From the IMG/VR virus record IMGVR_UViG_3300030333_002703, positions 1 through 64,000 of that record: a stretch of DNA of 64,000 bases; one strand, given 5' to 3'. Source of the DNA: a virus. The translations under genes and the position numbers were made by a program. Below are positions 1 through 64,000 of the stretch, one piece after another. How positions within the stretch are numbered: position 1 is the stretch's first letter; the number at the start of each line of letters is the position of its first letter. Under the pieces are notes generated by a model. It worked only from the letters and a program-made list of their open reading frames with translations, searched no databases and was not told the origin of the DNA.

Positions 1-15
1 TGGTTGATTGGTTGG

Positions 16-424
16 GAGGTAGGGGGGGTTTTACCTCGTTAGAGGTAGATGTAGGGACAAAACGATAATGATTTATTCCCAACCATATGGTTGGGATTCA
101 AGGGATTATGGCTTGCCGAAGTCCAACACACACGCACGTAGGTTTTACCATTGTCCCAATGGTAACGGAACTACCTACCTCGTTGTCATCATTCCATGAT
201 GGGTCGTTCCAACGAACTGTCTATCTCGGAGTGTGACGTTCCGTAGGAACGCCACGCTCCGTATGGGATTGACACTCATCCTAAAGGATGGGGGGCAGGT
301 TTTACCCGCCGCCCTACCTACCTCGGTCGCCTCCGACACCCCTATGGGGTGACTACCTCAATGGGGGGGTTTTACCCGACCCCCGAGGTAGGCGGAGTCG
401 CGGCCCCTAGGGGGGGTTTTACCC
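16..424. repeat. Non-coding region with dispersed short repeats: GGTTTTACC x5 (often after a G-run) and CTACCTC/GAGGTAG in both orientations
   Basis: GGTTTTACC at 27-35, 141-149, 298-306, 368-376, 415-423; CTACCTACCTC near 171 and 315; GAGGTAG near 16, 42, 386; no ORF in the track. Confidence 0.8.
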
Positions 425-477
425 TTCCTAGCAGTGCGCGTTATTGAGAAATTTTTTTTTCTGGGGGAACCCAATTG

Positions 478-507
478 TGATTAACTGCCATCTTATCCCG
501 TTATTTG
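478..507 (+). promoter_or_regulatory. Putative leaderless (late) promoter TGATTAACTG..TCTTATCCCGTT
   Basis: Near-identical copy at 915-943; the TAA core lies 26 nt before ATG 508. Confidence 0.6.
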
Positions 508-921
508 ATGGCGGCTCCAATTGACCTCGCGTTCGCCATTTTGAAAATGCCATATCATGGGACTAGCCTTGCCAATGCCCAAAAAATTATGGAAGAAGGT
601 TTGAAACCTCATTACGGCGAATACAGTATTCATCATGATGCCCCTCCAGTATCTTGGGCAACAGATGATTTAGGTGAAGCAGCAGAATACGCAATTGATT
701 GGAGTAGCCTTGACGATACACCTGCGATTATCCATATTCCAGATGAGATAGAACCATTTGAGAATTGGGGAGATACATACCTATACGATAAGGTGATTCC
801 ACCTGACCAATTGAGTATTCACTGGCAAGGTGAACCATATAATCCAGAACAACATGATGACGAATGGGCTTGGCGTGAATTAAATGAAGAACTCGCCCAA
901 CTAAACAACAACCCTGATTAA
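508..921 (+). CDS. ADP-ribosyltransferase-fold (Tpt1/KptA/PARP-like) protein with N-terminal tag
   Basis: YHGTS..A..I..EGLKP and WATDDLGEAAEYA motifs, C-terminal IPP; N-terminus MAAPIDLAFAILK. Confidence 0.65.
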   Translation: MAAPIDLAFAILKMPYHGTSLANAQKIMEEGLKPHYGEYSIHHDAPPVSWATDDLGEAAEYAIDWSSLDDTPAIIHIPDEIEPFENWGDTYLYDKVIPPDQLSIHWQGEPYNPEQHDDEWAWRELNEELAQLNNNPD

Positions 922-943
922 CTGTTATCTTATCCCGTTGTTC
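915..943 (+). promoter_or_regulatory. Second copy of the putative promoter
   Basis: TGATTAACTGTTATCTTATCCCGTT; TAA core 25 nt before ATG 944. Confidence 0.6.
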
Positions 944-1426
944 ATGGGCCATCCAATTGACCACGCATTTCATTTTTTGAAAAAATCAATTGACGATGAA
1001 GATTGGGATGATGACCCTACAGACCCCATGCAAAACTTTTCTTGGTGGCAGGGGGGTGACAAACCCAGTGGTGGCAAACCCGAGGAAGGTGATTGGGGTA
1101 TGCACCCTACAGATGAAATGTTTATGTCAAAACAAGGAGATTATGTCAATGCAGAAGGCCGAATCTTATGTCAAATTGAAGCAGCAAAAGGTCGAGCAGT
1201 CCCTGCCACTTGGGTGGCAGTTGACCACGTTAATACGTACTTTTGTGACCCCCACTATGATGAAGTAGAAAGAGTGAATACAGGTCCAGAAACACTTGGC
1301 CCATTAACAGAAGAATCACAAGAAGAGTATGAGATAGCAAGGCATTGGTGGGATAATCACGTTCATCATAACCCTGAAGGATGGTATGCTGAACCTGTAA
1401 CAGATACAAAAGGCAACCCTATTTAA
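944..1426 (+). CDS. Acidic hypothetical protein with N-terminal tag
   Basis: ORF; MGHPIDHAFHFLKK|S; start chosen from promoter spacing. Confidence 0.75.
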   Translation: MGHPIDHAFHFLKKSIDDEDWDDDPTDPMQNFSWWQGGDKPSGGKPEEGDWGMHPTDEMFMSKQGDYVNAEGRILCQIEAAKGRAVPATWVAVDHVNTYFCDPHYDEVERVNTGPETLGPLTEESQEEYEIARHWWDNHVHHNPEGWYAEPVTDTKGNPI

Positions 1427-1449
1427 CTGCCCCCGCTTCCCAGACTAGT

Positions 1450-4431
1450 ATGACGGACCCGTTTGAGCAGGCGTTCCAGTCAGTTCGTAAGAGACAAAGT
1501 ACGTTACATGATTGGGATGATGATGCCATTGAAGATATCGGTCTCCCTCCTAAACCTCACCCTCAACATGGTGGTTATTCTGCTTTAGACCACAGCCTGC
1601 AAAATATCATTCTTCAAGCACGACCCGAAGCAGAAAAATTAGTTGAACAATGGGGAGAAAAAGTTCCATCTTGGATGGGATTAAATGCTGATGATTTCCA
1701 TGTTGTCACTTTACCCGGACATTTGGCTCATGAGGATTATGGTGGCGGTGAACGATACACTGGTCTAGATAGAACTGCCTTACAATCAAAAAGGAGAAAA
1801 AAATTGGAGGAGGGTGCTGACAGACCTGCGCCCCAACCATTCAAAACTCGTAGTGAAATGGCGGATTACCATAATATGCATGAATCAAGTCCAAGTGAAA
1901 CTTATTCTCAATCATGGATGATGGCTCCTATTCCTCACGCATTGGCAACTTTGATGCATCGTGGAATGCCATTTGACGAGGCTGCTAATAGAATCAAAAA
2001 TGGTTTGCATGACACCCACAAATATAAGGAAACGTACAAAGATAGCGAAGATATTCACAACTTTGTAGATGCAATTGGGAATACTCATGTTCCAATCGGA
2101 CATTTAACTATGAGAGGGCCAAGAGTATCTGAAATGTACATGACTAAATTGGGAGGAGAAGATGACAAATATGGACTTCAGCATCGAATTATGCCCAATA
2201 AAAGAATGCCTGTTATGGCAGGTTTAGGACTTGGAAGATTATTACAAGGTACTATGCTTCATAGATTAGGTTCAGATGCAATGGGTAGTGACAATCGTAC
2301 CATTTTTTCTGAAGGGCAAACTCAAGCCACTAAAACACAAGCAAAAGGCATACAACAACGTCTTAGAGAAAAATTGGAGGGAGCCGTTAGTTCAAGTCCT
2401 GCAGCAAGAGGTTTCCGAAGTCGAGCGCTTAATTTGAGAGACAAAATATCAGGCACATCTCGATTCGATGACCCAAAAAAGAAATTTGAAGAAACCATGT
2501 TTGCAGGATTGGTTCCGGGTTCTGTTGACGAACAAGATGCAACAAAAAATAGATTGATAAGCACACACGCGGCACAACTGGACTTAAGACCGGGGCCACA
2601 ATATGGAGTGGACCGAAAAACATGGGAAGATTTAGGTTGGGGAGATTTGAGACCTACATATGGCGCACAACATCATTTACCAAAAATAAACAGACCTGCA
2701 TCATCTCCGGTAAATCCTAATCCGAGTTTTAGTCAGAAGCCGTGGAGCAGAGAACATTTGCGACGACAACATCGTAATCTGTTAGAAAATAAATATGGTG
2801 AAGGTGATTGGCTCGATGATGCAGCGCGCAACTATAGACAACATGAAATGACACCCTTACCGCATGAGGTTGCAGAAGTACTGGGTTTGGACACTATGAA
2901 CCCCACATTGTCAACAACAATAGATGGTCAAAATGTTCCTTTAGCAAGATTACACGGCGACCCATACGTTTGGGATATACCAGAAGCACTAACAGAAAGA
3001 ATGAACAGACCTCAAGTAGTTCGTCAAATAAGAGATAGATTGCGTGATTTTGATGAGGGTGACAACGAATTGCCTGAAGATTATTTATATCAAACACAAT
3101 TGTCACAATGGCAACCGGGTGGTCGATTGCGGGAGAAAGAGCCATTTTTCGATGACCTTCCAGATGATATTGAAACTGGCGAACCGATGGAAATAGCGTA
3201 TCGTTTGTTAAAAAGCATCATGGATTTAGGCGCTGACGATGTTTCAACGCAACCAGAACAACCGTTACAAGCACCCGCCAATGTAATGGAAGAACCACCA
3301 AGAAAAGCATTGGGTATCATGGGTCATCATGATTGGCATGACCTTGAAAGATTCGATGACAAGATTGGAGAATGGATTGACATACACGGTATGCCAACTC
3401 ACATTGTATCGGATGGAAGCAGCGGCACAGGTGCAATGGCATCACAATGGGCGCTGGACAATGACATCCCAATTATTACTCACAAACCCAACTTCCGTGG
3501 TGGCAACCGATTCACTGCACCCGCACAAAGTCGGCAACGGATTGTCAATAGTTCTGACCATATTCTTGCATTCCCATCCATCAATGGTAGTGGTACAATG
3601 GAAGGTATCACAATGGCAAGGCAAGCGGGCAAACCAGTTCATTTGCATTACATTGAACACCCACATGATACGCCCATTAGCGAAGTAGGCACAGCCGAAG
3701 AACGAGAAAGACAAAGTCCGTGGTTGTTGGAACCAACGCCTGAACGCACATCACCTGAACCCGAAGTGCCACAAAGAACTCGCAGACAAGTGGGTGCAGC
3801 GCGCGGTCATCGCGGGCGACGTGATGACAATGTTGAAACGGGCGAGCCAATGGATATCTGGTCTCGTATGTTGAAAGAGGAACAAGGTGAGTGGGTTCCC
3901 GAAGAGCAACGTATGTCCGATGATGAATTGACTCACTTGCTAACATTCCCTGACTTACCTGAAGAAGTACGCGAAGATGTATTGCGAGAGATTCAACGTC
4001 GTCAAAATATCAATACAGGCGAACCAATGGATTTGTCATACCGTTTGTTGAAAGAAAGTATGATGGGAACAAAAGGTTGGCCCGAAGAAGAAGATGAAGA
4101 TGTATGTTGTAAAAATGCCAAAGCACATTACCGAGAAGTAGCAAATAATTCACCAGCAAAAACTTTCTTAGGTGGATGGAATAGTCCTAATGACCAGTAT
4201 ATGGAATGTGCCGAGTTTGAAATGTATCTCCGTGATGAAATCGAAGGTCTCCGAGATATGGCATCCATTCCAATGGTCGCTGACGCAATTACAGAATTAG
4301 AATCAGTATTAGACAATTGGGAACATTGTGATGAATACGATTTTAATGAATATGAAGAATTAAGACCTGAAGGTAGCGAAATCTTTACCGCAGGAGAACC
4401 TATGGACTTAGCGTGGAGGATGTTCAAATGA
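1450..4431 (+). CDS. 993-aa tagged polyprotein: possible GNAT-like domain, SLOG (YspA/DUF2493-like) domain, small helical and Cys-containing domains
   Basis: Five tag copies (N-term, 3172, 3835, 4012, C-term); SLOG pattern at 3301-3651 (GIMGHHDW, IVSDGSSGTGAMA, SDHILAFP..GSGT..GI..A...GKPV). Confidence 0.75.
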   Translation: MTDPFEQAFQSVRKRQSTLHDWDDDAIEDIGLPPKPHPQHGGYSALDHSLQNIILQARPEAEKLVEQWGEKVPSWMGLNADDFHVVTLPGHLAHEDYGGGERYTGLDRTALQSKRRKKLEEGADRPAPQPFKTRSEMADYHNMHESSPSETYSQSWMMAPIPHALATLMHRGMPFDEAANRIKNGLHDTHKYKETYKDSEDIHNFVDAIGNTHVPIGHLTMRGPRVSEMYMTKLGGEDDKYGLQHRIMPNKRMPVMAGLGLGRLLQGTMLHRLGSDAMGSDNRTIFSEGQTQATKTQAKGIQQRLREKLEGAVSSSPAARGFRSRALNLRDKISGTSRFDDPKKKFEETMFAGLVPGSVDEQDATKNRLISTHAAQLDLRPGPQYGVDRKTWEDLGWGDLRPTYGAQHHLPKINRPASSPVNPNPSFSQKPWSREHLRRQHRNLLENKYGEGDWLDDAARNYRQHEMTPLPHEVAEVLGLDTMNPTLSTTIDGQNVPLARLHGDPYVWDIPEALTERMNRPQVVRQIRDRLRDFDEGDNELPEDYLYQTQLSQWQPGGRLREKEPFFDDLPDDIETGEPMEIAYRLLKSIMDLGADDVSTQPEQPLQAPANVMEEPPRKALGIMGHHDWHDLERFDDKIGEWIDIHGMPTHIVSDGSSGTGAMASQWALDNDIPIITHKPNFRGGNRFTAPAQSRQRIVNSSDHILAFPSINGSGTMEGITMARQAGKPVHLHYIEHPHDTPISEVGTAEERERQSPWLLEPTPERTSPEPEVPQRTRRQVGAARGHRGRRDDNVETGEPMDIWSRMLKEEQGEWVPEEQRMSDDELTHLLTFPDLPEEVREDVLREIQRRQNINTGEPMDLSYRLLKESMMGTKGWPEEEDEDVCCKNAKAHYREVANNSPAKTFLGGWNSPNDQYMECAEFEMYLRDEIEGLRDMASIPMVADAITELESVLDNWEHCDEYDFNEYEELRPEGSEIFTAGEPMDLAWRMFK

Positions 4432-6089
4432 ATTGGTGGGAATTATTGAAACAATATAGCGTCGATGATGATTGGGAAGATTTTGACCCCGCCCTTCATG
4501 ATGTGAAAGAGTATTTGGCAGGTGTAGAAGGTCCACACATTAGTCCATATGAAGATGTAGAGAGAGCGACAGCAGGAGACATCATCGAAGATGCGCTACG
4601 GTCTGAAAAAGAATCGCGTGGGCAAGGTGGTGCAGGTCCACCACGTGGTCCCGGTGAAGACAGACCTGCACGTGGGCAATCGGCTTCCGTACCAATTAAA
4701 CCAAGAACAGATATGGGGTATCGTAGAGGAACAGGCAGTGAACCAAGTCGCGGATATATTCGACCACGAAATACACCATTGCCACCGCCGCGAGAAAATA
4801 CAGATAGAGAACAATTCAATTATTCACGTGTGCCGCGACGTATTTTGATGCCGGGTGAAGACGCTCGTGGTAATATCCAAGAGAGCGCTCGAAATATGCG
4901 TTGGCTTGAACCACCTGCACCGGGTTCAGATGAAAGTGCTATTGATGCAGCCGTTGAGTCAATAATGGGTCGTGGTGGTGTAACTGAGTTTGGTGATTTG
5001 GTCACTCACCCCGGTTCATTGATGACTGAAAGCGACCTCGCAGACAAATATCACGGTTCACCAATTCATTTAGACACTAGTGATGAGTTTGCCAATATAG
5101 CAGATTTGTTATCAGAAGATGACCTGACCCATGATGTAGCAGGTGTAATGTCAACTGGTGAGAAATATCCAGTCGAGTTCCAAGAGATAGCCGCTGAATT
5201 ACAAGATGACCCAGATGCTCCCACACCTCCTTGGAGTGTAGATGCAATGGAAGAGGCCATTCGTTCAGGTAAGGTAACACCTGAAGAATTAGAACTGTTC
5301 ATCAATCCTGAAAATCCTGACAGACTAACCACTCGTTCAACTATTGGAATGGACCCAATGACCGCAATGGAACTTGGATTGCCCCCATTTGGCACAGATG
5401 ATACGCCTACTGCTGAACGTCGAGTGCATATTGACCGTGACCCACAAGTGCATGAAATTATGGAAACAATAGAGGACCATCCAGATGATTTCGATATGGA
5501 AAGAATTATGGAAGGCGCACATCTTGGCCCAGAACATGATATTGCAGAGCCAACCTTTGCAGGCATTCCTTTCAGAGAAGATACTGGATTTACAATGGGT
5601 GAGCCAATGACACCGTTCAATGCAGCATGGACTTTGCTGAAATTCAATACTGGTGCAGATTACGGCCAACAGTCTGCATTAGATGATGATTTATCCAATC
5701 CGACAAGGCATTGGGATGACCCATCCATGAATGACTTACGTGACCAAGATTTCATGGAATACATGGATGAGTTGTATCAACGAAAAGTAGGAGGCGACCT
5801 TGAATCCGAAGCAATTTGGAATTGGTACACCAAAAATCATCCTGAAATAACAAATCAGATTGAAGAAACATACAGTGTTCCCGGTATGGAACCCGGCGCA
5901 CCAGAAGAAGGTGGCGTTGAAAGTGGCGGTAGTAATCGAGTGAAAGTAACATCCAGTCCCAGCGCACAATTGACTGCCGCTGCCAATCATCATGGATTTG
6001 AGTTTGATGAGTTCGGTAATTTAAGCAGGATAGAATCACCGACGGAATCTCCAAAATCAAAGTCAATTATGGATTTAGGTAGTGAATAG
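4428..6089 (+). CDS. Acidic, low-complexity tagged polyprotein
   Basis: ATGA overlap with upstream stop, GGAGG RBS; MNWWELLK start, internal GEPMTPFNAAWTLLK, C-terminal KSIMDLGSE. Confidence 0.75.
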   Translation: MNWWELLKQYSVDDDWEDFDPALHDVKEYLAGVEGPHISPYEDVERATAGDIIEDALRSEKESRGQGGAGPPRGPGEDRPARGQSASVPIKPRTDMGYRRGTGSEPSRGYIRPRNTPLPPPRENTDREQFNYSRVPRRILMPGEDARGNIQESARNMRWLEPPAPGSDESAIDAAVESIMGRGGVTEFGDLVTHPGSLMTESDLADKYHGSPIHLDTSDEFANIADLLSEDDLTHDVAGVMSTGEKYPVEFQEIAAELQDDPDAPTPPWSVDAMEEAIRSGKVTPEELELFINPENPDRLTTRSTIGMDPMTAMELGLPPFGTDDTPTAERRVHIDRDPQVHEIMETIEDHPDDFDMERIMEGAHLGPEHDIAEPTFAGIPFREDTGFTMGEPMTPFNAAWTLLKFNTGADYGQQSALDDDLSNPTRHWDDPSMNDLRDQDFMEYMDELYQRKVGGDLESEAIWNWYTKNHPEITNQIEETYSVPGMEPGAPEEGGVESGGSNRVKVTSSPSAQLTAAANHHGFEFDEFGNLSRIESPTESPKSKSIMDLGSE

Positions 6090-6140
6090 ACCGAAATCTT
6101 TACCTGCTCATTCGCGTTCCATCAACTGTGTTGGTGAACT

Positions 6141-6980
6141 GTGGCTGATTTCCGCGTGTATGAGGTTGGACCTCGTGATGGTCTACAAAATGCTTCATTC
6201 ACTACAACCACTGATGACAAAATACAACTCATTCGGTCACTTGCGAATGCAGGTTTAACCAATATGGAAGTGGGTTCGTTTGTACATCCCAAATTAGTTC
6301 CATCAATGGCAGATAGCGCAGAAGTGTTTGAAGAAATTGCAGACCTTGGTGATTTTTCTGTATTGGTTCCAAATGAGAAAGGATTAGACCGAGCGATTCG
6401 TGCAGGTGTTGAAAATTTCAACATTTTCTTTTCACCTTCCGAATCTTTCAATGCGCGAAACTTAAGACGTACACGTAAAGAAGCAATGATTGAGTATTTA
6501 CGAATGCTTGACAAAGTTCCTGACAGCAAAGTTCGAGTTTACCTTTCTGTGATATTTGGATGCCCATTTGAAGGAAAAATATCCGACGACATCATTTACG
6601 ATTCTATTTTGGAAGCCTCGCTTCTAGGAGATACAATTGTGCTATGTGATACCATTGGCACAGCAAATGAAAATGAAATAAACAAAATATGTGAATATGC
6701 TGAAGATTTCAAAGCGAACTTCGCTTTACATCTTCATCATAAACCTGAAAATGAAGAACGAGCATTGAACTTAATTGAAACTGCCATAGCCGGTGGAATC
6801 ACTGAAATTGATGCAAGCATTGGCGGAATGGGTGGATGTCCTTTCATCCCCGGTTCCAGTGGAAATGTAAGTACTGAAAAACTTCTAGACCTACCCGGTT
6901 TAGATTGTGGCCTTGATTATGATTCCTTGTTACCCGCACTTGAGTGGGTGCAACATAGGAAGAACAAGGTGACATTATGA
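6141..6980 (+). CDS. hmgL: Hydroxymethylglutaryl-CoA lyase (DRE-TIM family), auxiliary metabolic gene
   Basis: EVGPRDGLQN, GSFVHPK, FGCPFEG, DTIG, HLH, GGMGGCPF..GSSGNVSTE motifs. Confidence 0.9.
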   Translation: MADFRVYEVGPRDGLQNASFTTTTDDKIQLIRSLANAGLTNMEVGSFVHPKLVPSMADSAEVFEEIADLGDFSVLVPNEKGLDRAIRAGVENFNIFFSPSESFNARNLRRTRKEAMIEYLRMLDKVPDSKVRVYLSVIFGCPFEGKISDDIIYDSILEASLLGDTIVLCDTIGTANENEINKICEYAEDFKANFALHLHHKPENEERALNLIETAIAGGITEIDASIGGMGGCPFIPGSSGNVSTEKLLDLPGLDCGLDYDSLLPALEWVQHRKNKVTL

Positions 6981-7138
6981 TAGAAATAGTATTGGGCGCA
7001 TTTTTTGGCATGACAGTGATTTTTTGCTTGAACTTTTGGTTGGCAATCAGACCGCTCGGTGAAATCGAATTAGATTTCTCCGTTGAAGATTTCGTAGATG
7101 AAATGTATGCGGGCCATAGTTATGGACGGGATGACTGA
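6977..7138 (+). CDS. Small single-TM protein (53 aa)
   Basis: MIEIVLGAFFGMTVIFCLNFWLAIR..; ATGA overlap with hmgL stop; below ORF-track cutoff. Confidence 0.6.
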   Translation: MIEIVLGAFFGMTVIFCLNFWLAIRPLGEIELDFSVEDFVDEMYAGHSYGRDD

Positions 7139-7234
7139 TTGTGTGCAGAACACATAGCAATTTTTCTTGCTTTGTGGTTTTTTTGCTATACAGCAGGAAT
7201 TATTTTTGCTGAATTAATGTTTGGTGGCGAGTAA
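7139..7234 (+). CDS. Small single-TM peptide (31 aa)
   Basis: TTG start; CAEHIAIFLALWFFCYTAGIIFAELMFGGE. Confidence 0.45.
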   Translation: MCAEHIAIFLALWFFCYTAGIIFAELMFGGE

Positions 7235-7351
7235 ATGATTGCATGGCTATGGTTTTTCATTCCACTATGGGTAACAGGATTCACGATTGGATTTTATGCC
7301 AAACGAATCAATCGCTGGTTGGATGAACCCAAAGCGTTTGTGATTAAATGA
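7235..7351 (+). CDS. Small single-TM peptide (38 aa)
   Basis: MIAWLWFFIPLWVTGFTIGFYAKRINRW..; GGTGG upstream. Confidence 0.55.
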   Translation: MIAWLWFFIPLWVTGFTIGFYAKRINRWLDEPKAFVIK

Positions 7352-7553
7352 TGATTCCTAGTAATCGCATTAATGCTTCAAGTTTAGGGTGGAAATCAGT
7401 GCCGATGCCATTTTCATCAGGTTTTTTTTCTTGTTCTTGTTCCCACGGTGCTTGAGGTGCAGAAGGCTCTACACGGTCCATATCTTCTGATACAACATCG
7501 TCAATATCGTCTTTGAGGAATGCCCATGCTTTTTCAATTGGTATGTTCATCAT
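7344..7553 (-). CDS. Small acidic protein with N-terminal tag
   Basis: MMNIPIEKAWAFLK; GGAGG RBS upstream of 7553. Confidence 0.7.
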   Translation of the reverse strand: MMNIPIEKAWAFLKDDIDDVVSEDMDRVEPSAPQAPWEQEQEKKPDENGIGTDFHPKLEALMRLLGIII

Positions 7554-8184
7554 ATTCTTGTCCTCCTTGTCCTCTAAGTTGATGTATCCAATAGTCACAT
7601 TTGTCAGCGATTTCATAATACAAGTTAAAATGTGGGTCGTCCATTCCTAACCTGTCAGCATTCCATGCTGATAAATCACCCATTTCCATCAATTTTTTTA
7701 TCATATGATTACGAAATTGTTCCCCTTCGGTAAGTGGCTCTCTTTGCATCATCGGGTCATTTTCTGATTCAAAAGTCAATTGTTCCACTCGTGGTGTAAT
7801 TCCTTCGATGTATTCTGCACCATCTATCATTCTATCAGGTTCGGTTTCATCGTAGTCATAATGTAAATCACCTACGTCAGGGTAACCTCGAAAGGTTGTA
7901 CGAGGCATTTTGATGATTGACCATGCTTTTTCAATTGGTTTGTATGTGCCACGTTCTTTGAAGTGACGTGCGCGGTTGTCGTGTGGATTTTCCAATGTGA
8001 CAGTATTGGCGCTGGTGTGAGATACGTCAGGGCCACCTTCCCCCATGATACCACGCTGACGGCGTTCTTGGTTGAGTTCTTCTCGGTATTTTACACGGTC
8101 AGGTGAGGATTCATATTTGGTATCGTATCGACGTTTATGCTCAAGCGCTTCTTTGGATTTGGCTCGCTTGACTAAGACCGTCAT
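7534..8184 (-). CDS. Two-part protein: basic HNH-like N-terminal domain + tag + acidic domain
   Basis: RR..G.MGEGGPDVSH...ENPHDNRARH resembles small phage HNH-like proteins; internal PIEKAWSIIK. Confidence 0.6.
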   Translation of the reverse strand: MTVLVKRAKSKEALEHKRRYDTKYESSPDRVKYREELNQERRQRGIMGEGGPDVSHTSANTVTLENPHDNRARHFKERGTYKPIEKAWSIIKMPRTTFRGYPDVGDLHYDYDETEPDRMIDGAEYIEGITPRVEQLTFESENDPMMQREPLTEGEQFRNHMIKKLMEMGDLSAWNADRLGMDDPHFNLYYEIADKCDYWIHQLRGQGGQEYDEHTN

Positions 8185-8237
8185 GGTATCGCCACATATA
8201 GAGTAGTTCATAACCTTCGCTGCCTTCGACCTATTAC

Positions 8238-8990
8238 ATGGGCCTCGTAGGTGTATTGGCTAAGGCTATTTCTGCCAAAGAATTAGAACTTGCTGCATCT
8301 GGTGGAATACCACCTCGTCTTGGTGGCGGTATGGTAGGTTCACAAGGCGTTGAACGTGGTGTCGAAGGTCGAACAGGTTACGGTTCTATTGAACCATCAC
8401 GTGCGTACCATCGAGCAATGAGCGGTGATTTGGGCGTTCCTAAGCCTGACCCATTGCGACCCGACGAAGGACATCATGACCGATTGGCTGAATTACTCAC
8501 CGAATTAGAACAAGCCGAGCGTAGAACTCGAAATGTGGGAGGCCCACCAAAACCTTGGGAAGAAGAACAACGCGGTGGCAGTCTAGGTCGCGCACTACGT
8601 CGTGAACATGGCGGTAGTCGTATGTTTGCTCAACCACCCGGTGGTGGAATGGGGCGTTCAATGCGTGGTGTTCAAACAGCAGATATCCCCGGCGCACCTG
8701 AAGCCACACCTTGGGAACGTGAAGAAGCAATGGGTAGTGACGAACCATCCATGACTGGTGTGCCACGCCCCGAGACATCTACTCCACCTAGTGGCCCACA
8801 AGGTCGTGGGTCAGGCGCAGTCGCAGTATCTTCACCCAGATTGAATATCACAGGGGATGCCGACCTTCCTGAATCATTGCGTGGAATTGATTTGAGTGCA
8901 TTACCTCCTGCTTTCCGTGCCAAACTACCAAAGATTGCTGGTAGTATGGCTGATAGACCTCGCGGAACGGGTCATCGTAGGCAAGAATGA
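8238..8990 (+). CDS. Gly/Pro/Arg-rich low-complexity protein
   Basis: 250-aa ORF; TCATAA element ~27 nt upstream; starts MGLVGVLAK|A. Confidence 0.7.
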   Translation: MGLVGVLAKAISAKELELAASGGIPPRLGGGMVGSQGVERGVEGRTGYGSIEPSRAYHRAMSGDLGVPKPDPLRPDEGHHDRLAELLTELEQAERRTRNVGGPPKPWEEEQRGGSLGRALRREHGGSRMFAQPPGGGMGRSMRGVQTADIPGAPEATPWEREEAMGSDEPSMTGVPRPETSTPPSGPQGRGSGAVAVSSPRLNITGDADLPESLRGIDLSALPPAFRAKLPKIAGSMADRPRGTGHRRQE

Positions 8991-9072
8991 AAACCCTTGC
9001 TAGGTAGGGCCTAGTTGGGTCGGGATGCGTTGTCTGTGGTTTCTCTCCCTCCTCCATCTCGGCCCACCCATT

Positions 9073-9147
9073 TGTATCAATAATAATCTGTATCATATGG
9101 ATAGATATTCTTCTGATATTATATCAGGATGATACATGATATTATCA
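9073..9147. promoter_or_regulatory. AT-rich array of TGATA/TATCA half-sites with two palindromes (putative operator or origin element)
   Basis: TGTATCA 9073 and 9089, CTGATA-TTA-TATCAG 9113-9127, TGATACA 9130, TGATA-T-TATCA 9137-9147. Confidence 0.45.
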
Positions 9148-9210
9148 ATACTGCCCAATGGAACAGTTTAATGGGCGAACACGCACCCGCTATATTGGGG
9201 AGAGACCCTT

Positions 9211-9807
9211 ATGATTGACAGCGGCGGAAGCGGAAGAAACAACGATGACATATTGAGAATCATGGGATTCATTGGATTTGTATCTGTTTTGGTAGGGGCG
9301 GCGGTAGCCGTTTTTGATACTAAAATGTGGTTACACAGTGATGATGCATATTCCAATGCAATGACATATGCAATGGGAGCATTTACCCTACAAGGAATGT
9401 CATTTTTCCTATACAAATTACTATTGCAGGACCAAATGGATGACAAAGCCAGTTGGACACGCACACAAAGAATGCGTGACCGCCGCCTTCAAGATATGCA
9501 ATCTCAATTCGCAAACGCGCAATTGGAACAAGAATTGAAAGTGCGTCAAATGACATTGGAACGTCAATTGGCATTGATGGAACAGAACCCAGAAGCGTAT
9601 ATGCAAATGATGGGCGGTACAAGTTTGGGCATTTTGGATGACCAATTTAGACCTGTAACACCATTCTCTGATGGTGGAACTGACGACTTCAATCCCCCGC
9701 CAACACATAAGCAAAAAACTGACCAACCAATTACATTGGGCGTAGATTACGGTAAAGATGAGGAAGAGGAACCCAAAAAAGACACCAAAAAGAAAGGTGA
9801 CAAGTAA
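9211..9807 (+). CDS. Membrane protein (2 TM + coiled coil)
   Basis: Two hydrophobic helices, then a Q/E/L-rich coiled coil and a charged tail. Confidence 0.75.
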   Translation: MIDSGGSGRNNDDILRIMGFIGFVSVLVGAAVAVFDTKMWLHSDDAYSNAMTYAMGAFTLQGMSFFLYKLLLQDQMDDKASWTRTQRMRDRRLQDMQSQFANAQLEQELKVRQMTLERQLALMEQNPEAYMQMMGGTSLGILDDQFRPVTPFSDGGTDDFNPPPTHKQKTDQPITLGVDYGKDEEEEPKKDTKKKGDK

Positions 9808-10043
9808 TGGGATGGATTTTCAGAACTCCAAGTGATGACGCAGTTGAAGGCACATTGCGTCAATTACACATGGCAAATCAAGTTGACCGTGTGTATGAGC
9901 GAACTTGGGGTTGGCTGAAAGCATTGGTATGTTCTCTTATTGCCATGATGGTCACATCTGGATTTGAATACTATACGGCTGAAAGTATTTACCATGAATC
10001 ATTGGTATGGTTGTATGATAAAATTGTAGGATTATTCGATTAG
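9807..10043 (+). CDS. Small membrane protein
   Basis: TAATG overlap; hydrophobic segment WGWLKALVCSLIAMMVTSGF. Confidence 0.7.
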   Translation: MGWIFRTPSDDAVEGTLRQLHMANQVDRVYERTWGWLKALVCSLIAMMVTSGFEYYTAESIYHESLVWLYDKIVGLFD

Positions 10044-10054
10044 GTGGTTATGTT

Positions 10055-10780
10055 GTGGTTGGCGCAGGTGGAACGGTACTCGTGGGTGCTGCCCTTTGGG
10101 GTAAGGAAATCTACGATTACTGGAAGCCCCGTCGTATTGGCGTATATGGCCCTCCGCAAGTTGGCAAAACGACACTCGACAGATACATGACGACACCCGG
10201 AGAAATGGAGGATATAGGAGATGACCAACGAACACGCCATTTCAAACGATTATTTGGTGACGGATATGTATTGCCGCACCCCACTCGAAAACGTATCCGA
10301 TACGATGGAAGCAAACGTGTCGTTCATTCCGCAGACCTTGGCGGCGACCAAAAGTTCTGGAGTTTGTGGATTGACGATATGGTGGATAGACAAGTCGAAG
10401 GTGTCATCTATATGTTCGATGACCGAGCCAAACAAGGTGGGTCAGGTGCAGTTGACGCAGTTGCCGGATTTGAGTTCCTCGTGGATGCAATCATCAATCG
10501 ACGTTACCGATACCGTCGTTGGAAAACTCGTTGGAAAGGCAAACGGTACACACCCGCATACATACAATTGGTCGCCAACAAAGCAGATAGATGGTGGGAT
10601 GAGCAAGCCAGTGTATTGTGGCAACAACAACGATTGCGTGAACACAAGATATTTGATGCATTCAGACCTGCCATGATTAAATTACAAAAAGCCGGAGTAG
10701 TATGTAGAGTATCAATGATGGCAACCAGAATAGGATGGAATGTAGAACACACTTTGATTAAGATGTTAGCCCAAGAATGA
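10055..10780 (+). CDS. Arf/Sar-like small GTPase (Ras superfamily P-loop)
   Basis: G1 GPPQVGKTT, G3 DLGG followed by ..FWSLW, GVIYMFDD strand, G4 ANKAD, G5-like MATRIG.NV. Confidence 0.8.
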   Translation: MVGAGGTVLVGAALWGKEIYDYWKPRRIGVYGPPQVGKTTLDRYMTTPGEMEDIGDDQRTRHFKRLFGDGYVLPHPTRKRIRYDGSKRVVHSADLGGDQKFWSLWIDDMVDRQVEGVIYMFDDRAKQGGSGAVDAVAGFEFLVDAIINRRYRYRRWKTRWKGKRYTPAYIQLVANKADRWWDEQASVLWQQQRLREHKIFDAFRPAMIKLQKAGVVCRVSMMATRIGWNVEHTLIKMLAQE

Positions 10781-10789
10781 TGTGATAAA

Positions 10790-11770
10790 ATGTTTAGTCG
10801 AAAACCGCAATATCAAACCCCGTTGGCAATGAGTACCCAAGCAGAACTTGTTCGTTTGGCTGCTGAAACCAATATGAACACACAGCAATTACAACAAACT
10901 GCACAAGTTCAAGGTGCGATGCAATATGCTGCAGAGCAACAACAGCATATCGAAATACCCAAAGTCAACTTCTTTCCGAGCCAGCATCCAAATCCACGCA
11001 AGCGTCGGCGTCAAGATATCAAACAAGCATACCGATTACTCAAACCAATGAAGCGTCGTTGGTGGTCTCCACGACGTTGGCTATGGGGTGGTAAATACCG
11101 CTATGCGAAAAATACGGCACAATGTGTTGTAGATGGTTGCGATGTGGATAAACTGCTACGAACTGTTGGTAATGTGTACAATGATATTTATGATGAAGAT
11201 ACAGGAAAATCATTGTGGGAGATGTATTTCATGGACCCAGTCACAGAGCAACCACGTGCATTTTTGGCACGTGAAGGTGTAACAAGTGGGCGCACATTGA
11301 CTGGAACATATTGCCCAGAACATTTGCATTTGTATCATTTGTTATGCAAATGGGAAGCCGAAGAAGAACAAGAAAAAGAAGCACGGACTGGCACGTTGAA
11401 AGACAAATTGAAGCGTGGTGTATCCACCGTATCTGTTCCAATTTCAGTCGTGAAAAAGAAAGACAACACACCGGAACAATTGCTGAAGTATGAAGAGTTC
11501 TTCCGAATGTGTCGTGCAGATGGTATCCCTATCGCTCATTTCAAAAACAAAGAAACAGGATTGAATGATATTACAGTTATCACATTCGACGCACGGCAAT
11601 ATAGGCCCACAGGCGACCATAGCCCATTGCTATCAGTAGGAACTGAACCAAGTATTATGCAACAATTGGCTCAAGCCCCCGCAGGTAGCGGTTTGCAGGT
11701 CTTATTAAACGAGGCGCAACAACAAGAAGCGCAATTTGATGCGCCGGAGGTTCCTACACAAGTGTCATGA
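10790..11770 (+). CDS. Hypothetical protein with probable Zn-binding Cys/His motif
   Basis: CVVDGC ... YCPEH; Q-rich termini. Confidence 0.75.
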   Translation: MFSRKPQYQTPLAMSTQAELVRLAAETNMNTQQLQQTAQVQGAMQYAAEQQQHIEIPKVNFFPSQHPNPRKRRRQDIKQAYRLLKPMKRRWWSPRRWLWGGKYRYAKNTAQCVVDGCDVDKLLRTVGNVYNDIYDEDTGKSLWEMYFMDPVTEQPRAFLAREGVTSGRTLTGTYCPEHLHLYHLLCKWEAEEEQEKEARTGTLKDKLKRGVSTVSVPISVVKKKDNTPEQLLKYEEFFRMCRADGIPIAHFKNKETGLNDITVITFDARQYRPTGDHSPLLSVGTEPSIMQQLAQAPAGSGLQVLLNEAQQQEAQFDAPEVPTQVS

Positions 11771-11790
11771 ACTAATGATGCATCCGAGGA

Positions 11791-12444
11791 GTGAGTAACA
11801 TGGTATGGCCGTTCAGTAATAATCAGCAGCAACAAACCAATGGGGCGTTGTCTTTGGGGAGAACAGACCACCCCCAATTCAATACACAACAACAAGCACA
11901 AGCACCAGTATGGGGTGCAGGTCCAGCAGCAGGACAACAACAACCAAATCCATTTTTGGTCGGTTTGGCAGGGCAAAATGCAGCAAACTATGCAGCGCAA
12001 CCTATCGCACCACCATCTGAAATGGAAATCTTGGCAATGTTGTTGCACCATCAGACACCTGTAGACCGATTTTTGTCTGGTCCGAATCTAAATCTATTGG
12101 TTAGCATTATTGCGAATATCGTCAATTTATCATTGGTGGAATTTTTTCGCAATGTCAAGTTCACTGAAGATGACGATGGAAAGTTAGTCGTTGATGTGGC
12201 AGCATTACCAACACAATATCAAACATTGTCTGCAGAAAATGTGACAGCGGATTTGAACTCTCTACAAGCATCGTGCAATCAAGCAGTTCAAAAATCATTG
12301 ACTGACCAACAACAAGTATTGCAGATGGCACAAACTTCAATGATGCAAGGGGCATTAGACGCCGCATTAGCCGACCCCGGATTCCTAGAAAAGATTGGAG
12401 GCGCAGTTGGCGCAACGGCTCGCGGATTAACAGGGATGAGATGA
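11791..12444 (+). CDS. Gln-rich hypothetical protein
   Basis: 217-aa ORF in operon; Q-rich N-terminus, C-terminal glycine-rich amphipathic segment. Confidence 0.75.
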   Translation: MSNMVWPFSNNQQQQTNGALSLGRTDHPQFNTQQQAQAPVWGAGPAAGQQQPNPFLVGLAGQNAANYAAQPIAPPSEMEILAMLLHHQTPVDRFLSGPNLNLLVSIIANIVNLSLVEFFRNVKFTEDDDGKLVVDVAALPTQYQTLSAENVTADLNSLQASCNQAVQKSLTDQQQVLQMAQTSMMQGALDAALADPGFLEKIGGAVGATARGLTGMR

Positions 12445-12707
12445 ATATGATACCACAACAAGGACCGAAAGCAGCCGGTGGACTCACCGGGTCTGTAGCA
12501 CATGGCTGGAAAGTAATGCATGACACACCACACGATGTAATGATTGACCTAATTATGGTTCAAGTCATATCATTGCTTTTGGGCGCATTCATTTTATTGG
12601 CAACGCAAGGACACAAAATGAAATCCAACGAACTTACATGGGTCGTTGCCATCGTGATGGTGTTCTTCACATTGACCGGAATGGTATATCGTCGGTTATC
12701 GCGTTAG
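12441..12707 (+). CDS. Small 2-TM membrane protein (holin-like topology)
   Basis: Two hydrophobic helices and a basic C-terminus (YRRLSR). Confidence 0.7.
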   Translation: MNMIPQQGPKAAGGLTGSVAHGWKVMHDTPHDVMIDLIMVQVISLLLGAFILLATQGHKMKSNELTWVVAIVMVFFTLTGMVYRRLSR

Positions 12708-12961
12708 CGCTTCCATTTGTTTAATGGGCAACTGGCCGACGGTAAGCCCACTTTTTGGCGCATGAAGCATCCACACGCATTGCATCGCTTTCCATCGAAT
12801 GCTTCACATCCTTGGCACGTTTGCATTCTTTCGACTGCAATTTCGGCAGGAACAGACCGCCCCAGTACTTTGTCAATAGCGGCTCCTGTGAGTCCTTTCA
12901 ACGTATCCATATTGACAGGAACGCCCGCAATACGAGGAGATGCACGTGGTAATCTGCCCAT
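12704..12961 (-). CDS. Small Cys-rich protein (DUF6171-like, putative metal/Fe-S binding)
   Basis: R..TCQGC....RCNACGCF...K......CPLNKW pattern common in aquatic viruses; start inferred. Confidence 0.7.
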   Translation of the reverse strand: MGRLPRASPRIAGVPVNMDTLKGLTGAAIDKVLGRSVPAEIAVERMQTCQGCEAFDGKRCNACGCFMRQKVGLPSASCPLNKWKR

Positions 12962-13008
12962 ATTACGCACAGGAAGGTTCAATTCATGAATCTATCTACG
13001 ACCATTTG

Positions 13009-13716
13009 ATGGCGGAGCGTATCACTCGAAAATCTTGCCCGTTTTGCGTCTGCGATGAACGTGATGCATTGGAAGAAGATTTGCTAAATGGCGTTATGAC
13101 ACCAAAGCAATTGGACAAAAAAATGGGGTGGCGAGAAGGTACATCAGACCGCCATTTTAGAAACCACATGGGTGAATATCATATGGGGTCTAATTCTGAA
13201 TGTCCGGTATGTACATCTGACCAACGACAAGAACTGGAGTTCCGATATTGTAACGAAGGTTTGCCATCTCCTGAAATTGCAGAAATGTTGGGTTGTGCAG
13301 AATCAACAGTGTATCATCACATGAAGCACCATCTCAAACCCATTGTCAAAGCATCTGCCGCACCAATTATTGCATTGGCCGCAGGTGAAGAGATTGAACA
13401 ATTGCGTAAAAACGCGGAACGTATCAATGGTGAATTGGCATTGATGTTGGATGACGCTGACCGCAATGACCCACAATATGTTCGCAATCTGACAGGTCTT
13501 AGTAAAGAAGTTCGTGAAACTGTGAAAGATATTTTGAAGATTCAAGAACGTGCTGGTGTTGCTGGTGCTGAAGCCACAATGAAAGCAGATACGATTAACA
13601 TTCTAAAGATTGAACTGGCGAAAGAATCACCAGATGTATGGCGTCGTGTGCGCCAAACCCTCATGAACACCGAAGAAGGTGATGAGGTTGTAGATGTGGA
13701 GGTGAATGAAGAATGA
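13009..13716 (+). CDS. Duplicated Zn-finger/HTH DNA-binding protein with coiled coil; candidate terminase small subunit
   Basis: Two repeats CPxC..R..LE..HTH..HxxxH followed by helices; upstream of TerL; start at MAERITRK inferred. Confidence 0.55.
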   Translation: MAERITRKSCPFCVCDERDALEEDLLNGVMTPKQLDKKMGWREGTSDRHFRNHMGEYHMGSNSECPVCTSDQRQELEFRYCNEGLPSPEIAEMLGCAESTVYHHMKHHLKPIVKASAAPIIALAAGEEIEQLRKNAERINGELALMLDDADRNDPQYVRNLTGLSKEVRETVKDILKIQERAGVAGAEATMKADTINILKIELAKESPDVWRRVRQTLMNTEEGDEVVDVEVNEE

Positions 13717-14144
13717 AACAAAACTTTGTAGGTATTCCGGTATCGGAATTGATGTGTGTGGACTTACCCACAGCATATGTATTGACAGAAGAAGGACCAT
13801 TGCATGAAAATGAATTGGATGTATTTTTCAATACATTGCAGGTAAGTGTAGGTGTATGGGCTGATTTCTTGACCCGTATTACAGATAGTCCTGAAAATTG
13901 GGCGAAGCCTCGCCATGAGTTTGTAGATATGTTACAAGAAAAAATGTATCAGGTATTCCAAGAAGATGACCCGATGTTAGCGTGGCCGTTGCGTCAAAAA
14001 TTAGCGCTAATGGTTGACCAATTTGATGAAATGGCTGATGAAATGGCGCGACCATTCACAGGTCCACATACAATTCGGGACTTTTACCACAATCTAGCCA
14101 GTCGAGTACGAGCAACATTTGAGGAAATAATGAACGGTGAGTAA
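13713..14144 (+). CDS. Hypothetical protein
   Basis: 143-aa ORF with ATGA overlap and GGAGGTG RBS. Confidence 0.75.
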   Translation: MKQNFVGIPVSELMCVDLPTAYVLTEEGPLHENELDVFFNTLQVSVGVWADFLTRITDSPENWAKPRHEFVDMLQEKMYQVFQEDDPMLAWPLRQKLALMVDQFDEMADEMARPFTGPHTIRDFYHNLASRVRATFEEIMNGE

Positions 14145-14856
14145 TATGAATCCAATGGAGGTCGCTTGGTTGGTGTTAAAAGCCCCGTTGGAAGGGTATG
14201 ACTCAAACCTCACTGATGAGGAGAATACTGCTCGTCGCCAACCTCAACAACCTACCATTACTGATTTCACCAGATACACTAGACCTCAATTAGAACAAAT
14301 GGTTGTCATGTTCCAAAATGAATTGATGCGTCGTGGACACGCATCTCTTTCATCTGAAATATCAATTCCAAATATGGACAGATATATGAGTGGTGAAGGA
14401 GGGTATCAACGAGAAGAACTTGATGCCGCACCTACAATACCAACTGATGAACTAGGCGAAGCGATTCTGACAGAAATGACGCCTGAAGAACACGCACAAG
14501 AGATACAGAGATTAATGACGCAATTGATGAGTGGGGAAACATTGTCACCTGAAGAATTACTATTTTTACAACAAGATGGCCCAGAAACACAACAACAAGC
14601 ACGTGACGCTATTTGGAGTAATTATGATGCAGTTGAATCAACTACACCAACAGCAACAGTTCGCGCAGGACTACCGGCAACTACACCAACAGCAACAGAT
14701 ATCCCTACTGATGATGCGGTACGGCAGATACTCAATAGTCATGGTATCGAACATCATCTAATTGAACCTCACCACATAAGGCAATATCAAGGATTTTATC
14801 GAATGATGAGGCGGCATCCAACAGAAGAAGAAATAGATGCACACATAGGTGATTAA
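14137..14856 (+). CDS. Tagged protein with PIP-box-like motif
   Basis: MNPMEVAWLVLK|A; QPTITDF at 14248-14268. Confidence 0.75.
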   Translation: MSNMNPMEVAWLVLKAPLEGYDSNLTDEENTARRQPQQPTITDFTRYTRPQLEQMVVMFQNELMRRGHASLSSEISIPNMDRYMSGEGGYQREELDAAPTIPTDELGEAILTEMTPEEHAQEIQRLMTQLMSGETLSPEELLFLQQDGPETQQQARDAIWSNYDAVESTTPTATVRAGLPATTPTATDIPTDDAVRQILNSHGIEHHLIEPHHIRQYQGFYRMMRRHPTEEEIDAHIGD

Positions 14857-15868
14857 CATGAATCCACTAGAAATTGCATGGGTGATGTTGAAAAATGACC
14901 GTGGTGATGTATTGGAACGTGTTCTTAATTTAATTGAAAGTCCTGCAAATCGAGATATATCGGATGAAGAATTGGCATCAGAATGGGAAAGATTATTGCT
15001 AGGAGTTGGACAGGCTTACAATGTATCACCACATGATGTTGACCGTACATTAGGAACTCATTTTATCACAGATGAAGGTTCGGAACCTGACCATGAATTG
15101 GGTCATACTGAATTGGATAGTTTGAAACCACAATTAGAAGAATTACTGCATGATATGTTAGATACTGGATTGCATTTCAATGCACCACAACGGCGCGGCG
15201 CGGTTACGACGAGCGCCCCCGCGTACCAAAACCCGCCGACGGCGACGGCGAGGCCAGCGGAACGACCCGAGCACGACCTCGGCAATCCAGCAGCCAACGC
15301 CGCCGTCGCGCGAGACCGTGGATTACCATATGATGAGTATGACCCCGGATGGATGCCCCCTATATGTGAAGAGTGTGACGACGCTGATGATACAATGTAT
15401 GGAGGTCGTGACCCAGATACGGGCGAACCATTGTATGTATGCGCTTACTCGGGTCACGACGACTACAATTACGAGCATTTGTACGATGATTACGGATATT
15501 TGTGGATGGATGGTGAAGGTTATTTGACTACACCATTGACACCGCCAGACCCTGCAGAGTATGATTCTCATGATAATTCAGAACGCGGCGACCCTCGACC
15601 AATGACAAATCGTGCCGCCCTCCGCGCGCTCGGTGTCCGTCCGGCTCCCGGTGAGGAAATCCGCCCCGATGCCCGACAAACTGTACCGGGTCTACCTATA
15701 CCATTGACGGCAGCAAGTCAAGGTGAAGGTCGTGTAGGTCCTGATGTCATGGATGAACGTGAGTTAATGCGTTATGAAGCACCACAATTGCGAGAAATGA
15801 TTCGACGTATTGGTGAAGAATTGACACGGCGTGGTTATGGTGATAGATACCAAGGGGTGACTGAATGA
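14849..15868 (+). CDS. Tagged mosaic protein with Zn-ribbon-like motif and GC-rich inserts
   Basis: MNPLEIAWVMLK; CEEC...C..GH; shares RY..PQL..M...EL.RRG module with the upstream gene. Confidence 0.75.
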   Translation: MINMNPLEIAWVMLKNDRGDVLERVLNLIESPANRDISDEELASEWERLLLGVGQAYNVSPHDVDRTLGTHFITDEGSEPDHELGHTELDSLKPQLEELLHDMLDTGLHFNAPQRRGAVTTSAPAYQNPPTATARPAERPEHDLGNPAANAAVARDRGLPYDEYDPGWMPPICEECDDADDTMYGGRDPDTGEPLYVCAYSGHDDYNYEHLYDDYGYLWMDGEGYLTTPLTPPDPAEYDSHDNSERGDPRPMTNRAALRALGVRPAPGEEIRPDARQTVPGLPIPLTAASQGEGRVGPDVMDERELMRYEAPQLREMIRRIGEELTRRGYGDRYQGVTE

Positions 15869-17238
15869 CACAAACAACTGGTAGCGATACCCGAATGTAC
15901 AATCCTCGGTCAGAATCCGAGGAGTTCATGTATGCAGATGACAAAGAAGTCTTTGGTGAAGGCGACCCCGAACATCGTGATTTGGAAGCCCAGAAAAAGA
16001 AAGAAGAGCGGGAAGAGCGGGAACGCAAATGGGCAGGTCTGCACCATTTGAAAATCAAAACTGCGAAACCGGCAATGGAAGAACCATTTGCTGAATCTAC
16101 ACCAATGGAACAACAAGGTGAATTATCTGATTTGACCGGCCCATCGGGTAGTATGGGTGAAAATCTAGATGTAGCCACAGGCGCACGAACTGGCACAGGT
16201 TCTGCATTGGGTGAAATGCCACCTCAATTACCGGCTATGGGTATTTTCGGTCAAACCAAATCTGAACCAATGGAATCCGCATGGGATGATTTGATTATCA
16301 AGGTCTTAGGCGACCCCGTTGGGACATCGACATTGGAATCTGCTGACCGTGCTATGCGAAGTGGCATTGGACCCGGTGGAGCCAAAGGGCGTAAAGGCCA
16401 TCGTGTGAAACCATTCCCACGCCCAATTGGTGGTCGTTCACCTTGGGCGGCATCGAAACGACGTGCTTCTGTTCATCAGCGTTTATTCGGAAATATCAAA
16501 GGGCGTGGCGGAAAGAGTATTCGTTCCAAATCTAAAACAGGTATGATGCGCCAACCGTATGCATTGAGTCCTCACCATTTGGGTGTTGGTGTAATGTGGG
16601 GTAAGCCACGCCCGGGTCGTTTGGAAGACCCCGGTTCATACATTTCGTGGCTGGGTCGTCAATCTGCATATCGTGGTGCAGGTGGTTCTGGTGTCATGTT
16701 ACCATATACACCTCACGCCCCACGTGAAAGATTGGGGCAACTTGGATTCCCCGGCGCACAAGGTTCTGGTCGTCAGCGAATGTTACCCGGTGCATCTCAA
16801 TTGGCGCGAGAAGGTCCACGTCGTGCAACACGTGGCCCACCACGACCAAAAGGAATGGGTCGCGGTATTCCTTCACCATTGTCGCCACGACCAATGGCAT
16901 CTCCATTAATGGCGAAATCTGAATTGGAAGAATTGGTAGAAGTATCGAAAGCATATGTTCGTCAATTGGGGCCGGGTTTGAGCCACATAGATATGGGCGA
17001 CTTCCGCGAATTATTACGTGAACTCAAACACCTACTTGCCAAATTACCTCGTAAAAGTTTGATGGGTATTGCAGGTGGTGGTAGTCGTAGTGAAGGTCAA
17101 GTTAATGCTCCTGCAAATGGCCCGCAAAAAACTTCACGTAATGAAGGGGCGACAGAAACTGACCCTGAAGATGACCCACGATATTGGGGCGCAGACCCAT
17201 CACAATTGACACGACGTGGCGGTGTACACCATGCATGA
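15865..17238 (+). CDS. Protein with acidic N-terminus, tag and very basic Arg/Gly/Pro-rich core (putative internal head protein)
   Basis: KSEPMESAWDDLIIK then a R/K/G/P-rich segment ending MAK|SE. Confidence 0.7.
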   Translation: MTQTTGSDTRMYNPRSESEEFMYADDKEVFGEGDPEHRDLEAQKKKEEREERERKWAGLHHLKIKTAKPAMEEPFAESTPMEQQGELSDLTGPSGSMGENLDVATGARTGTGSALGEMPPQLPAMGIFGQTKSEPMESAWDDLIIKVLGDPVGTSTLESADRAMRSGIGPGGAKGRKGHRVKPFPRPIGGRSPWAASKRRASVHQRLFGNIKGRGGKSIRSKSKTGMMRQPYALSPHHLGVGVMWGKPRPGRLEDPGSYISWLGRQSAYRGAGGSGVMLPYTPHAPRERLGQLGFPGAQGSGRQRMLPGASQLAREGPRRATRGPPRPKGMGRGIPSPLSPRPMASPLMAKSELEELVEVSKAYVRQLGPGLSHIDMGDFRELLRELKHLLAKLPRKSLMGIAGGGSRSEGQVNAPANGPQKTSRNEGATETDPEDDPRYWGADPSQLTRRGGVHHA

Positions 17239-19225
17239 TGATTTTCTATACATGGTATTTACCAAAGCGGAAGATATTTTTCGCAAATCCAAAGGTGTGT
17301 TCTATACACCTGATGGTGCAATGGAACCTATTCCTGTAGCATATCACCCAGAACATTATGGAGAAATGTTGGCAAATCATCATCCTTACGATATTGATTA
17401 CGGTAATGTGGACCCCAATACTGGTGAATATGCCAAATTGACACATCATGCTCCGAATCTACATGGTGGCATTGCTGGATTCGAGCATGAGTTTGGTGGT
17501 GATGAAACAGGTGGTCGTGTTCTATGGCCTATTGAAGCCGTAGCAACAGGTATTGCAGATTTCATTCGTGAAAAAGGATACACAAAAGATTTGAGAGGAA
17601 ATCCATTGATGGGTCAATCTATGCATGGGTTTAGCAATCCATTGATGTTTGCTAAAGGGGCAATTCAAGAAGCCATTAACCGATTCAATCAAAACCATCC
17701 AGATGAACTACCTCCCGCTCATTCAGATGAATGGCGTCAAGTAGTCAAAGGTGCATATCCTAAAGATGATATGGGCAAGGTGTTATCATCGGACCAAATA
17801 CCAATTCGGAATCAAAATGGTCAAATCAATACATTCTATCTCAACAGTGGTACAACAGTAGGTGAACCAGACCGAGGGCCATTCCCTGAATCTGGTGCAG
17901 TTCCATATTATGAGTATTTGAAACAAGTTTTGAATGAATGGTTGGGGCGTGGTATGTCAATGGACTTTGTTCACAATCCATACGTTGAGCCACACATGAT
18001 GAATCCATTGATGAGCCGTGAATCGAGTACGGGCGGATTAGCAAGTAAGCGAACACTCACACCACAACAAGAGCGTGAAATGGCAGAACAATCTCATTGG
18101 GGCCAAATCGCACCTGAAATGTTGATTCATCATCACCCTGATGCATTTTTCCATGCAGATAGAAGTAGAGGTGGGCGACCATCAAAACCGACAATACAAG
18201 ACCTACGATATTACAATTCATTGTTAGACCTTGGATTGACTGAATCTCAAATACAGCATATTGGTAGCGCACCAATTTCAGCATTGATGCACTCTGGTAA
18301 GAAAGTGGCGAGTGAAGGAAAGTATCAGAATCTGTATCATGATTTGGCTGAAGCATCAGGATTTCATCAAGGGCGAACTCAACGATATGCCAAGTGGCGT
18401 GAAGGTCAAGAAGAAACTGATGAAGATGCATTACGTGAACAATATGCAGCATACAAAGATGAAGATAGGCGTGGTGAACACGCTGGAACACATGAACGAC
18501 ATACCAGCCATGCACGTAGATTGGAACATCCTGATGCTAAAGGAAGATATGGTCAAGGAACCATTGAACACGCACGTCGGTCTGTAGGTCTATTGGCTGG
18601 CGCACACGAACATGGTATTGATTTGAATGAAGTGTATAACGAACACGCCAGACAAACAGGTAAGCAAGAATTGATACCCGGTACACCTGAACATGACAAT
18701 GCACAAATGGTACGTAGTGTGTATCAAGCAATTGCTGAACATCGTTTAGCCAATGAACCGCATCTTGCTGGTCGAGATATATTGAATTTTGATGCAGGAC
18801 ATCCTACACATGGATTACATGAAATGCGAATCCCTGATGATTGGCAATCTATTCCGTCACAGGCTGTGCAAGCAACACACTTCCCTGCTCAACAACCTCA
18901 ACCTCAACAATCTTCCAGTATTATGGATTTGGTACAAATGAGCGAACCGACATATAGTGAAACTGAAGAACGATTACTGAAAGCAATGGAACAGATTCAG
19001 ATACAAGATGCAAAGGACAATCCCGAAGTCAAAAAGTGGTTGCCAAAACAAACTCTAAACATCAATAATCAACATGATGTGCTAGTACTTTCTAAGAAAT
19101 TAGAACTCACACCTCATGATATTCATTTTGTTAAGGCATCTATGGGAGATTGGTCAGATATAGCAGAACGATTAAAAGTCCCCTACGGTGTCGTAGGCAC
19201 AATTAAAGTAGCATTCGGTGAGTGA
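17216..19225 (+). CDS. His-rich hypothetical protein (putative internal virion protein), C-terminal HTH-like region
   Basis: 669-aa ORF; FTK|A, FRK|S, LLK|A sites; SIMDL motif; WSDIAERLKVP. Confidence 0.7.
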   Translation: MAVYTMHDDFLYMVFTKAEDIFRKSKGVFYTPDGAMEPIPVAYHPEHYGEMLANHHPYDIDYGNVDPNTGEYAKLTHHAPNLHGGIAGFEHEFGGDETGGRVLWPIEAVATGIADFIREKGYTKDLRGNPLMGQSMHGFSNPLMFAKGAIQEAINRFNQNHPDELPPAHSDEWRQVVKGAYPKDDMGKVLSSDQIPIRNQNGQINTFYLNSGTTVGEPDRGPFPESGAVPYYEYLKQVLNEWLGRGMSMDFVHNPYVEPHMMNPLMSRESSTGGLASKRTLTPQQEREMAEQSHWGQIAPEMLIHHHPDAFFHADRSRGGRPSKPTIQDLRYYNSLLDLGLTESQIQHIGSAPISALMHSGKKVASEGKYQNLYHDLAEASGFHQGRTQRYAKWREGQEETDEDALREQYAAYKDEDRRGEHAGTHERHTSHARRLEHPDAKGRYGQGTIEHARRSVGLLAGAHEHGIDLNEVYNEHARQTGKQELIPGTPEHDNAQMVRSVYQAIAEHRLANEPHLAGRDILNFDAGHPTHGLHEMRIPDDWQSIPSQAVQATHFPAQQPQPQQSSSIMDLVQMSEPTYSETEERLLKAMEQIQIQDAKDNPEVKKWLPKQTLNINNQHDVLVLSKKLELTPHDIHFVKASMGDWSDIAERLKVPYGVVGTIKVAFGE

Positions 19226-20511
19226 GCATGGGACATATTCTAGTGAAATCAGACTACAATCCGCGTCAATACGAATCGCGGTCATTGCTAAATGAAGCAA
19301 TCAATAATCGAGCAGAAGGCATTATGAAAGAATGGGAAGTATCATCCATTTACAACGGCCCAGACCGTGCCGCTGTTGAGATTATGCACAAGCATCGTGC
19401 AACACACAATGAGATTGCATGGGTTTTGGTCGGTGACGAGATTACCAAATCAAACGAAGTGTATGCATATATTGACAGTGTGTTAAAGCAGGTTGGCGCA
19501 CCCGCACCATCACCACAAGGTCGAGGACTGTACAATGTGCAAGATGGACAACGCCAATGGAAAGGTGCTGACCAATTACTCGGTCTTGGTCAAAATGTAG
19601 ATTGGGGTACTGCAGGTATGGGTGGTAGAGCCAAAGGACCTCAAAGTGCGTCAGTTCAAGATACTCACCCAACACAACAAGAGCAACAACAGCAGGGCGG
19701 ATATAGCGCTCACACAGGCGAAGTTGCCAAACCCGGTTTGGGAAGCAGATTGAAAACATGGGCGCAAGAACGTGCAATGCCAGCAGCCCAACGTGGTCTA
19801 CGTCATCTTGGTGCATTTACAGCCGGTGGTATGGCCGCTGGACCTGTAGGAGCATTGGCAGGTCTTGGTGGTTCAATGTATCAGGCACATCGAGGCAAAC
19901 AAACAGGCCAATATGGTAAAGTCATGGGAGGCGAAGGTGGTTTGAATCAAATTGCCGCAGATGCTGGCGCACAAGCCGGACAAGCGGCTAAAGATTTCGG
20001 AGCGCGACAAGCACAAAATTTTCAAACAGGTGAAGGAGCAATGGGTACAGTAGGACAAGCAGCCGGTGCTGCGAAAAATCTTGGGCAATCTGCATGGCAA
20101 GGAATGAAGAATGTGGCTGGTGCAGTCGCACAACCATTCCAAGATGCATGGCAACAGGCCGGACAACAACAACAGGCTAACGCAGCCGCACAACCACCCG
20201 CACATAACATTCCCGGTGTAGGTGGAAATCCGAATCCAAATGTGCAAGCACCACCGGGTCCGGCAAATACACCAACGACACCATTCCCCGGTAACGCACA
20301 GGCACAAGTTGACCCAGCAGCCGCACAAGAAGTAGCACAACCTTGGAGTCAAAATTGGGGTGGTCAGCAACCACAACAAACAGCGGTAGGCAGCCAACAA
20401 GATACTGCCGCACAACGATTAGCGGCAATGGAAACACAACCAATCCAAACTAGTTCTGACGACCCATCATCTGCATACAGTAGTATTGAAGCAATTTTGA
20501 AAGGACTGTGA
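19222..20511 (+). CDS. Gln/Gly/Ala-rich protein with glycine-zipper-like segment (putative internal virion protein)
   Basis: LVK|S, ITK|S; GAFTAGGMAAGPVGALAGLGG. Confidence 0.7.
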   Translation: MSMGHILVKSDYNPRQYESRSLLNEAINNRAEGIMKEWEVSSIYNGPDRAAVEIMHKHRATHNEIAWVLVGDEITKSNEVYAYIDSVLKQVGAPAPSPQGRGLYNVQDGQRQWKGADQLLGLGQNVDWGTAGMGGRAKGPQSASVQDTHPTQQEQQQQGGYSAHTGEVAKPGLGSRLKTWAQERAMPAAQRGLRHLGAFTAGGMAAGPVGALAGLGGSMYQAHRGKQTGQYGKVMGGEGGLNQIAADAGAQAGQAAKDFGARQAQNFQTGEGAMGTVGQAAGAAKNLGQSAWQGMKNVAGAVAQPFQDAWQQAGQQQQANAAAQPPAHNIPGVGGNPNPNVQAPPGPANTPTTPFPGNAQAQVDPAAAQEVAQPWSQNWGGQQPQQTAVGSQQDTAAQRLAAMETQPIQTSSDDPSSAYSSIEAILKGL

Positions 20512-20517
20512 TGCCCG

Positions 20518-21957
20518 TTGCATCCTGACGATGCAATGGCTGATGTCATTAGTGAAATTGATTTTGAAATGAGCAAGCGCGATTTTCAATTTTTCTTTGA
20601 AGATATCTGCGGTTGGCAATTGGCTAATCATCATGAAAAATGGGTCCATAATCTGCAATCACACAATCGGTATTGTGTGAAGGCGTCACGTGACCACGGT
20701 AAATCTGTATGTTTCCTATCGTATCTACTATGGAAGGTATGTTTCTTCCCCAATACAGATGCTATGATTTTCAGTCATTCTCTTGACCAAACTATTCGCC
20801 ATATGCGATTCTTGAATGATATGATAGAAAGCATTCCCATGCTAAATCGTATGAAAAAGCGTGATTCATGGGCCAAGACTTACTTTGGATTCACCAATGG
20901 TTCGCGTATCAGTGCGAAATCGGTTGGTGGTGGTGTTCGTGGCGCTCACCCTGACATCATTCTATGTGACGATATTTTGTGGGGAACCACCGATACAGAA
21001 CTAAAGCGTGTCGCATCGTGGTTCTATGAAGTTCTAGTACCATGTTTGCACCACACATCGCAACTATGTATTGTAGGTACACCGTTCACACCCACTGACT
21101 TGTACACAGAACTTGAAGAAAAACCCGGTTATTTGGTGGAAACGTATCCTGCGTTAAATGCACAAGGTGAACCATTATGGCCTGAACGATGGGATTTGGA
21201 AGCGTTAGATGCGCGACGTAGAGATATGCCAGCAGTAGCATTCACACGTGAATATCTGTGTGAGCCAATTGATGATGCATCTAGTCTATTCCCAACTTCA
21301 ATTTTAACACCATGTGAATCTCGTAATCATATTTTGCATGACCGCGAATTGACACCAATGGAAGGTGGAGATGATGGCGACCAGTATTTCATAGGCTGGG
21401 ACCCGGCCATTTCATCTGACCGTCAAGCCGATTATACAGTAATGACAGTGTTACGTCGGCCCGCACAAGAGCCTAATCAATTAGAAATTGTACATATTAC
21501 TCGGCGTAAAGGTATGGATTTCCGTACCCAAATTATGGAGATTCAACGATTGAATAGTAAGTTCAGACCTGACGTAATTGAACTGGAAGCCAATCATTTC
21601 CAACGTGTATTTGCTACAGAGTTACGTGAAAATACAGACCTGCCCATCAAAACATTCATCTCTTCTAAAACCAAACGTGAATCATTATTGATGGGATTGG
21701 TGTTGAAGTTTGAGCGCGAACAAATGACGTTACCCATTGGTGATGACCGTTCTCGTGACTTGATTGCAGAACTCAAAACTGAACTATTGTTATTCGGTAT
21801 GTCGAAGAAAGGGAAGTTGGAAAGTATTGGCCGACACGATGATATGGTGATTTCACTTGCGTTGGCACATTGGGCTACAACAGAGTTCCGTGAACGTATT
21901 ATTGATTTAGATGAACTCGGTGATGATATATTCCCAGAAAGCGTACTAGGATTGTGA
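20518..21957 (+). CDS. terL: Terminase large subunit
   Basis: Walker A SRDHGKS, Walker B IILCDD, GTP motif C, RNase H nuclease IGWDPA...E.N..Q...HDDMVISLALA. Confidence 0.92.
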   Translation: MHPDDAMADVISEIDFEMSKRDFQFFFEDICGWQLANHHEKWVHNLQSHNRYCVKASRDHGKSVCFLSYLLWKVCFFPNTDAMIFSHSLDQTIRHMRFLNDMIESIPMLNRMKKRDSWAKTYFGFTNGSRISAKSVGGGVRGAHPDIILCDDILWGTTDTELKRVASWFYEVLVPCLHHTSQLCIVGTPFTPTDLYTELEEKPGYLVETYPALNAQGEPLWPERWDLEALDARRRDMPAVAFTREYLCEPIDDASSLFPTSILTPCESRNHILHDRELTPMEGGDDGDQYFIGWDPAISSDRQADYTVMTVLRRPAQEPNQLEIVHITRRKGMDFRTQIMEIQRLNSKFRPDVIELEANHFQRVFATELRENTDLPIKTFISSKTKRESLLMGLVLKFEREQMTLPIGDDRSRDLIAELKTELLLFGMSKKGKLESIGRHDDMVISLALAHWATTEFRERIIDLDELGDDIFPESVLGL

Positions 21958-21961
21958 TAAA

Positions 21962-23455
21962 ATGTGGGGTAGTATTCTTGTGGGCGATGATTACGATGTC
22001 CCATTTGATATGACAGGTCTTGATTTAGATGTCATGGAAATATGCGGGCAATTATCTCAACATCCACTATTGAAATCCCCTCCGCCACAACAAGGTCAAT
22101 CTATTATGGGCGCACCTCAAAATGAAAATCCTGCAACACCGGATGTTGCTGGAGGTCAATTGACACCTCAACAAACGCCGAAAGATTTACCCGGTCAAGA
22201 ATCTGATGAACAAAAACGTATCAAAGAATTGGCAGGGCAATTGACCCAGAAATCAGAACAAAAATTAGCAAGTGAATCTTCGATTGGTTGGTTTGATTCT
22301 ATGGGTCGTAGTGCTGAATCCATTGTCAAAGACCTCAAAATGGCACGACGCGATAACAAAGTAATCAAAGAAGAGATTGACGATTTGATTGACGCTGTTC
22401 GATTGATGAAGCGTATGGAAATTGATTCTACTCTCAAAAGATTATCATGGGCTAGTGGACACCATGATACCATCAAAGCATTAGGATTGTCAGACCGAGA
22501 TTTACAATCATTGCAGAAATATGGTGAAACCCGTAAATCATCCTTATTACGAGCCTGTTTAGAATATGAAGCAGCAACAGAACGTATTGATACATTGACT
22601 TCCAATATGGATGATTGGACTAGCATGGAAAAACAAGCATGGGTTGAATCTCATAATGACCGTGACGCAGCCAAAAAATCATGGACTACTTGTTTGCACA
22701 CTCTTGACACATTGAATAAATCAGAAATGTCATGGTTACAATTAGCATCTCAAGAATTGGAATTGAACGGTAGTATGGATACTCGCACTATTGTAGGCAA
22801 TATGATAGAGAAAGGACAACCTGCTAAGAAACTATCTGTGAACAAATTAGGTGCATTGATGAAAACATACGGGGATGAAGTAGGGATTATCAAAGGCGTC
22901 AAACGAGGCGAATGGATGATACGCAAACGAGATGGGTCATTGGTTATCAAAGACCCTTGGGCATATGCAGCCGGATTCATTGATGCTGACGGATACATCA
23001 CCATCACAAAACGTGGTGAACCTCGTGTAGGTTTGGTCGCAACAGGTGAACGTGGTCGTATCCATTGTGAGCAATTAGCCAAAACTTTAGATTGTGGCGT
23101 TTTACAATTAGACCTCAAGGTGTACAAAGATGCACAACGGTCACAACATCGGCTTCAATTCTACTCAAAAAATGACATTGCCAAAATACTCAAAGGGATT
23201 CTCCCACATCTCCAATTGAAAAAAGGCCAAGCGCAATCTGTATTGGAATATATTGCGACTCCGCACAAAGGAGATATTGCTAAACAACGCAGACAACAAT
23301 TGGAAAAATTGGTTAAATGGGACAATTGGTCAGACAAAAAGGCTGATGAACTACTCAATGAGTGGGGGATTACCGAAGGTGACATTGAATCGTGGCGCGA
23401 CCCCACTCTCATGAGATTGGCGGTCGATGTTGAACGATTGACGGAGGCGATATGA
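21962..23455 (+). CDS. Protein with C-terminal LAGLIDADG endonuclease-like domain
   Basis: YAAGFIDADGYI; ILPHLQLKKGQA typical of LAGLIDADG domains; long helical N-terminal region. Confidence 0.8.
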   Translation: MWGSILVGDDYDVPFDMTGLDLDVMEICGQLSQHPLLKSPPPQQGQSIMGAPQNENPATPDVAGGQLTPQQTPKDLPGQESDEQKRIKELAGQLTQKSEQKLASESSIGWFDSMGRSAESIVKDLKMARRDNKVIKEEIDDLIDAVRLMKRMEIDSTLKRLSWASGHHDTIKALGLSDRDLQSLQKYGETRKSSLLRACLEYEAATERIDTLTSNMDDWTSMEKQAWVESHNDRDAAKKSWTTCLHTLDTLNKSEMSWLQLASQELELNGSMDTRTIVGNMIEKGQPAKKLSVNKLGALMKTYGDEVGIIKGVKRGEWMIRKRDGSLVIKDPWAYAAGFIDADGYITITKRGEPRVGLVATGERGRIHCEQLAKTLDCGVLQLDLKVYKDAQRSQHRLQFYSKNDIAKILKGILPHLQLKKGQAQSVLEYIATPHKGDIAKQRRQQLEKLVKWDNWSDKKADELLNEWGITEGDIESWRDPTLMRLAVDVERLTEAI

Positions 23456-25383
23456 TGGCAGAAAAAGGAAGGATTGGCCGGTTTTTGGAAAGTTTGACAA
23501 AACCGTTCAAGAGGAGAGAGACACCTGCACCAACAATGCCGCTATGGAAAAGCGGTATTCAGGAGCCGGTATTGGTTCAGGGCATTACCATTCCTGCGTT
23601 GTACGCAACAGTGCAGGAATCGGTAATTTTGCGAACCACAATTAACACATTGACACAAGAGATTTTCAGACGCGGATTGTTCTGGGAAAAGAAGTTCAAT
23701 AAGAAATGTGTACAATGTGATGACGAGTTCCAACACAATGTGGAAGTGTGTGATACTTGTGGAGGCGAAGTACGTGACCCAGACCCGGATGAAGTAGTGT
23801 ATCCAAAGTGGTTATTTGATGAGCGAACAGAACAAGACCAGACATTCATGGATGTTATGCGCGAAATTGAATGGGATTTGAATATCGTAGATGATGCATT
23901 CCTTGTCATTCAGAAAGAATACTACCTCGATGAAGAAAGTGGTGACATTGAGTTTTCGCGGGTAAAACAGATTACCCGAGGCGACCCTACATTCATGCGT
24001 TTAATTGCAGATAAACGTGGTGTTCGTGGAGGGCGATACAAGGTATGTCCTATTCACCGAAGTAAAACATACAGTCATTCAGAAGATTACAAAGAATGTG
24101 ATACTTGTGGTCTGCCATTACAGGATGTTCACTATGTGAATACGGCAGGTAGTGGTAAAACCCAGTATTATTTGGATGGTGAAGTGCTTCACATATCCAA
24201 GTTCAATCCATCTAAATTGTATGGTCGTTCTCCTGTCGCAACTATGTGGCGTCAAGCCATGACATTGACTGCAATGGACAATTACATGTACCTCATGTAC
24301 TCCAAAAGACGAGTACCACGTGGCATTCTTGCGATTACAACTGACAACATTCAATCTACGGCATCGTTCTGGAAAGGTGTCGAAGAAAAGATGGAACGTG
24401 ACCCACATTACGTTCCCAAAGTGGGTGTCGAATCTGCATCGGGTCGTGGGCGTGTCGAATGGGTCAAGTTCATGGACACAATGGATGAGATGCAATACAG
24501 TGCGGTTCGTGATGAACTACGTCAGCGTATATCATCGTTCTATGGTGTGTCAAATATCTTCATGATGGACTCCGGTAAAGGTGGAGGTCTATCCAATGAG
24601 GGTATGCAAATCCTTGTGACCAATCGCGCAGTTGAATATGGTCAGAAGATTTACACACGTGACTTATTCCCACGATTACTCAAACTCATGGGTGTCAATG
24701 ATTGGAAATTGACACTGTATCCAAATGAAGAAGAAGATGAGGTAACACGCCTACGTCGTGATGAGATGGAAGTCAACATTGCACAACGTATGATGCAACT
24801 TGGATTCAAACCAGAACTCAAGGATGAAGGGGAGCGCGACATTCGTTTCACCTATAAGACGCCCCCTCCACCACCCCCCGCGCAGCCGGGTGGCGCACCC
24901 CCCGGAGGCGCACCTCCCCCCGGAGGAGGCATGATGCCACCCGGAGGCGCACCCCCACCTCCACCAATGGGTCGTGGTGGTAATCCCATGATGCGGCAAG
25001 GAATGAATCCCGGTCTACCACCCGGTGGTATGCCCGCTGGCCCACCCGGTGGTATGCCCGCTGGCGCACCTCCAATGGGTGGCGCACCACCTCCAATGCC
25101 CGGTGGTATGGCAATAGCAAATCCAGCAATGGCGAAATCGGAACTGCCTCATCTTGGTGGTGGTGGTAGTGATTCAGAAAAGACCGATGGTTCACGACCT
25201 AATCGTGTAGCCGGTGTTAAGGATGTACGGACACAAAGTGGTTCACCAAAAGGCACTACACATCAACGTGGTCATGATAAATCTCCAATTGAACAAGCAT
25301 TAGAATCTATCCAATCCGCTAAGGAATCTGCGACCGACCCATTGGGCGATAAAGGTAAGGATTCAGGGCTTTATGGGCGATAG
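23452..25383 (+). CDS. Portal protein with Zn-ribbon insertions and Pro/Gly/Met-rich C-terminal tail
   Basis: Position after TerL; LYGRSPV, PRGIL, ISSFYGV portal motifs; CxxC pairs. Confidence 0.85.
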   Translation: MMAEKGRIGRFLESLTKPFKRRETPAPTMPLWKSGIQEPVLVQGITIPALYATVQESVILRTTINTLTQEIFRRGLFWEKKFNKKCVQCDDEFQHNVEVCDTCGGEVRDPDPDEVVYPKWLFDERTEQDQTFMDVMREIEWDLNIVDDAFLVIQKEYYLDEESGDIEFSRVKQITRGDPTFMRLIADKRGVRGGRYKVCPIHRSKTYSHSEDYKECDTCGLPLQDVHYVNTAGSGKTQYYLDGEVLHISKFNPSKLYGRSPVATMWRQAMTLTAMDNYMYLMYSKRRVPRGILAITTDNIQSTASFWKGVEEKMERDPHYVPKVGVESASGRGRVEWVKFMDTMDEMQYSAVRDELRQRISSFYGVSNIFMMDSGKGGGLSNEGMQILVTNRAVEYGQKIYTRDLFPRLLKLMGVNDWKLTLYPNEEEDEVTRLRRDEMEVNIAQRMMQLGFKPELKDEGERDIRFTYKTPPPPPPAQPGGAPPGGAPPPGGGMMPPGGAPPPPPMGRGGNPMMRQGMNPGLPPGGMPAGPPGGMPAGAPPMGGAPPPMPGGMAIANPAMAKSELPHLGGGGSDSEKTDGSRPNRVAGVKDVRTQSGSPKGTTHQRGHDKSPIEQALESIQSAKESATDPLGDKGKDSGLYGR

Positions 25384-25414
25384 GCTCATAAGCGGGGTAT
25401 CCATCAGCATCGCC

Positions 25415-25777
25415 ATGACTAGTGTTGACTTGTCCAAAATGGACCCAATGGCACGTAAGATGGAGACCGCTGTAAAGGCCTTCAATAAAGCACTGGAAGA
25501 TGGTGACGCAAATGCCGCAAACGAACATTTGAGTGTTATCAAAAATACCAGTGATTTCCTATCTGAAGACCTTTGGAGTATTGTACAAAAAGCCGACAAT
25601 CAATTGGTTGGCGGCCCTAATGACCGATTCGCTGGTGGCGTACCAATTATGCAATTTACCGAAACCGGACAAGTACTGGATGTCGGCAATCGTGGTGATA
25701 TGATTAAAGGACTCATTCTACCGGCACGAACAGGCGGTATCATGCAACCACAGCGTTCACCCGGTCAGCGACTTTGA
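25415..25777 (+). CDS. Hypothetical head-region protein
   Basis: Start MTSVDLSK inferred from TCATAA 26 nt upstream. Confidence 0.7.
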   Translation: MTSVDLSKMDPMARKMETAVKAFNKALEDGDANAANEHLSVIKNTSDFLSEDLWSIVQKADNQLVGGPNDRFAGGVPIMQFTETGQVLDVGNRGDMIKGLILPARTGGIMQPQRSPGQRL

Positions 25778-25786
25778 GGTGATATA

Positions 25787-26158
25787 ATGGCTGATGATGA
25801 AGCAAGTTTGGATTTGATGAAGGCACTCATTGGTAAAATGGAGCGCATGGATTCAGACCTTGGGCAAATCCGTAAGGAAAACCAACAACTACGACGCATT
25901 CTACGTGACCCCAGTGCGCTATTGAAGCGCGCTGGATTTGTTCGTTCAGATACACCAAAGGTCGAAGACGTATGGGGCGACCCACTACGTGGCGATGGCG
26001 CAATTGTCAAAGGTGTCGATGACGAGTCGTTCTTTGAAGTACCGGAAAACAACCAAGATTATTACGAAATGGATTGGTCGGAGATTCACGACCTAGCCAA
26101 TCAAGCCAAATCATTGGGTCACGTATCCAATACCCCAATGCCGGAGGCGAATCCATGA
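25787..26158 (+). CDS. Coiled-coil protein with scaffold-like C-terminal motif
   Basis: GAGGTGA RBS; MDWSEIHDLANQA resembles protease C-terminus ISWSDVHSLANKA. Confidence 0.7.
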   Translation: MADDEASLDLMKALIGKMERMDSDLGQIRKENQQLRRILRDPSALLKRAGFVRSDTPKVEDVWGDPLRGDGAIVKGVDDESFFEVPENNQDYYEMDWSEIHDLANQAKSLGHVSNTPMPEANP

Positions 26159-26574
26159 AGCCAGTACCAGTGAAAGCAGGTGAATATAGCGAAGTAGAAA
26201 CCTTGTTGGAAAAGGCCATTGAATTGGAAAAGGCCATTGAGGAACATGGTAACAACGATGTTGTCTTTGAAGATGTAAGTGGTACTAATGTCCGAGCGCA
26301 ACATTACTACACCAATCAAATGACTATGACACCTGAACCAGAAACAGTGTCGAAAAAAATCATTCAAGATGACAGTCCACCCGGTCTGCATTGGGCCGCT
26401 AATGCAAATCCGCATCAAACCGAATCTACTTTGGGAATGCACATGAACGATGGTGGCGGTGACAGACCTGCAGCGCTTAAGAAGTCAGAACTTCTTGGTG
26501 CATGGAAAGAGGACAACCCATTCAGCGTAGAGTCATTGGTTGGAAAGGTTGAGGAACTCGCTCGTCGCCTATGA
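26155..26574 (+). CDS. Hypothetical head-region protein
   Basis: GGAGG RBS, ATGA overlap; LEK|AIE duplicated. Confidence 0.7.
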   Translation: MKPVPVKAGEYSEVETLLEKAIELEKAIEEHGNNDVVFEDVSGTNVRAQHYYTNQMTMTPEPETVSKKIIQDDSPPGLHWAANANPHQTESTLGMHMNDGGGDRPAALKKSELLGAWKEDNPFSVESLVGKVEELARRL

Positions 26575-26588
26575 TTGGGGGCGAGTAG

Positions 26589-29500
26589 ATGGCAGTTGAT
26601 ACACCGTATGACTTCCATCTGCGGAATAAACATGAGTTATATCGCTCATTGTGTGATGGATTGGAACTAGAAAACGCTGCGGCAAATTATTTGTTCTCCA
26701 AATCAAATGCGATACGACACAATGTATTCCAACAATCTTCTGAAGAACAGGCATTGAATTATGCTGCAGATTCTATTCTCAAACGTGCCAAAAAAGATTG
26801 GCGGTCAGAAGAAGAAAAAAAATATAGAGAAGAATATCATCGAAAACAAACTAGTGAACAATTTGGATTGTCCGATGAAGATTGGATTCCACGTCTTGCA
26901 CAATTTACAGATGGTCATAAAGACCCACGCCATTCACATTCTTCATGGCCTACAATGGGTGATGTGGACCCAACAATTGCATACGGTGGTATATCACCTT
27001 GGGATTTATCTGTATTGACTGCCAATAGTGAATGGGGTAGCCCTGAATGGTTGAGAGCATTGTCGGATGTATGGGAACCACAAGGAAATGACGATGACCC
27101 GGAACACCATTACAATTGGATTGAAAATCAAATCAAAGAACATGAAGGGCATCATGCATTAGGATTCCACAACAAGGACCATTACCTAGGTCCAATAGAA
27201 GGTGATGCACCATCCGACCTATACGAGAAACATTTTGCACGTTGGAAGGCTGAAGCAGCCCCACCCGAAGTTTTGGATATGAGTTTAGGCGACCAAAAAC
27301 AAGCACATTTAGACTTATACAAACGTGTATGGGCAGGTAAAGAGCGCGACCCATTGGCAGATATAAGTGATACTGGTTCGCATCAATTGGGATTCCTTGG
27401 ATATGCATTAGGTCTAGAATGGCTCACACCTAGCCAACGTGATGATGTTATCAATCACATTAATCAAAATGGTGTAACAAGAGAGATTCCTCATGTATCT
27501 CATGGATGGATGAATCGTAATTGGATGGGCCGTTTTCTAGCAGGTGAAGCCACACAACGATTACGTGACCCTAGCCATGCTGGAAGTAGTTTAACTGCCA
27601 CCCATCATGGATTTGAAACTGATGACCAAAAAGAACACCATAATGCAAGACGATTACATGATGCGATGTTGGATACATTGGTCTATAGTGAAGATAATCC
27701 AGTGACAGGTGCGAAAAAAGGAGAGCCTGTTCATGGTTATTGGGCAGAAGATGAACAAGGGGATACGCGATGGGTTCATAGTCACGATACAGATTCTGGT
27801 GCTGCCCCTGCGTATAGATTGCGAGGTATGGATGATGCAAAGTTCGATAGTCGTTTGATGTCTGACCAGCAAATGCGAAGAATTGGTGCAGAATCTCTAC
27901 AAGACCATATTCTTTCCAAACCTGAAAATCGTGTGAAACGTAGTGTGAAAGTATCAGGTAAAACAACACCTCAAAATGTTGAGTTTGGTGTCATGCCTCG
28001 ATTATTGAGATTGGAAGAAGGTGGGCATGATAATGTACATCGTGGTAATTTCGCATTCAAAAGTACTGAAAAAAGTACCAATGAGGCATTGTTGGAACAT
28101 CACAACAAACCCATTTGGGACCAAGAACTACAACATTGGCTTGACACAGGTGTAATTGATGAAAACCAAGCCACAGCCATGAAAGCCCGCCGAAAGGAAT
28201 TGCATGAACATTACAATCGACGTAGGCAAGTGCAAAATGGAACTGGTGCATATCTGAATATGTATCATTTCATGGGGGGAGATGAAAATGACATACGAAT
28301 GTCACCATTTGCGCGATTCATTATGATGCATCATGCTCAAGGTGGTGGCGGAATGGATTCAATGAATATGTTTTCAGAATTGAACCATATGTTCCACCAT
28401 GATGTATGGGGTAATCCAGATGGTGGATTATTCACTATTGGTGATGCTGTAACATCAGGTTGGGAACCAATGAAATTGGAAGAAGGTCAATCACCAATGG
28501 ATTTCCCTGAAAACATTTGGCCTAGAGCGCGTGGTATGGAAGGAGATGACCGAGAAGCCGGTCAAATACGTGAAGGTTCATCATTCAAAGGTAAAGGAAT
28601 CACACTACGACGTAATCAAATACGTGATGGTATGGCATCATTGATAGGTGCGCTTCAAGACCAACCTATAGATACATGGCGTGATGCAGGTACATCTCCA
28701 CTTCTCAATTTAGCACATGGTGGCAATACTGATATTCACCAACAATTGATGATTTCGTCTGACCCGCATTTCCATGAAATGATACGTGATGGTATGAAAG
28801 GATTGAAAATTGGAAAATTAAATCCATACAAAGATACACCGGGTGGTAGTGGACTCAACAATTTATACAATGAAGCACGTCTTACAATACATCATGCATC
28901 TGATAAACTGGGTAAAGCAGGTATGAAGAATCTTGCATTACTAGCCGCATTATGGGGTAGATGGAATGAAAATCCTGCTGAAGCGCAATTGGCTAGTGGC
29001 CCACCTCCATTTTTAGAAACTGGTAAAATGAACGAAACGGCGTTTACTCAAGATTTACTCCCCAAAAAATTGATGGCTTTAGCACGAAGAGAAGGTACGC
29101 ATCTCATTCCCGGTCATCCGGGCGATACAGATTTACAATCGCGGGTTAAGCAGTTCTTGTTGCATAGTAATTTAATGCGCCAATTGAATGTTGAAACACC
29201 ATTGGCTTTGGAATCACCTGCGAGTGATGTGTATGAATCGGACCGAGGAGTACCAACATTAAGCGCTCAATTCCCCGGCGGTGGCCCAGCACCCGAAGGT
29301 ATTACACCTACATCATGGGGGCCACATCCCGGTGAAGAAGAATCTGACCCAGATATTGGATGGTTAGACCCTAACATTCCACGTGGAAAATGGTTCTTCC
29401 ATAACAAAGATAAAGACGTATCTCACAATACATATCTTCCTTTGGAAGTCAATATAGGTGGAGGTAAAACACAAATGATAACACCTACATTTGATTTTCA

Positions 29501-32303
29501 AGACCATGCACATCAGGCTTTAGACAATGGAGAAATGGATTGTCCTGTATGTGGTGGCGATGGATACATTGACCCAGAAGATATGGGGGCTGAAATACCA
29601 GATGCTCGTGATATGATTAAGAGCATTATGGATTTGGGAGCAGGTAATGATGATAATGACAACCGAGTAGAATGTCCAAATTGTCACGGTGCAAAGAAAA
29701 TGCAATTACCATCTACATTCAATAGGGATAGTGTTCATGTACAACCTCATCACATTGAACATAAAGAACGTGAATTAACACAACAATTGGAAGATTGGTT
29801 AGCGACTCCACCGGAAGAACGTGACCCTGAAAAAGGAGATGCATGGTTCGATGAAATCGAAAGACAATTGACCAATATACCTTCAATTCATCCACTAGGT
29901 GGTGAAGGGCAATACTATAATAAAATGTCACGATTTGGTAGCAAGTTCTTATCTACACAAAATCTAGTTCGGAATGTAGCGGCATCATTGGCTGATAAAG
30001 TCCGAGCGCAATTTGAATCCGATGGATTGGGCGACCCATTCGGCCCTGATGAAAATGGTGATTGGTCACAAGCCCATGTGAATGCTATTGCATTGTGGTC
30101 TCACGCAAACGAATGGGCATTACGCGCACAACCACGACAACGTGATTGGCAAAACGACCAGATTTCAGGATACACAGGTCAGGAACCACGAGGAACGTAT
30201 TTGGATGAAAATGGGAAAGAGAGAAATGAGAAAACATGGGCGCATACATTCAAGCAACATGATGATACTGAAGCACCAGCGGCAGGTTCAGCGATTCATT
30301 ATCCGGGTTTTAGTAGTGATGGAGGTAATATCCAAAATGAGCCAATGTCATTACCATTGAGTATCTACAATAGTATGGGCCATCGAATGCGTCATGGTTG
30401 GGGTATGACACCAACATATGGTATATCATTCGATAATATGGGTACGCCTACTGTATTGCATAATGAGGGTAAGGCATCCACCCAACGTAACAAATATCTT
30501 AATGTTCCATTGGATGAATTACAACAGGTATTCCCTGAAATGCAAACAATGTCATCAGCACATCCATCTGCACCATCAGCCGAGGATAGACCTGAATCTC
30601 AAAAATTGAATGATATGGGAGACAGTATGGCATTCAGAATGAGTGAAGATGAACCTGCCGTATCTGACATTCTCAAAGCATTGACCAATCCAGACCTGCT
30701 CAAAGAAGATGCGCGGGTAAAACCTGTCAAAGCAGCACATCGTATTTTTGACCTTGATGACCTCAAACAACTACGTGGATTCAGTGATGATTGGGTGGTT
30801 AGTACATGGATTAAGGGTCATCGTGGTATTGCACGTAAAGAAGGTGACAAAGTATCTGTTCAATATGCTGATGGTTCATATTGCCCATTGACTGAAGATG
30901 CGAAGAAAGGACTACGAGAAGCACACGATGATGATTTCGTCATGGATGTTATCGTAGGGAAGAACAAGCGTATTACAGTCATTGATTTGTTGGAACATGA
31001 TGGTAGAGAATTGTATGAAGAGCCACTCAAAGACCGATTAACCAAATTAAGGTCTAACTTTGAAAGCACTGACGATGTACATATGCCCGCCCCATTCAAT
31101 ACACGACGTACTGACGACGAAGGATTATCAACTGCTATCAGTAGTTTAGCAGATGAGGAAAATGATGGGTTCTTACTACGTGATGCGATTTCAACTTACA
31201 TGAAAGGTGAACCACGACATCCGAAATGGGTGTTGCTACGTAAGCAAAAGGAAGTTGATGTCATTATTCTTGACCGACGTGGCCGTGGCCCTTACACATA
31301 TCAATTGGGTATAGGCCCAATCAATCCTGAAAAGGGTGAGTCACTTGGCAACCGAGCAGTACAACGTGGTGATAAATGGTTCATGGATGTAGGCACAATT
31401 ACGCGGGAATCCAAAGCATTCAATGAAGGTGATTATGTGCAAGTATCTGTATCAAGTGTATCTCACAAAGAGCGTGATGGTGAAGATGTGTACGATTTAC
31501 AAACTCGGAGTATCATAGGTGAGACAAGTACCGAGGCCACAGATAGTGTAGATACATTGTGTCTTTTGACTAAATCATACGCTCCATTGATTTGGCCGCA
31601 TGATGTTGTCGTTAATCGTAGTGATGTACAAGTATTGTTGCACGGATTAAATGATACTGTTATCTATAAGATGAACAAATGGGACAATGGTTGGGCATTA
31701 CATCAACCAATTAGCCTATTAGGTGATTTATCCAATAGTGATTACAGCATTCATTTGTCTGAAAGCCTACGCCCATTTTGGGAACCGATTGTTGGTATGA
31801 CCTTGAAAGGTCTCATCAAGGTAGATTACAACCCACGTGATACGAAAGACAAAACACGTGATGAGAAAGAAGAAGAGGAAGAGGAACATTCCCACGAATC
31901 TGGATTCAAACTACCAAAACCAAAACGAATGGATGAAGAACAGATTCTTAAACCTGAAATGACCAAGATGGTTGTGCAAGCGTTGACGTTGATTGATGAT
32001 GTTATCTCTAAAGAAAAAGCCACATGGACTGGCGCACGTGGAATGGGTATCGGATTGGGTACACCAGATAGCGCACCACGTGGACCTACTGAAATTACAC
32101 AAGATGTCAATACATTGGATTACGATATGAGGCAACGTGATGATGAAAAAACCGAGAAGCCTAGAAAGAAACCTAAGAAAATGCAAGGTGAGCCTCATCC
32201 AATGACTGCTTCTGTTACTACAGATGAGGGTGAAAAGGGCAAAATTAGGGTCACAAACGAAGAAGCGGCCTTAGAAATGGAGCCTGAAAATCCCTTTGAG
32301 TAG
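26589..32303 (+). CDS. 1904-aa protein with DnaJ-type Zn finger and degenerate ATP-dependent DNA ligase-like C-terminal region
   Basis: CPVCGGDG..CPNCHG; ligase-like IDLL...PL.DRL..L, DGFLLRD..S.YMKG.PRH.KWVLL, then OB-like region; KxDGxR replaced by WIKGHR. Confidence 0.75.
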   Translation: MAVDTPYDFHLRNKHELYRSLCDGLELENAAANYLFSKSNAIRHNVFQQSSEEQALNYAADSILKRAKKDWRSEEEKKYREEYHRKQTSEQFGLSDEDWIPRLAQFTDGHKDPRHSHSSWPTMGDVDPTIAYGGISPWDLSVLTANSEWGSPEWLRALSDVWEPQGNDDDPEHHYNWIENQIKEHEGHHALGFHNKDHYLGPIEGDAPSDLYEKHFARWKAEAAPPEVLDMSLGDQKQAHLDLYKRVWAGKERDPLADISDTGSHQLGFLGYALGLEWLTPSQRDDVINHINQNGVTREIPHVSHGWMNRNWMGRFLAGEATQRLRDPSHAGSSLTATHHGFETDDQKEHHNARRLHDAMLDTLVYSEDNPVTGAKKGEPVHGYWAEDEQGDTRWVHSHDTDSGAAPAYRLRGMDDAKFDSRLMSDQQMRRIGAESLQDHILSKPENRVKRSVKVSGKTTPQNVEFGVMPRLLRLEEGGHDNVHRGNFAFKSTEKSTNEALLEHHNKPIWDQELQHWLDTGVIDENQATAMKARRKELHEHYNRRRQVQNGTGAYLNMYHFMGGDENDIRMSPFARFIMMHHAQGGGGMDSMNMFSELNHMFHHDVWGNPDGGLFTIGDAVTSGWEPMKLEEGQSPMDFPENIWPRARGMEGDDREAGQIREGSSFKGKGITLRRNQIRDGMASLIGALQDQPIDTWRDAGTSPLLNLAHGGNTDIHQQLMISSDPHFHEMIRDGMKGLKIGKLNPYKDTPGGSGLNNLYNEARLTIHHASDKLGKAGMKNLALLAALWGRWNENPAEAQLASGPPPFLETGKMNETAFTQDLLPKKLMALARREGTHLIPGHPGDTDLQSRVKQFLLHSNLMRQLNVETPLALESPASDVYESDRGVPTLSAQFPGGGPAPEGITPTSWGPHPGEEESDPDIGWLDPNIPRGKWFFHNKDKDVSHNTYLPLEVNIGGGKTQMITPTFDFQDHAHQALDNGEMDCPVCGGDGYIDPEDMGAEIPDARDMIKSIMDLGAGNDDNDNRVECPNCHGAKKMQLPSTFNRDSVHVQPHHIEHKERELTQQLEDWLATPPEERDPEKGDAWFDEIERQLTNIPSIHPLGGEGQYYNKMSRFGSKFLSTQNLVRNVAASLADKVRAQFESDGLGDPFGPDENGDWSQAHVNAIALWSHANEWALRAQPRQRDWQNDQISGYTGQEPRGTYLDENGKERNEKTWAHTFKQHDDTEAPAAGSAIHYPGFSSDGGNIQNEPMSLPLSIYNSMGHRMRHGWGMTPTYGISFDNMGTPTVLHNEGKASTQRNKYLNVPLDELQQVFPEMQTMSSAHPSAPSAEDRPESQKLNDMGDSMAFRMSEDEPAVSDILKALTNPDLLKEDARVKPVKAAHRIFDLDDLKQLRGFSDDWVVSTWIKGHRGIARKEGDKVSVQYADGSYCPLTEDAKKGLREAHDDDFVMDVIVGKNKRITVIDLLEHDGRELYEEPLKDRLTKLRSNFESTDDVHMPAPFNTRRTDDEGLSTAISSLADEENDGFLLRDAISTYMKGEPRHPKWVLLRKQKEVDVIILDRRGRGPYTYQLGIGPINPEKGESLGNRAVQRGDKWFMDVGTITRESKAFNEGDYVQVSVSSVSHKERDGEDVYDLQTRSIIGETSTEATDSVDTLCLLTKSYAPLIWPHDVVVNRSDVQVLLHGLNDTVIYKMNKWDNGWALHQPISLLGDLSNSDYSIHLSESLRPFWEPIVGMTLKGLIKVDYNPRDTKDKTRDEKEEEEEEHSHESGFKLPKPKRMDEEQILKPEMTKMVVQALTLIDDVISKEKATWTGARGMGIGLGTPDSAPRGPTEITQDVNTLDYDMRQRDDEKTEKPRKKPKKMQGEPHPMTASVTTDEGEKGKIRVTNEEAALEMEPENPFE

Positions 32304-32355
32304 TATTGTAGTATCATAGGTGGTATCATATACCATTACAACACGTGGTGTGCCA

Positions 32356-33747
32356 ATGGTTCTTAGCGTAGCCCGGCCAGCCAGCGCAGTTTTGCTTAAG
32401 GCACACCGAGTTGACGACCTTGTGATTGCGGGCTATGCGAGTGTCGAACTTGTGGATAAACAAGGTGACTTGATTACTACAGGTGCGCTCAATAAGGCAT
32501 TCAAGAAGTTCATGGCGAACCCGCAATATAGCAATGTGCAACTAGCACATTCTAACATCCAAGTGGGTGAAGTCATTCCAGAATATACTGATACAAATGG
32601 CCGTATGTGGAAGTCCGAGGTAGATGATACCGGACTATTCGTAGTTATCAAACTACGAAATGACATTGAAAAGGCCCGAGAAGTTGCCGCAGAAATTAGA
32701 AAAGGCAATCTTCGTTCATTTTCCATTGGTGGTCAGGCGTTTAAGCGCGTCAACAAATCGGACGGAATGCGCGGTTCATACCGTGAAATCCAAGATATGG
32801 AACTTCACGAAGTAACAATTTGTGAAAAGGGCATCAATACGGAATCTACCTTTAAGATATTGAAGGAGGACAAAAACATGGCAGAAACAGAAGTTGTGGA
32901 ACAGTTGCACAATGTTCTGGAGCGTCTATCCAAGCGATTGGATGAGTCGGAAGGCGTGGAAAAGGGCAAGCCCCCATTCCTTGAAGACGACAAAGACGAC
33001 AAGGACAGCGGCGACGACAAGAAAGAAGGTAAGTCCGACAAGGACAAAGACGAAAAGATGGCATATTCAGATGAAGATGGCGACCAAGCGAACAAGGGAT
33101 TCGATGACGTTATCACAACTGAATACCTCAATTGGATGGAGAACACCCTAAAGGGCGCAGGTGTCGATACACACGCTGCTCGCGCACACTTTGACAGTGT
33201 GAACAAGGGATACCGACCTGAAGACAAGAGCGACCACCGAGGCCAACCCCCATTGGGTATTGTTGGCGAAGGTATCAGCGCACCCAAAGCCAATTTCGGT
33301 AGCGGGAAGCCTAAGGGTAACAAGTTCGCAATCCGCGCATCTCAAGATGCATGGTCGCCACCACGTGGCAACCAATTTGTCATCAAGGAAAACGTGACCG
33401 CTGCACAGGTCGAACAGGCTTACGAAGTCTACAAGGCCGCAGCAATGGAGCAGCAGTTCAAGGGCGAACTCAACGAAGCATTCGCAGAACGCCTAAACAA
33501 CGAACTCATGCACAAGCAAAATGCAGAAGAAAAGGCAGCATACGATGCCCGAACCGATGTATCCAGCCTACAGAAGGCTGTCCTTGAATTGGCAAACCGC
33601 ATTGACAACATTTCATCCGGTGAAGGTAGCGTATCAATCCGCAAATCTGCACCATCCGTTGAGATTCCCACAACAGAAGCATTGGCTGACATCAGTTGGT
33701 CCGATGTTCACAGCCTTGCTAACAAGGCACTAATGGGAGGCGAGTAA
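32356..33747 (+). CDS. Prohead protease (HK97-type) fused to C-terminal scaffold
   Basis: IAGYAS..VDKQGD, H.N..VG, GLFV, SFSIGG, LHEVTIC; charged coiled-coil C-terminus; directly upstream of MCP; start inferred from promoter spacing. Confidence 0.88.
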   Translation: MVLSVARPASAVLLKAHRVDDLVIAGYASVELVDKQGDLITTGALNKAFKKFMANPQYSNVQLAHSNIQVGEVIPEYTDTNGRMWKSEVDDTGLFVVIKLRNDIEKAREVAAEIRKGNLRSFSIGGQAFKRVNKSDGMRGSYREIQDMELHEVTICEKGINTESTFKILKEDKNMAETEVVEQLHNVLERLSKRLDESEGVEKGKPPFLEDDKDDKDSGDDKKEGKSDKDKDEKMAYSDEDGDQANKGFDDVITTEYLNWMENTLKGAGVDTHAARAHFDSVNKGYRPEDKSDHRGQPPLGIVGEGISAPKANFGSGKPKGNKFAIRASQDAWSPPRGNQFVIKENVTAAQVEQAYEVYKAAAMEQQFKGELNEAFAERLNNELMHKQNAEEKAAYDARTDVSSLQKAVLELANRIDNISSGEGSVSIRKSAPSVEIPTTEALADISWSDVHSLANKALMGGE

Positions 33748-33748
33748 T

Positions 33749-34891
33749 ATGGCACGAGATTATATCCGAACAATACAGGACATGGAGCGATACTATTACG
33801 GCGCAGGTAACGTAAGTGGCTACTCATACAGTGGCGCAGACATCCTCAAGGCCGATGCACCGCTTCTAAGCACGACAGCAGGAACATACCAAGCAATCTA
33901 TGGTCGCAAGGTCTGGTCGCAACTGAACCAAGAGTTCAACGCATTCAGCATTTTGCCCAAGAAGCCTTGGGAGAAGAGTGGTTGGAGAATCATTACCTCT
34001 AAGCCATCGTTCACCAAGGGTGGCGGTGTTGCGGAGAATGCAACCCTTCCTGACACGACCAAACCAACCTTCCTACACGTGGCTGCAAAGCCCAAGACGG
34101 TTGCTCACACATTCGATATGAGTGAAGTGGCAATCTTCCTTGCCGACAAGGACGACGGCCTCGGTGACATCCGACAGGTATTGAAGGAAGAAATGGGTAA
34201 GCACCACGCAGACCACGTGAACGTAATGCTCACAACTGACGTGGAAACACCAGCCGGTAACGATTTCGAGTCTCTTGACCGATTGACAACCAACCCATCA
34301 ACCATCAACAACGCGAACAGTTACGTGTCAGCAAACACTGACAACGATATGTACTCGATTACACGTGACAGCGGTGGAGATGCATGGGAGGCTGCTGAAG
34401 TCAGCGCATCAGGAACAAAAGGCACTAACCGAACATTGAGCCTTGACCATCTTGATACCATGTTCCAGCAAATCTGGACTCGTGGTGGTAATCCAAAGGT
34501 CATGTTCACTGGCTATGACACACTCATGCGTGTTCAGCAACTACTACAGACCCAGCAGCGCTTCATGGAAACCAAGCGTGTCACCCCATCGTTCAACGGT
34601 GTAAAGGGTGTACCCGGTATCGAAGCAGGATTCATTGTGGCTACCTACAACGGTGTCCCAATCATCCCAAGCAAGGACGTACAAACTGACGGCATCAGTC
34701 GTATCTACTACCTCGACACGGATTATTTGTGGTTCCAAACCGCAATTCCAACCCAGTACTTTGAGAGCGGTATTGAATCCGGCGACCCATTCGCCATCAA
34801 CCGCCTCGGTCAGGAAGGTCTGTATCGAACAATGGGTGAACTGATTGTGTCTTTCTACGGCGCACAGGGGAGTGTTCGTGACCTCTCGTGA
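33749..34891 (+). CDS. Major capsid protein (HK97 fold)
   Basis: Follows protease; 380 aa; G.V.E.A.LP E-loop region, YNGVPIIPS; codon usage of a highly expressed gene. Confidence 0.9.
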   Translation: MARDYIRTIQDMERYYYGAGNVSGYSYSGADILKADAPLLSTTAGTYQAIYGRKVWSQLNQEFNAFSILPKKPWEKSGWRIITSKPSFTKGGGVAENATLPDTTKPTFLHVAAKPKTVAHTFDMSEVAIFLADKDDGLGDIRQVLKEEMGKHHADHVNVMLTTDVETPAGNDFESLDRLTTNPSTINNANSYVSANTDNDMYSITRDSGGDAWEAAEVSASGTKGTNRTLSLDHLDTMFQQIWTRGGNPKVMFTGYDTLMRVQQLLQTQQRFMETKRVTPSFNGVKGVPGIEAGFIVATYNGVPIIPSKDVQTDGISRIYYLDTDYLWFQTAIPTQYFESGIESGDPFAINRLGQEGLYRTMGELIVSFYGAQGSVRDLS

Positions 34892-34927
34892 GGTTGTTGA
34901 GGAGAATAACAAGGAGTAGTGAAAAAT

Positions 34928-35335
34928 ATGCCAGCAGCAACACACAGAGGAATTACATACACAACCAATGGTTCCGCGACAATCGCGGCAGACCTAGACC
35001 TCCCCCTATGGGCGGGAGTTGACCAAGACGACGAAAATTGGCTGACCAGTTATCCGGGTGCATTGACATCCTTTGAACCACGTCAGACCGATGGTACTAA
35101 CCGCGCACAACCACGATTGGTTGTATTGACGGTCGGTGCGCTAGCCGAAGCAGAAACCATTACATTGAGCGGAGAGTGCAATGCTATCCTATCATGCATT
35201 GGACACAGCAAAGATGCAACTGCAAACCTAGCCCTGACATTCAGCGGTCTTGTCATCACGGCAGATTGTGAAGCAACAGCAGACGGAACAACCAACGATA
35301 CAGCCAACGCAACCATTTGGCTCATTGTGGCTTGA
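34928..35335 (+). CDS. Virion structural protein (possible capsid decoration)
   Basis: Thr/Ala-rich, beta-type ORF immediately after MCP. Confidence 0.6.
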   Translation: MPAATHRGITYTTNGSATIAADLDLPLWAGVDQDDENWLTSYPGALTSFEPRQTDGTNRAQPRLVVLTVGALAEAETITLSGECNAILSCIGHSKDATANLALTFSGLVITADCEATADGTTNDTANATIWLIVA

Positions 35336-35336
35336 G

Positions 35337-35741
35337 GTGGTTCATCTGCCAAAAGTGGTTTATGATGGTCCCTTGCCAACTCAACGAGTTGGCTGGGGAA
35401 CCCTCATCCGTGGTCAAGTTCAAGAAATCTCGCAAGAGACACTTGACACATTCCGCAACAGTCTGACCAATTGCCGCATCTGGGAAGATGTATCGGCAAC
35501 GGTCGAGGTTGTATCGGTGGATGCCGGACTTGATGGTATCCCAGATAGCGGATGGACCCGAAATGACATCATTTCTTGGCTGACAGAACAAGGTGTATCT
35601 ACACGTGCAGGATTGACGAAAGCGCAATTACTGTCACGTGTGGATGCACACTTGAATCCTGTCGAAGAGGAAGAAGTTAGCGAAGAGTCCATAAGCGAGG
35701 CTCCACAGGCAGATAACAACGACACAGGAAGTGACGAATAA
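35337..35741 (+). CDS. HeH/LEM/Rho-N-like domain protein
   Basis: WTRNDIISWLTEQGV..AGLTKAQLL; start uncertain. Confidence 0.6.
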   Translation: MVHLPKVVYDGPLPTQRVGWGTLIRGQVQEISQETLDTFRNSLTNCRIWEDVSATVEVVSVDAGLDGIPDSGWTRNDIISWLTEQGVSTRAGLTKAQLLSRVDAHLNPVEEEEVSEESISEAPQADNNDTGSDE

Positions 35742-36277
35742 TGGCAGCAGGAAATACAACAGATATTCGAGTACACGTTCTAGGCGACTTGTATATGCTC
35801 ACTGGTTCATTTACTGACGGTGGAATTGATGTCTTTTATGGAGACCATCTATCGACAGTATTGGCCGCAGGTGGACACGCAACAAGTCACTACGATACAG
35901 GTGTAACGGTTGACAACGGTGCAGGTTACGCCGCAGGTCATACAGGTGCAATAGCCGTAGATGCAGTCGATGTACGATTGCATTTTAACGTCGGTGAAAC
36001 ACTATACACGGCGGCAGGTGCGAGACTTGGTACAATTACAACAATTGGAGGCGCAACATCAGTTACAGTTGGTGGCGGTCTTTTGGAAGCGTTGGTTGAT
36101 GACCAACCCATTCACAAGCATGGACCGTTCAACGCAGCAATTACATTGAGTGATGATACATTGGATGTATCCGTTGACGAGAACAACAAATACGTAGTTT
36201 TCGGTACAGGTAACATGGGTGCATCCGCCACTGCATCGGCCCTTGATGGTCGATGGTGGATACTCGGGAAACGCTGA
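35741..36277 (+). CDS. Virion structural protein
   Basis: Gly/Thr/Ala-rich; DNGAGYAAG module. Confidence 0.65.
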   Translation: MAAGNTTDIRVHVLGDLYMLTGSFTDGGIDVFYGDHLSTVLAAGGHATSHYDTGVTVDNGAGYAAGHTGAIAVDAVDVRLHFNVGETLYTAAGARLGTITTIGGATSVTVGGGLLEALVDDQPIHKHGPFNAAITLSDDTLDVSVDENNKYVVFGTGNMGASATASALDGRWWILGKR

Positions 36278-36293
36278 TGCGGGGTGAAACCTC

Positions 36294-36725
36294 GTGCCAT
36301 CGTTTAGTACCGTTAAACTACCATCAGCAGGGCCTTGGCCCACAATGTGCGCTATCAACAATGCAGCAGGGTATGCAGCCGGTACATCTACCGCTATGAC
36401 CAGTGACGATTTCCTCCCTAGTGGGGATGTTCGCACTGTCATTGTGCCCGGTATGGATGTATGGGCTAAAAATCCAGCACAGAACAACGCTATCCAATTT
36501 TTGGGTACGTGTACCGCTGTCACAGCGACATCTGTTCGTTGTGGCGGTGGTACTAAGTTCGCAATCAATGACAATGCAGAATTGTATGTTGTGGACCCCG
36601 CTAATCTAGCATATACACTGGCTTTGGGTCGCGGATTTGTTTTGTCTGCTGCGGCTACTGCCGGTGTTGAAGTATCTGATGATGGCCGTGGTAATCTCGC
36701 ATATACGTTCTATGATATGACGTGA
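36294..36725 (+). CDS. Virion structural protein
   Basis: INNAAGYAAG module shared with the upstream gene. Confidence 0.65.
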   Translation: MPSFSTVKLPSAGPWPTMCAINNAAGYAAGTSTAMTSDDFLPSGDVRTVIVPGMDVWAKNPAQNNAIQFLGTCTAVTATSVRCGGGTKFAINDNAELYVVDPANLAYTLALGRGFVLSAAATAGVEVSDDGRGNLAYTFYDMT

Positions 36726-36735
36726 TGGTGATTGA

Positions 36736-37011
36736 ATGAATGGGCTATCCCTCAAAGATATTGACCGTATGAACAAACATGGATGGTCAAAAGCCCAAGA
36801 ACTCAAGCCAGCCGATGAAGGCATTGCGTGGGAGAACTACGCAATTAAAAAACAAAACACCCGCAATCGTCAGATTGCTGATGTATTGAACATTGGTGCT
36901 GGCACACGTTGTAAGCACTGTGGTATGTTACATCTATGTTGGGTTGCCAAATGCGCTACGTGTGGGCAAGATATGGATTACAACCTAGGTAAAACGGAGG
37001 CAGTTCGATAA
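36736..37011 (+). CDS. Small Zn-ribbon protein
   Basis: CKHCG...CATCG. Confidence 0.75.
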   Translation: MNGLSLKDIDRMNKHGWSKAQELKPADEGIAWENYAIKKQNTRNRQIADVLNIGAGTRCKHCGMLHLCWVAKCATCGQDMDYNLGKTEAVR

Positions 37012-37970
37012 TGGTTGAATCATGTAAAGTTTGTAATGCTGAATCATCACCTGATTCATATTACTGTAGAGTCTGTCGTGAGTCGATGGGAACTGACGAA
37101 TCATCAACATCTACTGATTTTCGTATGAGTTACCCTATGGCTTTTGACTATGCATGGGCGTTGATGAAAAACTTTACACCTATACCTATATCTGATGAAG
37201 AGGCAAAAAAACTCTTGATAGCGCATGGTATTCCTCATGGTGATGGTTCATCAAGAGAACATGGAGAAGATGCACCACCTAATCCATTACGGCATACCTA
37301 TCCTCCTACAAGTGTAATGGCGATTTCTCGTGGTATTCCACAAGAAATTGCACAAAGCCAAGCCATTGGTATAGGGCATCATCCATTGTCGGCCTTGTAT
37401 CGAGATGAAGAGGGTAAGGGAAATCCCATTGAAACGACAGATATTTCTACTGACCCTTTGAAACCCAGCGCCACTACACCTATACCTTGGAACCGCCAAC
37501 GTGAATTAGGGAGGCCAATGTCTTTCACAGATGAGATGTCAGCAGATGCCGCAAATACCATGCATAGAGATATGGCACGAACCAATCCAAACCCGCCAGA
37601 ACAACGGCAACGAAGTCGTCAAGAAGCACCATATTTGTATGACGAACAAGGGCGATATGTTGGCGAAGGTCGTGGTAAAACAGAAAATGTCATTGCGACA
37701 TCCAATGATACTGTCAGCGTAGTTATGCAGATTCTCAAACAAGGAGATTTGAATAAATCGGCTTGGGAAGCGAGGCGAGAAGGACGGCGATACGGACCCT
37801 ATGGCCCTCCGACAGATGAATGGGAGTGTGATGAATGCGGTAAGCGCATCGGATTTACTGAAATCGGTGGTCAAGCCAAAAACGGCCCTCTTTGCATAGG
37901 GTGTGTTCAAAGGTATGTCGAGAACAGAAGAAGGAATAATCCACGTTGGATGTATGAGGAAGGGGCATGA
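37011..37970 (+). CDS. Tagged mosaic protein with N- and C-terminal Zn ribbons
   Basis: CKVC..CRVC; FRMSYPMAFDYAWALMK; CDEC..CIGC. Confidence 0.7.
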   Translation: MVESCKVCNAESSPDSYYCRVCRESMGTDESSTSTDFRMSYPMAFDYAWALMKNFTPIPISDEEAKKLLIAHGIPHGDGSSREHGEDAPPNPLRHTYPPTSVMAISRGIPQEIAQSQAIGIGHHPLSALYRDEEGKGNPIETTDISTDPLKPSATTPIPWNRQRELGRPMSFTDEMSADAANTMHRDMARTNPNPPEQRQRSRQEAPYLYDEQGRYVGEGRGKTENVIATSNDTVSVVMQILKQGDLNKSAWEARREGRRYGPYGPPTDEWECDECGKRIGFTEIGGQAKNGPLCIGCVQRYVENRRRNNPRWMYEEGA

Positions 37971-37975
37971 TTTGA

Positions 37976-39577
37976 ATGCCCACAGTATTTCAACCCGGTG
38001 AACGCGCACCAGAACCTATTGACCCAGATGCAGTCATCTATACGACCGCACAGAAAGTCGGTGAACTACTACAGATTCCACCCGCAGACCCGGTGGATTT
38101 AGCAGGTAACGCATCTGCATCTGATACATCTGTCGATATATCACCCATTGATTTTCGGAATACTGGATTTGAAGTAGGGGATGAAATTGAGATTGAAAGT
38201 GATGCAACATTGGTTGAGACACGTACAATTACTGCCATTACATTGAGTAGTGGCAATGCACGATTGGCATTCACAGGTGGTCTATCGTATGCACATACTA
38301 CTGCCAACAATGCCACCGTGCGTAACAATGCTATATTCACCAATGGCAAACTACGTGGTGTATCTAGAACACACGTTGAGACCTTGATTAAACGTCACCA
38401 AGACCGCATTGACAACATCTGCAATAACTCATGGCGACCTATGTTACAGGTTGCTGAATACAAGATATTTGATACTTACAAGCCATACCGACGCCGATAC
38501 TACACAGACTATGTTGGGACCACACCACTCTTATTCCGTAATGTTCAGCAGATTCTACGATTAGAGGTATGGCAAGGGCAAGATTACAAGGAATTGGCAG
38601 GTGCTGAAGTCCGATTGAAAATCATTGACCATTCAGCATTGGCAAGTGATGGTGTGTATCTGTGTCCGGGTGGTGGCGGTGTATTCACTTTGAACGTGGG
38701 TACAGATAGCGATACATGGAATGCATCGTTTGACAATGCGACAACCGCACAACAACTTGCAGACCTCATCAATAAGGATGGTCGTAGAAACAAAAATGCA
38801 GTCGCGTCATCGACCAATTACACATTGGAAGATTCGTATTCATCTAGTGGTACTGTGCAAGCCAAAGTCCACAATGAGTTCTTGGCATCAGCCAATGCTG
38901 ATTACGGCATCGCACGTGTCAAAATCAGTAGTATGCGTCGAGCGGCAGGTGGCACACAATCTACTATTGCCGCATCAGACCTGACAAACATTGAGTTTAG
39001 TCAACATGGTACTGCTACTACAACATCGACAAGTGTATCTAGCACTACTGTCAATGTCGCTTCTACTGCCGATTTCGTATCGCATGGACTCATTATGGTA
39101 GGTAGTGGCACATCAGTTGAGGTCTTGTCATATACGGGTAAAACCGCGACATCATTTACAGGATGCGCCAACGTCAAAGGAACCCCATTGACGACACTGA
39201 ATACAGGTGGAACGACAGCATTCCAATACCAATTCGCCATTGACTATCAAGGTTCCACCGCAACAGGTGATGAAGCCCGATTGAAGGATTGGTGGTTTGA
39301 CCCTGAAATGGGTGTCATATATTTCAACAATTCATATCCATTCTTTGAGTGGAATGCGGTCAAAGTTACGTATGTGTATGGCGAGCGGTACGTCGAAAAG
39401 GCCATTGAGGACATCGTGACCAAGTTGGTTGCTATGGACTTGATTACGGCTGATGACCGTTCAGTTCTAATTCCCGAAGGAACCACCAACATTGACCTAG
39501 GTTCCAAGTATCAACTATTCAAGCAACAGGTTGCCGAGACCTTGCCACGATATGTGGAGGTTGTTACACTTGACTAG
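37976..39577 (+). CDS. Head-tail adaptor/neck protein with inserted beta domains
   Basis: IYTTAQKV..L, I.RHQDRID, VKVTYVYG..VEKAIEDIVTKLVA connector-like motifs; position. Confidence 0.65.
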   Translation: MPTVFQPGERAPEPIDPDAVIYTTAQKVGELLQIPPADPVDLAGNASASDTSVDISPIDFRNTGFEVGDEIEIESDATLVETRTITAITLSSGNARLAFTGGLSYAHTTANNATVRNNAIFTNGKLRGVSRTHVETLIKRHQDRIDNICNNSWRPMLQVAEYKIFDTYKPYRRRYYTDYVGTTPLLFRNVQQILRLEVWQGQDYKELAGAEVRLKIIDHSALASDGVYLCPGGGGVFTLNVGTDSDTWNASFDNATTAQQLADLINKDGRRNKNAVASSTNYTLEDSYSSSGTVQAKVHNEFLASANADYGIARVKISSMRRAAGGTQSTIAASDLTNIEFSQHGTATTTSTSVSSTTVNVASTADFVSHGLIMVGSGTSVEVLSYTGKTATSFTGCANVKGTPLTTLNTGGTTAFQYQFAIDYQGSTATGDEARLKDWWFDPEMGVIYFNNSYPFFEWNAVKVTYVYGERYVEKAIEDIVTKLVAMDLITADDRSVLIPEGTTNIDLGSKYQLFKQQVAETLPRYVEVVTLD

Positions 39578-40007
39578 TCCAATTGATTTCGCATGGGCTG
39601 TAATGAAAGCACCTATTGATTCTCACGGTTATTCAGATTTACCCCGCGATATGTTCGATGAAAATGTAGGAATAATGTCTAATCAAGAAGAGCAAGATTG
39701 GTATGATTTTATAGCGAAACTGCCTTTTGATATGGACAACGATTTGACTGATGAAGAACAACAAATGATTGTTGGTATTTTCAATAGACTGTATGAAGGT
39801 GATGCTCACATACTACACCCTGATGACGATTTTGATGCAAGGGGCATGATATTCATTGAGGATTATGGGGAAGTGCCAAAAGAAGATTACTATAATGCCG
39901 AATGGTGGTGGAATCATCCACACGGACACATCAATAGCATACGAGATGAGTATGAATCTATTGAAGAACTTCAAGCAGATTTAGACAAGGAACGAGGGGC
40001 GGTTTGA
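39570..40007 (+). CDS. Acidic tagged protein
   Basis: TTG start after GGAGG; TSPIDFAWAVMK|A. Confidence 0.7.
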   Translation: MTSPIDFAWAVMKAPIDSHGYSDLPRDMFDENVGIMSNQEEQDWYDFIAKLPFDMDNDLTDEEQQMIVGIFNRLYEGDAHILHPDDDFDARGMIFIEDYGEVPKEDYYNAEWWWNHPHGHINSIRDEYESIEELQADLDKERGAV

Positions 40008-40390
40008 TGCACCCAATTGACCACGCATGGGCCGTATTGAAAGCCAATGAAGTAGTTATTGATGGTGTCACATACGTGCCACAACAAGAACAGCCGCAAC
40101 AAGAAGAACCTGCACCTACTGGAAGTGATGTACCGTGGGCTGGTCGCACTATTGCGAATCAAGGTGGATGGAAAGATTTTGGTCGCCGTATGATGGCAGG
40201 ATTTAGAACCCGCGATGACCAAGGTAATAGAAGTACTATGATGGATAAATTACGCGGAGCAATGGAGCAACGCCAACAACAATTGTCTGCGCCCAATCCT
40301 GAAGCAGATTCACCATTAGCGACGGAAGAAGAAAAACCTAGGTCTATTATGGATTTAGTGCCAGATGAGGATGACCCCGAGGCATGGTGA
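40004..40390 (+). CDS. Tagged low-complexity protein with SIMDL motif
   Basis: MHPIDHAWAVLK|A; RSIMDLVP. Confidence 0.72.
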   Translation: MMHPIDHAWAVLKANEVVIDGVTYVPQQEQPQQEEPAPTGSDVPWAGRTIANQGGWKDFGRRMMAGFRTRDDQGNRSTMMDKLRGAMEQRQQQLSAPNPEADSPLATEEEKPRSIMDLVPDEDDPEAW

Positions 40391-40702
40391 TTGAATATGA
40401 TGAGTAAAGAAGTATGGAATAATATGCGAAGTAGCATCATTATGCAACGTGACGAAGGATTACTCATTGACGATACACAGCGTGAAAATTTCTACATTCA
40501 AGAATGCATGGCTGAATTAGATTACAGTGGTACTGAATGTCAATATGATGATGGTAATATCATCGACCCAAAAACGAGTAATCCTGTATCTAACGATATT
40601 GCTGATGCCATTCATCGACGTGTTAAACAACGTAGTGGGACCGAAAGCATTTTAGCAGACAAGATGTTGAGACAATTGGATAAGTTGGAGGATTTATCAT
40701 GA
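40391..40702 (+). CDS. Hypothetical protein (head/tail completion region)
   Basis: 103-aa ORF in operon. Confidence 0.65.
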   Translation: MNMMSKEVWNNMRSSIIMQRDEGLLIDDTQRENFYIQECMAELDYSGTECQYDDGNIIDPKTSNPVSNDIADAIHRRVKQRSGTESILADKMLRQLDKLEDLS

Positions 40703-41148
40703 CAGCAACGTGGTTAGAGGCGATTCCATTATTGGAGAATCTATTCGATACAGGTTGGAACCGTGCCAATACGGGCCAACGTAAGCCGGTGATTGCTGAT
40801 ATTACAACAGTGGACCCCGGCCGTGGGAAGCGTTTGGACATCCAGCGACAAGATGCTGTGTTGTTCTATGAGACTGCACACAACGAAGAACAACCTGAAT
40901 TGCTATACGACTTCGTGAACACTCGTATCAATATCACAGTGGACATCAGAACCACTGTAAGTCGTGACCAACTATACAAGATGGAAAACGAGGTACGACG
41001 TATTGTTCATGCCAATCGTAGAGGTGATGCGGTGAACTTTGATAGGATGATTTACAAGACCAGAACTGACCTATCTGACCGTACAAAGAAGTTGTGGCGT
41101 TACACATTTCAGGTAGAAATAGTAACCTTTGCAGAATTGATACCATGA
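40699..41148 (+). CDS. Putative tail terminator/completion protein
   Basis: 149 aa, before tail tube; ITVDIRT..R...EVRRI..; WRYTFQVEI. Confidence 0.6.
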   Translation: MTATWLEAIPLLENLFDTGWNRANTGQRKPVIADITTVDPGRGKRLDIQRQDAVLFYETAHNEEQPELLYDFVNTRINITVDIRTTVSRDQLYKMENEVRRIVHANRRGDAVNFDRMIYKTRTDLSDRTKKLWRYTFQVEIVTFAELIP

Positions 41149-41154
41149 AAACAC

Positions 41155-41164
41155 TGATTAACTG
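41155..41164 (+). promoter_or_regulatory. TGATTAACTG promoter-like element before the tail tube gene
   Basis: Same decamer as at 478 and 915, in a short intergenic gap. Confidence 0.5.
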
Positions 41165-41190
41165 ACGTAGTATCCGAGGTAGTGAAGCAT

Positions 41191-43158
41191 ATGCCATCAA
41201 CAGTGTATAAGGGTGACTTGAGCGAGGTCACATTCGGTCGAGAATCAGGATTATATCTCAAATCAGCAGACAGCGCAGGACACGCATCTGGCTATCCTCA
41301 AACATTCACATGGACTTCTGCGGCAGTCGCAAGTACCAATACTTCCACCATCACATTTGCAGGTGGTATCGCAAATAGTCCAGTACAAAGTACGAAACTA
41401 ATGTATCCAGATGGTATGCTCATTGGTGCAACATTGACATTCCATGCATCAGGTAATTTCGCCAATGATGATTACGCTACAACAGGTCAAATCTATACCA
41501 TTGTGAAACACACAGCGTCGTCTGGTGCTACGGTTTTGACTGTATCGCCACAAATGAATGTTGCGAATAATTCAGCAACAGGTGATGCGATGTACATTCA
41601 TGCATTGGGTACTCCTGCACCGGATGTCACAATGGCTCACAATACTTCTGCAAGCAGTAGCGACGAATCAGTATTGACTGACCAATTCATAGGTCTGGCC
41701 GCAACGGTCACATTACCTGATACAAAAAATGAGATTAAGCGACAACACGTTGTCGGTATTGGTCGTGATGTCGTAGTCCAAGTGGCTGGCAAGCAAGTCA
41801 ACGAGGGTGGTTCTATTGAAGTTATGATGAATAATCCACGTTGGATGTATTACGCATTGGGTGGAACAACCGTTAAGGATACAAGCACAGGTGCAGTTGT
41901 AAGTCCCACATTGGATGGTGCAGTTAGCGCTGGTGATTCACACGTTACTCTATCAGCATTGACAAGTATTGCAGTAGGTGATTATCTGATGATTGAAGAT
42001 ACTACTGCATATCAGATTCCAAGCGATAACCCAGCAACGGCTGGCACAGGTTCCGGTGGCAATACATGGCCGGATAGTACTGCAGCAACCGGATTCAAGT
42101 TCACAGAAACCAATGAAGTGCGTCGTATTGTCGCATTGAATGGGTCCAATTCCAGCAACAGTAAAGTGGTATGGTTGGATGCACCATTAGACTTCGGCCA
42201 TGCAACAGGTAAAACGTGCCGTATTATGCGATATGATACAGCATCATCTAATGGAAGTCCTGATGTGAACAAGGACACCTTAGCCATTACCAATCCATAC
42301 ACACATATGGTCTATAGTTCATGGAATATCCCATCATTCACTTTGGAACACAGTATTCGTAATCGTGATGTTGGAGGATTCCAAACTGAAACAGGCGCAC
42401 TTGAAAACGTACCGGGTACATCGTCTGACGCCAAGACCTTAACACGTGTATTCCGAGGATGCAAAGTGAAGGATTGGTCATTGGGCGCAGATGCAGATGC
42501 CGAAGTCAAATTTACAGTCAATTTCGATGCACTGTCCGTGTACACAGATACTGGAAGATTGGAAGCGAGTGACAAAGGTGACAGATACACCGCACACCGT
42601 ATGTTTGAAAATACAGCAAACAGTGTGGTTAATCGTAAGATTGCAGGTATCGCACCATATACACAAAAACCATACCTATTCTACAACGGGACTATCAAAG
42701 CATTTGGTCAGACCTTGGCGCGTGTAACCAAATTCAATCTAAATGGTAAAAACAATGTTACACAACATTGGACAATCAAAGGAACCGATGCACCATTATA
42801 CAGCACCACTACAACAGGTGAGGCACAAGTTCCATTTGCGGGGTCACGATTCCCAAGTCTAGCCGTTGAAGGTAAAACCGAATACGATTTGGAATTGGAA
42901 ATTATCATTGATGACCCACTTCTATGGCACGAACTACGCAATGCAACCGAGCGAGATTGGACTGCACCTGTTGAATTACAACTCACCAAACAAGGAACAG
43001 GTGCAACCCGCGAACAAATTACCATTACGGTGGAAGATTACATCATGGAAACGGGGCCAATTCCTGTGCCAGAAGATAAAGGTGTGATTCGCACTACCGC
43101 TAAACTACTATGCAAGCACGTCAAGATGGAGACTACTGGAACACTCATAGGATTGTGA
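41191..43158 (+). CDS. Major tail tube protein with inserted domains
   Basis: V.FG.ES N-terminus, GGSIE...WMYYALG, PSFTLE, FRGCKV; upstream of chaperone and tape measure. Confidence 0.75.
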   Translation: MPSTVYKGDLSEVTFGRESGLYLKSADSAGHASGYPQTFTWTSAAVASTNTSTITFAGGIANSPVQSTKLMYPDGMLIGATLTFHASGNFANDDYATTGQIYTIVKHTASSGATVLTVSPQMNVANNSATGDAMYIHALGTPAPDVTMAHNTSASSSDESVLTDQFIGLAATVTLPDTKNEIKRQHVVGIGRDVVVQVAGKQVNEGGSIEVMMNNPRWMYYALGGTTVKDTSTGAVVSPTLDGAVSAGDSHVTLSALTSIAVGDYLMIEDTTAYQIPSDNPATAGTGSGGNTWPDSTAATGFKFTETNEVRRIVALNGSNSSNSKVVWLDAPLDFGHATGKTCRIMRYDTASSNGSPDVNKDTLAITNPYTHMVYSSWNIPSFTLEHSIRNRDVGGFQTETGALENVPGTSSDAKTLTRVFRGCKVKDWSLGADADAEVKFTVNFDALSVYTDTGRLEASDKGDRYTAHRMFENTANSVVNRKIAGIAPYTQKPYLFYNGTIKAFGQTLARVTKFNLNGKNNVTQHWTIKGTDAPLYSTTTTGEAQVPFAGSRFPSLAVEGKTEYDLELEIIIDDPLLWHELRNATERDWTAPVELQLTKQGTGATREQITITVEDYIMETGPIPVPEDKGVIRTTAKLLCKHVKMETTGTLIGL

Positions 43159-43159
43159 T

Positions 43160-43579
43160 ATGATGGCACGACGATTCAGTATGCATCCCGGCGACCCAGA
43201 CCGTGTAATACGACAAGCAGAATTAAAAGCAGAAAGTGTACCACTCAAACCCCTTGTTGAAGAGGTCTTTGACCCCGAGGCATCCAAACCAACGGATGAC
43301 CCATTCCCTGAAGAACTGCAGGATTACAGTTCTATGACCGTTGCAGAACTGAAAGCACTATGCGCCGAGCGTGGTCTTGCAGTATCTGGAACAAAAAACG
43401 AACTCATTGAGCGATTGAATCTCAATGATGCATCCGATTCCACCGAAGCCCCCGCTGAAGAAGCGGCTGTTGAGGAGGAAGTGGTGGCTCCCGCTGAAGA
43501 AGCGGCAACCACCGAAGAAACCGTAGAAGGTGAAGTAAGTGAGTCAGGAGGAGAGAACAGTGGCGAACCCACTGAATAA
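43160..43579 (+). CDS. SAP-domain protein
   Basis: YSSMTVAELKALCAERGLAVSGTKNELIERL; acidic tail. Confidence 0.85.
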   Translation: MMARRFSMHPGDPDRVIRQAELKAESVPLKPLVEEVFDPEASKPTDDPFPEELQDYSSMTVAELKALCAERGLAVSGTKNELIERLNLNDASDSTEAPAEEAAVEEEVVAPAEEAATTEETVEGEVSESGGENSGEPTE

Positions 43580-43955
43580 TAGCAGACAAGGCGAGCAGAT
43601 AATTGCAGATAAATCATCACTACTAGTGAAAAGTGGTGTAACGGAACACATAATTCGTGTGGACCCTAGCAATGAATCCCTCGTAATGAAGGTCAATGTG
43701 CGTGATTTATCGTTCATAGATATGCAGAAAGCGATTAAATCATTCGTTTCTATTGAAATGGATGGCGGTATTGAAATTGACCTTGCTGGATATTGGCGAT
43801 ACATGATGGAAAAGTGCATTGTAAGCACGGAACCATCGCTATCCGTGGTTGAGATGACAGGTCTCAATCAATTTGCAGGACAACAACTAACGTCTGTTCT
43901 GCCACAACCACAGGACCTATTATCAGGCCCTTTGGAGGATGGCAGCAGCGAGTAG
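43539..43955 (+). CDS. Tail assembly chaperone (G-like)
   Basis: Position before tape measure; slippery site near the 3' end; start may be GTG 43560. Confidence 0.7.
   Translation: MSQEERTVANPLNNSRQGEQIIADKSSLLVKSGVTEHIIRVDPSNESLVMKVNVRDLSFIDMQKAIKSFVSIEMDGGIEIDLAGYWRYMMEKCIVSTEPSLSVVEMTGLNQFAGQQLTSVLPQPQDLLSGPLEDGSSE
43928..43934 (+). other. -1 programmed ribosomal frameshift heptamer C-CCT-TTG
   Basis: XXXYYYZ in the correct phase; the -1 frame is open through to 44218. Confidence 0.75.
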
Positions 43956-44218
43956 AAGAAACGTATCATTTGATGCAAAATCCTGCCAACGATAATATCC
44001 CATTCATGTTTGATTCTGCCATCTACTTTGTTGCTAAGCATTATGGGTTAAGCATACCCGAAGTGCGGGCTATGACCGAAGAAGATTTTGCGGATTCATT
44101 TGTATTCGCGGCAGCGTCTGAACGAATTAAGCACGAAGAAATGGAGAAAGCGACCAAAGATGCCAAAAGCGGTACTCAAGTAGGTCCGAACAAGGGGCAA
44201 CCGTTCCCGTTTGAATGA
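43931..44218 (+). CDS. Tail assembly chaperone extension (GT-like), read via -1 frameshift
   Basis: FGGWQQRVEETYHLMQNP.. VAKHYGLSIPEVRAMT. Confidence 0.7.
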   Translation, partial: FGGWQQRVEETYHLMQNPANDNIPFMFDSAIYFVAKHYGLSIPEVRAMTEEDFADSFVFAAASERIKHEEMEKATKDAKSGTQVGPNKGQPFPFE

Positions 44219-44227
44219 GGTGATTGA

Positions 44228-45949
44228 ATGGCAGATACGACCCAACGAGCAACTCAAGATACGGCGGCTCTACAAAGACAGATTCAAGGGCAAGTTGTAT
44301 CTCTCGGTCTTTTAGAAAAGGCACAATTGAAAGTTCACAAAGCAATGGTGAATATGCCCGGTTTGAAAACAATACTGCAAATGAAACAATTTGTTGGAGG
44401 GATTATGGGAGCGCATAAAGCCAATACGCAATTAGCGCAAGGACAGCAAAATGCAAATAAACGAGCAAATACCAATTTGTCTGTCATACAACAATTGTGG
44501 GTATCCATGACAGCATATGGGGCAGCGACAAGGGTAGCAACTAAAGGAACTTCTGGATTAGGCAAAGCCATGTTTTCATTGGTTGGTAGCATGATGTTTA
44601 TTTTTGGTATTTTTTTATTGCTGGTATTAGGTCTAGGATTAGTTGCAGTTGCCTTTGCTGATGCTAATAGCCCGATGGTACAGATGATGGAAAATACGCC
44701 GGTATTATCAAATGTTTTGAGTGGATTACAAATTGTCTTAACAGGTGAAGATGGTGCAAGTGGAGCCGCTGGTGCATTCGATGTATTCGTAGTGGCCGCT
44801 ATCGCAGCAGCAGCATCACTCGCATTATTTGGTGCGCCTATTGCTATATTGGTAGGAACTTTAGTCGCAACTGTTGGCATTTTCAAATGGTTCAAAAAAG
44901 AAACAGGAAGTACATTTGGTGCAATTGCGGCAGGTACGGCAGTTGCAGCAGCAGGTTTGTATGCATTCGGCGCATTTATTGGTGGATGGGTAGGAACGAT
45001 ATTGACAACAGTAATGGGACCAATTGCCCTTATTGCTGGTGGTATCGCAGGTCTGGTAGCCGTGGCTTCAGGCGCAATGAGTGACGCAAAAGCAATTCTT
45101 GTGGGCATTGTCAGTGCTGTGTTACTGGCAGTAGGATTGATTGTTGCGGGTGTTGCTATTGTTCCTGCTGCAATCATCGCCGCAGTTGCGTTGGTTCTCG
45201 CCATCATTTGGCGATTCCGTGACCAAATTATTGAAGGCATTACATGGTTCCTTGGATGGCTATGGGCTGGTGTCGAAACTGTTGGTACTATTTTATGGAC
45301 TATTGGTGAAGTGATTGTTTCTGCAGTAGTGTTCATTGTCACACTACCGTTCAAACTCATTTGGGGATTGTTGAAATTCTTATTCAGCATACCCGGTATG
45401 TTGTTCAATCTAGGTAAGAAGATTGGTGAAGCCACCGTGAAGCCATTCTTAGACCTTGTAGCGGCAGTCAAATCTATTGGTGCTGGCCTGAAAGATAAAT
45501 TTATGTCTGGTGTTAATTGGTTCTTGAATTTACCCAATACGATTATCGCTGGTGTCAAAGCAGGGATGGCGGCATTTGATAGTGCATTCCGTGGTTTTTG
45601 GAATCAATATATTTCACAAACATGGACAGTTCCGAGATTCATTATGAAACTCACAGGTTTGCCTCGCAAACTCAATTTCCCACCAGAGATGGCAGATGGT
45701 GGTATTGTATCAGGTCCGAAAAGTGGATACCCTGCTACATTACACGGTACTGAAGCCGTAGTCCCATTACCTGATGGGCGCTCTATCCCTGTTACTATGA
45801 AAGGTGGTACTGGTGGCGGAGGTCACACATTCAATATCCATGTGGATGCGTCTGGCATTGCCATTCTATCACATCAACAAAAGATGTCATTCGCCAAAGA
45901 AATTGGCAATCTCATCAAAGATGAAATCAATAAAAGCAGTCCATTCTAG
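44228..45949 (+). CDS. Tail tape measure protein
   Basis: Ala/Gly-rich with long hydrophobic helices, Trp/Phe-periodic repeats, MADGGIV.GP..G...LHGTEAVVPL motif. Confidence 0.82.
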   Translation: MADTTQRATQDTAALQRQIQGQVVSLGLLEKAQLKVHKAMVNMPGLKTILQMKQFVGGIMGAHKANTQLAQGQQNANKRANTNLSVIQQLWVSMTAYGAATRVATKGTSGLGKAMFSLVGSMMFIFGIFLLLVLGLGLVAVAFADANSPMVQMMENTPVLSNVLSGLQIVLTGEDGASGAAGAFDVFVVAAIAAAASLALFGAPIAILVGTLVATVGIFKWFKKETGSTFGAIAAGTAVAAAGLYAFGAFIGGWVGTILTTVMGPIALIAGGIAGLVAVASGAMSDAKAILVGIVSAVLLAVGLIVAGVAIVPAAIIAAVALVLAIIWRFRDQIIEGITWFLGWLWAGVETVGTILWTIGEVIVSAVVFIVTLPFKLIWGLLKFLFSIPGMLFNLGKKIGEATVKPFLDLVAAVKSIGAGLKDKFMSGVNWFLNLPNTIIAGVKAGMAAFDSAFRGFWNQYISQTWTVPRFIMKLTGLPRKLNFPPEMADGGIVSGPKSGYPATLHGTEAVVPLPDGRSIPVTMKGGTGGGGHTFNIHVDASGIAILSHQQKMSFAKEIGNLIKDEINKSSPF

Positions 45950-45957
45950 GTGATATT

Positions 45958-47247
45958 ATGTCAGTTCCAATTCGTCTTGTGCAACGCAATGGAGACCTCA
46001 TTTCGTTAGATGCATTAGATTTCAATTTCAATATCGCACGTGGCACTACACCTGTACCTATTCCTATGTTCGGAGAACGAGCCGCAGCAGATTTGAATGT
46101 CGTTACCACTAGCATCACTATGAGTGTGATTATACGCGATGATGATTGTGAATCAACAGATGTCTCACCACAATCTGCTTCAGCATTCATTGATTTTGGT
46201 AAGCCCAATGAACGAGATGCAAATCAAATTGGTGCAGGGTCGTATTTCTTAGGTGATGGTGGAACCGTTACGATTGGGCAAAGCACTGGTGAAGACATTA
46301 CCAACAAAGAATTCCAAATAAAATCTACCCACCATCAACAATCAGGCACTGGTCCTGTCATCATCAAATTCATTGCTGATGCCGCTGGCTCTTTAGGTGC
46401 TGCGACATACAGTTCTGGAACGGTGAGTATCAATCTCTATCATGCTAACTTGGTACACGCATCTGCGCCATCTCCATCATCGGGTGCATTCGATAGCATT
46501 GGAGAAGAGGTTGCGACATACCTCACCAATGCATTAAACAATTCAGCCAACATTGGTATCACCACAACAAGCACAGGAGATACAGGTCTTAGTCATGCAT
46601 TTACAGCCACTTTGAATAATGGTATATTCCCCACTACATTAGGCAGCACACGTGTAGATATTGTGCAAAAAGAAACGGGGGTAAATGGAGATAGTGCAAC
46701 TCCCGTATTTTGGGATTTGACTTCATCAGGGTCTAGCAATCAATTGGCGTGTAAGCCACCATCATTTCGTACATTCCGTGGTGGTAAAGGTAGTACGTGC
46801 AAATCTGCAGGTGACAAAGTACAAGACCTTATCGCCAATGTATCGAATAGTAACGTCATGGGTGCAGTCGGTCAAGTCATTTCACTAGATGCAAATGAAG
46901 AACGAAAAAGTGTCATCAGTACTGATTTCAATAGTTTGGACCCGACTGCAGGAGCCACAGATGACTATATTGTAGGTATTCAAATACCATACAATTCATT
47001 GATTCAAGCGGCTGGAACTACATCAACTGTGGCTCGCAATTTCTTACTTGTGACAGGTCTTAGTCCTGCGGCTAATCAAGGTTCAGAAGCCAATACATTA
47101 CCTGCGAGTACAACTTTCGATGTGTTAGATGTCTATACAGGTATTCGTGGCACTGTAACAACTCTCCAACTTAAGTATTCAGCAGGTGATACCTTCTACG
47201 GAGGTTCAATCACATTCAACCCAATTGACTTCATTGCAGGACCGTGA
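45958..47247 (+). CDS. Distal tail/baseplate hub-like protein
   Basis: Directly after TMP; 429 aa, beta-rich. Confidence 0.55.
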   Translation: MSVPIRLVQRNGDLISLDALDFNFNIARGTTPVPIPMFGERAAADLNVVTTSITMSVIIRDDDCESTDVSPQSASAFIDFGKPNERDANQIGAGSYFLGDGGTVTIGQSTGEDITNKEFQIKSTHHQQSGTGPVIIKFIADAAGSLGAATYSSGTVSINLYHANLVHASAPSPSSGAFDSIGEEVATYLTNALNNSANIGITTTSTGDTGLSHAFTATLNNGIFPTTLGSTRVDIVQKETGVNGDSATPVFWDLTSSGSSNQLACKPPSFRTFRGGKGSTCKSAGDKVQDLIANVSNSNVMGAVGQVISLDANEERKSVISTDFNSLDPTAGATDDYIVGIQIPYNSLIQAAGTTSTVARNFLLVTGLSPAANQGSEANTLPASTTFDVLDVYTGIRGTVTTLQLKYSAGDTFYGGSITFNPIDFIAGP

Positions 47248-47251
47248 TATT

Positions 47252-50200
47252 ATGACACTGATTGGTAAAAGTAGCCATGCAATGTTTTTCAATGGTATAT
47301 CAGATGGTATCTTGGTTCCGCAAGCACCATTCTCTAAAACTGGGACACAAACTACTCATGGTAAATCATACGACGCGACATTGGGTGGGCAAGGTCAAAA
47401 CGTAAATACCAAAATGAGTAAAACTAGTGAATCATTCAGCGTTGAAGCATGGGTAGTGCCTGATTGTGGTGGTGTGATTGCTTCCAAAGAAGGTGTGTTT
47501 GAATTACGAATTGGGGATATTAGCACACCCGGCCCAGCCCAATTTACAGTTCACACTTACGATGAAAATGTAGGTAAGCAATCTGTAACGGCTACAACAG
47601 CGTCACCTGTGATTGTATCTGGGGCGCACAAAGGGTGGGATGGCATCGTATATCCAACGGATGCATCCGTGGCTCTACAAGGCACGTTCAATCGCTTCAA
47701 TACGGGTAAAACAGATGAATCTGCATTGAATCGTAATTCACGTGAATTGATTTACATTGTTGGTGTGTTCACTGGGCAACAAGTCAAACTGTATGTAAAT
47801 GGAGAATTGGTAGCATCTGAAAAACTTCAACGTAAAACACGTAGCGCTCATTCATCTGCTAATCTATACATTGGTGGTAAAGGTGGTGAATATCGTGGTC
47901 GTATTGAAGGTGTACATTGGCGACGTGGGTTCGCTGAAAGTAATGCCATACCTAGTTCACTATTACCAAACACTGATACTATTGGATTGTGGCGGTTTGA
48001 AGAACCCATTGATGTGCCAGATATTTCACTGACATTGAAATCTGCAGCATCAGCATCAACAAATGCCAGTGGTAGTACATTGACAATATCCAACGCTGAT
48101 GGTAAAGCGTTGATGGAATACATCACAGGTTCAACACCTACGGCAACAACCACATTAGACCTTGCTTCATCCACATATAGCAATGGCAAATATCAGATAA
48201 CTACAGCCGGTGCATTACAACAACCTGACCATCTTCCTATCAATCTCATCATTAATCCCACAGGTGTGGATGAAAAAACTGGCATTGCGTATCAAACAAG
48301 CCCCCCAGAGCGCGTTAGATTGAAGCAAGTGGTATGGAATGCCGATGGCACTACAGACAGCACCCTGACGGTGTATAGTATCCATTTAGATTTTAGCAAT
48401 AGCACCACCACAGGTCTGCGTGGATTATTACACGCACACGCAGCCAATGATACTACCAACCAACTTGCGAAAGGTTCGACCATTGCCGTTATCAATTCAG
48501 ACCTACTGATTGATTCAGGTAGTGGATTACCATTACGCGCACCCGGTCAAGGTACACAAATCATTGACCGTACAGGCCAAATGGTAATTGATGAAGTCGG
48601 TGGCAATCATGGATTCATTTTCAATACACAAATTGCTACTGACACTACAAATAACCCATTCGCATTCAATTGGGGTGCGACAGAACTACCTGTTGGATTC
48701 CAAGCCGGTCATACAGGCCGACACAAATTCACACACATCACTGGGCATCCATATCTTCAGCATTTACCCGAAGCCACTGAAGAAATAGTTGAACGAAATT
48801 TAGATGGTGACAGTGATTCATTTACAGCATTCTATGAAGGAAGCGCATTAGGTCTGCGTCGTCAAGTGCCATTGGGGTCATTGATGGATGTTCACCGCCA
48901 AGCATTTGTCGGGTCGGCCATCAATGTGGAAAATACAGGTACAGTAGTTGAAGCCGTTGAGAATGGATTAGCAGGTTTTGACACTACGGCACGACAACTC
49001 ATTGCTATTGGTGGTGAGGGATTCGACCCAATACCATTTTTATTGAAAGGTCATGCATTCCTTGGTGAAGATGGAACTACAGATACCTATGATATGCACC
49101 TAACACCTGAAGATACATCACGTGTGGCTATTTTGGAATGTGCAATGGGAAGTGACGCCGCACCATATGTGGAAATCCATTACAATGCCATTGATTTGGA
49201 TGGTAGCCGTATTCAGTATGCTGCAACAGGGACAACATCAGCGGCATGGGATAATACCAATCATCGTATCACATTGACCAATAATGGCACGAAAGCATTT
49301 GGTCCTAACAGTGGAACATTCGATGGATACCATCTCATCTGCGATGGGGAACGGGCTTACGATTCTAAAGGAACTGTTACTTTTACAATTGACCACACCA
49401 ATCACCGATTGAATGCAACATCAGGTGGTTCAAGTGTCCGAACTGCATTTGAAGGTAAGATTGCGGCTGCTGGTGCTATTGTATATTTAGAACTTACAGG
49501 TGCAGCGTTATGTGTAACTAAAACTGTGCCGGATGCATCATCTATTATCAGTGGAACACAAGTCATTGATTACATTCATACTGCATTAGCATCGGGGGCA
49601 ACATTACACGCTCCCGGTGGTGTAGTGACCATCAGCGATGATGTATTGGGAGCGGGTAGTGTCGCATTTCAAAATCATCGTATGGTAGGCGATAATACAG
49701 GTGGCACAACATATGAAATGGAATTGGACAACACTTTGATTCCGGCCAATCATGTTCCCAATTCTGCTACAGATACTCCGCAATCACCCCCAAAAGGAAT
49801 TGTTGCTTCTCATGTAATTGATGCTACGCATTCACCTGTTTATCACAAAATGGTTATCCGCAATTCTCAATCTGGAACATCAGGTTCTGCAGCCGGTAAT
49901 TCAAGCGACCCTGCTATTACAAACGCACCTGATATATTCCGATTATCGCCACGGAAAGAAGCGACTTCAAATGCAAATGGAGTATTCGATACTCCAGCCA
50001 CCAATCATGCGACTAATCTGTTTGAGGTATTCGATATTATTGACAATTGGCAAGTCGGGAAAAATCATGTATTGATAGTACAACCAACAGACCGTACACG
50101 CACTATGCAATTGACAAAATTCGCAAGTGAATCTACACAATCCAATGACCCTAATTTCCTAAGTGTCGAGTTCTTACAATGTCGTGGTCGTGTCCAAGAC

Positions 50201-53200
50201 TTCCGTGAAAAAACAGACGACAAAGGGCGACAACTCATTATCCGAGGTTTAGGATTAGTACATGATATTCGAGATGCTAATGCATCACTTTTGGGTGACG
50301 GCTCTCCTGATTCACACGGCGTCAAAGAAATTATTCCCGGTGGGCCTGTAGTTGCCGTATCATTGGGTGGTCCCGGTCAAGGTGCATTGGATACCAAGCC
50401 CACATATGACCCATCACCAATGGCTCGTATTGGGTGGAATACTCGTCGCCCATGTGCGGCTGTAGTCAATACAGTGGATGTATCATCTACACCTCGTACC
50501 ATTACCTTGAGTCCGTACAATAATCAATCTAAACATTTGGCTAGTTGGGGGCATATTTGCTTCCCTCCTAGTAGTGGTTCAAGCGGTAGCAATGATGCTC
50601 GGGTGTATCTCAAAACAGGTGCATCTGCAGCATACTATGACATCGTAGCAGGTGAGATTCTTTTCGACACAACTGATACCAATATGGCAGGATGGTTCGT
50701 CAATGCCGATGGGTCATTGGAAAGTACATTCGCTGATTGGGTCACTACCAACGTATTACCTGCTGGAACCATTCTATACACAGACCCATACATTGGGGAT
50801 GATACAATGTCAGAAGATGGCACGACCGTGCAAGACCGTATGTTCCAAAAATTGAGTAGTGTAACACATGATTACCAATTAGGCACACAGTATGCTTCCA
50901 CACGTGCATTGGTTGAGATACCATTTTTCCCCCATCAATTCTTTGAAGATGCTGAAGAAGGTATTTTCCCCGGTCCGAACAATAGTATGAAACTGACGTT
51001 AGATGCTACCATGACCGCCCACACATGGAATCCTAAACCTGTAGGGCGAAGATTGTGTGATTCAAGCATTGCCGCTGACCCAACTGTATTGGGTCCATAT
51101 ACTCGTAATTGGATAACATCTGGTCTGCGTGATACGTCTATTGTATCTGTTACCTATGTATCGGCTTCTTCTCCTGCACCTGCACATTGGTTATTTGAAG
51201 TGGATGACGCATCTATTTTCCCACAGGCTATGGAAGGATTGATTACATCAGCCAGTGCATCTGGATTAGGTCGAGCCGGTATAGCGAAAGGTGGCGCAGT
51301 ATCTCGAACACGGCGATTCTTTTTGCCTGATGGTAGTTGGGCAATTTATGACCGTGTAGATTACACCAATAATACAATTCGTGTGAATGATTTGTTATCA
51401 GGCTATGGTATCCGAACAACAGATTCTGGTGGTCATACTACAAATTCCAAAACAAATGAAAATAATGCAATAGGATTCGGAATGGGCAAAACCAAAGGTG
51501 GTCATACATGGAGACCTCTTTATGGTGAATGGCAAACAAACAGAGAAAGTCGGCAAGATGGTGAATGGGTCATCCAACCTATTACTTCACCTGAAATGAT
51601 TGGAAAACGTATTTCACCAACTGCTCACATATTCAATGGAGATATCCCATCCATCAATGACGGTGAAGGATATTCAGTAGCCGAAGCGCAATCTTTCACA
51701 TCACCATTTTACCATGACCAAGCCAGTGTATTGACACAAGGTAGTGGATTGGATTACGGATTGAAACAATATGTCAGCGCTGTCGAGTTCAAAGCAGGGC
51801 CGGAAGAAAATCCACATACTGCTAAATTACAAACGGGGGCATGGCGTGGTAAGATTCTTAGTTACAAAAACAATGTATTGATAGTGGATAATGCAGAAAA
51901 CTTCCCACCCATTGGTGCAATGCTACGATATGGCTCACAAAGTGTATTGGATTGGAAAGTACGAAATGAGAATACTGGATTAGAATTACAAATCAATTAT
52001 CTAGCAACAACTACTTCGATAAGTGAACCTGTATTTAGCGCTAAAGTATGGTCAAGTAGTGCTACCGCTGTATTGGGAACCCACTTCAAAATTGGAGATG
52101 AACTTACCATTATGTCATTGGAAGTGAATCCCAATACAGGTGGATATGCTACAACATGGCCGAAAGTGATGCACGATGCAATTCTCAACAAAGAATGGTT
52201 AGGACCGTATGCATCTGGCGGATTGCGTAACGGTGATACCATATGGATGAATATGCACTACACTAACCCACACGCAACCGATGGTATATTCTGTAAGAGT
52301 CGAGGTGTAGTCAATGATTGGGAAGTTCATTCCATGTTCAATGGAGGTCTTGGTCAATTTGACTTACGTTCACGTAACAGTATCCCAATGGAGAACTTCT
52401 TGATTGGGAATACGTGTCGTGAGACTGCGGAAAATTATGTCCAACACGTGAACAAAACAATTGAACAAAATCTGATACAACTAGGTATTCACACTACACG
52501 AACTGTTGCTTTCCTTGACCCATATCTATGTACTGATGACCATGCACGTGTATTGCTATACGATGTCGAAGCAGACCGAGAATGTGTAGCGTTCCATGAT
52601 TTGTATATGCAGGTTCAATCATCTCCTGATGCTGTCAAAATTGACAATATGGATGCTGCAAATGGGTTCATATCTCAACGACGTGATGTGGATATTTCAG
52701 GGTGGTTGTCCACATCACAAGAACAAGATTACCCACATGACCATACTGACCATGTGAAGATACGCAGTGACCACGGTAAATCGTCATACATTGAAGGCGC
52801 ATACAGTCATTCTGATGGAGTCACTATGAATGTTGAACGATTATCTCAAGATGATTCAGAAACAGCCATAGCACGATGGGCCATTGATGATAGATACAAT
52901 CGCAATTATGAAGAATATGCAAAGCAAGGAGATTGCACAAGTCGATACGCAGTGCCACGCACAACAGATGGTGTATGTTGTTACACTCAAGCAGAACTAT
53001 GGTTCGGTCAAGGTATTGAAGATGCAAAAGAAGCCGCAGCGTTTTGGGCAAGTAAAAGTGTGACTGGTGTCACCTCAACTACTACAGTTGCGGCGGCGGG
53101 AGGAACAGGCAGTCAATCTTTTGATGATTCTACTACCGCAATACAATTCAATAGCCACACTTTAGATACGCCAAATGGTACACGAACAATATCTGCATTC

Positions 53201-56200
53201 TTATGCCTCAAAGGTATTCGTGCCGTAGATTCACCTACCACTAATGCACGATTGTCTAACTTACCACATTGGAAACAAATGGACTTTACACGACGTTTGA
53301 CAATAGACCTCGGTGAAATAGGTATCAAAGAAGGTGTAACAAGTGTAGAAGCGGCGGCTCATGAAATTGTCAGACTCATCAATCAAGCCGGTGCAAAGAA
53401 AGGGCGGTCGAATATCCGCCGCCCTGTTGACCAATTCCCCGGTGCTACTGTCGGTCAAGACGATGGTGCATCTGCTCACATCAAAGCCGATTACGCTGTT
53501 ACAGGTTCAACTCATGACCCTGCATCATTTTGGGATGATACAGCGTTCTCATCATATGACCGAGGTTCACATATGGGCTATTTACGCGCACATATAGGTC
53601 GAGTAATTGAAGACCGTAATGGTGTTGAAGGCTATACTATTGTTATTCATTCTACAATTCCCGGTGCAACAGGTCGTAATTTCTGTGTATGGCTTGATAA
53701 TTCCAAAGGGCAGACAAATTACAATCCACAGTTCTTGATTGGTCATGGTGGTAGATTCAATTCATTCTATTGTCAACCATTGGAAACTGCTGGTGAAAAT
53801 ATGCACCCTGCACCTATGCCCATCAATAAGCATGGGCGACCGTTTGCACCTATCACTACACTACAACAATTTGTTAGTACAGGTGTGCCATCCAGTGCTA
53901 ATGCACAATTGAATCGCGCTATCCCACCCACACCATTTACGGCTCAAGAACAAGAAGGTGCGCTTCCAGCATTACCTAGTTTTGGTGCGGCAGGTGGTGG
54001 AGTTGGTTCTAATAGTGTCACAATGGAAAGCACTATGCCTACAGAAATGACTGTTGTAGAAGGATTGGGCGTGGGTACAAAGGCATATGCTCAAATGAAC
54101 TTTGGTGGTTTAGTTGCATCTGGTGTTCCCGGTTGGAGTCCAGACTATGGAACATGGGGCTTTGGTGATGGGACAGATAGCCGAGCGCATAACATCTATA
54201 GTGCATCTGCCGCAACCCAACAAGATTACACAAGTCATGTTCCCGCGACAGATAAATTGGAAATTGGAACAGATGGGCAAATCTATGGTATCCAATTTGA
54301 AGACCATCTAAAACGTAAGCATACTGTTCGGATGCTGTATAAGGAATACGGAAAAACATTCACCAATGAAAATACCAATCTCCCATCTACAATTGAAAAT
54401 GAAATTGTCATTTGGATGGATGACAGAGATGTATCATTTGGTGGATTCACTATTGGTCGCGCTATGAAAGGTGCTGGTGATATTGGTAAGCGTATCAAAA
54501 CCGGAGCGGCATGGAAATTGGACACGAATGCATACGATGGTGCGGTGACGGAATCCAAAGCCGCATATACAGATGCAATTACAGATGTCCCATATTGTGG
54601 AGGCCGATGGAATGGTGTACCGTCGCCAATGGCAGCGTATGCTGTAACCATAGACAGACCGTCAGGGACTTCATTGAGTCTGCGTCACAATCAAGGTGAT
54701 ACATTCGCATGGAACAAATTACATGGTGGCATATGGCATGATTTACCAGCAGATGGTGACGTACTAGGATTTTTAGGATTCCCCAAAACAAACGGTGTGC
54801 TTCAACTCACATTACCAGAAGGTAATTCAGGCGGAGCGGCTGCTGACATTGGTTCAACTGGATACATGATTTCATACACACATCGGACTGAAAATACCAA
54901 ATTTGGGCCACACACATTCTATGGATGTACAGGTATTCCGACAGCATTGAGTGGATGGGGTGATACTACAATTGGACCGGACACATACGAAGTGGCAGAA
55001 TCACCTGCGTGTATATCTGCTAGACCTAATTGGACAACATTGGTGACGGATGAATTGATTGCAGCCGCTGTCGAGTTTGCATTGACAATGGATGACCCCA
55101 ATGAAGGTGATACATTTGATTGCACGAATATGTTGGCAGCCGACGGTCGCACATTTGGTGAATGGGGTATCAGCCCATCAGCAATTCGTGTTCAGGCATA
55201 TTCTGATAAACACCCTATTACACCATTACGTACATTATTCAATGTGCGTCGAGAGAAAGATTACGGCATATTACACGCTCATGCGAATGCGCCACAAAAG
55301 ACTGTAGATGGTGTAGCCATTCATGCGGCAGGTGCTAGCCATGCAAATGCTCACCTATGGTATAACGAATCATATCCATTGAATCTTACGGAAGGAACAA
55401 ATTCGACACCTGCTTATGCATCCCCAAGAGGTATGACCAATACTGCATTAGATGGGAATATGGGTGTCCCATGTGGATATGTGCCGCGAACTGTATTGCA
55501 TATCTCCACTAGGTATCGTGGTGCAAATGCTAACACGGTATCCCCATTGGTTGTTGATTCGCGGAATGTACCAATCAATACAGATACATGGCAACAAAAC
55601 CTACGTGGTGAACTATGTCAGTTCTGGGCAGGCGACCATATTCTACCTATGATTAACAACGGTCGTGTCGAATTATCTGTTTCTTCATCATCAGATGACG
55701 CTAATGGAACATTCACTAATGGTGGTCATTCATCAACTGGTAAATGGGCAATAAAATTGTCTACGATAAATGGTGGCGGTGGTACATCTAGTAATGAAAT
55801 TCAAGAATTATTCCAATTCGGCCCAGTGGGTCGAATCAAGAACGAAAATATGGGTATGATTACGGCTGGCGCACATGGCGACCATTTACCATTTGGTGGA
55901 GCCGAAGATGCATCGTATGTAGCCCCATATACAATGTGGTGTAGTAATTCAGATTGGGCAGTGATTACTCCAAAAGCCTCACAAGCCGATGCTAAAGCCA
56001 GTGGTGGCCCCACTAATTTGTTTGATAGTGGATACCGTGATGGTGGATACCAATGGCGTCATCAATTTGCACGTATCAATGTATTAGATGACTTATCTGT
56101 TTTGGCTAGTGGTGTCACTGCAAACGAAAGTGAAGAATTCACCGCTCGATGTGATGCTACAATTGCAGCCAATGAAATCATCTACCTACAACGATGGTTA

Positions 56201-59200
56201 AATCCAGAACATGAAGGTATCCGCACATCTGGTTCATATGCTTATGCGAAACCCATCACATATTTCCGTGGTGCGTCTGATGGTAGTGACCATTCAGTAC
56301 CATTGTATTTCGGTGGTGGATTCAGCGGAGCAGTATTAGACATCAATGATGGCACAGAAAATGATTACACCGAGTTCTATACACATCCATATTCAGCAGG
56401 ACCAACAGGTTGTGCAGGGATACAAAATGCAAATGAGATTATGGGGTCGCATTGTATCTTAGACACCACTGCAATGCTCGCCATGTTCCCCGGCACAGGG
56501 TATCTCGACCAGCACAAAGGACAAGCCAATCCTCCGTTCCAAAATGAACATCTGCAATTGTCACCTGATATGGCATTGGAAGATAGCCATGTACCTATCA
56601 CTACTGCAAGTAGTCAAGGACCAGATGGTAGTACAGGTGCGGCAGGATATACAAACAACAGTAAGACTGTTATTCAAACACAACCGTCACCCATCATCTT
56701 GAGATTCGCGCATCCATTTGCACGGTATGAAGATGTGCAAGATGATGCTAAGAAAACTCAAACTACCTATGTCGTATTCGGTCCCGGTCAATCCGTGCCG
56801 ACATTCTTACAATCCAATTACACCAACTCACCAAGTCCGACTACTTACATTGAACCATCAGTTGCCATTTCAGTAGGTTGTTTATACAACAAATACTTGT
56901 TTGCTAATTATGGGTCTGACCGTTCAGGCTTCAATCCAGTGGGTGTGGGTCGGTATATTCCAGCATATCCATACGCACCAATGGCATCAGGTCTATTGGC
57001 ATATTATGGAACACCAGATTATGCGTATCTGCCTAATGGTGTGGATTTGGGCAAAACTACAACATGGGATAACGCACCAAAAACAGGTAGTAGTAGCACG
57101 ACTAAAAGTGGTTGGGATGCAAAGATTGGATGGTTGCCTCCCACGAAGGATTATCAGCAAGATAACGTCACTCGTTGGCAAGGTGTAGATAATTGGGAAC
57201 CTGCACAAGGCGACCCTAACGCAGACCAATACAATCAATATGATAGATATGGATTGCATTTGAGTGGTCATTTCAATCGTCACGACTATGGTGAAGATTC
57301 TAATCACGACCCTGCATCTGGCACATGGTCGTATGGTTCCACAGGATATGCTCATCCATTATCTCCATTGACTCAAACAATTTACAATGGAAGTGGTGAA
57401 CGCTTAGCCGGTCCTATTGAAGATGCTGCTGCTATTGACGAAGTGAGTAGTAGAAAAATCTATACCGCTACAGCCAAGGATTATGCGTGGCACATGGATG
57501 GTGGGCATCCACCCGGTGCTAATTTCCTCGATGACCGAGTGGTGCGTAATCCACAAAATGGTGGCGCTGCCCAATACTGTTACGCATATCATCAGATTTC
57601 AGATGGAACCTATACACCTAGTGAGTTCCGTGTTGGTGACAATGCGACCATGTTCCGTATTGGTGCGGCTATGCTTAAACAACTAACAGATGGTTGGGGA
57701 TACACACAAGACAATCATACTACAGGTGTCGAAGGTCATGTTGACCGTGACATCATTGTAATAGATGCGACACGTGTACAAAATGCTGAAGAACTTGCTA
57801 CTGTAATGTCATGTGCCATCAATGAATGGCCGGGAACAGGTGCGCTCAAAGCATTGGGTGGTACGTTCCTACCATCATTCCAAAGCGCTCACAAGCAAGA
57901 CCGTTATTCATGGGTAGAATTACCAATGGACCCCACCGCAGGAAACAGTGGATTGAATGGGCGCACTGACCATTTGACTTTTGAATCAACAGCAATCAAT
58001 ACAGACTATGTACATCGTGACCATTTCAGTATTGGTATTGCGAATCTCAATCCATATACTAGAGCCACAGTGACAACGTATGTTCCGTATGAATTGCCAG
58101 TAACAGGTAGTGGGCGTTTGTTCTTAGACAGTGATACAAACCCTGCAGTAAAACGATATGTTGGTGCAGATACAGGGGCGGATACAGTATCAAGTATGAA
58201 TGACCGAGGTTTCTACTTCTTCTATGCCGGTATATCCAATTCAGATGATACTTCACAAGGTGGTGGCACTGTCGCTACAGCCGCACATCGTTCATTCTAT
58301 CTCGCACAAAACTACCGTACAGGTCTACGATTGCCAGAAGACCCTACTGTAGATTGCACTAACCGAACATTCTCTAGTGGTATGACAGGGGCGCAACGAC
58401 CCGGTATGAAATACATGGAATGTGCAGTACAAGCAGTAACAGCAGCAATTCCAAACCCATTGGTAGGATTCCCGCGTATCATGGTATGGACAAAAACCGG
58501 CAACCATCGGTGGAACAATGGCGGATTCAATACTGCTAACGCAACTAAAACGAATACTGACCGAAGCCGATTGGGATTGGATACAACAACAAGTCTCATC
58601 TTCCATGCATTGGCTTGTACCCATGTGCATTTCAATGGATTACATGATGCTGTGGACCGTACACGACCCATTGGTGCGGTGGGATGGGCTGGCAATCAAT
58701 ACTCGATGCTCAATAGTATGGGATATTGGGAACCGTCATTGGGTGTATTCGCAGTACCGCGAGGTCTTGGTGCATGGCATCCATACCTATCATTCAATCC
58801 ATATGGTCATCAAATGGGATGCCATGATAGCAACTACATTGGTCAGTATCAAGCCTCAAATGTTTTCGCAGATGGTGACAACGCTGCCAATTATGGTATT
58901 GGAGGAATGAATGCCACAGACGCATCTGCTCATTGGTCATATTCAAATGGATGGTCAACCACATATCCAACTGCTAAAGGGACACATGAAAATCACTATG
59001 TGGTTATCACCCACGAAAGTGAATTGCCGTTGGTTGCACGTGCTGACCATTTAGGCATCAATGGTGTTGGTGATTTGCTATCTGGTATTTGGAAAACATC
59101 TGCAATGGGTACAACGTCACCACCCGGCAAGGCTGCCAATAACGACCCAAATAGTATTCCACCTACAGGCACTACTGCATGGTCAGCGGATATTCATGCC

Positions 59201-62200
59201 CCATCTCGATACAGCGCACCAGCCAATGGTGGTCCGTATGTTGAGGCTCAAGTGCCAGCCACCCTTGAGAATCCTACAACAAACGATACGAAAAGAACCA
59301 ATATGCAATGGGGTGCGAAAGTAGATGGTGCAGATGACCTCATCATGGCAGATGCGTGTGCTGCACCCACAGGTGATTTGTTTGTAGGAACAGATTGGGT
59401 GGGTCATGCCAATACATATTATTCAGATGTGAATGGTATTGGTGGTGCAAGAGCCAATGCATTACCCGGTATTTTCGATGCCGATACGGAACCACAAAGA
59501 TACTGGCACGACCCTGTATCCAACGCAGGTAAGGTTGGTGGGCGCAACTTCACCGTTGAACACGTAGTATGGAAGCGAATGGATGGTGGTAATCTATCAT
59601 TACCCGCACCTAACGCCCGAGGTCTTGGTGCATTACCTTGGGTATGGCGTAAGCAAAGTGGCACATCAAATTATTACAAGACAGGTGAAACTGTGTATGG
59701 TAATTGTCGATTCTCATTTGAAACAACCAACAGTGCAATGCTACCTGTCATTCAGGCACAAGAATTATCCCATCCACAACTTGCTGAATTGTATCCATTT
59801 GAAATTGGGAATGCTATGACGATTCCTAATGAAGAGATTCAATTTGAATCCATTACGGTAATAGATGACACCGGACAAGAGCATCGTATCGAAGGTGGTT
59901 CACCATTTGGGACAATCATTCGTGATTTCAAATCTATCAGCGACCGCACTGATGAAGGTATGGCCCCAGCCCTTGCAGGTAGTGGGTCATATCCCAACAT
60001 GGAAATTCAATTACCTGACCCAGATACAATCCCCGGCAACATCATTGTGCGTAGTGGATTCGATAGAGTGCAGTCATACCAGAATGAAACTGTTGGTACT
60101 GGAGGTCTGCAACACCCATCACAACCCACCAATTTAGTGGACAAGGCATTCGATGGAAGTGGCCCAACAGATGCATTGTGGCCTACATGGGAGAATAACA
60201 AATGGGAACAAGTCGCACAAGATAGCACCTTCCCTCAATCTGTTACAAGCAATTGGGCGAATTCGACAGATGATGCACCACTCAAGACCGCATACGAACC
60301 ACATGACCGCACGTTGTATTTCCATATCACCAAGCACGATATATCATACAGTAAGCGTGAACCCGTAGCGGCAATCAATCATATTCACCAAACAGCACTT
60401 GGTGGTGGTGCAACTAATCTTGTATTGCGTGACAATATCACTGTCAATCAGACTACATTCACAGGCACGACACTAACCTATGGTGGTACAGTGCATTTCC
60501 ATGCTACACACAAGGGAGCCATCTTTGCTGACCCACGTGAACAACTGAAGGATGGGTCGAACCGATGGTATTTGGTGGCTATCAATTCAGCCGGTAAGAA
60601 AGCCATTGCGTCATACACAGGTGTTACTACAGGGTCAGCGCGATTCGATGGTGTAGTGTTCGATTCAAATTGGGATGAGACCTTCAACGGCGCAGACATA
60701 TACCCATCATTCTATACACCCGCAGGGTCAGCACGTCTGTTCGCTGCCCGTCGTATGCGTGACCATGCTGAAGTATCTGGGAACAGCCCTGATATGCCAC
60801 GTGTAGCATGGTGGAAACTCAATGATGGAGGGCCGACATCTACCAACCCATACGACCTCATCAACGCACCCAAACTCACACCTATGCCTATTCCACGCAT
60901 GGGCCATCATTATGTCACACCAACGATGGCAATGATGCCCGGTCATCTAGCCCATCCAGTGTATCAGAACATTTGGAAATCACATTTGGCGGTAGAATCA
61001 TCTACACGCGCACCCGTAGAAATGTCAGGGAATGTGGGTGGCACACCTACAATGGACCCCAACATTTGGTTCTCCAATCTCACACCCAACTATCCACCAT
61101 CTGATATTCACGGTGGTGCATTCACATTGATGAGTGAGACGAAGGTGCGCTTCGATGGATATGGTGTGTTGGCATCCAATGGTGTAGCAGGTGATGTAAA
61201 TAGCAAAGGTGGTCACGTCATCATCTTGGAATCAAACAGTCACTATACACAAACAAGCCACTTCCCTGACCCATTGGAAGTAGGTGCATATCAGATTGTA
61301 ATTCAACCAAACCTATTTAGTCAGCAAGTCACAGGGTTCCATCAAAACACACCGTTTGCTGATACCACATCGCCACGCAATGCTGCGGATAGTGCATATG
61401 AAAGTGACCTTGAACAGAACTTGACAGGTCAACAAGTAGCAACAGTTGTAGGTATATTCCATGATTGGGCAACCTATGGTGCGACAGGTCTGGTATTGGC
61501 CGATGCATTATCAGCAGACGTGCGTGGATGTGAGGTATATCTCAATGAGATTATGCTTGACATTGACCCTGCCGCTGGTCAGCAATTCACATCATTACCG
61601 CCATTGGCTACATTCAATGCATTGGGTGTCAACGAATCAACATCTCCTGCGTTTTCACGTAGGTCTATGCCATATCATCCAACCATGTTCAAGCGCGCTA
61701 CGCCCGGATACACATTGACAATTCCGTGGTGGGCCATTGGAATGAATAGTGGAATGCATTCAGGTCTATCATTGATTGGTGTTGATGATTACTACCAATT
61801 CTGTCGAGCCACCTACGGTGCAATCAGCGCACAGATTACCTTGGCAGGGTATCCGTCATACTTCTTCGACCCATACCAGCGTGAACATCAAAGCCTCAAT
61901 CCTCAATGCACCGTCACCACCAATCCAACCGCTGGTGCTACGGCAACAGTTCGTGTAGATGATAACTCATTGTTCCCATTGGATGGTAGTATCTACAATC
62001 GGTTGCTTATGACCATTGATGCAACAGGTCAGAAACACTATGCCACTTACGCAACACGTGGTACAAGTGGTATGGCTGCAACGGGTGATACTGATAGATT
62101 CTTGACTGTAACACCGGCTGATGGTCTAGGTGCATCATCACCTATTTGGAATGCATTAACGACCACTCACGCACTATACAATGGTGGTGTATTACATCTC

Positions 62201-64000
62201 ACAGGACCACACCATAATTACGAGCGAGGTGCATTGTTCACTGATACTCGTATCAGTCCATTAACACGCATTCTACCACAGGTATTGTCGGGTTCACGCG
62301 ATACCAACAATCTGTTCATGGCTGATGCATACCTATGTATGTGGCATCATAATCTGGGTCGGCCATTCACCGCATTCTCCGAGGGTCGAACCACTGCAGG
62401 TTCACCAACGCATCAAAAGCCATACAACATCATGCCTGAATCATTTGAAATGGTTCACTACCATGAGTTCGCATACGCTATCAGCACAGGCCCATTCGCA
62501 TTGGGTATGAAGTGGATGAATCATCGTATTGCATCTGATACATCTACTGGCACATGGGACAACGCCAATCATCGTATTACATTGACCAACAGTCCAGTTA
62601 CATCTGGCTATGGTGCTGATGGTGGAACCTTTGATGGGTATTATCTGATGATAGATGGGATACGAGCATACCATGAGGTCGGTACAGTCACATTCACTAT
62701 TGACGACGGCAACAAACGATTGAATGCTACTGGTGGTGGCGCAAGTGTCAGTACAGTGTTTGAAGGATTGGTTGCTGCTAGCGCTGTCGTAGAACTCATC
62801 ATGGATGATGGAACCAATGCGGCTATCGCAGCATCATCAGCAGTGAGCGCACCTGTGACCATGCCATCCGGTGGCAAGCATTTCTTCGGTGGATTCTGGC
62901 CCGGTGGGTCACGATACGGTGCAGGTGCATCCCGTCTTGATATGTGGGGTGACGTGGAACGTGGATGGAACGCCGCATCTAATCCATTTGATGGGTCATG
63001 TGTGGCGTATGCCGCACAATACAATGCTGGCCCTACATTAGACCCAATGGAGATACGAAGTGACCAAACTGTGACCAGCACATGGACAAACTACAACACC
63101 ACACCACACAATGGTGCGCCTTGGACACGGAACTATTGCTTCGGATACCGATTCGCGGTCCGGCAACCATACAACAGACCTCGATGGGCTATCGCTATCA
63201 AGAGTGTAGCGGAAGGGCCATCAGCCAGTGGGACATATGCGGCAACGGGTCACTTCGCATATTACAACGGACCGTTTGTTCAAAATGAAAGCGGGTCATG
63301 GACAAGTGGTGCTGAAACAGCCGTGGGTACTACCAGCATCGCATCAGGTATCAGTGGTATCTTGGAACGTCAAACCAATGCCAGTCATCTACTTGGCTTT
63401 GACATCCCCGGTTGGCAGGTTCGATACAGTGATGGCCGACGTATGACACGACCATTCGGTTGTCCTGTGAGAACCCTACGCAATCACGGATTGTCACGCC
63501 GACAGTTCCCCGGCGATAGTGCAGGGTTAGCCATTGAGGATGTGGTCAAAGCCAATATGTACTACGTTGTAGATTGGTGGGGTAACACCACAGGTGAGGA
63601 TGTCAGACGATTCCCAGTGCGTGGCTTTGGACTACGCCCTGCCTTCGACCCCGAAGCATGGCGATGGACTGCACCCGGCACAGGTGGTAACATCATCCAA
63701 AGACCTGAATCTCTATTCCATTTGCATTCCAATGCATCTATGCCTCCATCAGTACAAGAAGGCAATCGCAATGAAACAAATAATAACGAATACTCGGCAA
63801 CAATGGCTGATAGACGACTGACTGATTTATTCAATCCACTTGACAGTATCCGTGTAGGTGATAGAGGTGACGGGCGTGGTGTTCGATGCCCTATCTTCTT
63901 CAATGAATATGTAGCACAAGCCGTGAACACTACCATCAATCCATTGGGTTTGATGTTATCACATCATACTGCTGAACCTCCATTCACACAAGGGTTGATT
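47252..64000 (+). CDS. Giant (>5,583 aa, 3'-truncated) tail/receptor-binding protein with N-terminal LamG/concanavalin-like domain
   Basis: ATG 47252 (MTLIGKSSHAMFFNG..FSVEAWV..IVGVF....KLYVNG..LYIGG..YRGRIE); the same frame reads HHTAEPPFTQGLI at the window end; the ORF track lists no terminated ORF in this frame. Confidence 0.85.
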   Translation, partial: MTLIGKSSHAMFFNGISDGILVPQAPFSKTGTQTTHGKSYDATLGGQGQNVNTKMSKTSESFSVEAWVVPDCGGVIASKEGVFELRIGDISTPGPAQFTVHTYDENVGKQSVTATTASPVIVSGAHKGWDGIVYPTDASVALQGTFNRFNTGKTDESALNRNSRELIYIVGVFTGQQVKLYVNGELVASEKLQRKTRSAHSSANLYIGGKGGEYRGRIEGVHWRRGFAESNAIPSSLLPNTDTIGLWRFEEPIDVPDISLTLKSAASASTNASGSTLTISNADGKALMEYITGSTPTATTTLDLASSTYSNGKYQITTAGALQQPDHLPINLIINPTGVDEKTGIAYQTSPPERVRLKQVVWNADGTTDSTLTVYSIHLDFSNSTTTGLRGLLHAHAANDTTNQLAKGSTIAVINSDLLIDSGSGLPLRAPGQGTQIIDRTGQMVIDEVGGNHGFIFNTQIATDTTNNPFAFNWGATELPVGFQAGHTGRHKFTHITGHPYLQHLPEATEEIVERNLDGDSDSFTAFYEGSALGLRRQVPLGSLMDVHRQAFVGSAINVENTGTVVEAVENGLAGFDTTARQLIAIGGEGFDPIPFLLKGHAFLGEDGTTDTYDMHLTPEDTSRVAILECAMGSDAAPYVEIHYNAIDLDGSRIQYAATGTTSAAWDNTNHRITLTNNGTKAFGPNSGTFDGYHLICDGERAYDSKGTVTFTIDHTNHRLNATSGGSSVRTAFEGKIAAAGAIVYLELTGAALCVTKTVPDASSIISGTQVIDYIHTALASGATLHAPGGVVTISDDVLGAGSVAFQNHRMVGDNTGGTTYEMELDNTLIPANHVPNSATDTPQSPPKGIVASHVIDATHSPVYHKMVIRNSQSGTSGSAAGNSSDPAITNAPDIFRLSPRKEATSNANGVFDTPATNHATNLFEVFDIIDNWQVGKNHVLIVQPTDRTRTMQLTKFASESTQSNDPNFLSVEFLQCRGRVQDFREKTDDKGRQLIIRGLGLVHDIRDANASLLGDGSPDSHGVKEIIPGGPVVAVSLGGPGQGALDTKPTYDPSPMARIGWNTRRPCAAVVNTVDVSSTPRTITLSPYNNQSKHLASWGHICFPPSSGSSGSNDARVYLKTGASAAYYDIVAGEILFDTTDTNMAGWFVNADGSLESTFADWVTTNVLPAGTILYTDPYIGDDTMSEDGTTVQDRMFQKLSSVTHDYQLGTQYASTRALVEIPFFPHQFFEDAEEGIFPGPNNSMKLTLDATMTAHTWNPKPVGRRLCDSSIAADPTVLGPYTRNWITSGLRDTSIVSVTYVSASSPAPAHWLFEVDDASIFPQAMEGLITSASASGLGRAGIAKGGAVSRTRRFFLPDGSWAIYDRVDYTNNTIRVNDLLSGYGIRTTDSGGHTTNSKTNENNAIGFGMGKTKGGHTWRPLYGEWQTNRESRQDGEWVIQPITSPEMIGKRISPTAHIFNGDIPSINDGEGYSVAEAQSFTSPFYHDQASVLTQGSGLDYGLKQYVSAVEFKAGPEENPHTAKLQTGAWRGKILSYKNNVLIVDNAENFPPIGAMLRYGSQSVLDWKVRNENTGLELQINYLATTTSISEPVFSAKVWSSSATAVLGTHFKIGDELTIMSLEVNPNTGGYATTWPKVMHDAILNKEWLGPYASGGLRNGDTIWMNMHYTNPHATDGIFCKSRGVVNDWEVHSMFNGGLGQFDLRSRNSIPMENFLIGNTCRETAENYVQHVNKTIEQNLIQLGIHTTRTVAFLDPYLCTDDHARVLLYDVEADRECVAFHDLYMQVQSSPDAVKIDNMDAANGFISQRRDVDISGWLSTSQEQDYPHDHTDHVKIRSDHGKSSYIEGAYSHSDGVTMNVERLSQDDSETAIARWAIDDRYNRNYEEYAKQGDCTSRYAVPRTTDGVCCYTQAELWFGQGIEDAKEAAAFWASKSVTGVTSTTTVAAAGGTGSQSFDDSTTAIQFNSHTLDTPNGTRTISAFLCLKGIRAVDSPTTNARLSNLPHWKQMDFTRRLTIDLGEIGIKEGVTSVEAAAHEIVRLINQAGAKKGRSNIRRPVDQFPGATVGQDDGASAHIKADYAVTGSTHDPASFWDDTAFSSYDRGSHMGYLRAHIGRVIEDRNGVEGYTIVIHSTIPGATGRNFCVWLDNSKGQTNYNPQFLIGHGGRFNSFYCQPLETAGENMHPAPMPINKHGRPFAPITTLQQFVSTGVPSSANAQLNRAIPPTPFTAQEQEGALPALPSFGAAGGGVGSNSVTMESTMPTEMTVVEGLGVGTKAYAQMNFGGLVASGVPGWSPDYGTWGFGDGTDSRAHNIYSASAATQQDYTSHVPATDKLEIGTDGQIYGIQFEDHLKRKHTVRMLYKEYGKTFTNENTNLPSTIENEIVIWMDDRDVSFGGFTIGRAMKGAGDIGKRIKTGAAWKLDTNAYDGAVTESKAAYTDAITDVPYCGGRWNGVPSPMAAYAVTIDRPSGTSLSLRHNQGDTFAWNKLHGGIWHDLPADGDVLGFLGFPKTNGVLQLTLPEGNSGGAAADIGSTGYMISYTHRTENTKFGPHTFYGCTGIPTALSGWGDTTIGPDTYEVAESPACISARPNWTTLVTDELIAAAVEFALTMDDPNEGDTFDCTNMLAADGRTFGEWGISPSAIRVQAYSDKHPITPLRTLFNVRREKDYGILHAHANAPQKTVDGVAIHAAGASHANAHLWYNESYPLNLTEGTNSTPAYASPRGMTNTALDGNMGVPCGYVPRTVLHISTRYRGANANTVSPLVVDSRNVPINTDTWQQNLRGELCQFWAGDHILPMINNGRVELSVSSSSDDANGTFTNGGHSSTGKWAIKLSTINGGGGTSSNEIQELFQFGPVGRIKNENMGMITAGAHGDHLPFGGAEDASYVAPYTMWCSNSDWAVITPKASQADAKASGGPTNLFDSGYRDGGYQWRHQFARINVLDDLSVLASGVTANESEEFTARCDATIAANEIIYLQRWLNPEHEGIRTSGSYAYAKPITYFRGASDGSDHSVPLYFGGGFSGAVLDINDGTENDYTEFYTHPYSAGPTGCAGIQNANEIMGSHCILDTTAMLAMFPGTGYLDQHKGQANPPFQNEHLQLSPDMALEDSHVPITTASSQGPDGSTGAAGYTNNSKTVIQTQPSPIILRFAHPFARYEDVQDDAKKTQTTYVVFGPGQSVPTFLQSNYTNSPSPTTYIEPSVAISVGCLYNKYLFANYGSDRSGFNPVGVGRYIPAYPYAPMASGLLAYYGTPDYAYLPNGVDLGKTTTWDNAPKTGSSSTTKSGWDAKIGWLPPTKDYQQDNVTRWQGVDNWEPAQGDPNADQYNQYDRYGLHLSGHFNRHDYGEDSNHDPASGTWSYGSTGYAHPLSPLTQTIYNGSGERLAGPIEDAAAIDEVSSRKIYTATAKDYAWHMDGGHPPGANFLDDRVVRNPQNGGAAQYCYAYHQISDGTYTPSEFRVGDNATMFRIGAAMLKQLTDGWGYTQDNHTTGVEGHVDRDIIVIDATRVQNAEELATVMSCAINEWPGTGALKALGGTFLPSFQSAHKQDRYSWVELPMDPTAGNSGLNGRTDHLTFESTAINTDYVHRDHFSIGIANLNPYTRATVTTYVPYELPVTGSGRLFLDSDTNPAVKRYVGADTGADTVSSMNDRGFYFFYAGISNSDDTSQGGGTVATAAHRSFYLAQNYRTGLRLPEDPTVDCTNRTFSSGMTGAQRPGMKYMECAVQAVTAAIPNPLVGFPRIMVWTKTGNHRWNNGGFNTANATKTNTDRSRLGLDTTTSLIFHALACTHVHFNGLHDAVDRTRPIGAVGWAGNQYSMLNSMGYWEPSLGVFAVPRGLGAWHPYLSFNPYGHQMGCHDSNYIGQYQASNVFADGDNAANYGIGGMNATDASAHWSYSNGWSTTYPTAKGTHENHYVVITHESELPLVARADHLGINGVGDLLSGIWKTSAMGTTSPPGKAANNDPNSIPPTGTTAWSADIHAPSRYSAPANGGPYVEAQVPATLENPTTNDTKRTNMQWGAKVDGADDLIMADACAAPTGDLFVGTDWVGHANTYYSDVNGIGGARANALPGIFDADTEPQRYWHDPVSNAGKVGGRNFTVEHVVWKRMDGGNLSLPAPNARGLGALPWVWRKQSGTSNYYKTGETVYGNCRFSFETTNSAMLPVIQAQELSHPQLAELYPFEIGNAMTIPNEEIQFESITVIDDTGQEHRIEGGSPFGTIIRDFKSISDRTDEGMAPALAGSGSYPNMEIQLPDPDTIPGNIIVRSGFDRVQSYQNETVGTGGLQHPSQPTNLVDKAFDGSGPTDALWPTWENNKWEQVAQDSTFPQSVTSNWANSTDDAPLKTAYEPHDRTLYFHITKHDISYSKREPVAAINHIHQTALGGGATNLVLRDNITVNQTTFTGTTLTYGGTVHFHATHKGAIFADPREQLKDGSNRWYLVAINSAGKKAIASYTGVTTGSARFDGVVFDSNWDETFNGADIYPSFYTPAGSARLFAARRMRDHAEVSGNSPDMPRVAWWKLNDGGPTSTNPYDLINAPKLTPMPIPRMGHHYVTPTMAMMPGHLAHPVYQNIWKSHLAVESSTRAPVEMSGNVGGTPTMDPNIWFSNLTPNYPPSDIHGGAFTLMSETKVRFDGYGVLASNGVAGDVNSKGGHVIILESNSHYTQTSHFPDPLEVGAYQIVIQPNLFSQQVTGFHQNTPFADTTSPRNAADSAYESDLEQNLTGQQVATVVGIFHDWATYGATGLVLADALSADVRGCEVYLNEIMLDIDPAAGQQFTSLPPLATFNALGVNESTSPAFSRRSMPYHPTMFKRATPGYTLTIPWWAIGMNSGMHSGLSLIGVDDYYQFCRATYGAISAQITLAGYPSYFFDPYQREHQSLNPQCTVTTNPTAGATATVRVDDNSLFPLDGSIYNRLLMTIDATGQKHYATYATRGTSGMAATGDTDRFLTVTPADGLGASSPIWNALTTTHALYNGGVLHLTGPHHNYERGALFTDTRISPLTRILPQVLSGSRDTNNLFMADAYLCMWHHNLGRPFTAFSEGRTTAGSPTHQKPYNIMPESFEMVHYHEFAYAISTGPFALGMKWMNHRIASDTSTGTWDNANHRITLTNSPVTSGYGADGGTFDGYYLMIDGIRAYHEVGTVTFTIDDGNKRLNATGGGASVSTVFEGLVAASAVVELIMDDGTNAAIAASSAVSAPVTMPSGGKHFFGGFWPGGSRYGAGASRLDMWGDVERGWNAASNPFDGSCVAYAAQYNAGPTLDPMEIRSDQTVTSTWTNYNTTPHNGAPWTRNYCFGYRFAVRQPYNRPRWAIAIKSVAEGPSASGTYAATGHFAYYNGPFVQNESGSWTSGAETAVGTTSIASGISGILERQTNASHLLGFDIPGWQVRYSDGRRMTRPFGCPVRTLRNHGLSRRQFPGDSAGLAIEDVVKANMYYVVDWWGNTTGEDVRRFPVRGFGLRPAFDPEAWRWTAPGTGGNIIQRPESLFHLHSNASMPPSVQEGNRNETNNNEYSATMADRRLTDLFNPLDSIRVGDRGDGRGVRCPIFFNEYVAQAVNTTINPLGLMLSHHTAEPPFTQGLI

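Follow-up and report, generated by a model that had tools for sequence, protein, structure and literature searches.

Seventeen copies of one Lys-ending peptide, P-h-[DE]-x-[AS]-[WFY]-x-h-[LMI]-K, are found in 12 ORFs of the 64,000-nt stretch of viral DNA analyzed here (the window; Table 1), which belongs to a group A magrovirus with an ocean archaeal host. The bodies of the 12 proteins are unrelated, with the same ten-residue motif in each. From its specificity, modularity, selection, distribution, and lineage, we conclude that the tag is a real, selected, and portable putative docking helix. It could be a portable address by which tagged late proteins are loaded into the head, cut after the Lys, and ejected with the DNA (probability about 45%). 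Magroviruses infect Poseidoniales, among the most abundant archaea of the surface ocean, and a function is known for only a minority of the magrovirus genes. The tag, of which we found no published description in the literature searched, unites about 100 gene families of unassigned role into one functional class with a testable common fate.

The tag and its copies in the window

The original prediction had placed about 17 copies in some 12 unrelated proteins, and all 17 peptides are present; three of the positions then given (508, 944, and 1450) are ORF starts, the peptides themselves beginning at 517, 953, and 1459. Once the tags are masked, the bodies have nothing in common except one marginal 27-residue match, in line with the claim of unrelated downstream domains. 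The codons do differ, as had been noted: residues shared between two window tags are encoded by the same codon in only 57% of cases, and the conservation is therefore at the protein level.

Three tests exclude a chance origin of the window tags. When the matrix is made from the copies in the window itself, 15 matches reach at least 12 bits (vs. 0.43 in shuffled DNA). With an independent matrix, trained on 147 distinct tags all from contigs other than the window (cut-off of 9 bits; 13 bits for the site count), the proteins encoded by the window and by two complete relatives contain 31 sites of at least 13 bits (vs. 0.05 in shuffled proteins). A loose regular expression was run on the loci: the capsid-gene strand has 158 distinct sites and the opposite strand 14. 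The peptide PFKLIWGLLK of a tape-measure-like protein lies in a hydrophobic stretch and was taken as a chance match.

The residue pattern fits an amphipathic helix, as predicted: ten residues, N-capped, [PA]-h-[DEN]-x-[AS]-W-x-h-L-K, with positions 2, 5, 6, 8, and 9 on the hydrophobic face. Position by position, K is found 54 times and R twice, W 54 times out of 77, and A 54 times against four S. In eight multimember families, the constrained tag positions are 0.71–0.94 identical, the free positions 0.10–0.53, and the bodies 0.25–0.83; the tag is thus under position-specific selection within families.

The position in the protein is free. At extreme C-termini, 16 distinct tags occur, mostly with two residues after the Lys, and a conserved protein adjoining the terminase gene has a tag at each end. 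In the window, the 993-aa protein contains five copies, the last abutting the stop codon, and the 558-aa protein two. The tag is, from these C-terminal, both-end, and multiple copies, more than a removable leader. Short, independent of position, selected residue by residue, and present on many clients, it has the features of a short linear docking motif.

Table 1. Tags and related sites in the window, with the proteins that carry them
Feature	Position (strand)	Protein	Remarks
PIDLAFAILK, N-terminal	517–546 (+)	138 aa, 505–921	20.1 bits, independent matrix
PIDHAFHFLK, N-terminal	953–982 (+)	162 aa, 938–1426	14.8 bits
PFEQAFQSVRK, N-terminal, weak	1459–1491 (+)	993 aa, multi-tag, 1450–4431	Below 9-bit cut-off of independent matrix
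GEPMEIAYRLLK, internal	3178–3213 (+)	993 aa, 1450–4431	Followed by SIMDL (3214–3228), then SLOG-like unit
GEPMDIWSRMLK, internal	3841–3876 (+)	993 aa, 1450–4431	
GEPMDLSYRLLK, internal	4018–4053 (+)	993 aa, 1450–4431	Also found by independent matrix
GEPMDLAWRMFK, C-terminal	4393–4428 (+)	993 aa, 1450–4431	Stop codon 4429–4431
MNWWELLK, truncated, weak	4428–4451 (+)	558 aa, 4413–6089	At protein start
GEPMTPFNAAWTLLK, internal	5598–5642 (+)	558 aa, 4413–6089	30.0 bits
(MMNI)PIEKAWAFLK, N-terminal	7512–7541 (−)	Small ORF, start near 7553, end 7344 (−)	
PIEKAWSIIK, internal	7909–7938 (−)	225 aa, 7534–8211 (−)	25.8 bits; Met after Lys
(MN)PMEVAWLVLK, N-terminal	14152–14181 (+)	239 aa, 14137–14856	Found by independent matrix
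(MN)PLEIAWVMLK, N-terminal	14864–14893 (+)	339 aa, 14849–15868	Found by independent matrix
EPMESAWDDLIIK, internal, loosened	16264–16302 (+)	457 aa, 15865–17238	
PMAFDYAWALMK, after zinc ribbon	37134–37169 (+)	319 aa, 37011–37970	26.9 bits
PIDFAWAVMK, N-terminal	39579–39608 (+)	39531–40007	Found by independent matrix
(MH)PIDHAWAVLK, N-terminal	40013–40042 (+)	128 aa, 40004–40390	29.5 bits
Prohead protease (S78) with scaffold-like C-terminal domain	32320–33747 (+)		Pfam, PHROGs
AVLLK↓A	32386–32403	Protease-scaffold	
VEQAYEVYK	33409–33435	Protease-scaffold	
WSDVHSLA	33697–33720	Protease-scaffold	Tail
Major capsid protein, HK97/SU10 type	33749–34891 (+)		Invariant L33, K34, D36, P38 (GADILK↓ADAP, 33833–33862)
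Head-module protein	25787–26158 (+)	123 aa	C-terminal EMDWSEIHDLA repeats scaffold tail motif

The SLOG-like unit behind GEPMEIAYRLLK (Pfam YAcAr, E = 6e-5) matches a separate protein of the complete relative G001, so that this internal tag corresponds to the N-terminal tag of a separate G001 gene before the same unit. The Cys-rich unit preceding GEPMDLAWRMFK is tag-ended in three relatives as well. The homologues of the protein at 505–921 retain the tag; its body probably has an ADP-ribosyltransferase fold (motif YHGT...GLKP), with weak matches to Tpt1 and PARP16 and a lead to PARP/Arr from the Atlas. In its AlphaFold2 model (mean pLDDT 50), the tag helix at residues 5–13 is the sole notable feature. 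The 457-aa protein is conserved, basic, and of low complexity, and its tag is kept only by close relatives within the family.

A second shared peptide, SIMDL, is present on five proteins here; it co-occurs in tagged proteins, once directly after the tag and once near the C-terminus of the 128-aa protein (40343–40357). This co-occurrence hints at partners outside the capsid. In three adjacent window genes, the tag is followed by an acidic D-W-[DE]-D element, which is not general (3 of 184 N-terminal tags).

Cargo families, gene context, and lineage

In related contigs, 184 complete ORFs with an N-terminal tag fall into 98 unrelated families, and the claim of a portable tag on unrelated proteins is thereby borne out. 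Of the six tagged window proteins tested, a single one has homologues over its full length in 160 related loci. The tagged genes of the window are mostly without homologues in relatives, yet their slots are conserved and contain other tagged genes in those genomes (the slot of 37011–37970, for example, is occupied by different tagged genes); they are variable cassettes amid conserved surroundings. Up to ten tagged genes occur within 14 kb in some contigs. The payloads include SLOG, GNAT, and HD_4 domains (Pfam) and probable ADP-ribosyltransferase folds, and many K[AM]P..[FY]H[GA]T starts occur in relatives, so that some of the diverse payloads, predicted to be effector-like, do appear enzyme-like. 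For a conserved 669-aa protein, the Atlas search gave no usable match.

The tags lie almost exclusively on the capsid-gene strand. In four complete genomes, all 23 matches to the DNA pattern are on that strand (a control with the reversed pattern gives one match), and no tag is present in the ∼43-kb replication modules of the complete relatives G001 and G002, where a search for tags among replication genes had been proposed. In the window, the run 9211–34891, free of any gap of at least 60 nt, contains the tags at 14152–16302 together with the terminase, portal, protease, and capsid genes, which agrees with the placing of tagged genes inside the connector operon. The tags at 37134–40042 are between head-completion and tail genes. 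The largest island, 505–6089, is first in the capsid-strand gene block and adjoins a divergent region; it could be expressed early. The early-promoter motif TTYATATMCTCC is absent from the window, and the regions upstream of the operons yielded no common promoter.

In the scan of related viruses and hosts suggested at the outset, the N-terminal form is found in IMG/VR essentially only in magroviruses, and its DNA pattern in no archaeal genome (596 Gb, with each species represented by a single genome; N-terminal form only). No such tag is present in the late half of the halovirus HVTV-1 genome, despite a homologous capsid protein and protease.

Head proteins and a possible loading route

The fusion of an S78 protease with a scaffold-like domain is a candidate cutter and a candidate docking partner. 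In 50 homologues, its residues E365, A367, Y368, V370, and K372 are invariant, giving in the scaffold the invariant loose pattern [DE]-x-A-Y-x-x-h-K, and the N-terminus of the protease has LLK↓A/G. Mimicry of the tag by the scaffold (this pattern, and the tail WSDVH, like W-x-h-L-K) scores below zero with the tag matrix and stays a lead. In the capsid protein, ILK↓AD is a possible maturation site, judged from the residues. By sequence, no solved structure matches that protein, and because its AlphaFold2 model (alignment of 41 close homologues) has a pLDDT of 32, the place of ILK↓AD in the fold is unreadable. The protease of HK97 cuts its own capsid protein after Lys103.

After the Lys of N-terminal tags, Ala is found in 67 of 184 cases and A, S, or G in 54%; the residue is variable, in internal tags above all. 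Compared with a cleavage motif shared as in T4, the tags have a near-invariant K followed by an Ala-rich position, the capsid protein ILK↓AD, and the protease LLK↓A, with the scaffold motifs lacking a matrix score.

By analogy with the T4 capsid targeting sequence, and with the Ala after the Lys and the weak scaffold resemblances in mind, we propose the following route. Any tagged late protein would dock on a conserved part of the assembling head, most likely the scaffold part of the S78 fusion protein or the capsid protein's inner face, and docking would build it into the procapsid. The S78 (HK97-type) prohead protease would then cut after the Lys wherever residues follow, which would free N-terminally tagged cargo and split multi-tag proteins. 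The cargo would stay in the head and exit with the DNA. The original prediction of capsid-targeted cargo is supported in part, by the portable helical tag, its capsid-gene strand, the head and tail operons, the enzyme-like payloads, and the Ala after the Lys. A simple removable N-terminal leader fits poorly with the SIMDL peptide and with the C-terminal and both-end tags, where cutting would achieve nothing. In its most extended form, for which the odds are somewhat against, magroviruses, which rank among the most abundant viruses of ocean archaea, would have a programmable cargo system in which a ten-residue helix loads any of more than 100 enzyme families into an HK97-fold head, to be freed by the protease and delivered to the host with the DNA as a fast-evolving takeover and counter-defence kit.

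If true, archaeal viruses would gain their first known capsid-targeting system, with a cargo diversity far beyond that of T4. Loading into the head would also point to a large arsenal of virion-delivered enzymes (ADP-ribosyltransferase-like, GNAT, HD, and SLOG) in an archaeal virus, and a short peptide to try for packing foreign proteins into HK97-fold shells.

Known systems and alternative readings

T-even phages have diverse internal proteins whose one common element is the capsid targeting sequence, by which they are loaded into the scaffolding core (PMC3012670). As in T4 (IPI–III, Alt, and the T-even internal-protein locus), the magrovirus tag is a short conserved peptide on unrelated, fast-changing proteins (12 in the window and 98 families in relatives), with genes in variable cassettes within conserved surroundings, a probable ADP-ribosyltransferase class among the payloads, and a tag end that may resemble sites in head proteins. 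In T4, Alt is a packaged ADP-ribosyltransferase. On the other hand, the two peptides have no sequence similarity, the tag bearing presumably no likeness to the T4 sequence MKTYQEFIAE, and the parallel is one of analogy only. The proteases differ as well, S78 of HK97 type in the magrovirus (Peptidase_S78 match), presumed to cut after Lys, and gp21 (S77) in T4, which cuts after Glu; the relation is not one of homology. Unlike in T4, the host is an archaeon, the tag is also internal, C-terminal, and multi-copy, the cargo families number about 100 instead of a handful, and the system is a prediction from sequence.

In phage P1, several accessory proteins (the Dar antirestriction proteins) are loaded in a set order into an HK97-fold head and presumed to leave with the DNA, and some are N-terminally processed (PMC12810830, PMC9024508). 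Contrary to the tagged proteins, the Dar proteins have no one common short tag, and their loading needs DarA and Hdf, which line the capsid. The cargo-loading peptides of encapsulins are short, terminal, and dock diverse cargo on the inner face of an HK97-fold shell; the magrovirus shell protein is of HK97/SU10 type. Those peptides are, however, extended, Gly/Ser/Leu-rich, usually C-terminal, and uncut, and encapsulins lack a genome, a protease, and ejection. The polyvalent proteins that phages and conjugative elements encode, reportedly described by Iyer et al. in 2017, are said to be long, to contain several effector domains, to be encoded in head modules, and to be cut into pieces. The 993-aa multi-tag protein and a 1904-aa protein with a ligase domain in the window fit this picture. 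To our knowledge, no polyvalent protein has one junction peptide in repeated copies that is also found at the start of separate small genes.

The helix may instead plug accessory proteins into a common partner outside the head, with no encapsidation, as PIP boxes plug clients onto PCNA; we consider this rather unlikely. The partner could be a late viral protein (e.g., the conserved small-GTPase membrane module at 9211–12707), a chaperone, or a host factor. The PIP box and similar docking motifs are likewise short, position-independent, often in flexible regions, and on many unrelated clients of one hub. A hub would suit a tag that works at the N-terminus, internally, at the C-terminus, and at both ends of one protein, with up to five copies per protein, as well as the SIMDL peptide, the crowding of tagged genes in some contigs, and the place of the island 505–6089 at the opening of the capsid-strand block. 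It sits poorly with replication modules free of tags, with tags inside the head and tail operons, and with a near-invariant Lys then Ala, which plain docking does not obviously call for. Mimicry of a host motif is so far unsupported, given the absence of the N-terminal form from the archaeal genomes searched. Compared with the PIP box, the tag also has a different sequence, and it keeps to the capsid-gene strand instead of replication proteins. Should such a hub exist, its identification would uncover a node central to the infection.

It is improbable that the tag is only a recognition site, for the prohead or another viral protease, that splits precursors and removes leaders with no targeting. 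The near-invariant Lys with rare Arg, the Ala enriched after it, the tags at module junctions, and the similar h-h-K↓A ends in the capsid protein and the protease are as expected of such a site; the conserved positions are, however, spaced i, i + 3, i + 4, i + 7, which is helical and unlike the extended P4–P1 pattern that protease sites usually have, an N-terminal leader of 12 residues existing just for removal would be purposeless, and after C-terminal tags there is nothing to release. Slightly less probable again is self-association, in which the helices would bundle mutually, perhaps with scaffold helices, into an inner head core or a cytoplasmic assembly. Multi-tag proteins as possible cross-linkers, the broad hydrophobic face, and the loosely similar conserved helices of the scaffold speak for it, whereas for a stable bundle the peptide is short, and its caps, acidic and Lys, point to a defined partner.

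A non-functional origin, as relics of IS630/Tc1 transposases or as a chance or compositional repeat, is already contradicted by the Pfam, chance-expectation, and selection results and has a negligible probability, even though 21 of the 26 prokaryotic-genome matches to the N-terminal tag pattern are the internal motif of these transposases, YSPD[LM]NPIExxWxxLK, with nearly the same letters over 11 residues. In the transposases, that motif lies inside the protein and includes the third catalytic acid of the DDE domain, whereas the tags are terminal or in linkers and none of the 98 tagged family representatives tested with Pfam has a transposase domain; from these comparisons, the IS630/Tc1 motif is best taken as a look-alike, and not as a relative, of the tag.

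Sequence and anatomy of the tag

All 17 peptides listed in the original prediction are present in the window, spread over 12 open reading frames (ORFs). They were rescored with an independent matrix made of 147 distinct tags from other contigs, none from the window: ten window sites score 14.7–30 bits, and the proteins of the window and of its two complete relatives contain 31 sites of at least 13 bits (0.05 in shuffled proteins). The tagged proteins are otherwise unrelated, as had been claimed; with the tags masked, the window proteins have in common one marginal 27-residue match and nothing more. The codons differ as well, a residue common to two tags having the identical codon in only 57% of cases.

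When one position is varied at a time and all others are held fixed, the last position is K in 54 cases and R in 2, position 5 is A in 54 and S in 4, the Trp position is W in 54 of 77, and position 9 is L in 46 of 54. Position 3 is D, E, or N and position 1 is P or A; nearly all copies have a hydrophobic residue (h) at position 8. These counts give the consensus [PA]-h-[DEN]-x-[AS]-W-x-h-L-K, whose conserved hydrophobic positions 2, 5, 6, 8, and 9 lie on one helix face; Pro and an acidic residue open the helix and Lys closes it. In the AlphaFold2 model of the first tagged protein (138 aa), residues 5–13 are helical, although the model is poor. Three forms occur: N-terminal, M-N-P-h-[DE]-x-A-W-x-h-L-K; internal, (T)-G-E-P-M-[DE]-x-A-[WY]-R-L-L-K; and C-terminal, like the internal form and followed mostly by two residues and a stop.

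All 14 strong window tags have AAA as their Lys codon, with a chance of ∼0.006 given that AAA accounts for 70% of window Lys codons; in relatives both AAA and AAG are found. Three adjacent window genes have an acidic D-W-[DE]-D element 6–10 residues past the tag (998–1009, 1510–1521, and 4467–4478); among tagged ORFs elsewhere it is rare (3/184).

Genomic distribution

By its gene content, the window virus is a tailed archaeal virus, with tail tube and tape-measure-like genes in addition to the head genes listed in the table. Its capsid protein shares ∼34% identity with its counterparts in the haloviruses HVTV-1 and HCTV-1, and close relatives are found in hundreds of IMG/VR contigs, each of ∼100 kb. 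The gene set and the relatives agree with what has been published on group A magroviruses, which infect Poseidoniales (PMC5434244). Two complete relatives were used for whole-genome comparison: G001, of 110 kb and with 86% identity in the terminase, and G002, of 107 kb and carrying terminal repeats.

Head genes and other proteins of the window discussed in the text
Feature	Position	Strand
138-aa tagged protein	505–921	
993-aa multi-tag protein	1450–4431	plus
457-aa tagged protein	15865–17238	
429-aa pre-terminase protein	19222–20511	
Large terminase	20518–21957	
Portal	23452–25383	
123-aa head-module protein	25787–26158	
1904-aa head-module protein	26589–32303	plus
S78 prohead protease fused to scaffold-like domain	32320–33747	plus
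Major capsid protein, HK97/SU10-type	33749–34891	plus

A DNA pattern for [DE]-x-A-W-x-x-h-K has 23 matches in four complete genomes, all on the capsid-gene strand; the reversed control pattern has one. Exclusion from replication genes holds in the gene maps of G001 and G002, where the ∼43-kb replication modules contain zero tags. Some tags also lie inside a head operon: window genes 9211–34891 form a run with no intergenic gap of 60 nt or more, and the tagged genes at 14137–17238 share it with terminase, portal, protease, and capsid. Further tagged genes (37011–40390) sit between head-completion and tail genes. Occurrence on both strands is likewise correct, two window tags being on the minus strand (7344–8211).

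The N-terminal form is present in 83 IMG/VR stretches; among the 80 fetched, 76 contain magrovirus proteins and the remaining four are short pieces from long contigs. With one genome per species for 185,579 prokaryotic species, the same pattern has 26 matches, none of them in the archaeal genomes of the set. We did not observe such a tag in the late genome half of HVTV-1. In 21 of the 26 prokaryotic matches, the peptide belongs to the catalytic motif YSPDMNPIExAWxxLK, which is internal in IS630/Tc1 DDE transposases. The N-terminal tag MNP-I-E-x-A-W-x-x-L-K (as at 7512–7541 and 40013–40042) is nearly letter-identical to that motif. Pfam shows no transposase domain in 98 representatives of the tagged families, and kinship with these enzymes was rejected, the motif being a look-alike.

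Modularity and payloads

Among the magrovirus loci fetched, the tag opens 184 complete ORFs, which fall into 98 families with mutually dissimilar bodies. Six tagged window proteins were compared with 160 related loci and only one of them has full-length homologs there; the slots of window tagged genes are occupied by different tagged genes in relatives. Within eight multi-member families, identity is 0.71–0.94 at the constrained tag positions, 0.10–0.53 at the two free positions, and 0.25–0.83 in the bodies. The tag is thus a portable module under selection. The SLOG-like unit after an internal tag of the 993-aa protein (with a SLOG domain in Pfam) has its match in a separate, N-terminally tagged protein of G001, and the Cys-rich last unit is tag-terminated in three relatives too; the tags therefore mark module junctions. 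The residue following the tag Lys is Met in 12% of N-terminal tags of the magrovirus loci and the window (7939–7941 and 547–549 in the latter), suggesting that tags were grafted ahead of older start codons, or else that the second start is used to make untagged forms.

The body of the 138-aa protein opens with MPYHGT...GLKP immediately past the tag Lys. Tpt1 RNA 2′-phosphotransferase (E = 0.045) and PARP16 are matched weakly but coherently by a profile of four sequences, and an Atlas search indicates PARP and Arr clusters; an ADP-ribosyltransferase fold is probable from these matches. The continuation K-[AM]-P-..-[FY]-H-[GA]-T is found in many tagged ORFs of relatives. Isolated Pfam matches among the 98 tagged representatives are to HD_4, GNAT, DUF6321, and zinc fingers (DnaJ-type and others).

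The 457-aa protein is conserved, low-complexity, basic, and Arg/Gly/Pro-rich; only close relatives have its internal tag. The two proteins immediately upstream of the terminase gene have C-terminal tags in many relatives, where one of them can be tagged at both ends; in the window (669 and 429 aa) they contain degenerate versions only. Within a long Gly/Gln/Ala-rich region, the 429-aa protein contains a hydrophobic stretch resembling a glycine zipper (19816–19872), and it is plausible that it and the 457-aa protein are internal or ejection proteins. The 1904-aa protein is encoded between portal and protease and resembles a head protein of several domains; one of these, a weakly matched ATP-dependent DNA ligase domain (Pfam E = 1.4e-5), fits the ligase reportedly present in the magrovirus structural module.

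Proposed head loading and cleavage

A docking helix is well supported as the role of the tag. The partner would most likely be part of the assembling head, and a cut by the S78 protease after the tag Lys would be the most likely sequel. This capsid loading with cutting we put tentatively at about 0.45. It is favored because the tags follow the capsid-gene strand and sit in head and tail operons; the enzyme payloads are of the kind packaged by T4. The T4 internal proteins also offer a precedent, being diverse and having in common only a capsid targeting sequence (PMC3012670). The two systems are analogous, not homologous: protease family, cut residue, and tag sequence all differ, and the magrovirus tag is used more broadly, with internal, C-terminal, and repeated copies.

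Cutting after Lys agrees with the strictness of that residue and with what follows it in N-terminal tags (Ala in 36%; A, S, or G in 54%), with an invariant ILK-AD close to the N terminus of the capsid protein, with LLK-A/G preceding the protease domain of the S78 protein, and with the HK97 protease, a member of that family, which cleaves its own capsid protein after Lys103. C-terminal and double-ended tags, senseless as removable leaders, speak against it.

A docking motif for another partner is a somewhat less probable reading. Two scaffold patches are loosely tag-like, E-x-A-Y-x-V-x-K (invariant in 50 homologs) and the tail W-S-D-V-H-x-L-A (33697–33720), which recurs in the 123-aa protein; neither scores with the tag matrix, which counts against docking to the head. 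The largest tag island (505–6089) comes first in the capsid-strand block and might be expressed early, again counting against head loading. So does a second peptide, SIMDL, in five capsid-strand window proteins (3214–3228, 6063–6077, 18917–18931, 29622–29636, and 40343–40357). Twice, in the 993-aa and the 1904-aa proteins, it follows h-h-K immediately (RLLK-SIMDLGA and DMIK-SIMDLGA, respectively); the corresponding G002 junctions read RLLK-ASMP. This may point to a junction in common or to another hub, one outside the head.

The scaffold tail and the 123-aa protein, which was overlooked by the longest-ORF gene call, have in common [MI]-[DS]-W-[SA]-[DE]-[IV]-H-x-L-A, a pairing also seen in G001 and G002; this motif is a candidate for the scaffold's true capsid-binding helix.

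We know of no publication describing this tag. A term search of the magrovirus paper (PMC5434244) gave no description of it. Ahead of the first tagged gene, a G+C-rich stretch (300–440) contains GGGGGGGTTTTACCC twice (363 and 410) and TTTTACCC at 300; a role as a regulatory or a terminal element is possible. At the other end, an ORF of >5600 codons (47186–64000) continues past the window; its counterparts in relatives, after the tape-measure region, have 5545–5980 aa, and in G002 tagged genes come after it.

Follow-up and report, generated by a model that had tools for sequence, protein, structure and literature searches.

The window analysed here, a stretch of 64,000 nt, derives from a magrovirus, that is, a tailed virus infecting marine group II archaea and abundant in the ocean. 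Two adjacent ORFs in it, of 993 and 553 aa, are composed of unrelated modules, either folding independently or disordered, that are joined by a repeated helix of 12-15 residues (Table 1). We refer to this repeat as the tag; it is a short amphipathic helix within flexible linkers, its consensus is hydrophobic-x-T/A-G-E-P-M-D-(I/L)-A-W-R-L-L-K, and no mention of such a system was found in the literature searched.

A sequence-only reading of the window had held that tags split the 993-aa ORF into units and that this ORF ends on a tag, and we find exactly this arrangement: tags lie at aa 2-14 (weak), 577-588, 798-809, 857-868 and 982-993, the last of them (the final 12 residues) abutting the stop codon, and the units between them comprise 562, 209 (SLOG), 47 and 113 (Cys-containing) residues. 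The 553-aa ORF does, as that reading proposed, open with a truncated tag and carry one internal copy. Its true start is the ATG at 4428, which overlaps the TGA of the 993-aa ORF (aaATGAat), and five aligned homologs (41-97% identity) share its N-terminal pattern MNWW-x-hydrophobic-hydrophobic-K.

Table 1. Positions in the window of the two cassette ORFs, their parts, other tagged genes and head genes.
Feature	Position	Strand	Basis or remark
N-terminal tag of ORF 505-921	511..546	+	tag search
N-terminal tag of ORF 938-1426	947..982	+	tag search
993-aa tag-jointed cassette protein	1450..4431	+	weak N-terminal tag, U1, tag, SLOG unit, tag, U3, tag, Cys unit, terminal tag
Degenerate N-terminal tag TDPFEQAFQSVRK	1453..1491	+	9.4 bits; model helix 4-13
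Unit U1 (aa 15-576)	1492..3177	+	homolog comparison and AlphaFold2 model
Internal tag 1, GEPMEIAYRLLK	3178..3213	+	after DDIET; helix 579-590, flanks pLDDT<50
SIMDL peptide	3214..3228	+	immediately follows tag 1
Unit U2, YpsA-like SLOG domain	3214..3840	+	Pfam, phrog_289, structure matches
Internal tag 2, GEPMDIWSRMLK	3841..3876	+	after DNVET; left breakpoint of population variants (nt 3857)
Unit U3, 47-aa helical cassette	3877..4017	+	comparison with relatives, AlphaFold2 model
Internal tag 3, GEPMDLSYRLLK	4018..4053	+	after QNINT; breakpoint at last codon
Unit U4, Cys-containing helical bundle	4054..4392	+	pLDDT about 90 over aa 882-970
Terminal tag 4, GEPMDLAWRMFK	4393..4428	+	after IFTA; stop at 4429-4431
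553-aa second cassette protein	4428..6089	+	short N-terminal tag, V1, tag, V2, C-terminal SIMDL
Short N-terminal tag MNWWELLK	4428..4451	+	homolog alignment
Internal tag variant with 3-aa insertion, GEPMTPFNAAWTLLK	5598..5642	+	after conserved IPFREDTGFTM; helix 396-407
Unit V2	5643..6086	+	helical domain aa 432-482; ends SIMDLGSE
N-terminal tag of small ORF ending at 7344	7512..7547	-	tag search
Internal tag (aa 90-101) of ORF 7534-8211	7909..7944	-	after conserved phrog_6437 unit
N-terminal tag of ORF 14137-14856	14146..14181	+	tag search
N-terminal tag of ORF 14849-15868	14858..14893	+	tag search
Internal tag SEPMESAWDDLIIK of ORF 15865-17238	16261..16302	+	comparison with relatives
Prohead serine protease (Peptidase_S78) fused to charged scaffold-like C-terminal half	32320..33747	+	
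HK97-fold major capsid protein	33749..34891	+	34% identity to halovirus HVTV-1 capsid protein
Tag variant PMAFDYAWALMK near start of ORF 37011-37970	37134..37169	+	tag search
N-terminal tag of ORF 39531-40007	39573..39608	+	tag search
N-terminal tag of ORF 40004-40390	40007..40042	+	tag search

Units and joints of the two ORFs

AlphaFold2 models the tags of the 993-aa ORF as helices at aa 4-13, 579-590, 801-809, 863-871 and 984-992, each bordered by linkers of pLDDT<50 that run between separate folded blocks; the tags are thus predicted to sit at domain borders, the outcome expected from the sequence-only reading, and one ORF would encode several folding units in the manner of a viral polyprotein. 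The model of the 553-aa ORF has the same pattern of tag helix and linker, with low overall confidence.

The first unit, U1, is predicted to fold in its N-terminal half (aa ~41-90 and ~150-335, moderate to high confidence) and to be disordered over aa 335-577, where the alignment is very shallow. Its homologs fall into three clusters only, and the search for a function gave only a weak GNAT-like lead. The degenerate tag ahead of it occurs in the homolog P0001 and is missing from P0002 and P0003.

The second unit, U2, carries the clearest assignment. Its core (aa 610-758, pLDDT about 97) is most similar in structure to YpsA (2nx2, Z 12.2, rmsd 2.9, 123 residues aligned), followed by ShosA (Z 11.3), DprA (11.2) and ThsA-SLOG (9.4), and a Foldseek match was obtained at E 2e-4. 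It also matches phrog_289, and with Pfam PF10686 it scores 23.2 bits, which is under the gathering cut-off of 28.2. A phmmer search returned more than 300 stand-alone homologs at E<=0.001, and G625, G655 and G659 are nearly invariant across 71 sequences. Model and alignment together identify U2 as a predicted SLOG domain, with a Rossmann-like, YpsA/DprA-like fold and Gly-rich nucleotide-binding loops.

Within the 553-aa ORF, the V1 unit is predicted to be disordered (the alignment is very shallow here as well), and several relatives with a V1-like unit (e.g. L002 542-2353) end just past the tag and lack V2. The SIMDL peptide that follows tag 1 is a second short motif, shared with the C-terminal motif of the 553-aa ORF; tagged proteins bear such a motif, SIMDL or PDLF-like, beside the tag.

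Sequence and distribution of the tag

When the six-frame translation of the window was searched with a 12-position profile at a threshold of 9 bits, 13 matches were obtained, whereas 50 within-ORF shuffles averaged 0.06; the tags are real and non-random, far above chance. Roughly 60 copies occur across 20 related loci, and five complete genomes (about 107-110 kb) carry 6-18 tags each, concentrated in one or two neighbourhoods. In G001, the genome where head genes could be placed, the tags adjoin the head module, and in the best-placed complete genome tagged genes are missing from the replication half. By position, the unique contexts divide into 39 N-terminal, 58 internal and 17 C-terminal tags.

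The Pro, Asp, Ala, Trp and terminal Leu-Lys of the tag are tightly conserved. There are systematic differences between internal and N-terminal tags (GEPMD...R in the former, M-x-P-F-D in the latter), and an upstream extension, hydrophobic-x-Thr/Ala-Gly-Glu, is conserved at internal and C-terminal tags and absent from N-terminal tags. De-duplication by flanking sequence left 45 contexts, in which a hydrophobic residue occupies position -5 in 76% (19% in the background) and T or A occupies position -3 in 67% (11% in the background); after the final Lys the flank comparison shows no conservation, position +10 having no preference. The codons for Gly, Glu, Pro and Asp vary synonymously, so the conservation acts on the protein, and the codons at the conserved upstream positions (-5, -3) are also variable.

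The residues ahead of the internal tags in the two ORFs are IET, VET, INT, FTA and FTM, each followed by GE, in agreement with the sequence-only reading, which had further seen echoes of these contexts in other head proteins. One such echo stands, QTK|SE (16255) being part of the true internal tag of ORF 15865-17238, but the other two do not: 'FRM|S' (37128) and 'VQM|N' (4425) are residues around start codons and were rejected as cleavage contexts.

Exchange of modules at the tags

Relatives and metagenome variants of the locus lend good support to the proposal that fusion at the tag lets genes grow, split and reshuffle; the comparison of orthologous loci strongly supports module shuffling at the tags. 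The SLOG module alone occurs in at least seven architectures among relatives. Three pairs of near-identical viruses differ by inserts of 267, 169 and 320 aa between duplicated tags, with the crossovers inside the tag; the paired sequences are 88-98% identical in the downstream flank and, in two of the three pairs, in the upstream flank as well. Overall, a tag lies no more than 5 aa away from 18% of the homology breakpoints, compared with 5% expected.

Metagenome contigs from other studies contain three forms of the locus, whose breakpoints lie within tag 2 (nt 3857) and at the end of tag 3 (nt 4051-4056); the last codon of tag 3 (4051-4053) is both the right breakpoint of runs X2/X3 and the site of a 237-nt insertion in X4. 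U3 is missing in P0001-P0003, has different cassettes in its place in P0004 and X2/X3, and is unchanged in run X5. U4 is found after SLOG, before SLOG (P0026) or as a gene of its own (L003 1677-2357), and in P0001 the terminal tag continues in frame into a 41-aa zinc-ribbon-like unit. In relatives the units stand alone or in a different order, modules being added, dropped and reordered at the joints. The same holds elsewhere in the window: relatives of ORF 15865-17238 have unrelated cassettes inserted at its tag, and the phrog_6437 unit of ORF 7534-8211 occurs in relatives ahead of a tag, behind one or as the last part of long, unrelated proteins.

Proposed function and known counterparts

We lean, if not strongly, toward a tag with two functions, the likeliest of those considered: an address helix for head loading that works independently of position, and an in-frame recombination joint. 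The tag serves as a joint because the same in-frame sequence flanks every module, and the comparisons above show cassettes entering, leaving and changing order, and joining or separating as genes, with the reading frame kept. As an address, the tag would be a docking peptide active at the N-terminus, internally or at the C-terminus, through which very different proteins would attach to a single shared partner, most plausibly the procapsid interior; the modules would then be carried in the head as cargo. Such carriage has indirect support from the clustering of tags, which adjoin the head genes where these could be placed. The protease-scaffold ORF, through its scaffold half, is a candidate receptor (and also a candidate cutter), with the major capsid protein as the alternative candidate; the magrovirus itself is uncultured, and HVTV-1, the closest cultured relative by capsid protein, lacks the tag. 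The S78 prohead protease may also cut beside the tag, with the T/A|G-E junction as the most plausible site, but no result requires such a cut. The differences between internal and N-terminal tags, and an upstream extension confined to non-N-terminal tags, are unexplained by a pure docking role.

On a rival reading the locus would encode true polyproteins of interchangeable effectors. The tag would then bring the precursor into the procapsid and also mark cut sites for the S78 protease, the 993-aa product giving about four cargo proteins with tags trimmed on one or both sides, to be injected with the DNA. The extension (-5 hydrophobic, -3 T/A) with its variable codons fits such a role, and a T/A|G cut would leave two residues ahead of Pro, which is the register of the M-x-P present in 64% of N-terminal tags; moreover, unrelated modules that fuse and split freely are most easily tolerated when they are separated afterwards, and the protease gene lies in the same late region. 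Nevertheless, we consider this reading unlikely, if a serious contender. The excision on both sides envisaged in the sequence-only reading is without sequence support, since position +10 shows no preference and nothing is conserved past the final Lys, and it makes no sense for the many tags at an extreme N- or C-terminus; 17 unique tags end proteins, where a cut ahead of the tag frees only a peptide. The scaffold half of the protease ORF, the usual substrate of such proteases, has no tag (the entire ORF gave no profile match above background), and the conserved upstream residues could equally cap the helix or extend a docking surface. If the polyprotein reading were true, the SLOG nucleotide-binding module could sponge or degrade a host immune signal, and the in-frame tag would let populations exchange effectors by recombination.

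Docking need not involve the head: uncleaved multi-domain proteins could gather by their tags on a host chaperone, on a factor of replication or defence, or on a hub protein of the virus; they could also gather on the cell membrane, where the tag would act as an in-plane amphipathic anchor. A multivalent motif that works anywhere resembles short linear motifs, the helix is amphipathic with Trp and Lys, and a second docking-type peptide (SIMDL or PDLF-like) stands beside it; against this, its core residues are far more tightly conserved than those of generic membrane helices, and tagged genes cluster, beside head genes where these could be placed, and are missing from the replication half of the best-placed complete genome. 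We regard a non-capsid hub as improbable. Least credible of all, and very improbable in our judgement, is that the ATG of P-M-D is an internal translation start by which the long ORFs are made as several proteins. Met follows Pro in 86% of internal vs 15% of N-terminal tags, and the codons GGA GAA CCT ATG of the terminal tag resemble a ribosome-binding site and start codon, but the Gly position is GGC, GGT, GGA or even Ser (AGC/AGT), and just 7 of the 47 internal tags examined read GGAG. A ribosome-binding site is therefore not conserved, and beginning at Met would remove the invariant Pro and the conserved G-E.

Several known systems resemble the tag in part. In the giant phages phiKZ, 201phi2-1 and SPN3US the prohead protease is reported to cut many head and ejection proteins at a short motif as the head matures, some into several retained pieces (PMC7411985, PMC10052503). 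Those sites comprise three residues and carry no helix, the enzyme resembles T4 gp21 in type, unlike the magrovirus S78 protease, and cassette shuffling at the sites, as seen at magrovirus tags, is not known. Encapsulin cargo-loading peptides are short, N- or C-terminal, and dock diverse cargo inside an HK97-fold shell; the magrovirus capsid protein also has the HK97 fold, and binding of the tag to it is putative. Unlike the helical tag, the encapsulin peptides form extended strands rich in Gly, Ser and Ile; cargo proteins do not carry them as internal repeats, and they are not known to act as sites of recombination.

In polymorphic toxins (VENN of CdiA, PxxxxDPxGL of Rhs, MuF-toxin fusions in phage heads) a short peptide borders swappable cassettes and supplies the homology for recombining in new ones. 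Inserts bounded by duplicated tags behave like such cassettes, and by sequence comparison the magrovirus cassettes likewise appear to recombine at a conserved demarcating motif. Polymorphic toxins, however, have a single variable C-terminal cassette and an immunity gene, whereas here several serial cassettes are each flanked by the motif, which also heads ordinary small genes; family and structure comparisons found no toxin family in the units of the two ORFs, and no immunity-like small gene was seen downstream of them.

The capsid targeting sequence (CTS) of T4, borne by IPI-III and Alt, loads proteins onto the scaffold core and can carry foreign ones (Rao and Black 2010, PMC3012670). CTS and tag have no sequence similarity, and the magrovirus protease is of the S78 (HK97) family, unlike T4 gp21, loading and cutting here being putative. 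The CTS is strictly N-terminal and is found on small, separate genes, and the gp21 protease cleaves it off after Glu. The tag, in contrast, also occurs internally or at the C-terminus and links modules in frame, the resulting proteins reaching about 1200 aa; an N-terminal leader on each cargo is not what we find, given that 39 of 114 unique contexts are N-terminal and that four of the five tags in the 993-aa ORF are not. What the two systems have in common is that a short peptide alone is conserved among diverse, fast-changing proteins encoded near head genes. T-even phages too have variable internal-protein genes, and T4 cargo consists of anti-defence proteins, consistent with the SLOG module here.

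The tag in two adjacent proteins and their predicted structures

The window is from a magrovirus, a tailed virus of marine group II archaea (Poseidoniales). Magroviruses rank among the most abundant archaeal viruses of the surface ocean, and we know of none in culture. Two adjacent ORFs near the left end of the window carry repeated copies of a short helical tag; in the 993-aa ORF these copies joint the units U1, U2 (a SLOG unit), U3 (47 aa, helical) and U4 (the Cys unit), and in the 553-aa ORF the units V1 and V2. All of the tag copies that a sequence-only reading had listed in the two ORFs are present; the motifs FRM|S and VQM|N, which it took for echoes of the tag flanks in other head proteins, are merely residues around start codons. 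The second ORF, initially listed from a GTG at 4413, almost certainly starts at the ATG at 4428, which overlaps the upstream stop as ATGA, so that its N-terminus reads MNWWELLK. Five aligned homologs (41-97% identity) keep the N-terminal pattern MNWW-x-hydrophobic-hydrophobic-K, and they also keep the unusual internal tag, GEPMTPFNAAWTLLK, with its three-residue insertion.

Positions of the tagged proteins, short motifs and neighbouring features in the window
Feature	Position	Strand	Remarks
993-aa ORF	1450-4431	+	
Tags of the 993-aa ORF	aa 2-14, 577-588, 798-809, 857-868, 982-993	+	first copy weak; stop codon immediately after last
SIMDL after tag 1	3214-3228	+	directly follows the tag
553-aa ORF	4428-6089	+	
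Extended pre-tag element	5565-5597	+	
Internal tag of the 553-aa ORF	5598-5642		
SIMDL at C-terminus of the 553-aa ORF	6063-6077	+	
HMG-CoA-lyase-like gene	6141-6980	+	PF00682, E 2e-25
ORF with phrog_6437 unit	7534-8211		
phrog_6437 unit	7942-8211	-	~90 aa
Conserved anchor gene	10790-11767		
Large terminase	20518-21957		
Portal	23452-25383		
1904-aa ORF	26589-32303	+	between portal and protease
S78 prohead protease	32320-33747		fused to scaffold-like tail
L-L-K element of the protease	32380-32400	+	
HK97-fold capsid protein	33749-34891		
Giant ORF	47186-64000	+	>5605 aa, extends past window end

A tag profile of 12 positions, built from the window's own tags, scores the seeds at 9.4 bits or more and everything else at 4.9 bits or less. 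It gives 13 matches of at least 9 bits in the window, where 50 shuffles within ORFs average 0.06; this comparison is circular for the seed tags, and the independent test is the related loci and genomes. There the profile finds roughly 60 copies across 20 related loci and 6-18 copies per genome in five complete magrovirus genomes; a scan of HVTV-1, a cultured relative, returned 0 matches at E ≤ 10. In the complete relative genomes the tagged genes are grouped into one or two neighbourhoods; for the one genome whose head genes could be placed, they adjoin the head module and are absent elsewhere. A cassette string more extreme than that of the window is found in one complete relative of 108.6 kb, G002 (IMGVR_UViG_3300030419_003599), which has at 34-2577 (+) one 1205-aa open frame with seven tags ~100-170 aa apart.

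The 114 unique tag contexts (39 N-terminal, 58 internal and 17 C-terminal) fall into two sequence types, M-x-P-(F/I)-(D/E)-x-A-W-x-L-L-K at N-termini and (G/S)-E-P-M-D-(I/L)-A-(W/Y/F)-R-L-L-K at internal and C-terminal sites. The codons for Gly, Glu, Pro and Asp vary synonymously, indicating that selection acts on the tag peptide. An alternative at the nucleotide level, i.e. that GEPM (GGA GAA CCT ATG) conceals an internal translation start with its ribosome-binding site, was rejected: no more than 7 of 47 tags have GGAG, and codon choice at Gly, Glu and Pro differs between tags. A second short motif, SIMDL, occurs twice alongside the tags (see table), and in other lineages (homologous proteins P0006-P0036) the linker ahead of the SLOG unit contains repeated PDLF, PNLLDLG or SLFDYE peptides with acidic runs after them. 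In many cases a terminal tag follows an extended conserved element, (I/L)-P-(W/F)-(N/D)-E-(E/D)-T-G-F-T-x, seen in the window, in loci L003 and L014 and in proteins P0012, P0014, P0026 and P0036; since it closes units that are otherwise unrelated, it suggests a larger module of ~25 residues belonging to one tag subtype.

The AlphaFold2 model of the 993-aa ORF (71-sequence alignment, mean pLDDT 60.5) shows the tags as short helices at residues 4-13, 579-590, 801-809, 863-871 and 984-992, each flanked by segments with pLDDT <50. Between them lie the folded blocks: parts of the N-terminal half of U1 (residues ~41-90 and ~150-335), the SLOG unit (610-758, pLDDT ~97), two helices in U3 and a helical bundle in the Cys unit (882-970). 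The models thus place the tags as isolated helices between folded blocks, at domain borders and not within folded domains, as the modular reading of these proteins had anticipated. At the level of the predicted fold the SLOG assignment of U2 is solid, with YpsA (2nx2) as the best structure match (Z 12.2) followed by ShosA, DprA and ThsA-SLOG; its Pfam score is under the family cut-off. Foldseek and VIA-align searches with the whole model return essentially SLOG only. For the Cys unit they give only generic helical bundles at Z ~7, which is under the informative level for helical folds, and the Atlas gives nothing usable; U1 has a weak GNAT-like lead only (Atlas, TM 0.25-0.31). The model of the 553-aa ORF is poor (pLDDT 44.6) because its alignment holds six sequences only; in it both tags still stand as isolated helices, V2 has one helical domain predicted with confidence, and the disorder that this poor model predicts for V1 is not established.

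Cassettes are gained, lost and rearranged at the tag

A peptide-pattern search of IMG/VR did not find close relatives of the 993-aa ORF; relatives were reached via the conserved anchor gene and via phmmer against 1.8 billion representative proteins, from which sequences were retrieved for architecture comparison. The closest relatives read U1-tag-SLOG-tag-Cys-tag, without U3, and in another form the same string runs on into a zinc-ribbon-like unit where the stop would be. Many lineages have an N-terminal tag and SLOG without U1; the order is reversed in Cys-tag-SLOG-tag-further units, and a CxxCxGxG unit is found duplicated between tags. When ~100 tag-bearing proteins were split at their tags and the pieces clustered, the SLOG unit appeared in at least seven contexts, and the phrog_6437 unit was found on either side of a tag and also closing four long proteins unrelated to one another. 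This latter unit also has homologs at 48-57% identity in the marine cyanophages S-CBS2, S-CRES1-3, P60, S-RIP1 and NATL2A-133, making it a module common to bacterial and archaeal viruses of the same habitat. Gene growth and fusion at tags, as proposed from the sequence, are well supported by this gain, loss and reordering of units, with no fixed architecture among the relatives.

The clearest examples come from three pairs of near-identical viruses. The 418-aa L015 gene and the 685-aa L014 gene match at 97% identity on either side, and their two alignments overlap in the tag alone, so that L014 carries a 267-aa cassette between two tag copies. L007 and L010 differ by a 169-aa insert, and a minus-strand gene of L015 differs from its L014 counterpart by a 320-aa insert with flank identities of 98% downstream and 60% upstream; in nucleotide alignments of the three pairs the crossovers fall inside the tag. 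Over all pairs, 18% of homology breakpoints are no more than 5 aa away from a tag versus 5% expected (maximum 8% in 200 randomisations), a figure that understates the effect since BLAST ends are noisy.

The same joints vary among natural forms of this locus. Four public runs of marine metagenomes (X2-X5; four listed studies) supplied contigs that were compared with 1450-6089. X5 has the window sequence across U3, so the form seen in the window does not stem from misassembly. X2 and X3, whose results are identical and which are possibly one data set filed twice, track the window to nt 3857, inside tag 2, then carry ~274 nt of different sequence and rejoin it in the final codon of tag 3, at nt 4051; this form agrees with the homologous protein P0004, which has other cassettes in the place of U3. 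X4 retains U3 and has an additional 237 nt exactly at 4051-4056. Counting the relatives that lack U3, four forms of this joint are known, with every breakpoint in or at a tag. Together, these results show that the tag is a conserved, position-independent linker helix at which cassettes are gained, lost and rearranged.

What the tag may do

We propose that the tag would dock its carriers on a single common partner. The most plausible such partner would be the interior of the procapsid, given that the tagged genes cluster and, where placed, adjoin the head module, and given that HK97-fold shells bind short cargo peptides. It is also favoured by analogy with the capsid targeting sequence of phage T4, the closest working analogy to the tag. 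That sequence is the sole common feature of diverse internal anti-defence proteins (PMC3012670). In function the tag system would resemble a T4-type targeting signal joined with the demarcating motifs of polymorphic toxins. It belongs in neither family, since a T4-type signal is N-terminal only, whereas the magrovirus tag is not, and since the toxin and immunity pairs of polymorphic toxins are lacking here.

The sequence-only reading had suggested that the tag is cut out on both sides. Cutting by the S78 protease at the tag is speculative, and its sole sequence hint is the upstream extension of internal tags: in the 45 contexts remaining after those with similar flanks were removed, hydrophobic residues occupy position -5 in 76% (19% background) and T or A occupies position -3 in 67% (11% background), and a cut at T/A|G-E would leave a two-residue register before Pro as in the N-terminal tags. 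Excision on both sides is opposed by the downstream flank, where no residue is conserved after the tag's Lys in the same 45 contexts, by the many tags that sit at protein termini, and by the absence of the tag from the scaffold region. Docking on a head component is our preferred reading.

The magrovirus papers that were searched by keyword contain no mention of tags, targeting signals or polyproteins. With one peptide on about a dozen proteins per genome, a candidate virion cargo or accessory proteome could be read directly from sequence, one that turns over via cassette exchange as fast as population variants arise. Should the tag prove to load its carriers, it would offer a natural handle, usable at any position in a protein, for packaging foreign cargo in archaeal capsids of the HK97 type; should cleavage prove true, these genes would represent a polyprotein strategy that is unusual in a tailed DNA virus. 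The SLOG module and the other cassettes are candidate counter-defence factors against Poseidoniales immunity, of which, to our knowledge, almost nothing is known.

Head genes and other neighbours

The capsid protein shares 34% identity with its counterpart in halovirus HVTV-1. Near the N-terminus of the protease, x-hydrophobic-L-L-K-[G/S/A] is present in 80 of 80 homologs (L038-L117), ~8 residues ahead of the AGYASVE strand and often preceded by P-x-D/E-G. Its ending resembles the tag, and it gives no score with the tag profile. It could represent a remnant of the tag or a site of autoprocessing, or it may simply form the first beta-strand of the S78 fold. The 1904-aa ORF holds a tag-like GEPRHPKWVLLRK at ~nt 31206 and, at residues 1451-1547, a weak ATP-dependent DNA ligase-like stretch that scores under the Pfam cut-off; HVTV-1 has large ORFs in the matching position, one of them annotated as a zeta toxin. 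The giant ORF may encode a fibre or adhesin-like protein, as it is free of tags and lies downstream of the tail genes. Directly 3' of the cassette proteins, the HMG-CoA-lyase-like gene is kept in 12 related loci at 32-49% identity and is likely an auxiliary metabolic gene.

Follow-up and report, generated by a model that had tools for sequence, protein, structure and literature searches.

A recurrent SIMDL peptide in a group A magrovirus as a putative docking motif with lineage-specific versions

Five unrelated proteins of a group A magrovirus contain the pentapeptide SIMDL, which most probably serves to dock them to a single common partner. The virus is tailed and infects marine Poseidoniales archaea, and the stretch of its DNA analysed here (hereafter the window) comprises the first 64,000 nucleotides of IMG/VR record IMGVR_UViG_3300030333_002703. 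A docking motif for a common viral or host partner had been suggested in the first-pass annotation; this suggestion fits all of the findings, although the partner itself is putative. The docking interpretation agrees with peptide-level selection, a disordered or terminal context, conserved position, tandem copies and a uniform version in each genome. SIMDL would then be this virus's own version of the motif, and a sliding clamp, either a viral PCNA-like protein or the host PCNA, is proposed tentatively as its receptor, at a little short of an even chance.

A six-frame scan of the window gave exactly five copies, all on the + strand and within long open reading frames, in the positions and contexts first reported (KSIMDLG three times, SSIMDLV and RSIMDLV). 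Copy 1 (KSIMDLG, 3214..3228, +) stands immediately past a tag helix, GEPMEIAYRLLK (3178..3213, +), in a tag-bearing SLOG/DprA-like polyprotein of 993 aa (1450..4431, +), the YAcAr/SLOG domain of which is DprA-like in homologues. Copy 2 (6063..6077, +) is located at the C-terminus of a 558-aa tagged protein with no assigned function (4413..6089, +), where KSIMDLGSE runs into the stop codon, leaving three residues after the motif. Copy 3 (SSIMDLV, 18917..18931, +) lies in a Pro/Gln-rich linker preceding the conserved C-terminal helical domain of a 669-aa protein, also with no assigned function (17216..19225, +), two genes upstream of the large terminase. Copy 4 (KSIMDLG, 29622..29636, +) is carried by a 1904-aa protein encoded between portal and protease (26589..32303, +). 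It had been described as sitting in the loop of a Zn finger, and indeed falls between CPVC and CPNC (residues 985-1032), in the loop separating the two CxxC pairs of a zinc-ribbon-like element (29541..29684, +). The same protein contains an ATP-dependent ligase domain; its own PF01068 match (E 1.4e-5) is below cut-off and its homologues have precomputed PF01068 matches, a ligase in the magrovirus structural module having been described previously (PMC5434244). Copy 5 (40343..40357, +) belongs to the C-terminal tail, RSIMDLVPDEDDPEAW followed by stop, of a 128-aa protein with an N-terminal tag (40004..40390, +), ten residues before the stop.

The recurrence is not explained by composition. Five copies were observed against 0.0096 expected in 20,250 aa, and SIMDL is the commonest pentapeptide of the window; among 200 shuffled proteomes the top pentapeptide count was 2-3, and once 4, while 2000 within-protein shuffles gave a mean of 0.0085 SIMDL copies and a maximum of 1. 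The initial judgement that five exact copies are unlikely by chance is thus upheld. The different codons noted at the outset were also confirmed (Ser AGC/TCA/AGT/AGC/TCT, Ile ATC/ATT, Leu TTA/TTG), and the flanking codons differ as well, with AAA or AAG for the preceding Lys and GGC, GGT or GGA for the following Gly. As these codons indicate, selection is on the peptide and not on the DNA.

It is extremely improbable that the peptide is a side effect, either of an element acting in the DNA or RNA (ATYATGGATTTR) or of recent copying or of gene conversion, or that it has arisen by chance, although some observations favour this opposite explanation. The DNA 12-mer ATYATGGATTTR has seven occurrences (0.12 expected), all of them on the + strand; those at 5989 and 27604 are out of frame, and GAT, TTR and ATY are used in all five in-frame copies (p ~0.004 from codon usage). 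However, Ser is drawn from both codon families, the neighbouring Lys and Gly codons differ, and relatives keep the motif class with freely varying codons, as seen for Pro, Asp, Leu and Phe in the relatives G001 and G003. The out-of-frame 12-mer at 27604 falls where the encoded protein is conserved, orthologues reading PHYGFESED or nearly so; the two out-of-frame copies, alike at 25/29 bases, amount to a single event, the chance of which is ~0.06-0.1. For the peptide itself, chance is excluded by the shuffles. Both the DNA-level motif and chance were accordingly considered and rejected.

The segments bearing SIMDL had been called disordered-looking, which is supported by a model of one site and by the sequences around the motif. 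In an AF2 model of the C-terminal part of the 669-aa protein, the surroundings of copy 3 have pLDDT values of 35-48 and no secondary structure, pLDDT stays below 50 across residues 88-111 of the modelled fragment, and the orthologue alignment contains indels around this copy. Flanking sequences are enriched in disorder-promoting residues (76% vs 61% background), with a basic upstream side (K/R 23% vs 10% background) and an acidic downstream side (D/E 28% vs 13%). Eight of 27 motif copies lie no more than 15 residues from a C-terminus. The accompanying claim that the proteins also carry the tag stands for the 993-, 558- and 128-aa proteins, applies loosely to the 669-aa protein and fails for the 1904-aa protein. 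A tag followed by the motif is also found in L113, L116-L120, G001 and G003; the link is partial, in that many motif-bearing proteins of relatives have no tag.

Whether the motif is conserved in orthologues, as the first-pass annotation had asked, depends on what is compared: the exact pentapeptide is kept only in the closest relatives (P0003, P0006, P0022/L113 and P0026), but a motif of the same class occupies the orthologous site, and every orthologue examined for sites 1-4 has one. The versions differ between relatives: SV[FL]DL is that of a Tara relative, KSLFD[YIL] that of G003 and LP[DN][LI]F that of G001, and NLLDLG and DLLDFF occur in others. At site 1, in the polyprotein, orthologues read KSIMDLG (L113, P0026), KSVFDLG (P0024/L115), KSLFDY (G003) and LPDLFG (G001). 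At site 2, in the 558-aa protein, L115 ends in SSVLDLLDE and a stop; the G001 orthologue is without the C-terminal extension that bears this site. Site 3, in the 669-aa protein, reads SSIMDLV, SSIMDLI, SSVLDLI, SRLTDMI, LPDLFQ, RPDLFQ, PLFTY or SLFSF, and the Zn loop of site 4 contains the relative's own version, in one or two copies, in 13/13 orthologues. For site 5, a 146-aa protein of G001 at the equivalent map position, orthologous by synteny only, ends in QLPNLFDYEGGNNA and a stop. In the Tara relative (P0024, P0009, L115), site 1 reads KSVFDLG, site 2 SSVLDLL and site 4 KSVFDLL. The longest contig given for P0024 and also for P0009 is 110,522 bp, and L115 is a different scaffold of 26,459 bp; the three probably come from one virus, L115 being tied to it only by the matching KSVFDLG site. 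Further carriers in relatives are early proteins, with the motif at the N-terminus of an SNF2 helicase, in the linker of a DUF932 protein and at the C-terminus of a Zn-ribbon protein, which has three tandem copies. With the 993-aa protein as sole query no related loci were found among viral contigs; alignment A5 gave none in genome contigs or viral contigs and nine in metagenome contigs. For the remainder of the virus's genome, exact-pattern scans of viral, metagenome and genome contigs gave no match, nor did a megablast against phage records.

Within a genome the version is uniform. The window has five matches to SIM[DN][LW] and none to [SN]LFD[IYL], G001 has 13 to P[DN][LI]F and G003 has six to [SN]LFD[IYL]; enrichment over expectation is 15 copies vs 2.7 in G001 and 6 vs 0.07 in G003. 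As comparison of these relatives indicates, the copies of the putative docking motif change in concert across each genome, with one uniform dialect per virus. The more distant relatives G006 and G007 encode a clamp and show no motif enrichment, which counts against a clamp as receptor; neither genome preserves the Zn loop or the N-terminal extension of SNF2, and the comparison of orthologous positions did not draw on them.

One alternative is a virion-assembly signal. The motif could dock cargo onto the capsid interior, the scaffold or the portal, so that its carriers are packaged and co-injected, in the manner of the T4 capsid-targeting sequence or the cargo-loading peptide of encapsulins; the adjacent tag helix would be part of this system. 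Such a signal would agree with the motif standing directly behind the tag helix in many relatives, with four of the five window carriers (including the 1904-aa protein, by virtue of its gene position) being encoded among structural genes, and with the terminal placement and multiple copies, which suit targeting peptides. Some phages package establishment or anti-defence proteins, as in the P1 Dar system, and carriers in relatives include proteins of this type, one being the SNF2 helicase, whose gene is close to that of ArdA. Nevertheless, we consider this explanation quite unlikely. The tag is absent from most early-module carriers and the motif from most tagged proteins; the capsid, portal and protease-scaffold proteins themselves lack the motif; a dozen cargo species, some of 800-1900 aa, is a large number; and the window and G001, whose dialects are wholly different, share a major capsid protein (MCP) at 88% identity.

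Cleavage of tagged polyproteins and cargo at the motif by the HK97-type prohead protease is highly improbable. HK97 gp5 is cleaved at Lys|Ser, and Lys-Ser does precede the core, which often follows a tag helix. Yet many copies are 0-10 residues from a C-terminus or at the extreme N-terminus, where cleavage would be pointless, and the motif positions do not correspond to cleavage giving a processed product, as would be expected of a prohead protease. Tagless early proteins bear the motif, and it is absent from the protease-scaffold protein, MCP and portal. The protease site was likewise rejected.

A docking motif is the preferred reading of SIMDL, with a sliding clamp as the receptor put forward here. 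The motif has the core aliphatic-x-Asp-hydrophobic-(Gly or hydrophobic), usually preceded by Lys/Arg-Ser and followed by an acidic stretch. A dozen otherwise unrelated viral proteins present it in a disordered linker, loop or terminus, and it would bring all of them to one receptor, acting as a PIP box without Gln and tethering DNA-transaction or DNA-associated proteins to clamp-loaded viral DNA. Proposed clients are the SNF2 helicase, the DprA/SLOG polyprotein and the ligase-containing 1904-aa protein, and tandem low-affinity copies might exchange on the same clamp pocket. Group A magroviruses have a replisome of their own, and a clamp gene is reported for every magrovirus (PMC5434244). Next to PolB, G001, G003, G006 and G007 have a protein that is predicted to fold as a sliding clamp, an AF2 model (pLDDT 76) being matched by Foldseek at E ~1e-12 to beta clamps as well as to PCNA 3ifv, 3lx2 and 1isq. 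A clamp is thus available in the genomes of relatives; the window virus's own clamp gene lies outside the window. The clamp of the relatives was identified by fold comparison alone: a Pfam PCNA_N search of G001-G003 and G006-G008 gave no clamp match and PHROGs and PDB sequence searches did not name it. A PIP-box microprotein encoded behind PolB in G001 has QKTLYDYG, near the TLFDYG/SLFDYG dialects.

Several observations bear on this proposal, most of them unfavourably. The window copies depart from the strict PIP pattern Qxx[LIM]xx[FYW][FYW], having no Gln at position 1, Leu at 7 and Gly or Val at 8; only positions 4 and 6 agree, and the "divergent PIP" class of the Spd1 type is the one that fits. 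Canonical PIP boxes were absent from the termini of open reading frames of at least 70 aa in the window, G001, G003, G006 and G007, and in G001 the core replisome proteins (PolB, RFC, the RadA-like ATPase and nucleases) are without the motif, both at their termini and internally; among the canonical clamp clients this holds for PolB, RFC, the ERCC4 and Cas4-like nucleases and the exonuclease. The PolB tail [HP][QR]PK[TA]YW-stop is identical in G001 and G003 though their dialects differ. The expected peptide-pocket segments of the clamp are also conserved between these two genomes, so that co-evolution of clamp and motif is not visible. PIP motifs are usually basic on both flanks, in contrast to the acidic C-flank here, and for the 669-, 558- and 128-aa carriers, whose genes belong to the structural module, no connection with DNA is known. 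When the G003 clamp was co-folded with the last 45 residues of the Zn-ribbon protein from the same genome (C-terminus KRKSLFDL), the score was 0.00, which speaks neither for nor against binding.

Some of these observations would suit another hub. The motif may dock instead to a fast-evolving viral protein or to a host protein other than the clamp, co-evolving with its receptor in each lineage; candidates are a viral RadA-like ATPase, SSB/RPA, a viral thermosome, a viral TFB or the host RNA polymerase, and an unannotated early protein. Concerted, genome-specific dialects imply a receptor that varies among close relatives, whereas the clamp pocket segments and PolB tail are constant. Many conserved early proteins are only 25-38% identical between G001 and G003, a divergence which, used as a screen for the receptor, leaves too many candidates. 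Of these candidates, the thermosome, TFB and RadA-like ATPase have genes in G001. The acidic C-flank beside a hydrophobic core resembles that of peptides for basic clefts, among which RPA70N ligands, SUMO-interacting motifs and the T7 gp2.5/gp4 tails have such a flank. On the other hand, no candidate is prominent, Pfam shows no peptide-binding domain among the G001 proteins scanned, and documented clamp motifs resemble SIMDL more than any other documentable motif class does. Docking to a hub of this kind is somewhat unlikely.

To our knowledge, short docking motifs have been much studied in eukaryotes and their viruses, whereas archaeal viruses have received hardly any such attention. About 12 proteins of uncultured, globally abundant viruses bear the present motif, which so offers a testable interaction network without culture; its genome-wide uniform lineage versions may represent a rare natural case in which a motif and its receptor change jointly over short evolutionary distances. 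Should the receptor be the clamp, the known range of clamp-binding sequences would be widened and structural-module proteins would be tied to replication, as in T4; if it is not, the motif points to a new viral hub. A further reading, which we regard as unlikely, is that group A magroviruses possess a private docking code of one viral receptor and a dozen clients, with the peptide rewritten concertedly in each lineage (SIMDL, SVFDL, SLFDY, NLLDL, LPDLF). If true, this code would be orthogonal to the host PIP-PCNA system, which the virus would address separately through its PIP-box microprotein. Viral DNA transactions could in this way be shielded from host factors as well as from co-infecting relatives, and the same hub would connect proteins of the replication and structural modules.

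Among known systems, the T4 capsid-targeting sequence (CTS) and encapsulin cargo-loading peptides share with SIMDL the occurrence of a short peptide, in a terminal or linker position and sometimes repeated, common to unrelated proteins of one HK97-fold virus. They differ in that the viral motif is also present on early replication-module proteins and in that the MCP is highly conserved while the dialects diverge strongly; similarity in sequence is undocumented.

Clamp-binding peptides are closer. The bacterial beta-clamp motif QL(S/D)LF and the LDFL motifs of T4 gp33/gp55 are established clamp motifs (PMC9690074), and the LP[DN]LF dialect has the [DSN]-L-F core of the former as the DLLDFF dialect has L-D-F-[FL]. 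The tails that bind T4 gp45 are likewise placed at an extreme C- or N-terminus, with one viral clamp for many non-polymerase clients, and in T4 the clamp couples replication to late functions. These motifs belong to another clamp family, and the viral motif, known here from sequence alone, is without their Gln-Leu start. With the canonical PIP box, Qxx[LIM]xx[FY][FY], the viral motif shares positions 4, 6 and 7 (aliphatic, Asp, hydrophobic), near-canonical dialects (PDLLDFF and K[ST]LFDYG compared with QKTLYDYG of the microprotein) and a terminal or linker location on DNA enzymes. It differs in having no Gln and usually no aromatic pair, and in its absence from viral PolB, RFC and nucleases. 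Two specificities may coexist, the canonical boxes being in the separate microprotein of the same genomes.

A particularly close counterpart is the Schizosaccharomyces pombe Spd1 degron, IQGSLMDVGMRVRKS, which binds PCNA experimentally although both aromatics are missing. Its position 8 is Gly, and it works with a second motif at a distance of 13 residues (PMC6881253; PMC10939359). In Spd1, position 1 is Gln and the C-flank is basic, as is characteristic of degrons, whereas the viral motif lacks the Gln and has an acidic C-flank. The viral motif maps onto PIP positions 4-8, and the Spd1 core SLMDVG, or S-[LI]-M-D-[VL]-G, is almost KSIMDLG. Both occur in a disordered context, and the spacing of the second Spd1 motif is matched by viral tandem copies ~8-20 residues apart.

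A six-frame scan of the window returned five copies of SIMDL, at 3214-3228 (KSIMDLG, 993-aa polyprotein), 6063-6077 (KSIMDLG, 558-aa protein), 18917-18931 (SSIMDLV, 669-aa protein), 29622-29636 (KSIMDLG, 1904-aa protein) and 40343-40357 (RSIMDLV, 128-aa protein), all on the plus strand and within long ORFs. Amino-acid composition predicts 0.0096 copies in the 20,250 coding residues, and SIMDL is commoner than any other pentapeptide of the window. The top count of any pentapeptide in 200 shuffled proteomes was 2-3 (4 in one), and 2000 within-protein shuffles gave a mean of 0.0085 SIMDL copies with a maximum of one. The first-pass annotation, which had listed these five sites, judged them unlikely by chance and noted their differing codons, is upheld on each count: both serine codon families are used (AGC, TCA, AGT, AGC and TCT, in order), and the Ile and Leu codons and those of the flanking Lys and Gly also vary.

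At the DNA level, Asp is GAT, Leu TTR and Ile ATY in all five copies (probability about 0.004 given the window's codon usage), and the 12-mer of the motif, ATYATGGATTTR (= ATCATGGATTTG), occurs seven times, always on the plus strand. Two of these occurrences (5989-6000 and 27604-27615, +) are out of frame and encode HHGFE within a peptide A[NT]HHGFE[FT]D[ED]; both proteins concerned carry SIMDL as well. The two sites have 25 of 29 bases in common and were therefore counted as one event. Since, in addition, the 27604 copy falls where the 1904-aa protein is conserved (orthologues read PHYGFESED, PYYLPGDE and similar) and codons of the corresponding motifs vary freely in relatives, the DNA coincidence is unexplained but treated as minor.

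The major capsid protein of the window shares 33-34% identity with its counterparts in Haloarcula tailed viruses; IMG/VR contains 193 relatives of the large terminase, with identities up to 94% among the best 80 of these. G001, a complete relative of 110,196 bp, encodes a thermosome subunit, PolB, an RFC-like ATPase, ERCC4 and Cas4-like nucleases, a methylase, ArdA, an SNF2 helicase and a TFB homologue. Group A magroviruses, whose hosts are Poseidoniales, are marked by a thermosome, an SNF2 helicase and, within the structural module, an ATP-dependent ligase (PMC5434244); the window is assigned to this group. The TFIIB/TFB homologue of G001 (56709-57626, minus strand; L087:16709-17626; PF00382, E 5.5e-38) adjoins the thermosome gene. 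An HMGL-like gene (HMG-CoA lyase/pyruvate carboxyltransferase family) at 6141-6980 of the window, 42% identical to its G001 orthologue (PF00682, E 1.4e-25), is possibly an auxiliary metabolic gene. A giant ORF, over 5600 aa long, follows the tail genes (47186-64000) and runs past the window end; its orthologues have 5980 aa in G001, 5100 aa in G006 and 5113 aa in G007. Two proteins have long low-complexity stretches: the 429-aa protein encoded upstream of the terminase (19222-20511; Gln/Gly/Ala-rich), whose G004 orthologue has a PPNLFGQQ motif copy, and the portal, in its C-terminal part (23452-25383; Pro/Gly/Met-rich). At least seven small early proteins of G001 (82-97 kb, L089) end in EEE-stop (GEEE, SEEE, FEEE), which probably reflects a purine-rich ribosome-binding site serving the overlapping gene that comes next.

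Conservation in related viruses holds for the position of the motif and, beyond very close relatives, fails for the exact pentapeptide, which is absent from the 958 kb of related loci searched. The site in the 669-aa protein reads SSIMDLV in P0003 (92% identity over the aligned C-terminal part), SSIMDLI in P0006, SSVLDLI in P0004, SRLTDMI in L001/P0005, LPDLFQ in P0007, RPDLFQ in G001, PLFTY in G004 and SLFSF in G003. In the 1904-aa protein the motif sits between CPVC and CPNC, in the Zn finger loop as first described, and this loop contains one or two copies in 13 of 13 orthologues: GIMDLI (P0008), SIMDIL (P0010), SVFDLL (P0009), PNLLNL and PNLLDLG (P0011), PDLLDFF (P0012), SLFDIEDE twice (P0013), TLFDYG and SLFDYG (P0015), NLFDIS and SLFDYG (P0016), LPDLFG and LPDIFS (P0014), LPDIF twice (P0017), LPNLF twice (P0018), PSLFGG and PDLFSS (P0019) and PDLFG twice (P0020). 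After the polyprotein's tag helix stand KSIMDLG (L113, P0026), KSVFDLG (P0024/L115), NFLGLG (P0023), KSLFDY (G003) or LPDLFG (G001). The C-terminal site of the 558-aa protein reads SSVLDLLDE-stop in L115 and has no counterpart in G001. Aligned on the invariant Asp, all versions have a common core of aliphatic, any residue, Asp/Asn, hydrophobic, and Gly or hydrophobic.

Each genome has its own uniform version, or dialect. SIM[DN][LW], P[DN][LI]F and [SN]LFD[IYL] occur 5, 2 (both in the giant tail-region ORF) and 0 times in the window, 0, 13 and 1 times in G001, and 0, 1 and 6 times in G003. A Tara relative shows SV[FL]DL three times, on P0024, P0009 and L115. The longest contig listed is 110,522 bp for each of the first two, whereas L115 is a scaffold of its own (26,459 bp); we therefore infer, rather than observe, that all three belong to one virus. 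Early-module carriers in G001 and G003, respectively, are the extreme N-terminus of the SNF2 helicase (MSDKLPNLFN; MTNLFDIM), the linker of a DUF932 protein (TPDLFS; GGLFSI) and the C-terminal tail of a small Zn-ribbon protein (LPSLF...KPDLFG...QLPNLF-stop; KRKSLFDL-stop); two further small proteins have a C-terminal motif. Because genomes are uniform, yet codons differ between copies and close relatives diverge, the pattern favours selection under one shared, lineage-specific constraint over recent copying.

K/R is enriched in the five residues upstream of the motif (23% vs 10% background) and D/E in the ten downstream (28% vs 13%), and in 8 of 27 copies a C-terminus is no more than 15 residues away. 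The disordered setting reported earlier is supported by flanks with 76% disorder-promoting residues (background 61%) and by an AF2 model covering the last 202 residues of the 669-aa protein (eight sequences), with pLDDT 35-48 at the motif, between two helical parts. Both here and in many relatives, the motif often stands directly behind the tag helix (..A[WFY]xxLK). The claim that its carriers also bear the tag or putative cleavage sites holds, as regards the tag, in part only, the two sets overlapping incompletely because early-module carriers are without the tag. The tag helix, P-[IM]-[DE]-x-A-[WFY]-x-x-[LM]-K, is N-terminal or internal in about 12 proteins between 508 and 40042 of the window (e.g., 3178-3213, 14143-14180, 39560-39600 and 40010-40045); in relatives (L113, L116-L120, G001, G003) the docking motif very often follows 0-5 residues on.

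Uniformity within each genome and retention of the site in orthologues fit the proposed docking motif for a common partner. The best lead to that partner, and a tentative one, is a sliding clamp. A 256-aa protein adjoining PolB in G001, conserved in G003, G006 and G007, has a predicted two-domain clamp fold (pLDDT 76) and Foldseek matches (E about 1e-12) to beta clamps and to PCNA of H. volcanii, T. kodakarensis and P. furiosus. The motif aligns to PIP-box positions 4-8, and its carriers include DNA enzymes (SNF2 helicase, DprA/SLOG polyprotein, ligase-containing protein). Directly behind PolB, G001 and G003 encode a 38-aa microprotein with canonical PIP boxes (L088:7117-7233, minus strand, QKTLYDYG and QSTIWDWL; G003 59961, plus strand, GQRKITDWL), and the first of these boxes resembles the SLFDYG dialect. 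G006 has a 31-aa PIP-type microprotein with RQTTLEEFGF.

Several observations keep the clamp below an even prospect. The motif is absent from PolB, RFC, the RadA-like ATPase and the nucleases of G001; the PolB tail HQPKTYW-stop is identical in G001 and G003 although their dialects differ; the predicted pocket-lining clamp segments (GVALSTHFL, FGPWFPEVL and the C-terminal strand) are conserved between these two genomes; the acidic C-flank is unusual for PIP motifs; and G006 and G007, though both have clamps, show no motif enrichment. The PolB tail, ...LGWDL..A...[HP][QR]PK[TA]YW-stop, is kept in G001 (67452-69788, minus strand), G003 (57650-59953, plus strand), G006 and G007, and may be the polymerase's own clamp-binding tail, distinct from the motif. 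Given these same observations, a hub other than the clamp is the next reading, if an unlikely one; a receptor in virion assembly is more doubtful still, and the remaining readings carry little weight.

Such a motif is not mentioned in the magrovirus papers examined, nor in the abstracts listed for short linear motifs and sliding clamps of archaeal viruses. Of documented clamp ligands, the closest to the viral motif is the Spd1 PIP-degron, IQGSLMDVGMRVRKS, which binds the PCNA pocket despite having neither aromatic and a Gly at position 8, and works with a second motif 13 residues off (PMC6881253; PMC10939359). The same type is seen in the bacterial QL(S/D)LF motif and in the LDFL tails of T4 gp33 and gp55 (PMC9690074). 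Hub-docking short linear motifs are already known as a kind; what is new here is a putative docking motif without Gln on a dozen proteins genome-wide, rewritten in concert between close relatives across replication and structural modules.

Follow-up and report, generated by a model that had tools for sequence, protein, structure and literature searches.

A divergent small GTPase at the centre of an operon conserved in Magrovirales-like marine tailed viruses

Gene content and conservation of the locus

Positions 9211–12707 on the + strand of the window, i.e., the whole stretch of 64,000 nucleotides that was analysed (IMGVR_UViG_3300030333_002703:1-64000), hold six closely packed genes, g1 to g6, all of which are open reading frames (ORFs) at the coordinates given here together with their neighbours.

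9070..9210, + strand: AT-rich intergenic region 5' of the operon, putative promoter/operator, a function read from the sequence only
9211..9807, + strand: g1, 198 aa, membrane/coiled-coil protein (ORF, hydropathy, family conservation)
9807..10043, + strand: g2, 78 aa, protein with a weak transmembrane (TM) segment (ORF, hydropathy, family conservation)
10055..10780, + strand: g3, 241 aa, divergent Ras-superfamily small GTPase (motif conservation, fold, profile comparison)
10790..11770, + strand: g4, 326 aa, virus-only protein (sequence families, predicted structure)
11791..12444, + strand: g5, 217 aa, Q-rich protein (ORF, hydropathy, conservation)
12441..12707, + strand: g6, 88 aa, 2-TM protein (ORF, hydropathy)
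12704..12982, − strand: g7, 92 aa, Cys-rich protein, DUF6171 / phrog_13558; 3' boundary of the operon and conserved neighbour
12940..13716, + strand: g8, 258 aa, helix-turn-helix (HTH) protein, sigma-70 region-4-like, with Cys clusters; opens the next conserved late block

The stop codon of g1 overlaps the start of g2 at position 9807, the following genes are separated by 11 nt (g2–g3), 9 nt (g3–g4) and 20 nt (g4–g5), and g5 runs 4 nt into g6. Most of the g1–g6 starts are preceded, at 5–8 nt, by GGTGA/GGAGG-like ribosome-binding motifs, and the ribosome-binding-like motif GGGGAGAG is found 6 nt 5' of the g1 ATG. Inspection of the region 9070–9210 revealed a 7-1-7 palindrome, CTGATAT-T-ATATCAG, at ~9114–9128 and a TATA-like CTATATT at 9190–9196. 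The gene further upstream (8238–8990) is kept in only 3/80 related loci, and the conserved block therefore begins at this region and the operon. Terminase, portal, S78 protease and major capsid protein (MCP) are encoded downstream on the same strand. The boundary gene g7, which lies outside the gene set named by the preliminary description, matches Pfam PF19668 with 27.8 bits (cut-off 27) and phrog_13558 with E 1.5e-14, and is present in 79 of the 80 loci; g8 is present in all 80, with HTH matches that are below threshold in Pfam and with matches to PHROG DNA-binding families.

The gene order of the operon is maintained in 80/80 related viral loci, and the core g1–g5 is maintained in lineages in which the GTPase is only ~33% identical; conservation amounts to 59–80% for the GTPase and 44–70% for g4. 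In distant relatives, a chaperonin gene adjoins the module. The six genes make up a single operon that is conserved among abundant marine tailed viruses of Magrovirales type, and an order fixed in all 80 loci, and in deep relatives too, points to one functional unit; shared order, deep conservation of the core and overlapping or near-abutting genes likewise suggest that the six genes are functionally linked. The preliminary description had proposed a viral operon of membrane proteins around a GTPase, with synteny in relatives as a check, and is borne out by the six ORFs, by the structural genes that follow on the same strand, by the hydropathy and family conservation of g1, g2 and g6, and by the syntenic neighbours in close and deep relatives alike. 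In the literature searched, no paper describing the module was found.

Judged by hallmark features, the virus appears to belong to the Magrovirales, for which the criteria were an ATP-dependent ligase lodged within the structural block of a tailed virus, a replisome of archaeal type that includes PolB, a genome of ~90–110 kb and a marine source. A ligase domain is present in a 1904-aa protein between portal and protease, an HMG-CoA lyase is present as in Aoguangviridae (PMC10768690), and PCNA_N was not detected by Pfam. The relatives measure 101–118 kb, one of them with terminal repeats, and all carry a PolB, which is nearest to the PolB of a Halorubrum tailed virus (halovirus). A ligase in the structural block, HMG-CoA lyase, halovirus-like PolB and chaperonin are described magrovirus features (PMC5434244, PMC10768690), the chaperonin in PMC5434244. 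These hallmarks (ligase, PolB and HMG-CoA lyase, with the chaperonin in distant relatives) make the archaeal host suggested earlier plausible, and the host group is probably Marine Group II archaea.

The GTPase g3

All motifs previously quoted for the 241-aa protein are present, with G1 (GPPQVGKTT) at residues 32–40, where the P-loop G32-x4-G37-K38-T39 follows the GxxxxGK[ST] pattern, G3 as DLGG at 94–97 followed by FWSLW at 101–105 (FW-x-LW motif), G4 as ANKAD at 174–178 (N175-D178), and a G5-like MAT at 222–224 (A223-T224). G37, K38, T39, T60, D94 and G97, and likewise W102, L104, W105, N175, K176 and D178, are identical in 182/182 distinct g3 homologues, and the G3 and G4 residues are also invariant in a deep alignment of 14 sequences (A3); by this measure the motifs lie far beyond chance. 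The candidate G2 residue T60, within R-T-x-H, aligns with the switch-I Thr of Arf in a HMMER alignment to 8oun; T47 is invariant too, and the T60 region is poorly modelled (pLDDT < 55). At position 98, the equivalent of the catalytic Gln71 of Arf, the 182 homologues have Q (94), E (62), D (23) or H (3), and the window protein has D.

The AlphaFold model of g3 (pLDDT 72.8, pTM 0.74) displays the G-domain fold, for which a six-stranded sheet with five helices was the criterion. A Foldseek comparison with the PDB gave at least 500 matches at E ≤ 0.001, the top ones all being small GTPases and the best listed Rab27B (E 3e-07). By VIA-align, 159 chains have Z ≥ 8, headed by the Asgard RagA-like LokiRagO (8yl2; Z 14.1, rmsd 3.7, 170 aligned) and the SR-beta chain 2fh5_B (Z 13.3, rmsd 3.3, 163 aligned; other SR-beta chains 12.6, 11.8 and 11.2), with RagD at 13.2, Arf6 at 13.0, Sar1 at 12.4, Arl13B at 12.0 and the mimivirus Rab (5xc5) at 11.4. 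The values for Rag, SR-beta and Arf are tied within ~1 and hence indicate no specific affinity to Rag, and g3, in contrast to Rag/Gtr1 proteins, lacks a roadblock/longin domain for dimerisation at the C-terminus. The model groups with Ras-like GTPases and not with a non-Ras-like P-loop family, the outcome on which the preliminary description had staked its assignment.

The window protein is without a match to any Pfam (E ≤ 1), PHROG or NCBIfam model. When 34 of its homologues were compared with Pfam Arf (PF00025), 12 matched, all of them sub-threshold (best E 0.033); SRPRB (PF09439), the threshold of which the window protein misses, and Gtr1_RagA were sub-threshold in 2/34 each. Only the most distant profile matches, P0203 and P0206, exceed the Pfam Arf cut-off (36.2 and 25.5 bits versus 22.3), and SRPRB is their second Pfam family. 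In profile-profile comparison with hhalign, the g3 alignment (A1) matched three Asgard Arf-like proteins with 93.6% probability (E 2.2e-07, 130 columns) and three Rab-like proteins from the same genome with 69.4% (E 4.3e-05, 77 columns), which, the reference sets being small, is a rough test only. The best PDB sequence matches are also Arf-like proteins (8oun, Arl8/Arl10), and the comparison favours a position of g3 closer to Arf-like than to Rab-like profiles. Invariant motifs, predicted structure and profiles together establish g3 as a bona fide small GTPase, predicted to be competent for nucleotide binding, that falls among the Arf/Sar/SR-beta/Rag members of the Ras superfamily and is too diverged for detection by curated family models.

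The hydrophobic N-terminal helix noted earlier is recovered as a predicted helix at residues 4–23, the first 16 residues of g3 being evenly apolar (A+G+V = 61%, with means of 0.11 for the hydrophobic moment and 0.61 for hydrophobicity). The sole amphipathic part of this helix is at residues ~13–24 (moment 0.42–0.45), and the maximum in a Kyte-Doolittle (KD) 19-residue window is 1.35. By its composition, the N-terminus (1–23) is a predicted apolar Gly/Ala/Val-rich anchor and not an Arf-type amphipathic helix; with ~16 residues, the apolar stretch would hardly cross a membrane completely, and a monotopic or a buried anchor is conceivable. A polybasic/aromatic loop (148–168) between helix 3 and strand 5 is conserved, and the anchor, an interfacial aromatic/basic belt and the loop are conserved jointly.

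Compared with Arf/Arl/Sar1 (PF00025), g3 shares the G-domain fold, the N-terminal helix directly before strand 1, and the Asgard Arf-like proteins as its best profile-profile match (93.6%), and its D-x-G-G-[Q/E/D]-x-[R/K]-F-W-x-L-W resembles the switch II/interswitch-type D-V-G-G-Q-x-x-x-R-x-L-W of Arf. It differs, however, in a ~19-residue insertion between G1 and G3, in the polybasic loop and in an additional helix between G4 and G5. The designation as Arf-like can be retained for the Ras-like fold and for the nearest relatives (Arf/Sar/SR-beta/Rag), whereas membership in the Arf family by Pfam was rejected, with a score below the PF00025 threshold, an apolar instead of an amphipathic helix and a variable catalytic Gln. 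In some databases, homologues of g3 carry the automatic label 'SAR1 family GTPase'. SR-beta (PF09439), a eukaryotic protein with SR-alpha as its partner, has an N-terminal TM anchor, and g3 is like it in having a predicted hydrophobic anchor immediately before an Arf-related G domain, but the anchor of g3 is shorter and no SRX/longin-like partner was detected. Virus-encoded Ras-superfamily proteins are also found in giant viruses, as in the mimivirus Rab mentioned above; the Rabs of these eukaryotic viruses closely copy those of their hosts, whereas g3 belongs to a deeply divergent virus-specific family of a prokaryote tailed virus and has its own conserved partners.

The partner proteins

Two of the partners agree with the preliminary description as they stand, i.e., the Q-rich g5 and the 2-TM g6. 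For g5, the ATG at 11800 (214 aa) is the more likely start than the GTG at 11791, judging from the sequence. Its N-terminus is rich in Gln and of low complexity, its C-terminus is rich in Gln/Met and in Gly, and the protein also contains a conserved APPSEMEI-like motif and a hydrophobic helix at 100–118; it is present in 80/80 loci, a Gln/Met-rich protein of 246–272 aa occupies the equivalent position in the distant loci L088 and L091, and no family match was obtained in Pfam or PHROG. g6 has two clear TM segments (37–55 and 65–83) and a short basic C-terminus, and is holin-like in size and topology only. Matches to g6 were found by tblastn in 56/80 loci, and in the remaining 24/24 the equivalent slot is filled by a ~80-aa 2-TM ORF.

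For g1, described earlier as a 2-TM coiled-coil protein, one strong TM segment (17–35, KD 2.5) and the coiled-coil-like character hold, but the second TM segment is not secured, the conserved segment at ~47–70 being moderately hydrophobic only. Beyond residue ~70, a Met/Gln-rich helical stretch is followed by a Lys-rich tail. g1 is present in 78/80 loci and in distant lineages, has nothing above the Pfam cut-off and matches only phrog_9146 (unknown function), weakly. In g2, a conserved N-terminal motif (MGW-hydrophobic-F-basic-TPSDD) precedes a membrane segment at ~37–50 and a short C-terminal tail; the single TM segment attributed to it is borderline (KD max 1.53), but its hydrophobicity is conserved across the family. 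The gene is present in 80/80 loci, with an ORF of ~72–79 aa at the equivalent position in L088 and L091, and is without a family match in Pfam and PHROG.

g4 consists of a Gln/Ala-rich helical N-terminus, a core (~65–200) with pLDDT > 90 and a disordered C-terminus, and no known fold was matched by the predicted core. It is present in 80/80 loci and in distant lineages, and its homologues fall into 648 clusters, all unnamed and none with Pfam domains. The earlier assignment as a Zn-binding protein is weakened, because C112 and C175 are invariant even among distant relatives, but C115, H178 and H180 are variable.

Possible roles at the membrane

With a GTPase, three small membrane proteins and two virus-only proteins, the operon is a candidate GTP-switched membrane machine, and its association with the membrane is suggested by the anchor helix, the conserved basic loop and the TM neighbours. 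In the reading that we favour tentatively, with a probability of about 0.38, an anchored GTPase switch would gate membrane proteins for timed membrane disruption or remodelling and virion release. The G domain of g3 would be held at the cytoplasmic face of the host membrane by the apolar N-terminal anchor with the aromatic/basic interfacial stretch and by the polybasic-aromatic loop, and would act there as a GTP/GDP switch. One nucleotide state may recruit or release the soluble virus-only proteins g4 and g5, which in turn would gate g1, g2 and the 2-TM g6 of holin size, all of them small membrane proteins. The most likely output would be a timed disruption or remodelling of the host membrane by which virions are released. 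The operon opens a conserved co-directional block that leads into the packaging and head genes, which suggests late action, although position near structural genes is no proof of late expression; the host probably lacks a murein wall, which would make an endolysin unnecessary; and the variable catalytic Gln points to a partner on which hydrolysis, and with it the timing, would depend. A precedent for such a machine is the archaeal small GTPase ArvA, which brings about membrane vesiculation with two operon partners (PMC10927574).

A role in egress or lysis is thus plausible, and the operon resembles holin-type cassettes in its small membrane proteins (78–198 aa), in g6 with its two TM segments and basic tail as in class II holins, and in its place beside late genes. 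However, comparison with Pfam, PHROGs and PADLOC gave no holin, endolysin or lysin family for any of the six proteins, and the core genes are much more conserved than usual holins. Lysis cassettes tend to hypervariability, and we know of none with a small GTPase. The strong conservation of the core (GTPase and g4) is unusual for a lysis cassette, and an essential role in assembly or replication fits it equally well. A membrane platform of this kind, in which g3 provides an SR-beta-like docking site at the host membrane for viral proteins or complexes that serve replication, head assembly or membrane-protein insertion, appears unlikely overall, but is in line with the SR-beta architecture of an N-terminal anchor plus Arf-like G domain (Z 13.3, 12.6, 11.8, 11.2) and with SRPRB as the second Pfam family of distant g3 members. 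To our knowledge, tailed viruses have no membrane requirement for assembly or replication; moreover, no SR-alpha/SRX-like or SRP-like partner was detected in Pfam or PHROG, and the platform leaves the holin-sized g6 unexplained. The chaperonin gene that abuts the module in distant lineages supports the platform and counts against virion release, since Philosof et al. assign this gene to the replicative cluster.

Manipulation of the host membrane without lysis, in which the GTPase drives or hijacks vesicle formation or envelope remodelling, for example for receptor shedding, decoy vesicles or superinfection exclusion, is unlikely, although there is a precedent in the ArvA-ArvB-ArvC (OapABC) operon, which acts on the cell membrane and forms vesicles in Euryarchaeota through ArvA, a small GTPase of Arf-like predicted structure, and two operon partners, one of which is a Zn-ribbon protein (PMC10927574). 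The likeness is at the level of operon layout: in both cases, the genes for small partners, including a Cys-rich one, come after that for a small GTPase whose N-terminal helix is membrane-active or, in g3, predicted to be so, and the viral Arf-like GTPase is likewise paired with a Cys-bearing downstream protein (g4). Viral exploitation of the ArvA GTPase has been a matter of speculation in a review (PMC10791045). In contrast to ArvABC, however, the viral operon has three additional membrane proteins, the anchor is apolar where the ArvA helix is amphipathic, and g1, g2, g4, g5 and g6 are without similarity to OapC/DUF2072 or DUF2073, no module protein matching ArvC (OapC, PF09845) or ArvB (DUF2073) in Pfam at E ≤ 1. 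PF09845 is also absent from one complete related genome, with positive Haloferax and Methanocaldococcus controls, and ArvA is reported mainly from Halobacteriota, Methanobacteriota and DPANN (Mills et al.). That g3 is instead a soluble regulator unrelated to membranes, in translation, packaging or signalling, with its N-terminus packed against a partner and the nearby membrane proteins as independent accessory genes, is quite improbable; the short apolar segment and weak sub-threshold matches to MMR_HSR1, GTP_EFTU and Roc in some family members would suit it, but the six-gene order fixed in 80/80 loci and deep relatives and the joint conservation of anchor, belt and loop speak for membrane action. 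Least probable of all, and very much so, is a pseudo-GTPase scaffold, no longer catalytic and perhaps no longer able to bind nucleotide, as might be read from the variable Gln71 equivalent and from the miss of every curated family model. True GTPases without the catalytic Gln exist, Sar1 having a His, and the P-loop Lys/Thr, G3 Asp/Gly, NKxD and G5 Ala are invariant across the 182 variants, a pattern that marks selection for GTP binding.

A conserved operon of membrane proteins around a small GTPase

Six plus-strand open reading frames (ORFs) at 9211–12707, encoding proteins of 198, 78, 241, 326, 217 and 88 residues (g1 to g6 in that order), overlap one another or are spaced by no more than 20 nucleotides, and most are preceded by GGTGA- or GGAGG-like motifs. 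The operon is bordered on its 5′ side by an AT-rich intergenic stretch of 220 nucleotides, in which a palindrome and a TATA-like element are found, and on its 3′ side by a convergent minus-strand gene for a DUF6171 protein. The latter (g7, 12704–12982, minus strand; also phrog_13558) is small and Cys-rich, and is wedged between the operon and a gene for a helix-turn-helix protein (g8). RNA data for the operon were not found among the sequencing runs listed. ORFs, motifs, fold and invariant residues all confirm the preliminary description of a six-gene membrane-protein operon around a small GTPase.

The GTPase, a relative of which is encoded by 243 contigs, served to collect 80 IMG/VR loci for the analysis of synteny. 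By tblastn, g2, g3, g4, g5 and g8 are each present in all 80 loci, g7 in 79, g1 in 78 and g6 in 56, and the gene order is identical throughout; the 24 loci with no tblastn match to g6 carry in its place an ORF of about 80 residues with two predicted transmembrane (TM) segments (a single segment in 2 of the 24). The gene upstream of g1 is kept in 3 of the 80 loci, and the conserved block therefore starts at g1. A related-loci search with P0125, a distant member of the GTPase family, yielded a viral lineage (L088–L091) whose GTPase is about 33% identical to g3, and which keeps the order g1-like protein, ORF of 72–79 residues, GTPase, g4-like protein and Gln/Met-rich protein just downstream of a chaperonin gene. 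The expected synteny of the neighbors in related viruses is thus borne out, with the same order in the 80 loci and in the distant lineage. The operon is co-inherited strictly as one unit, at the head of a late-looking block. In the distant lineage, the chaperonin gene is of the Cpn60/TCP-1 type (L088, 3250–4785; L091, 2820–4481; E 1e-133 to 1e-140) and is separated from the g1-like gene by one or two small ORFs; the g5-like protein of L088 ends in a CxxC...CxxC knuckle that is absent from g5 of the window.

At least three of the proteins encoded with the GTPase have membrane segments, and two are soluble and virus-only. No family for g2–g6 was found in Pfam, PHROGs, NCBIfam or PADLOC. Described earlier as a two-TM coiled-coil protein, g1 has one strong conserved TM segment and a Met/Gln-rich helical region followed by a Lys-rich tail, however, its second conserved segment is only moderately hydrophobic. 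A conserved N-terminal motif and a weak hydrophobic span are seen in g2. The Gln-rich composition noted for g5 and the two TM segments noted for g6 are both evident, g5 having in addition a hydrophobic helix and a C-terminus rich in Gly, and g6 a basic C-terminus.

The 326-residue protein g4 equals the GTPase in conservation (44–70% identity), and belongs to a large family of 648 homologue clusters, all unnamed and lacking a Pfam domain. Its core (residues ~65–200) is confidently predicted at pLDDT >90, and the modeled fold is without a known match: the best Foldseek hit in the PDB has an E-value of 2.7, the ESM Atlas gave no usable match, and the best score in a VIA-align scan (Z 4.9) covers the N-terminal helices only. 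Only Cys112 and Cys175 remain invariant in deep relatives, and zinc binding by g4 is for this reason not established. A complex prediction for g3 (20–241) with g4 (55–275) scored 0.00 against a mark of 0.32, a value that weighs neither for nor against an interaction.

Relationship of the GTPase to Arf-like families

The 241-residue protein g3 is a real small GTPase and, judged by its motifs, a predicted GTP-binding-competent switch protein. Strictly invariant in 182 distinct homologues are Gly37, Lys38 and Thr39 of the P-loop, Thr60, Asp94 and Gly97, the FW-x-LW motif that follows G3 (Trp102, Leu104, Trp105), and Asn175, Lys176 and Asp178; the G5-like Ala223 (179/182) and Thr224 (181/182) are nearly so. 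Specific to the family are some 19 extra residues between G1 and G3, among which T-P-G-E-M and R-T-x-H are invariant, an additional helix between G4 and G5, and a polybasic/aromatic loop at 148–168 that is likewise conserved. The AlphaFold2 model (pLDDT 72.8, pTM 0.74) has the strand and helix order of a G domain. As anticipated, its top Foldseek matches are Ras-like small GTPases: PDB entries matching at E ≤ 0.001 number at least 500, and Rab27B, Rab1b, RhoD and H-Ras rank first among them. In an exhaustive VIA-align scan, an Asgard RagA-like GTPase ranks at the top (Z 14.1, r.m.s.d. 3.7, 170 residues aligned), followed by SR-beta (13.3), RagD (13.2), Arl2 in a tubulin-cofactor complex (13.2), Arf6 (13.0), G-alpha (12.6) and Sar1 (12.4). 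The top rows are tied within about one Z unit, so that the fold picks no single family, and the model places g3 in the Arf/Sar/SR-beta/Rag/G-alpha part of the superfamily.

The family is isolated in sequence, since a HMMER profile of 34 g3 homologues retrieved only 88 proteins at E ≤ 0.001 from 1.84 billion representatives. No Pfam, PHROGs or NCBIfam model matched g3, and the GenBank phage collection holds no match; PDB sequences searched with g3 alone or with a profile of close homologues gave nothing significant (best G-protein match 8oun, E 0.17). Arf-like PDB chains were reached only with a mixed deep profile of 14 sequences, which itself contains Arf-positive members, and these matches are therefore not independent evidence. 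Against two small reference sets of three GTPases each, drawn from a single Asgard genome, profile–profile comparison gave a probability of 93.6% over 130 columns for the Arf-like set and of 69.4% over 77 columns for the Rab-like set. The few full-length distant members share with g3 a layout of hydrophobic N-terminus, G1, D-x-G-G, basic loop, NKxD and SA. The most distant of all, P0203 and P0206, score above the Pfam Arf threshold with SRPRB second, and ESM Atlas neighbors beyond the virus's own clusters are bacterial clusters with Pfam Arf, which we treat as a lead only.

The earlier label of Arf-like GTPase is a fair description of resemblance, however, membership fails on three points. The Pfam Arf threshold is not exceeded by g3, and the 34 close homologues give only sub-threshold matches, to Arf in 12 and to Roc in 10. 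Whereas Arf carries an amphipathic switch helix at its N-terminus, the N-terminal helix of g3, correctly noted before as hydrophobic, is apolar (mean hydrophobic moment 0.11; Ala, Gly and Val 61%) and is followed by an amphipathic aromatic/basic belt. Finally, the position of the Arf catalytic Gln is occupied in the 182 homologues by Gln (94), Glu (62), Asp (23) or His (3). We regard g3 as a virus-specific branch of Arf-like GTPases that is new, and that has conserved partners of its own, among them membrane proteins and a protein of novel fold.

A possible role in virion release

A review of archaeal virus egress lists pyramids, budding and undefined membrane disruption (PMC10791045). For the exit of tailed archaeal viruses, the operon, being universal in the sampled lineage and joining a switch protein with membrane proteins, offers a concrete, testable candidate. 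To our knowledge, no egress genes have so far been proposed for magroviruses. We give a probability of roughly one in four to an unprecedented machine for magrovirus virion release or membrane reshaping, in which an anchored Arf/SR-beta-like GTPase, as a nucleotide timer, controls membrane proteins dedicated to this task by the virus and works with a novel-fold partner. On the reading we favor for the mechanism, three elements would hold the GTPase at the cytoplasmic face of the membrane: the apolar N-terminus, the interfacial belt and the polybasic loop. Its nucleotide state would decide whether g4 and g5 are recruited and how active g1, g2 and g6 are, and the output would be late membrane disruption or remodeling for virion release. 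The variable ‘catalytic’ residue suggests that GTP hydrolysis may be set by a partner, which would make the switch a timer.

Several other readings compete with a release timer. SR-beta, with an N-terminal anchor and an Arf-related G domain, is the closest architecture to g3, and the GTPase might serve in assembly or targeting as a docking platform of the SR-beta kind; vesiculation might also be manipulated in an ArvA-like way (PMC10927574). Alternatively, g3 might act as a soluble regulator or be a pseudo-GTPase. A role in defense or anti-defense was dropped, because PADLOC gave no match and the module belongs to the core genes, not to an accessory set. The preliminary interpretation is supported in part, namely for the GTPase, its membrane neighbors, the synteny and a probable archaeal host, with the proposed membrane function as a candidate role.

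If the release-timer reading is true, the operon would constitute a GTPase-gated egress system, and an independent viral branch of a small-GTPase membrane-remodeling logic found otherwise in eukaryotic trafficking and archaeal ArvA. With this operon, Arf-like GTPases become known from prokaryotic viruses as well. It represents a second small-GTPase operon of the archaeal world, after ArvA, that likely acts on membranes, and bears on the pre-eukaryotic origin of GTPase-driven membrane dynamics. The magrovirus papers and the archaeal egress review searched mention neither GTPase nor operon, and no paper describing the module was found. Homologues are numerous in marine metagenomes (471 clusters at ≥60% identity, some on contigs of 100–150 kb), and JGI annotation automatically gave a few of them the name ‘GTPase SAR1 family protein’. 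As public pipelines label some homologues GTPases, the family is not hidden, yet it is undescribed.

The virus, its probable host and further genes

The window stems from a tailed virus, with the structural genes downstream of the operon:

20518–21957, plus strand, T4-type large terminase
23452–25383, plus strand, portal
32320–33747, plus strand, S78 prohead protease
33749–34891, plus strand, SU10-type major capsid protein

After the major capsid gene come genes for a tail-tube-like protein and for a product whose C-terminal segment resembles a tape measure. Beyond these, one uninterrupted reading frame of at least 5605 residues (47186–64000, plus strand) runs off the window, and is extraordinarily large for a virus of ~110 kb. 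A 497-residue protein encoded between terminase and portal (21962–23455, plus strand) resembles HNH endonucleases over residues 333–436 (phrog_5046, E 7e-08).

The relatives are 101–118 kb in length, and direct terminal repeats are present in one of them. Each encodes a family-B polymerase whose best matches in the GenBank phage set are Halorubrum tailed viruses; the best GenBank phage matches of the window terminase are only 26% identical. An ATP-dependent ligase domain (residues ~1451–1547, E 1.4e-05) lies within the structural block, in a 1904-residue protein (26589–32303, plus strand) between portal and prohead protease. This agrees with the ‘ligase embedded in the structural module’ noted for magrovirus groups A and B, although in the window the domain belongs to a fusion protein of very large size. 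A 279-residue HMG-CoA lyase (6141–6980, plus strand) matches Pfam HMGL-like (E 2.4e-25) and, at 238 bits, falls just below the cut-off of 246 for NCBIfam PRK05692. Isoprenoid lipid synthesis in archaea is entered through HMG-CoA, and a tie between the lyase and the membrane module 2 kb downstream is thus conceivable. An HMG-CoA lyase auxiliary gene is reported for Aoguangviridae (PMC10768690).

The size and PolB of the relatives, the ligase in the structural block, the HMG-CoA lyase and the chaperonin are each published magrovirus traits (PMC5434244; PMC10768690). From their presence in the window and its relatives we infer a Poseidoniales (MG-II) host, and the archaeal host proposed in the preliminary description holds up as probable; PCNA_N and OapC were not found in the related complete genomes. 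Magroviruses are among the most abundant archaeal viruses of the surface ocean and rival cyanophages and pelagiphages in abundance (PMC5434244). DNA of the window recurs in marine metagenomes from several studies. GTDB genomes gave only three matches, on short contigs of 8–16 kb:

NZMJ01000140.1 (L085), binned into Maricaulis
JABLTJ010000060.1 (L086), binned into an Asgard (‘Promethearchaeati’) MAG
NZQM01000026.1 (L087), binned into Parvibaculum

These bins were rejected as hosts, as the viral module is present in full on all three contigs. The contigs are almost certainly magrovirus-like DNA placed in the wrong bins, and should therefore be excluded from host or gene-content claims on those MAGs.

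A short peptide P-[IML]-E-x-A-W-x-x-[LI]-K, present in none of the six operon proteins, occurs near an end of several otherwise unrelated proteins of the window, i.e., in the translations of:

7534–8211, minus strand
14137–14856, plus strand
14849–15868, plus strand

A 993-residue protein (1450–4431, plus strand) shows a weak SLOG (YAcAr) match and a match to phrog_289, ‘GTP-binding domain’, at residues 617–744; the virus may encode in it a second protein that binds nucleotides.
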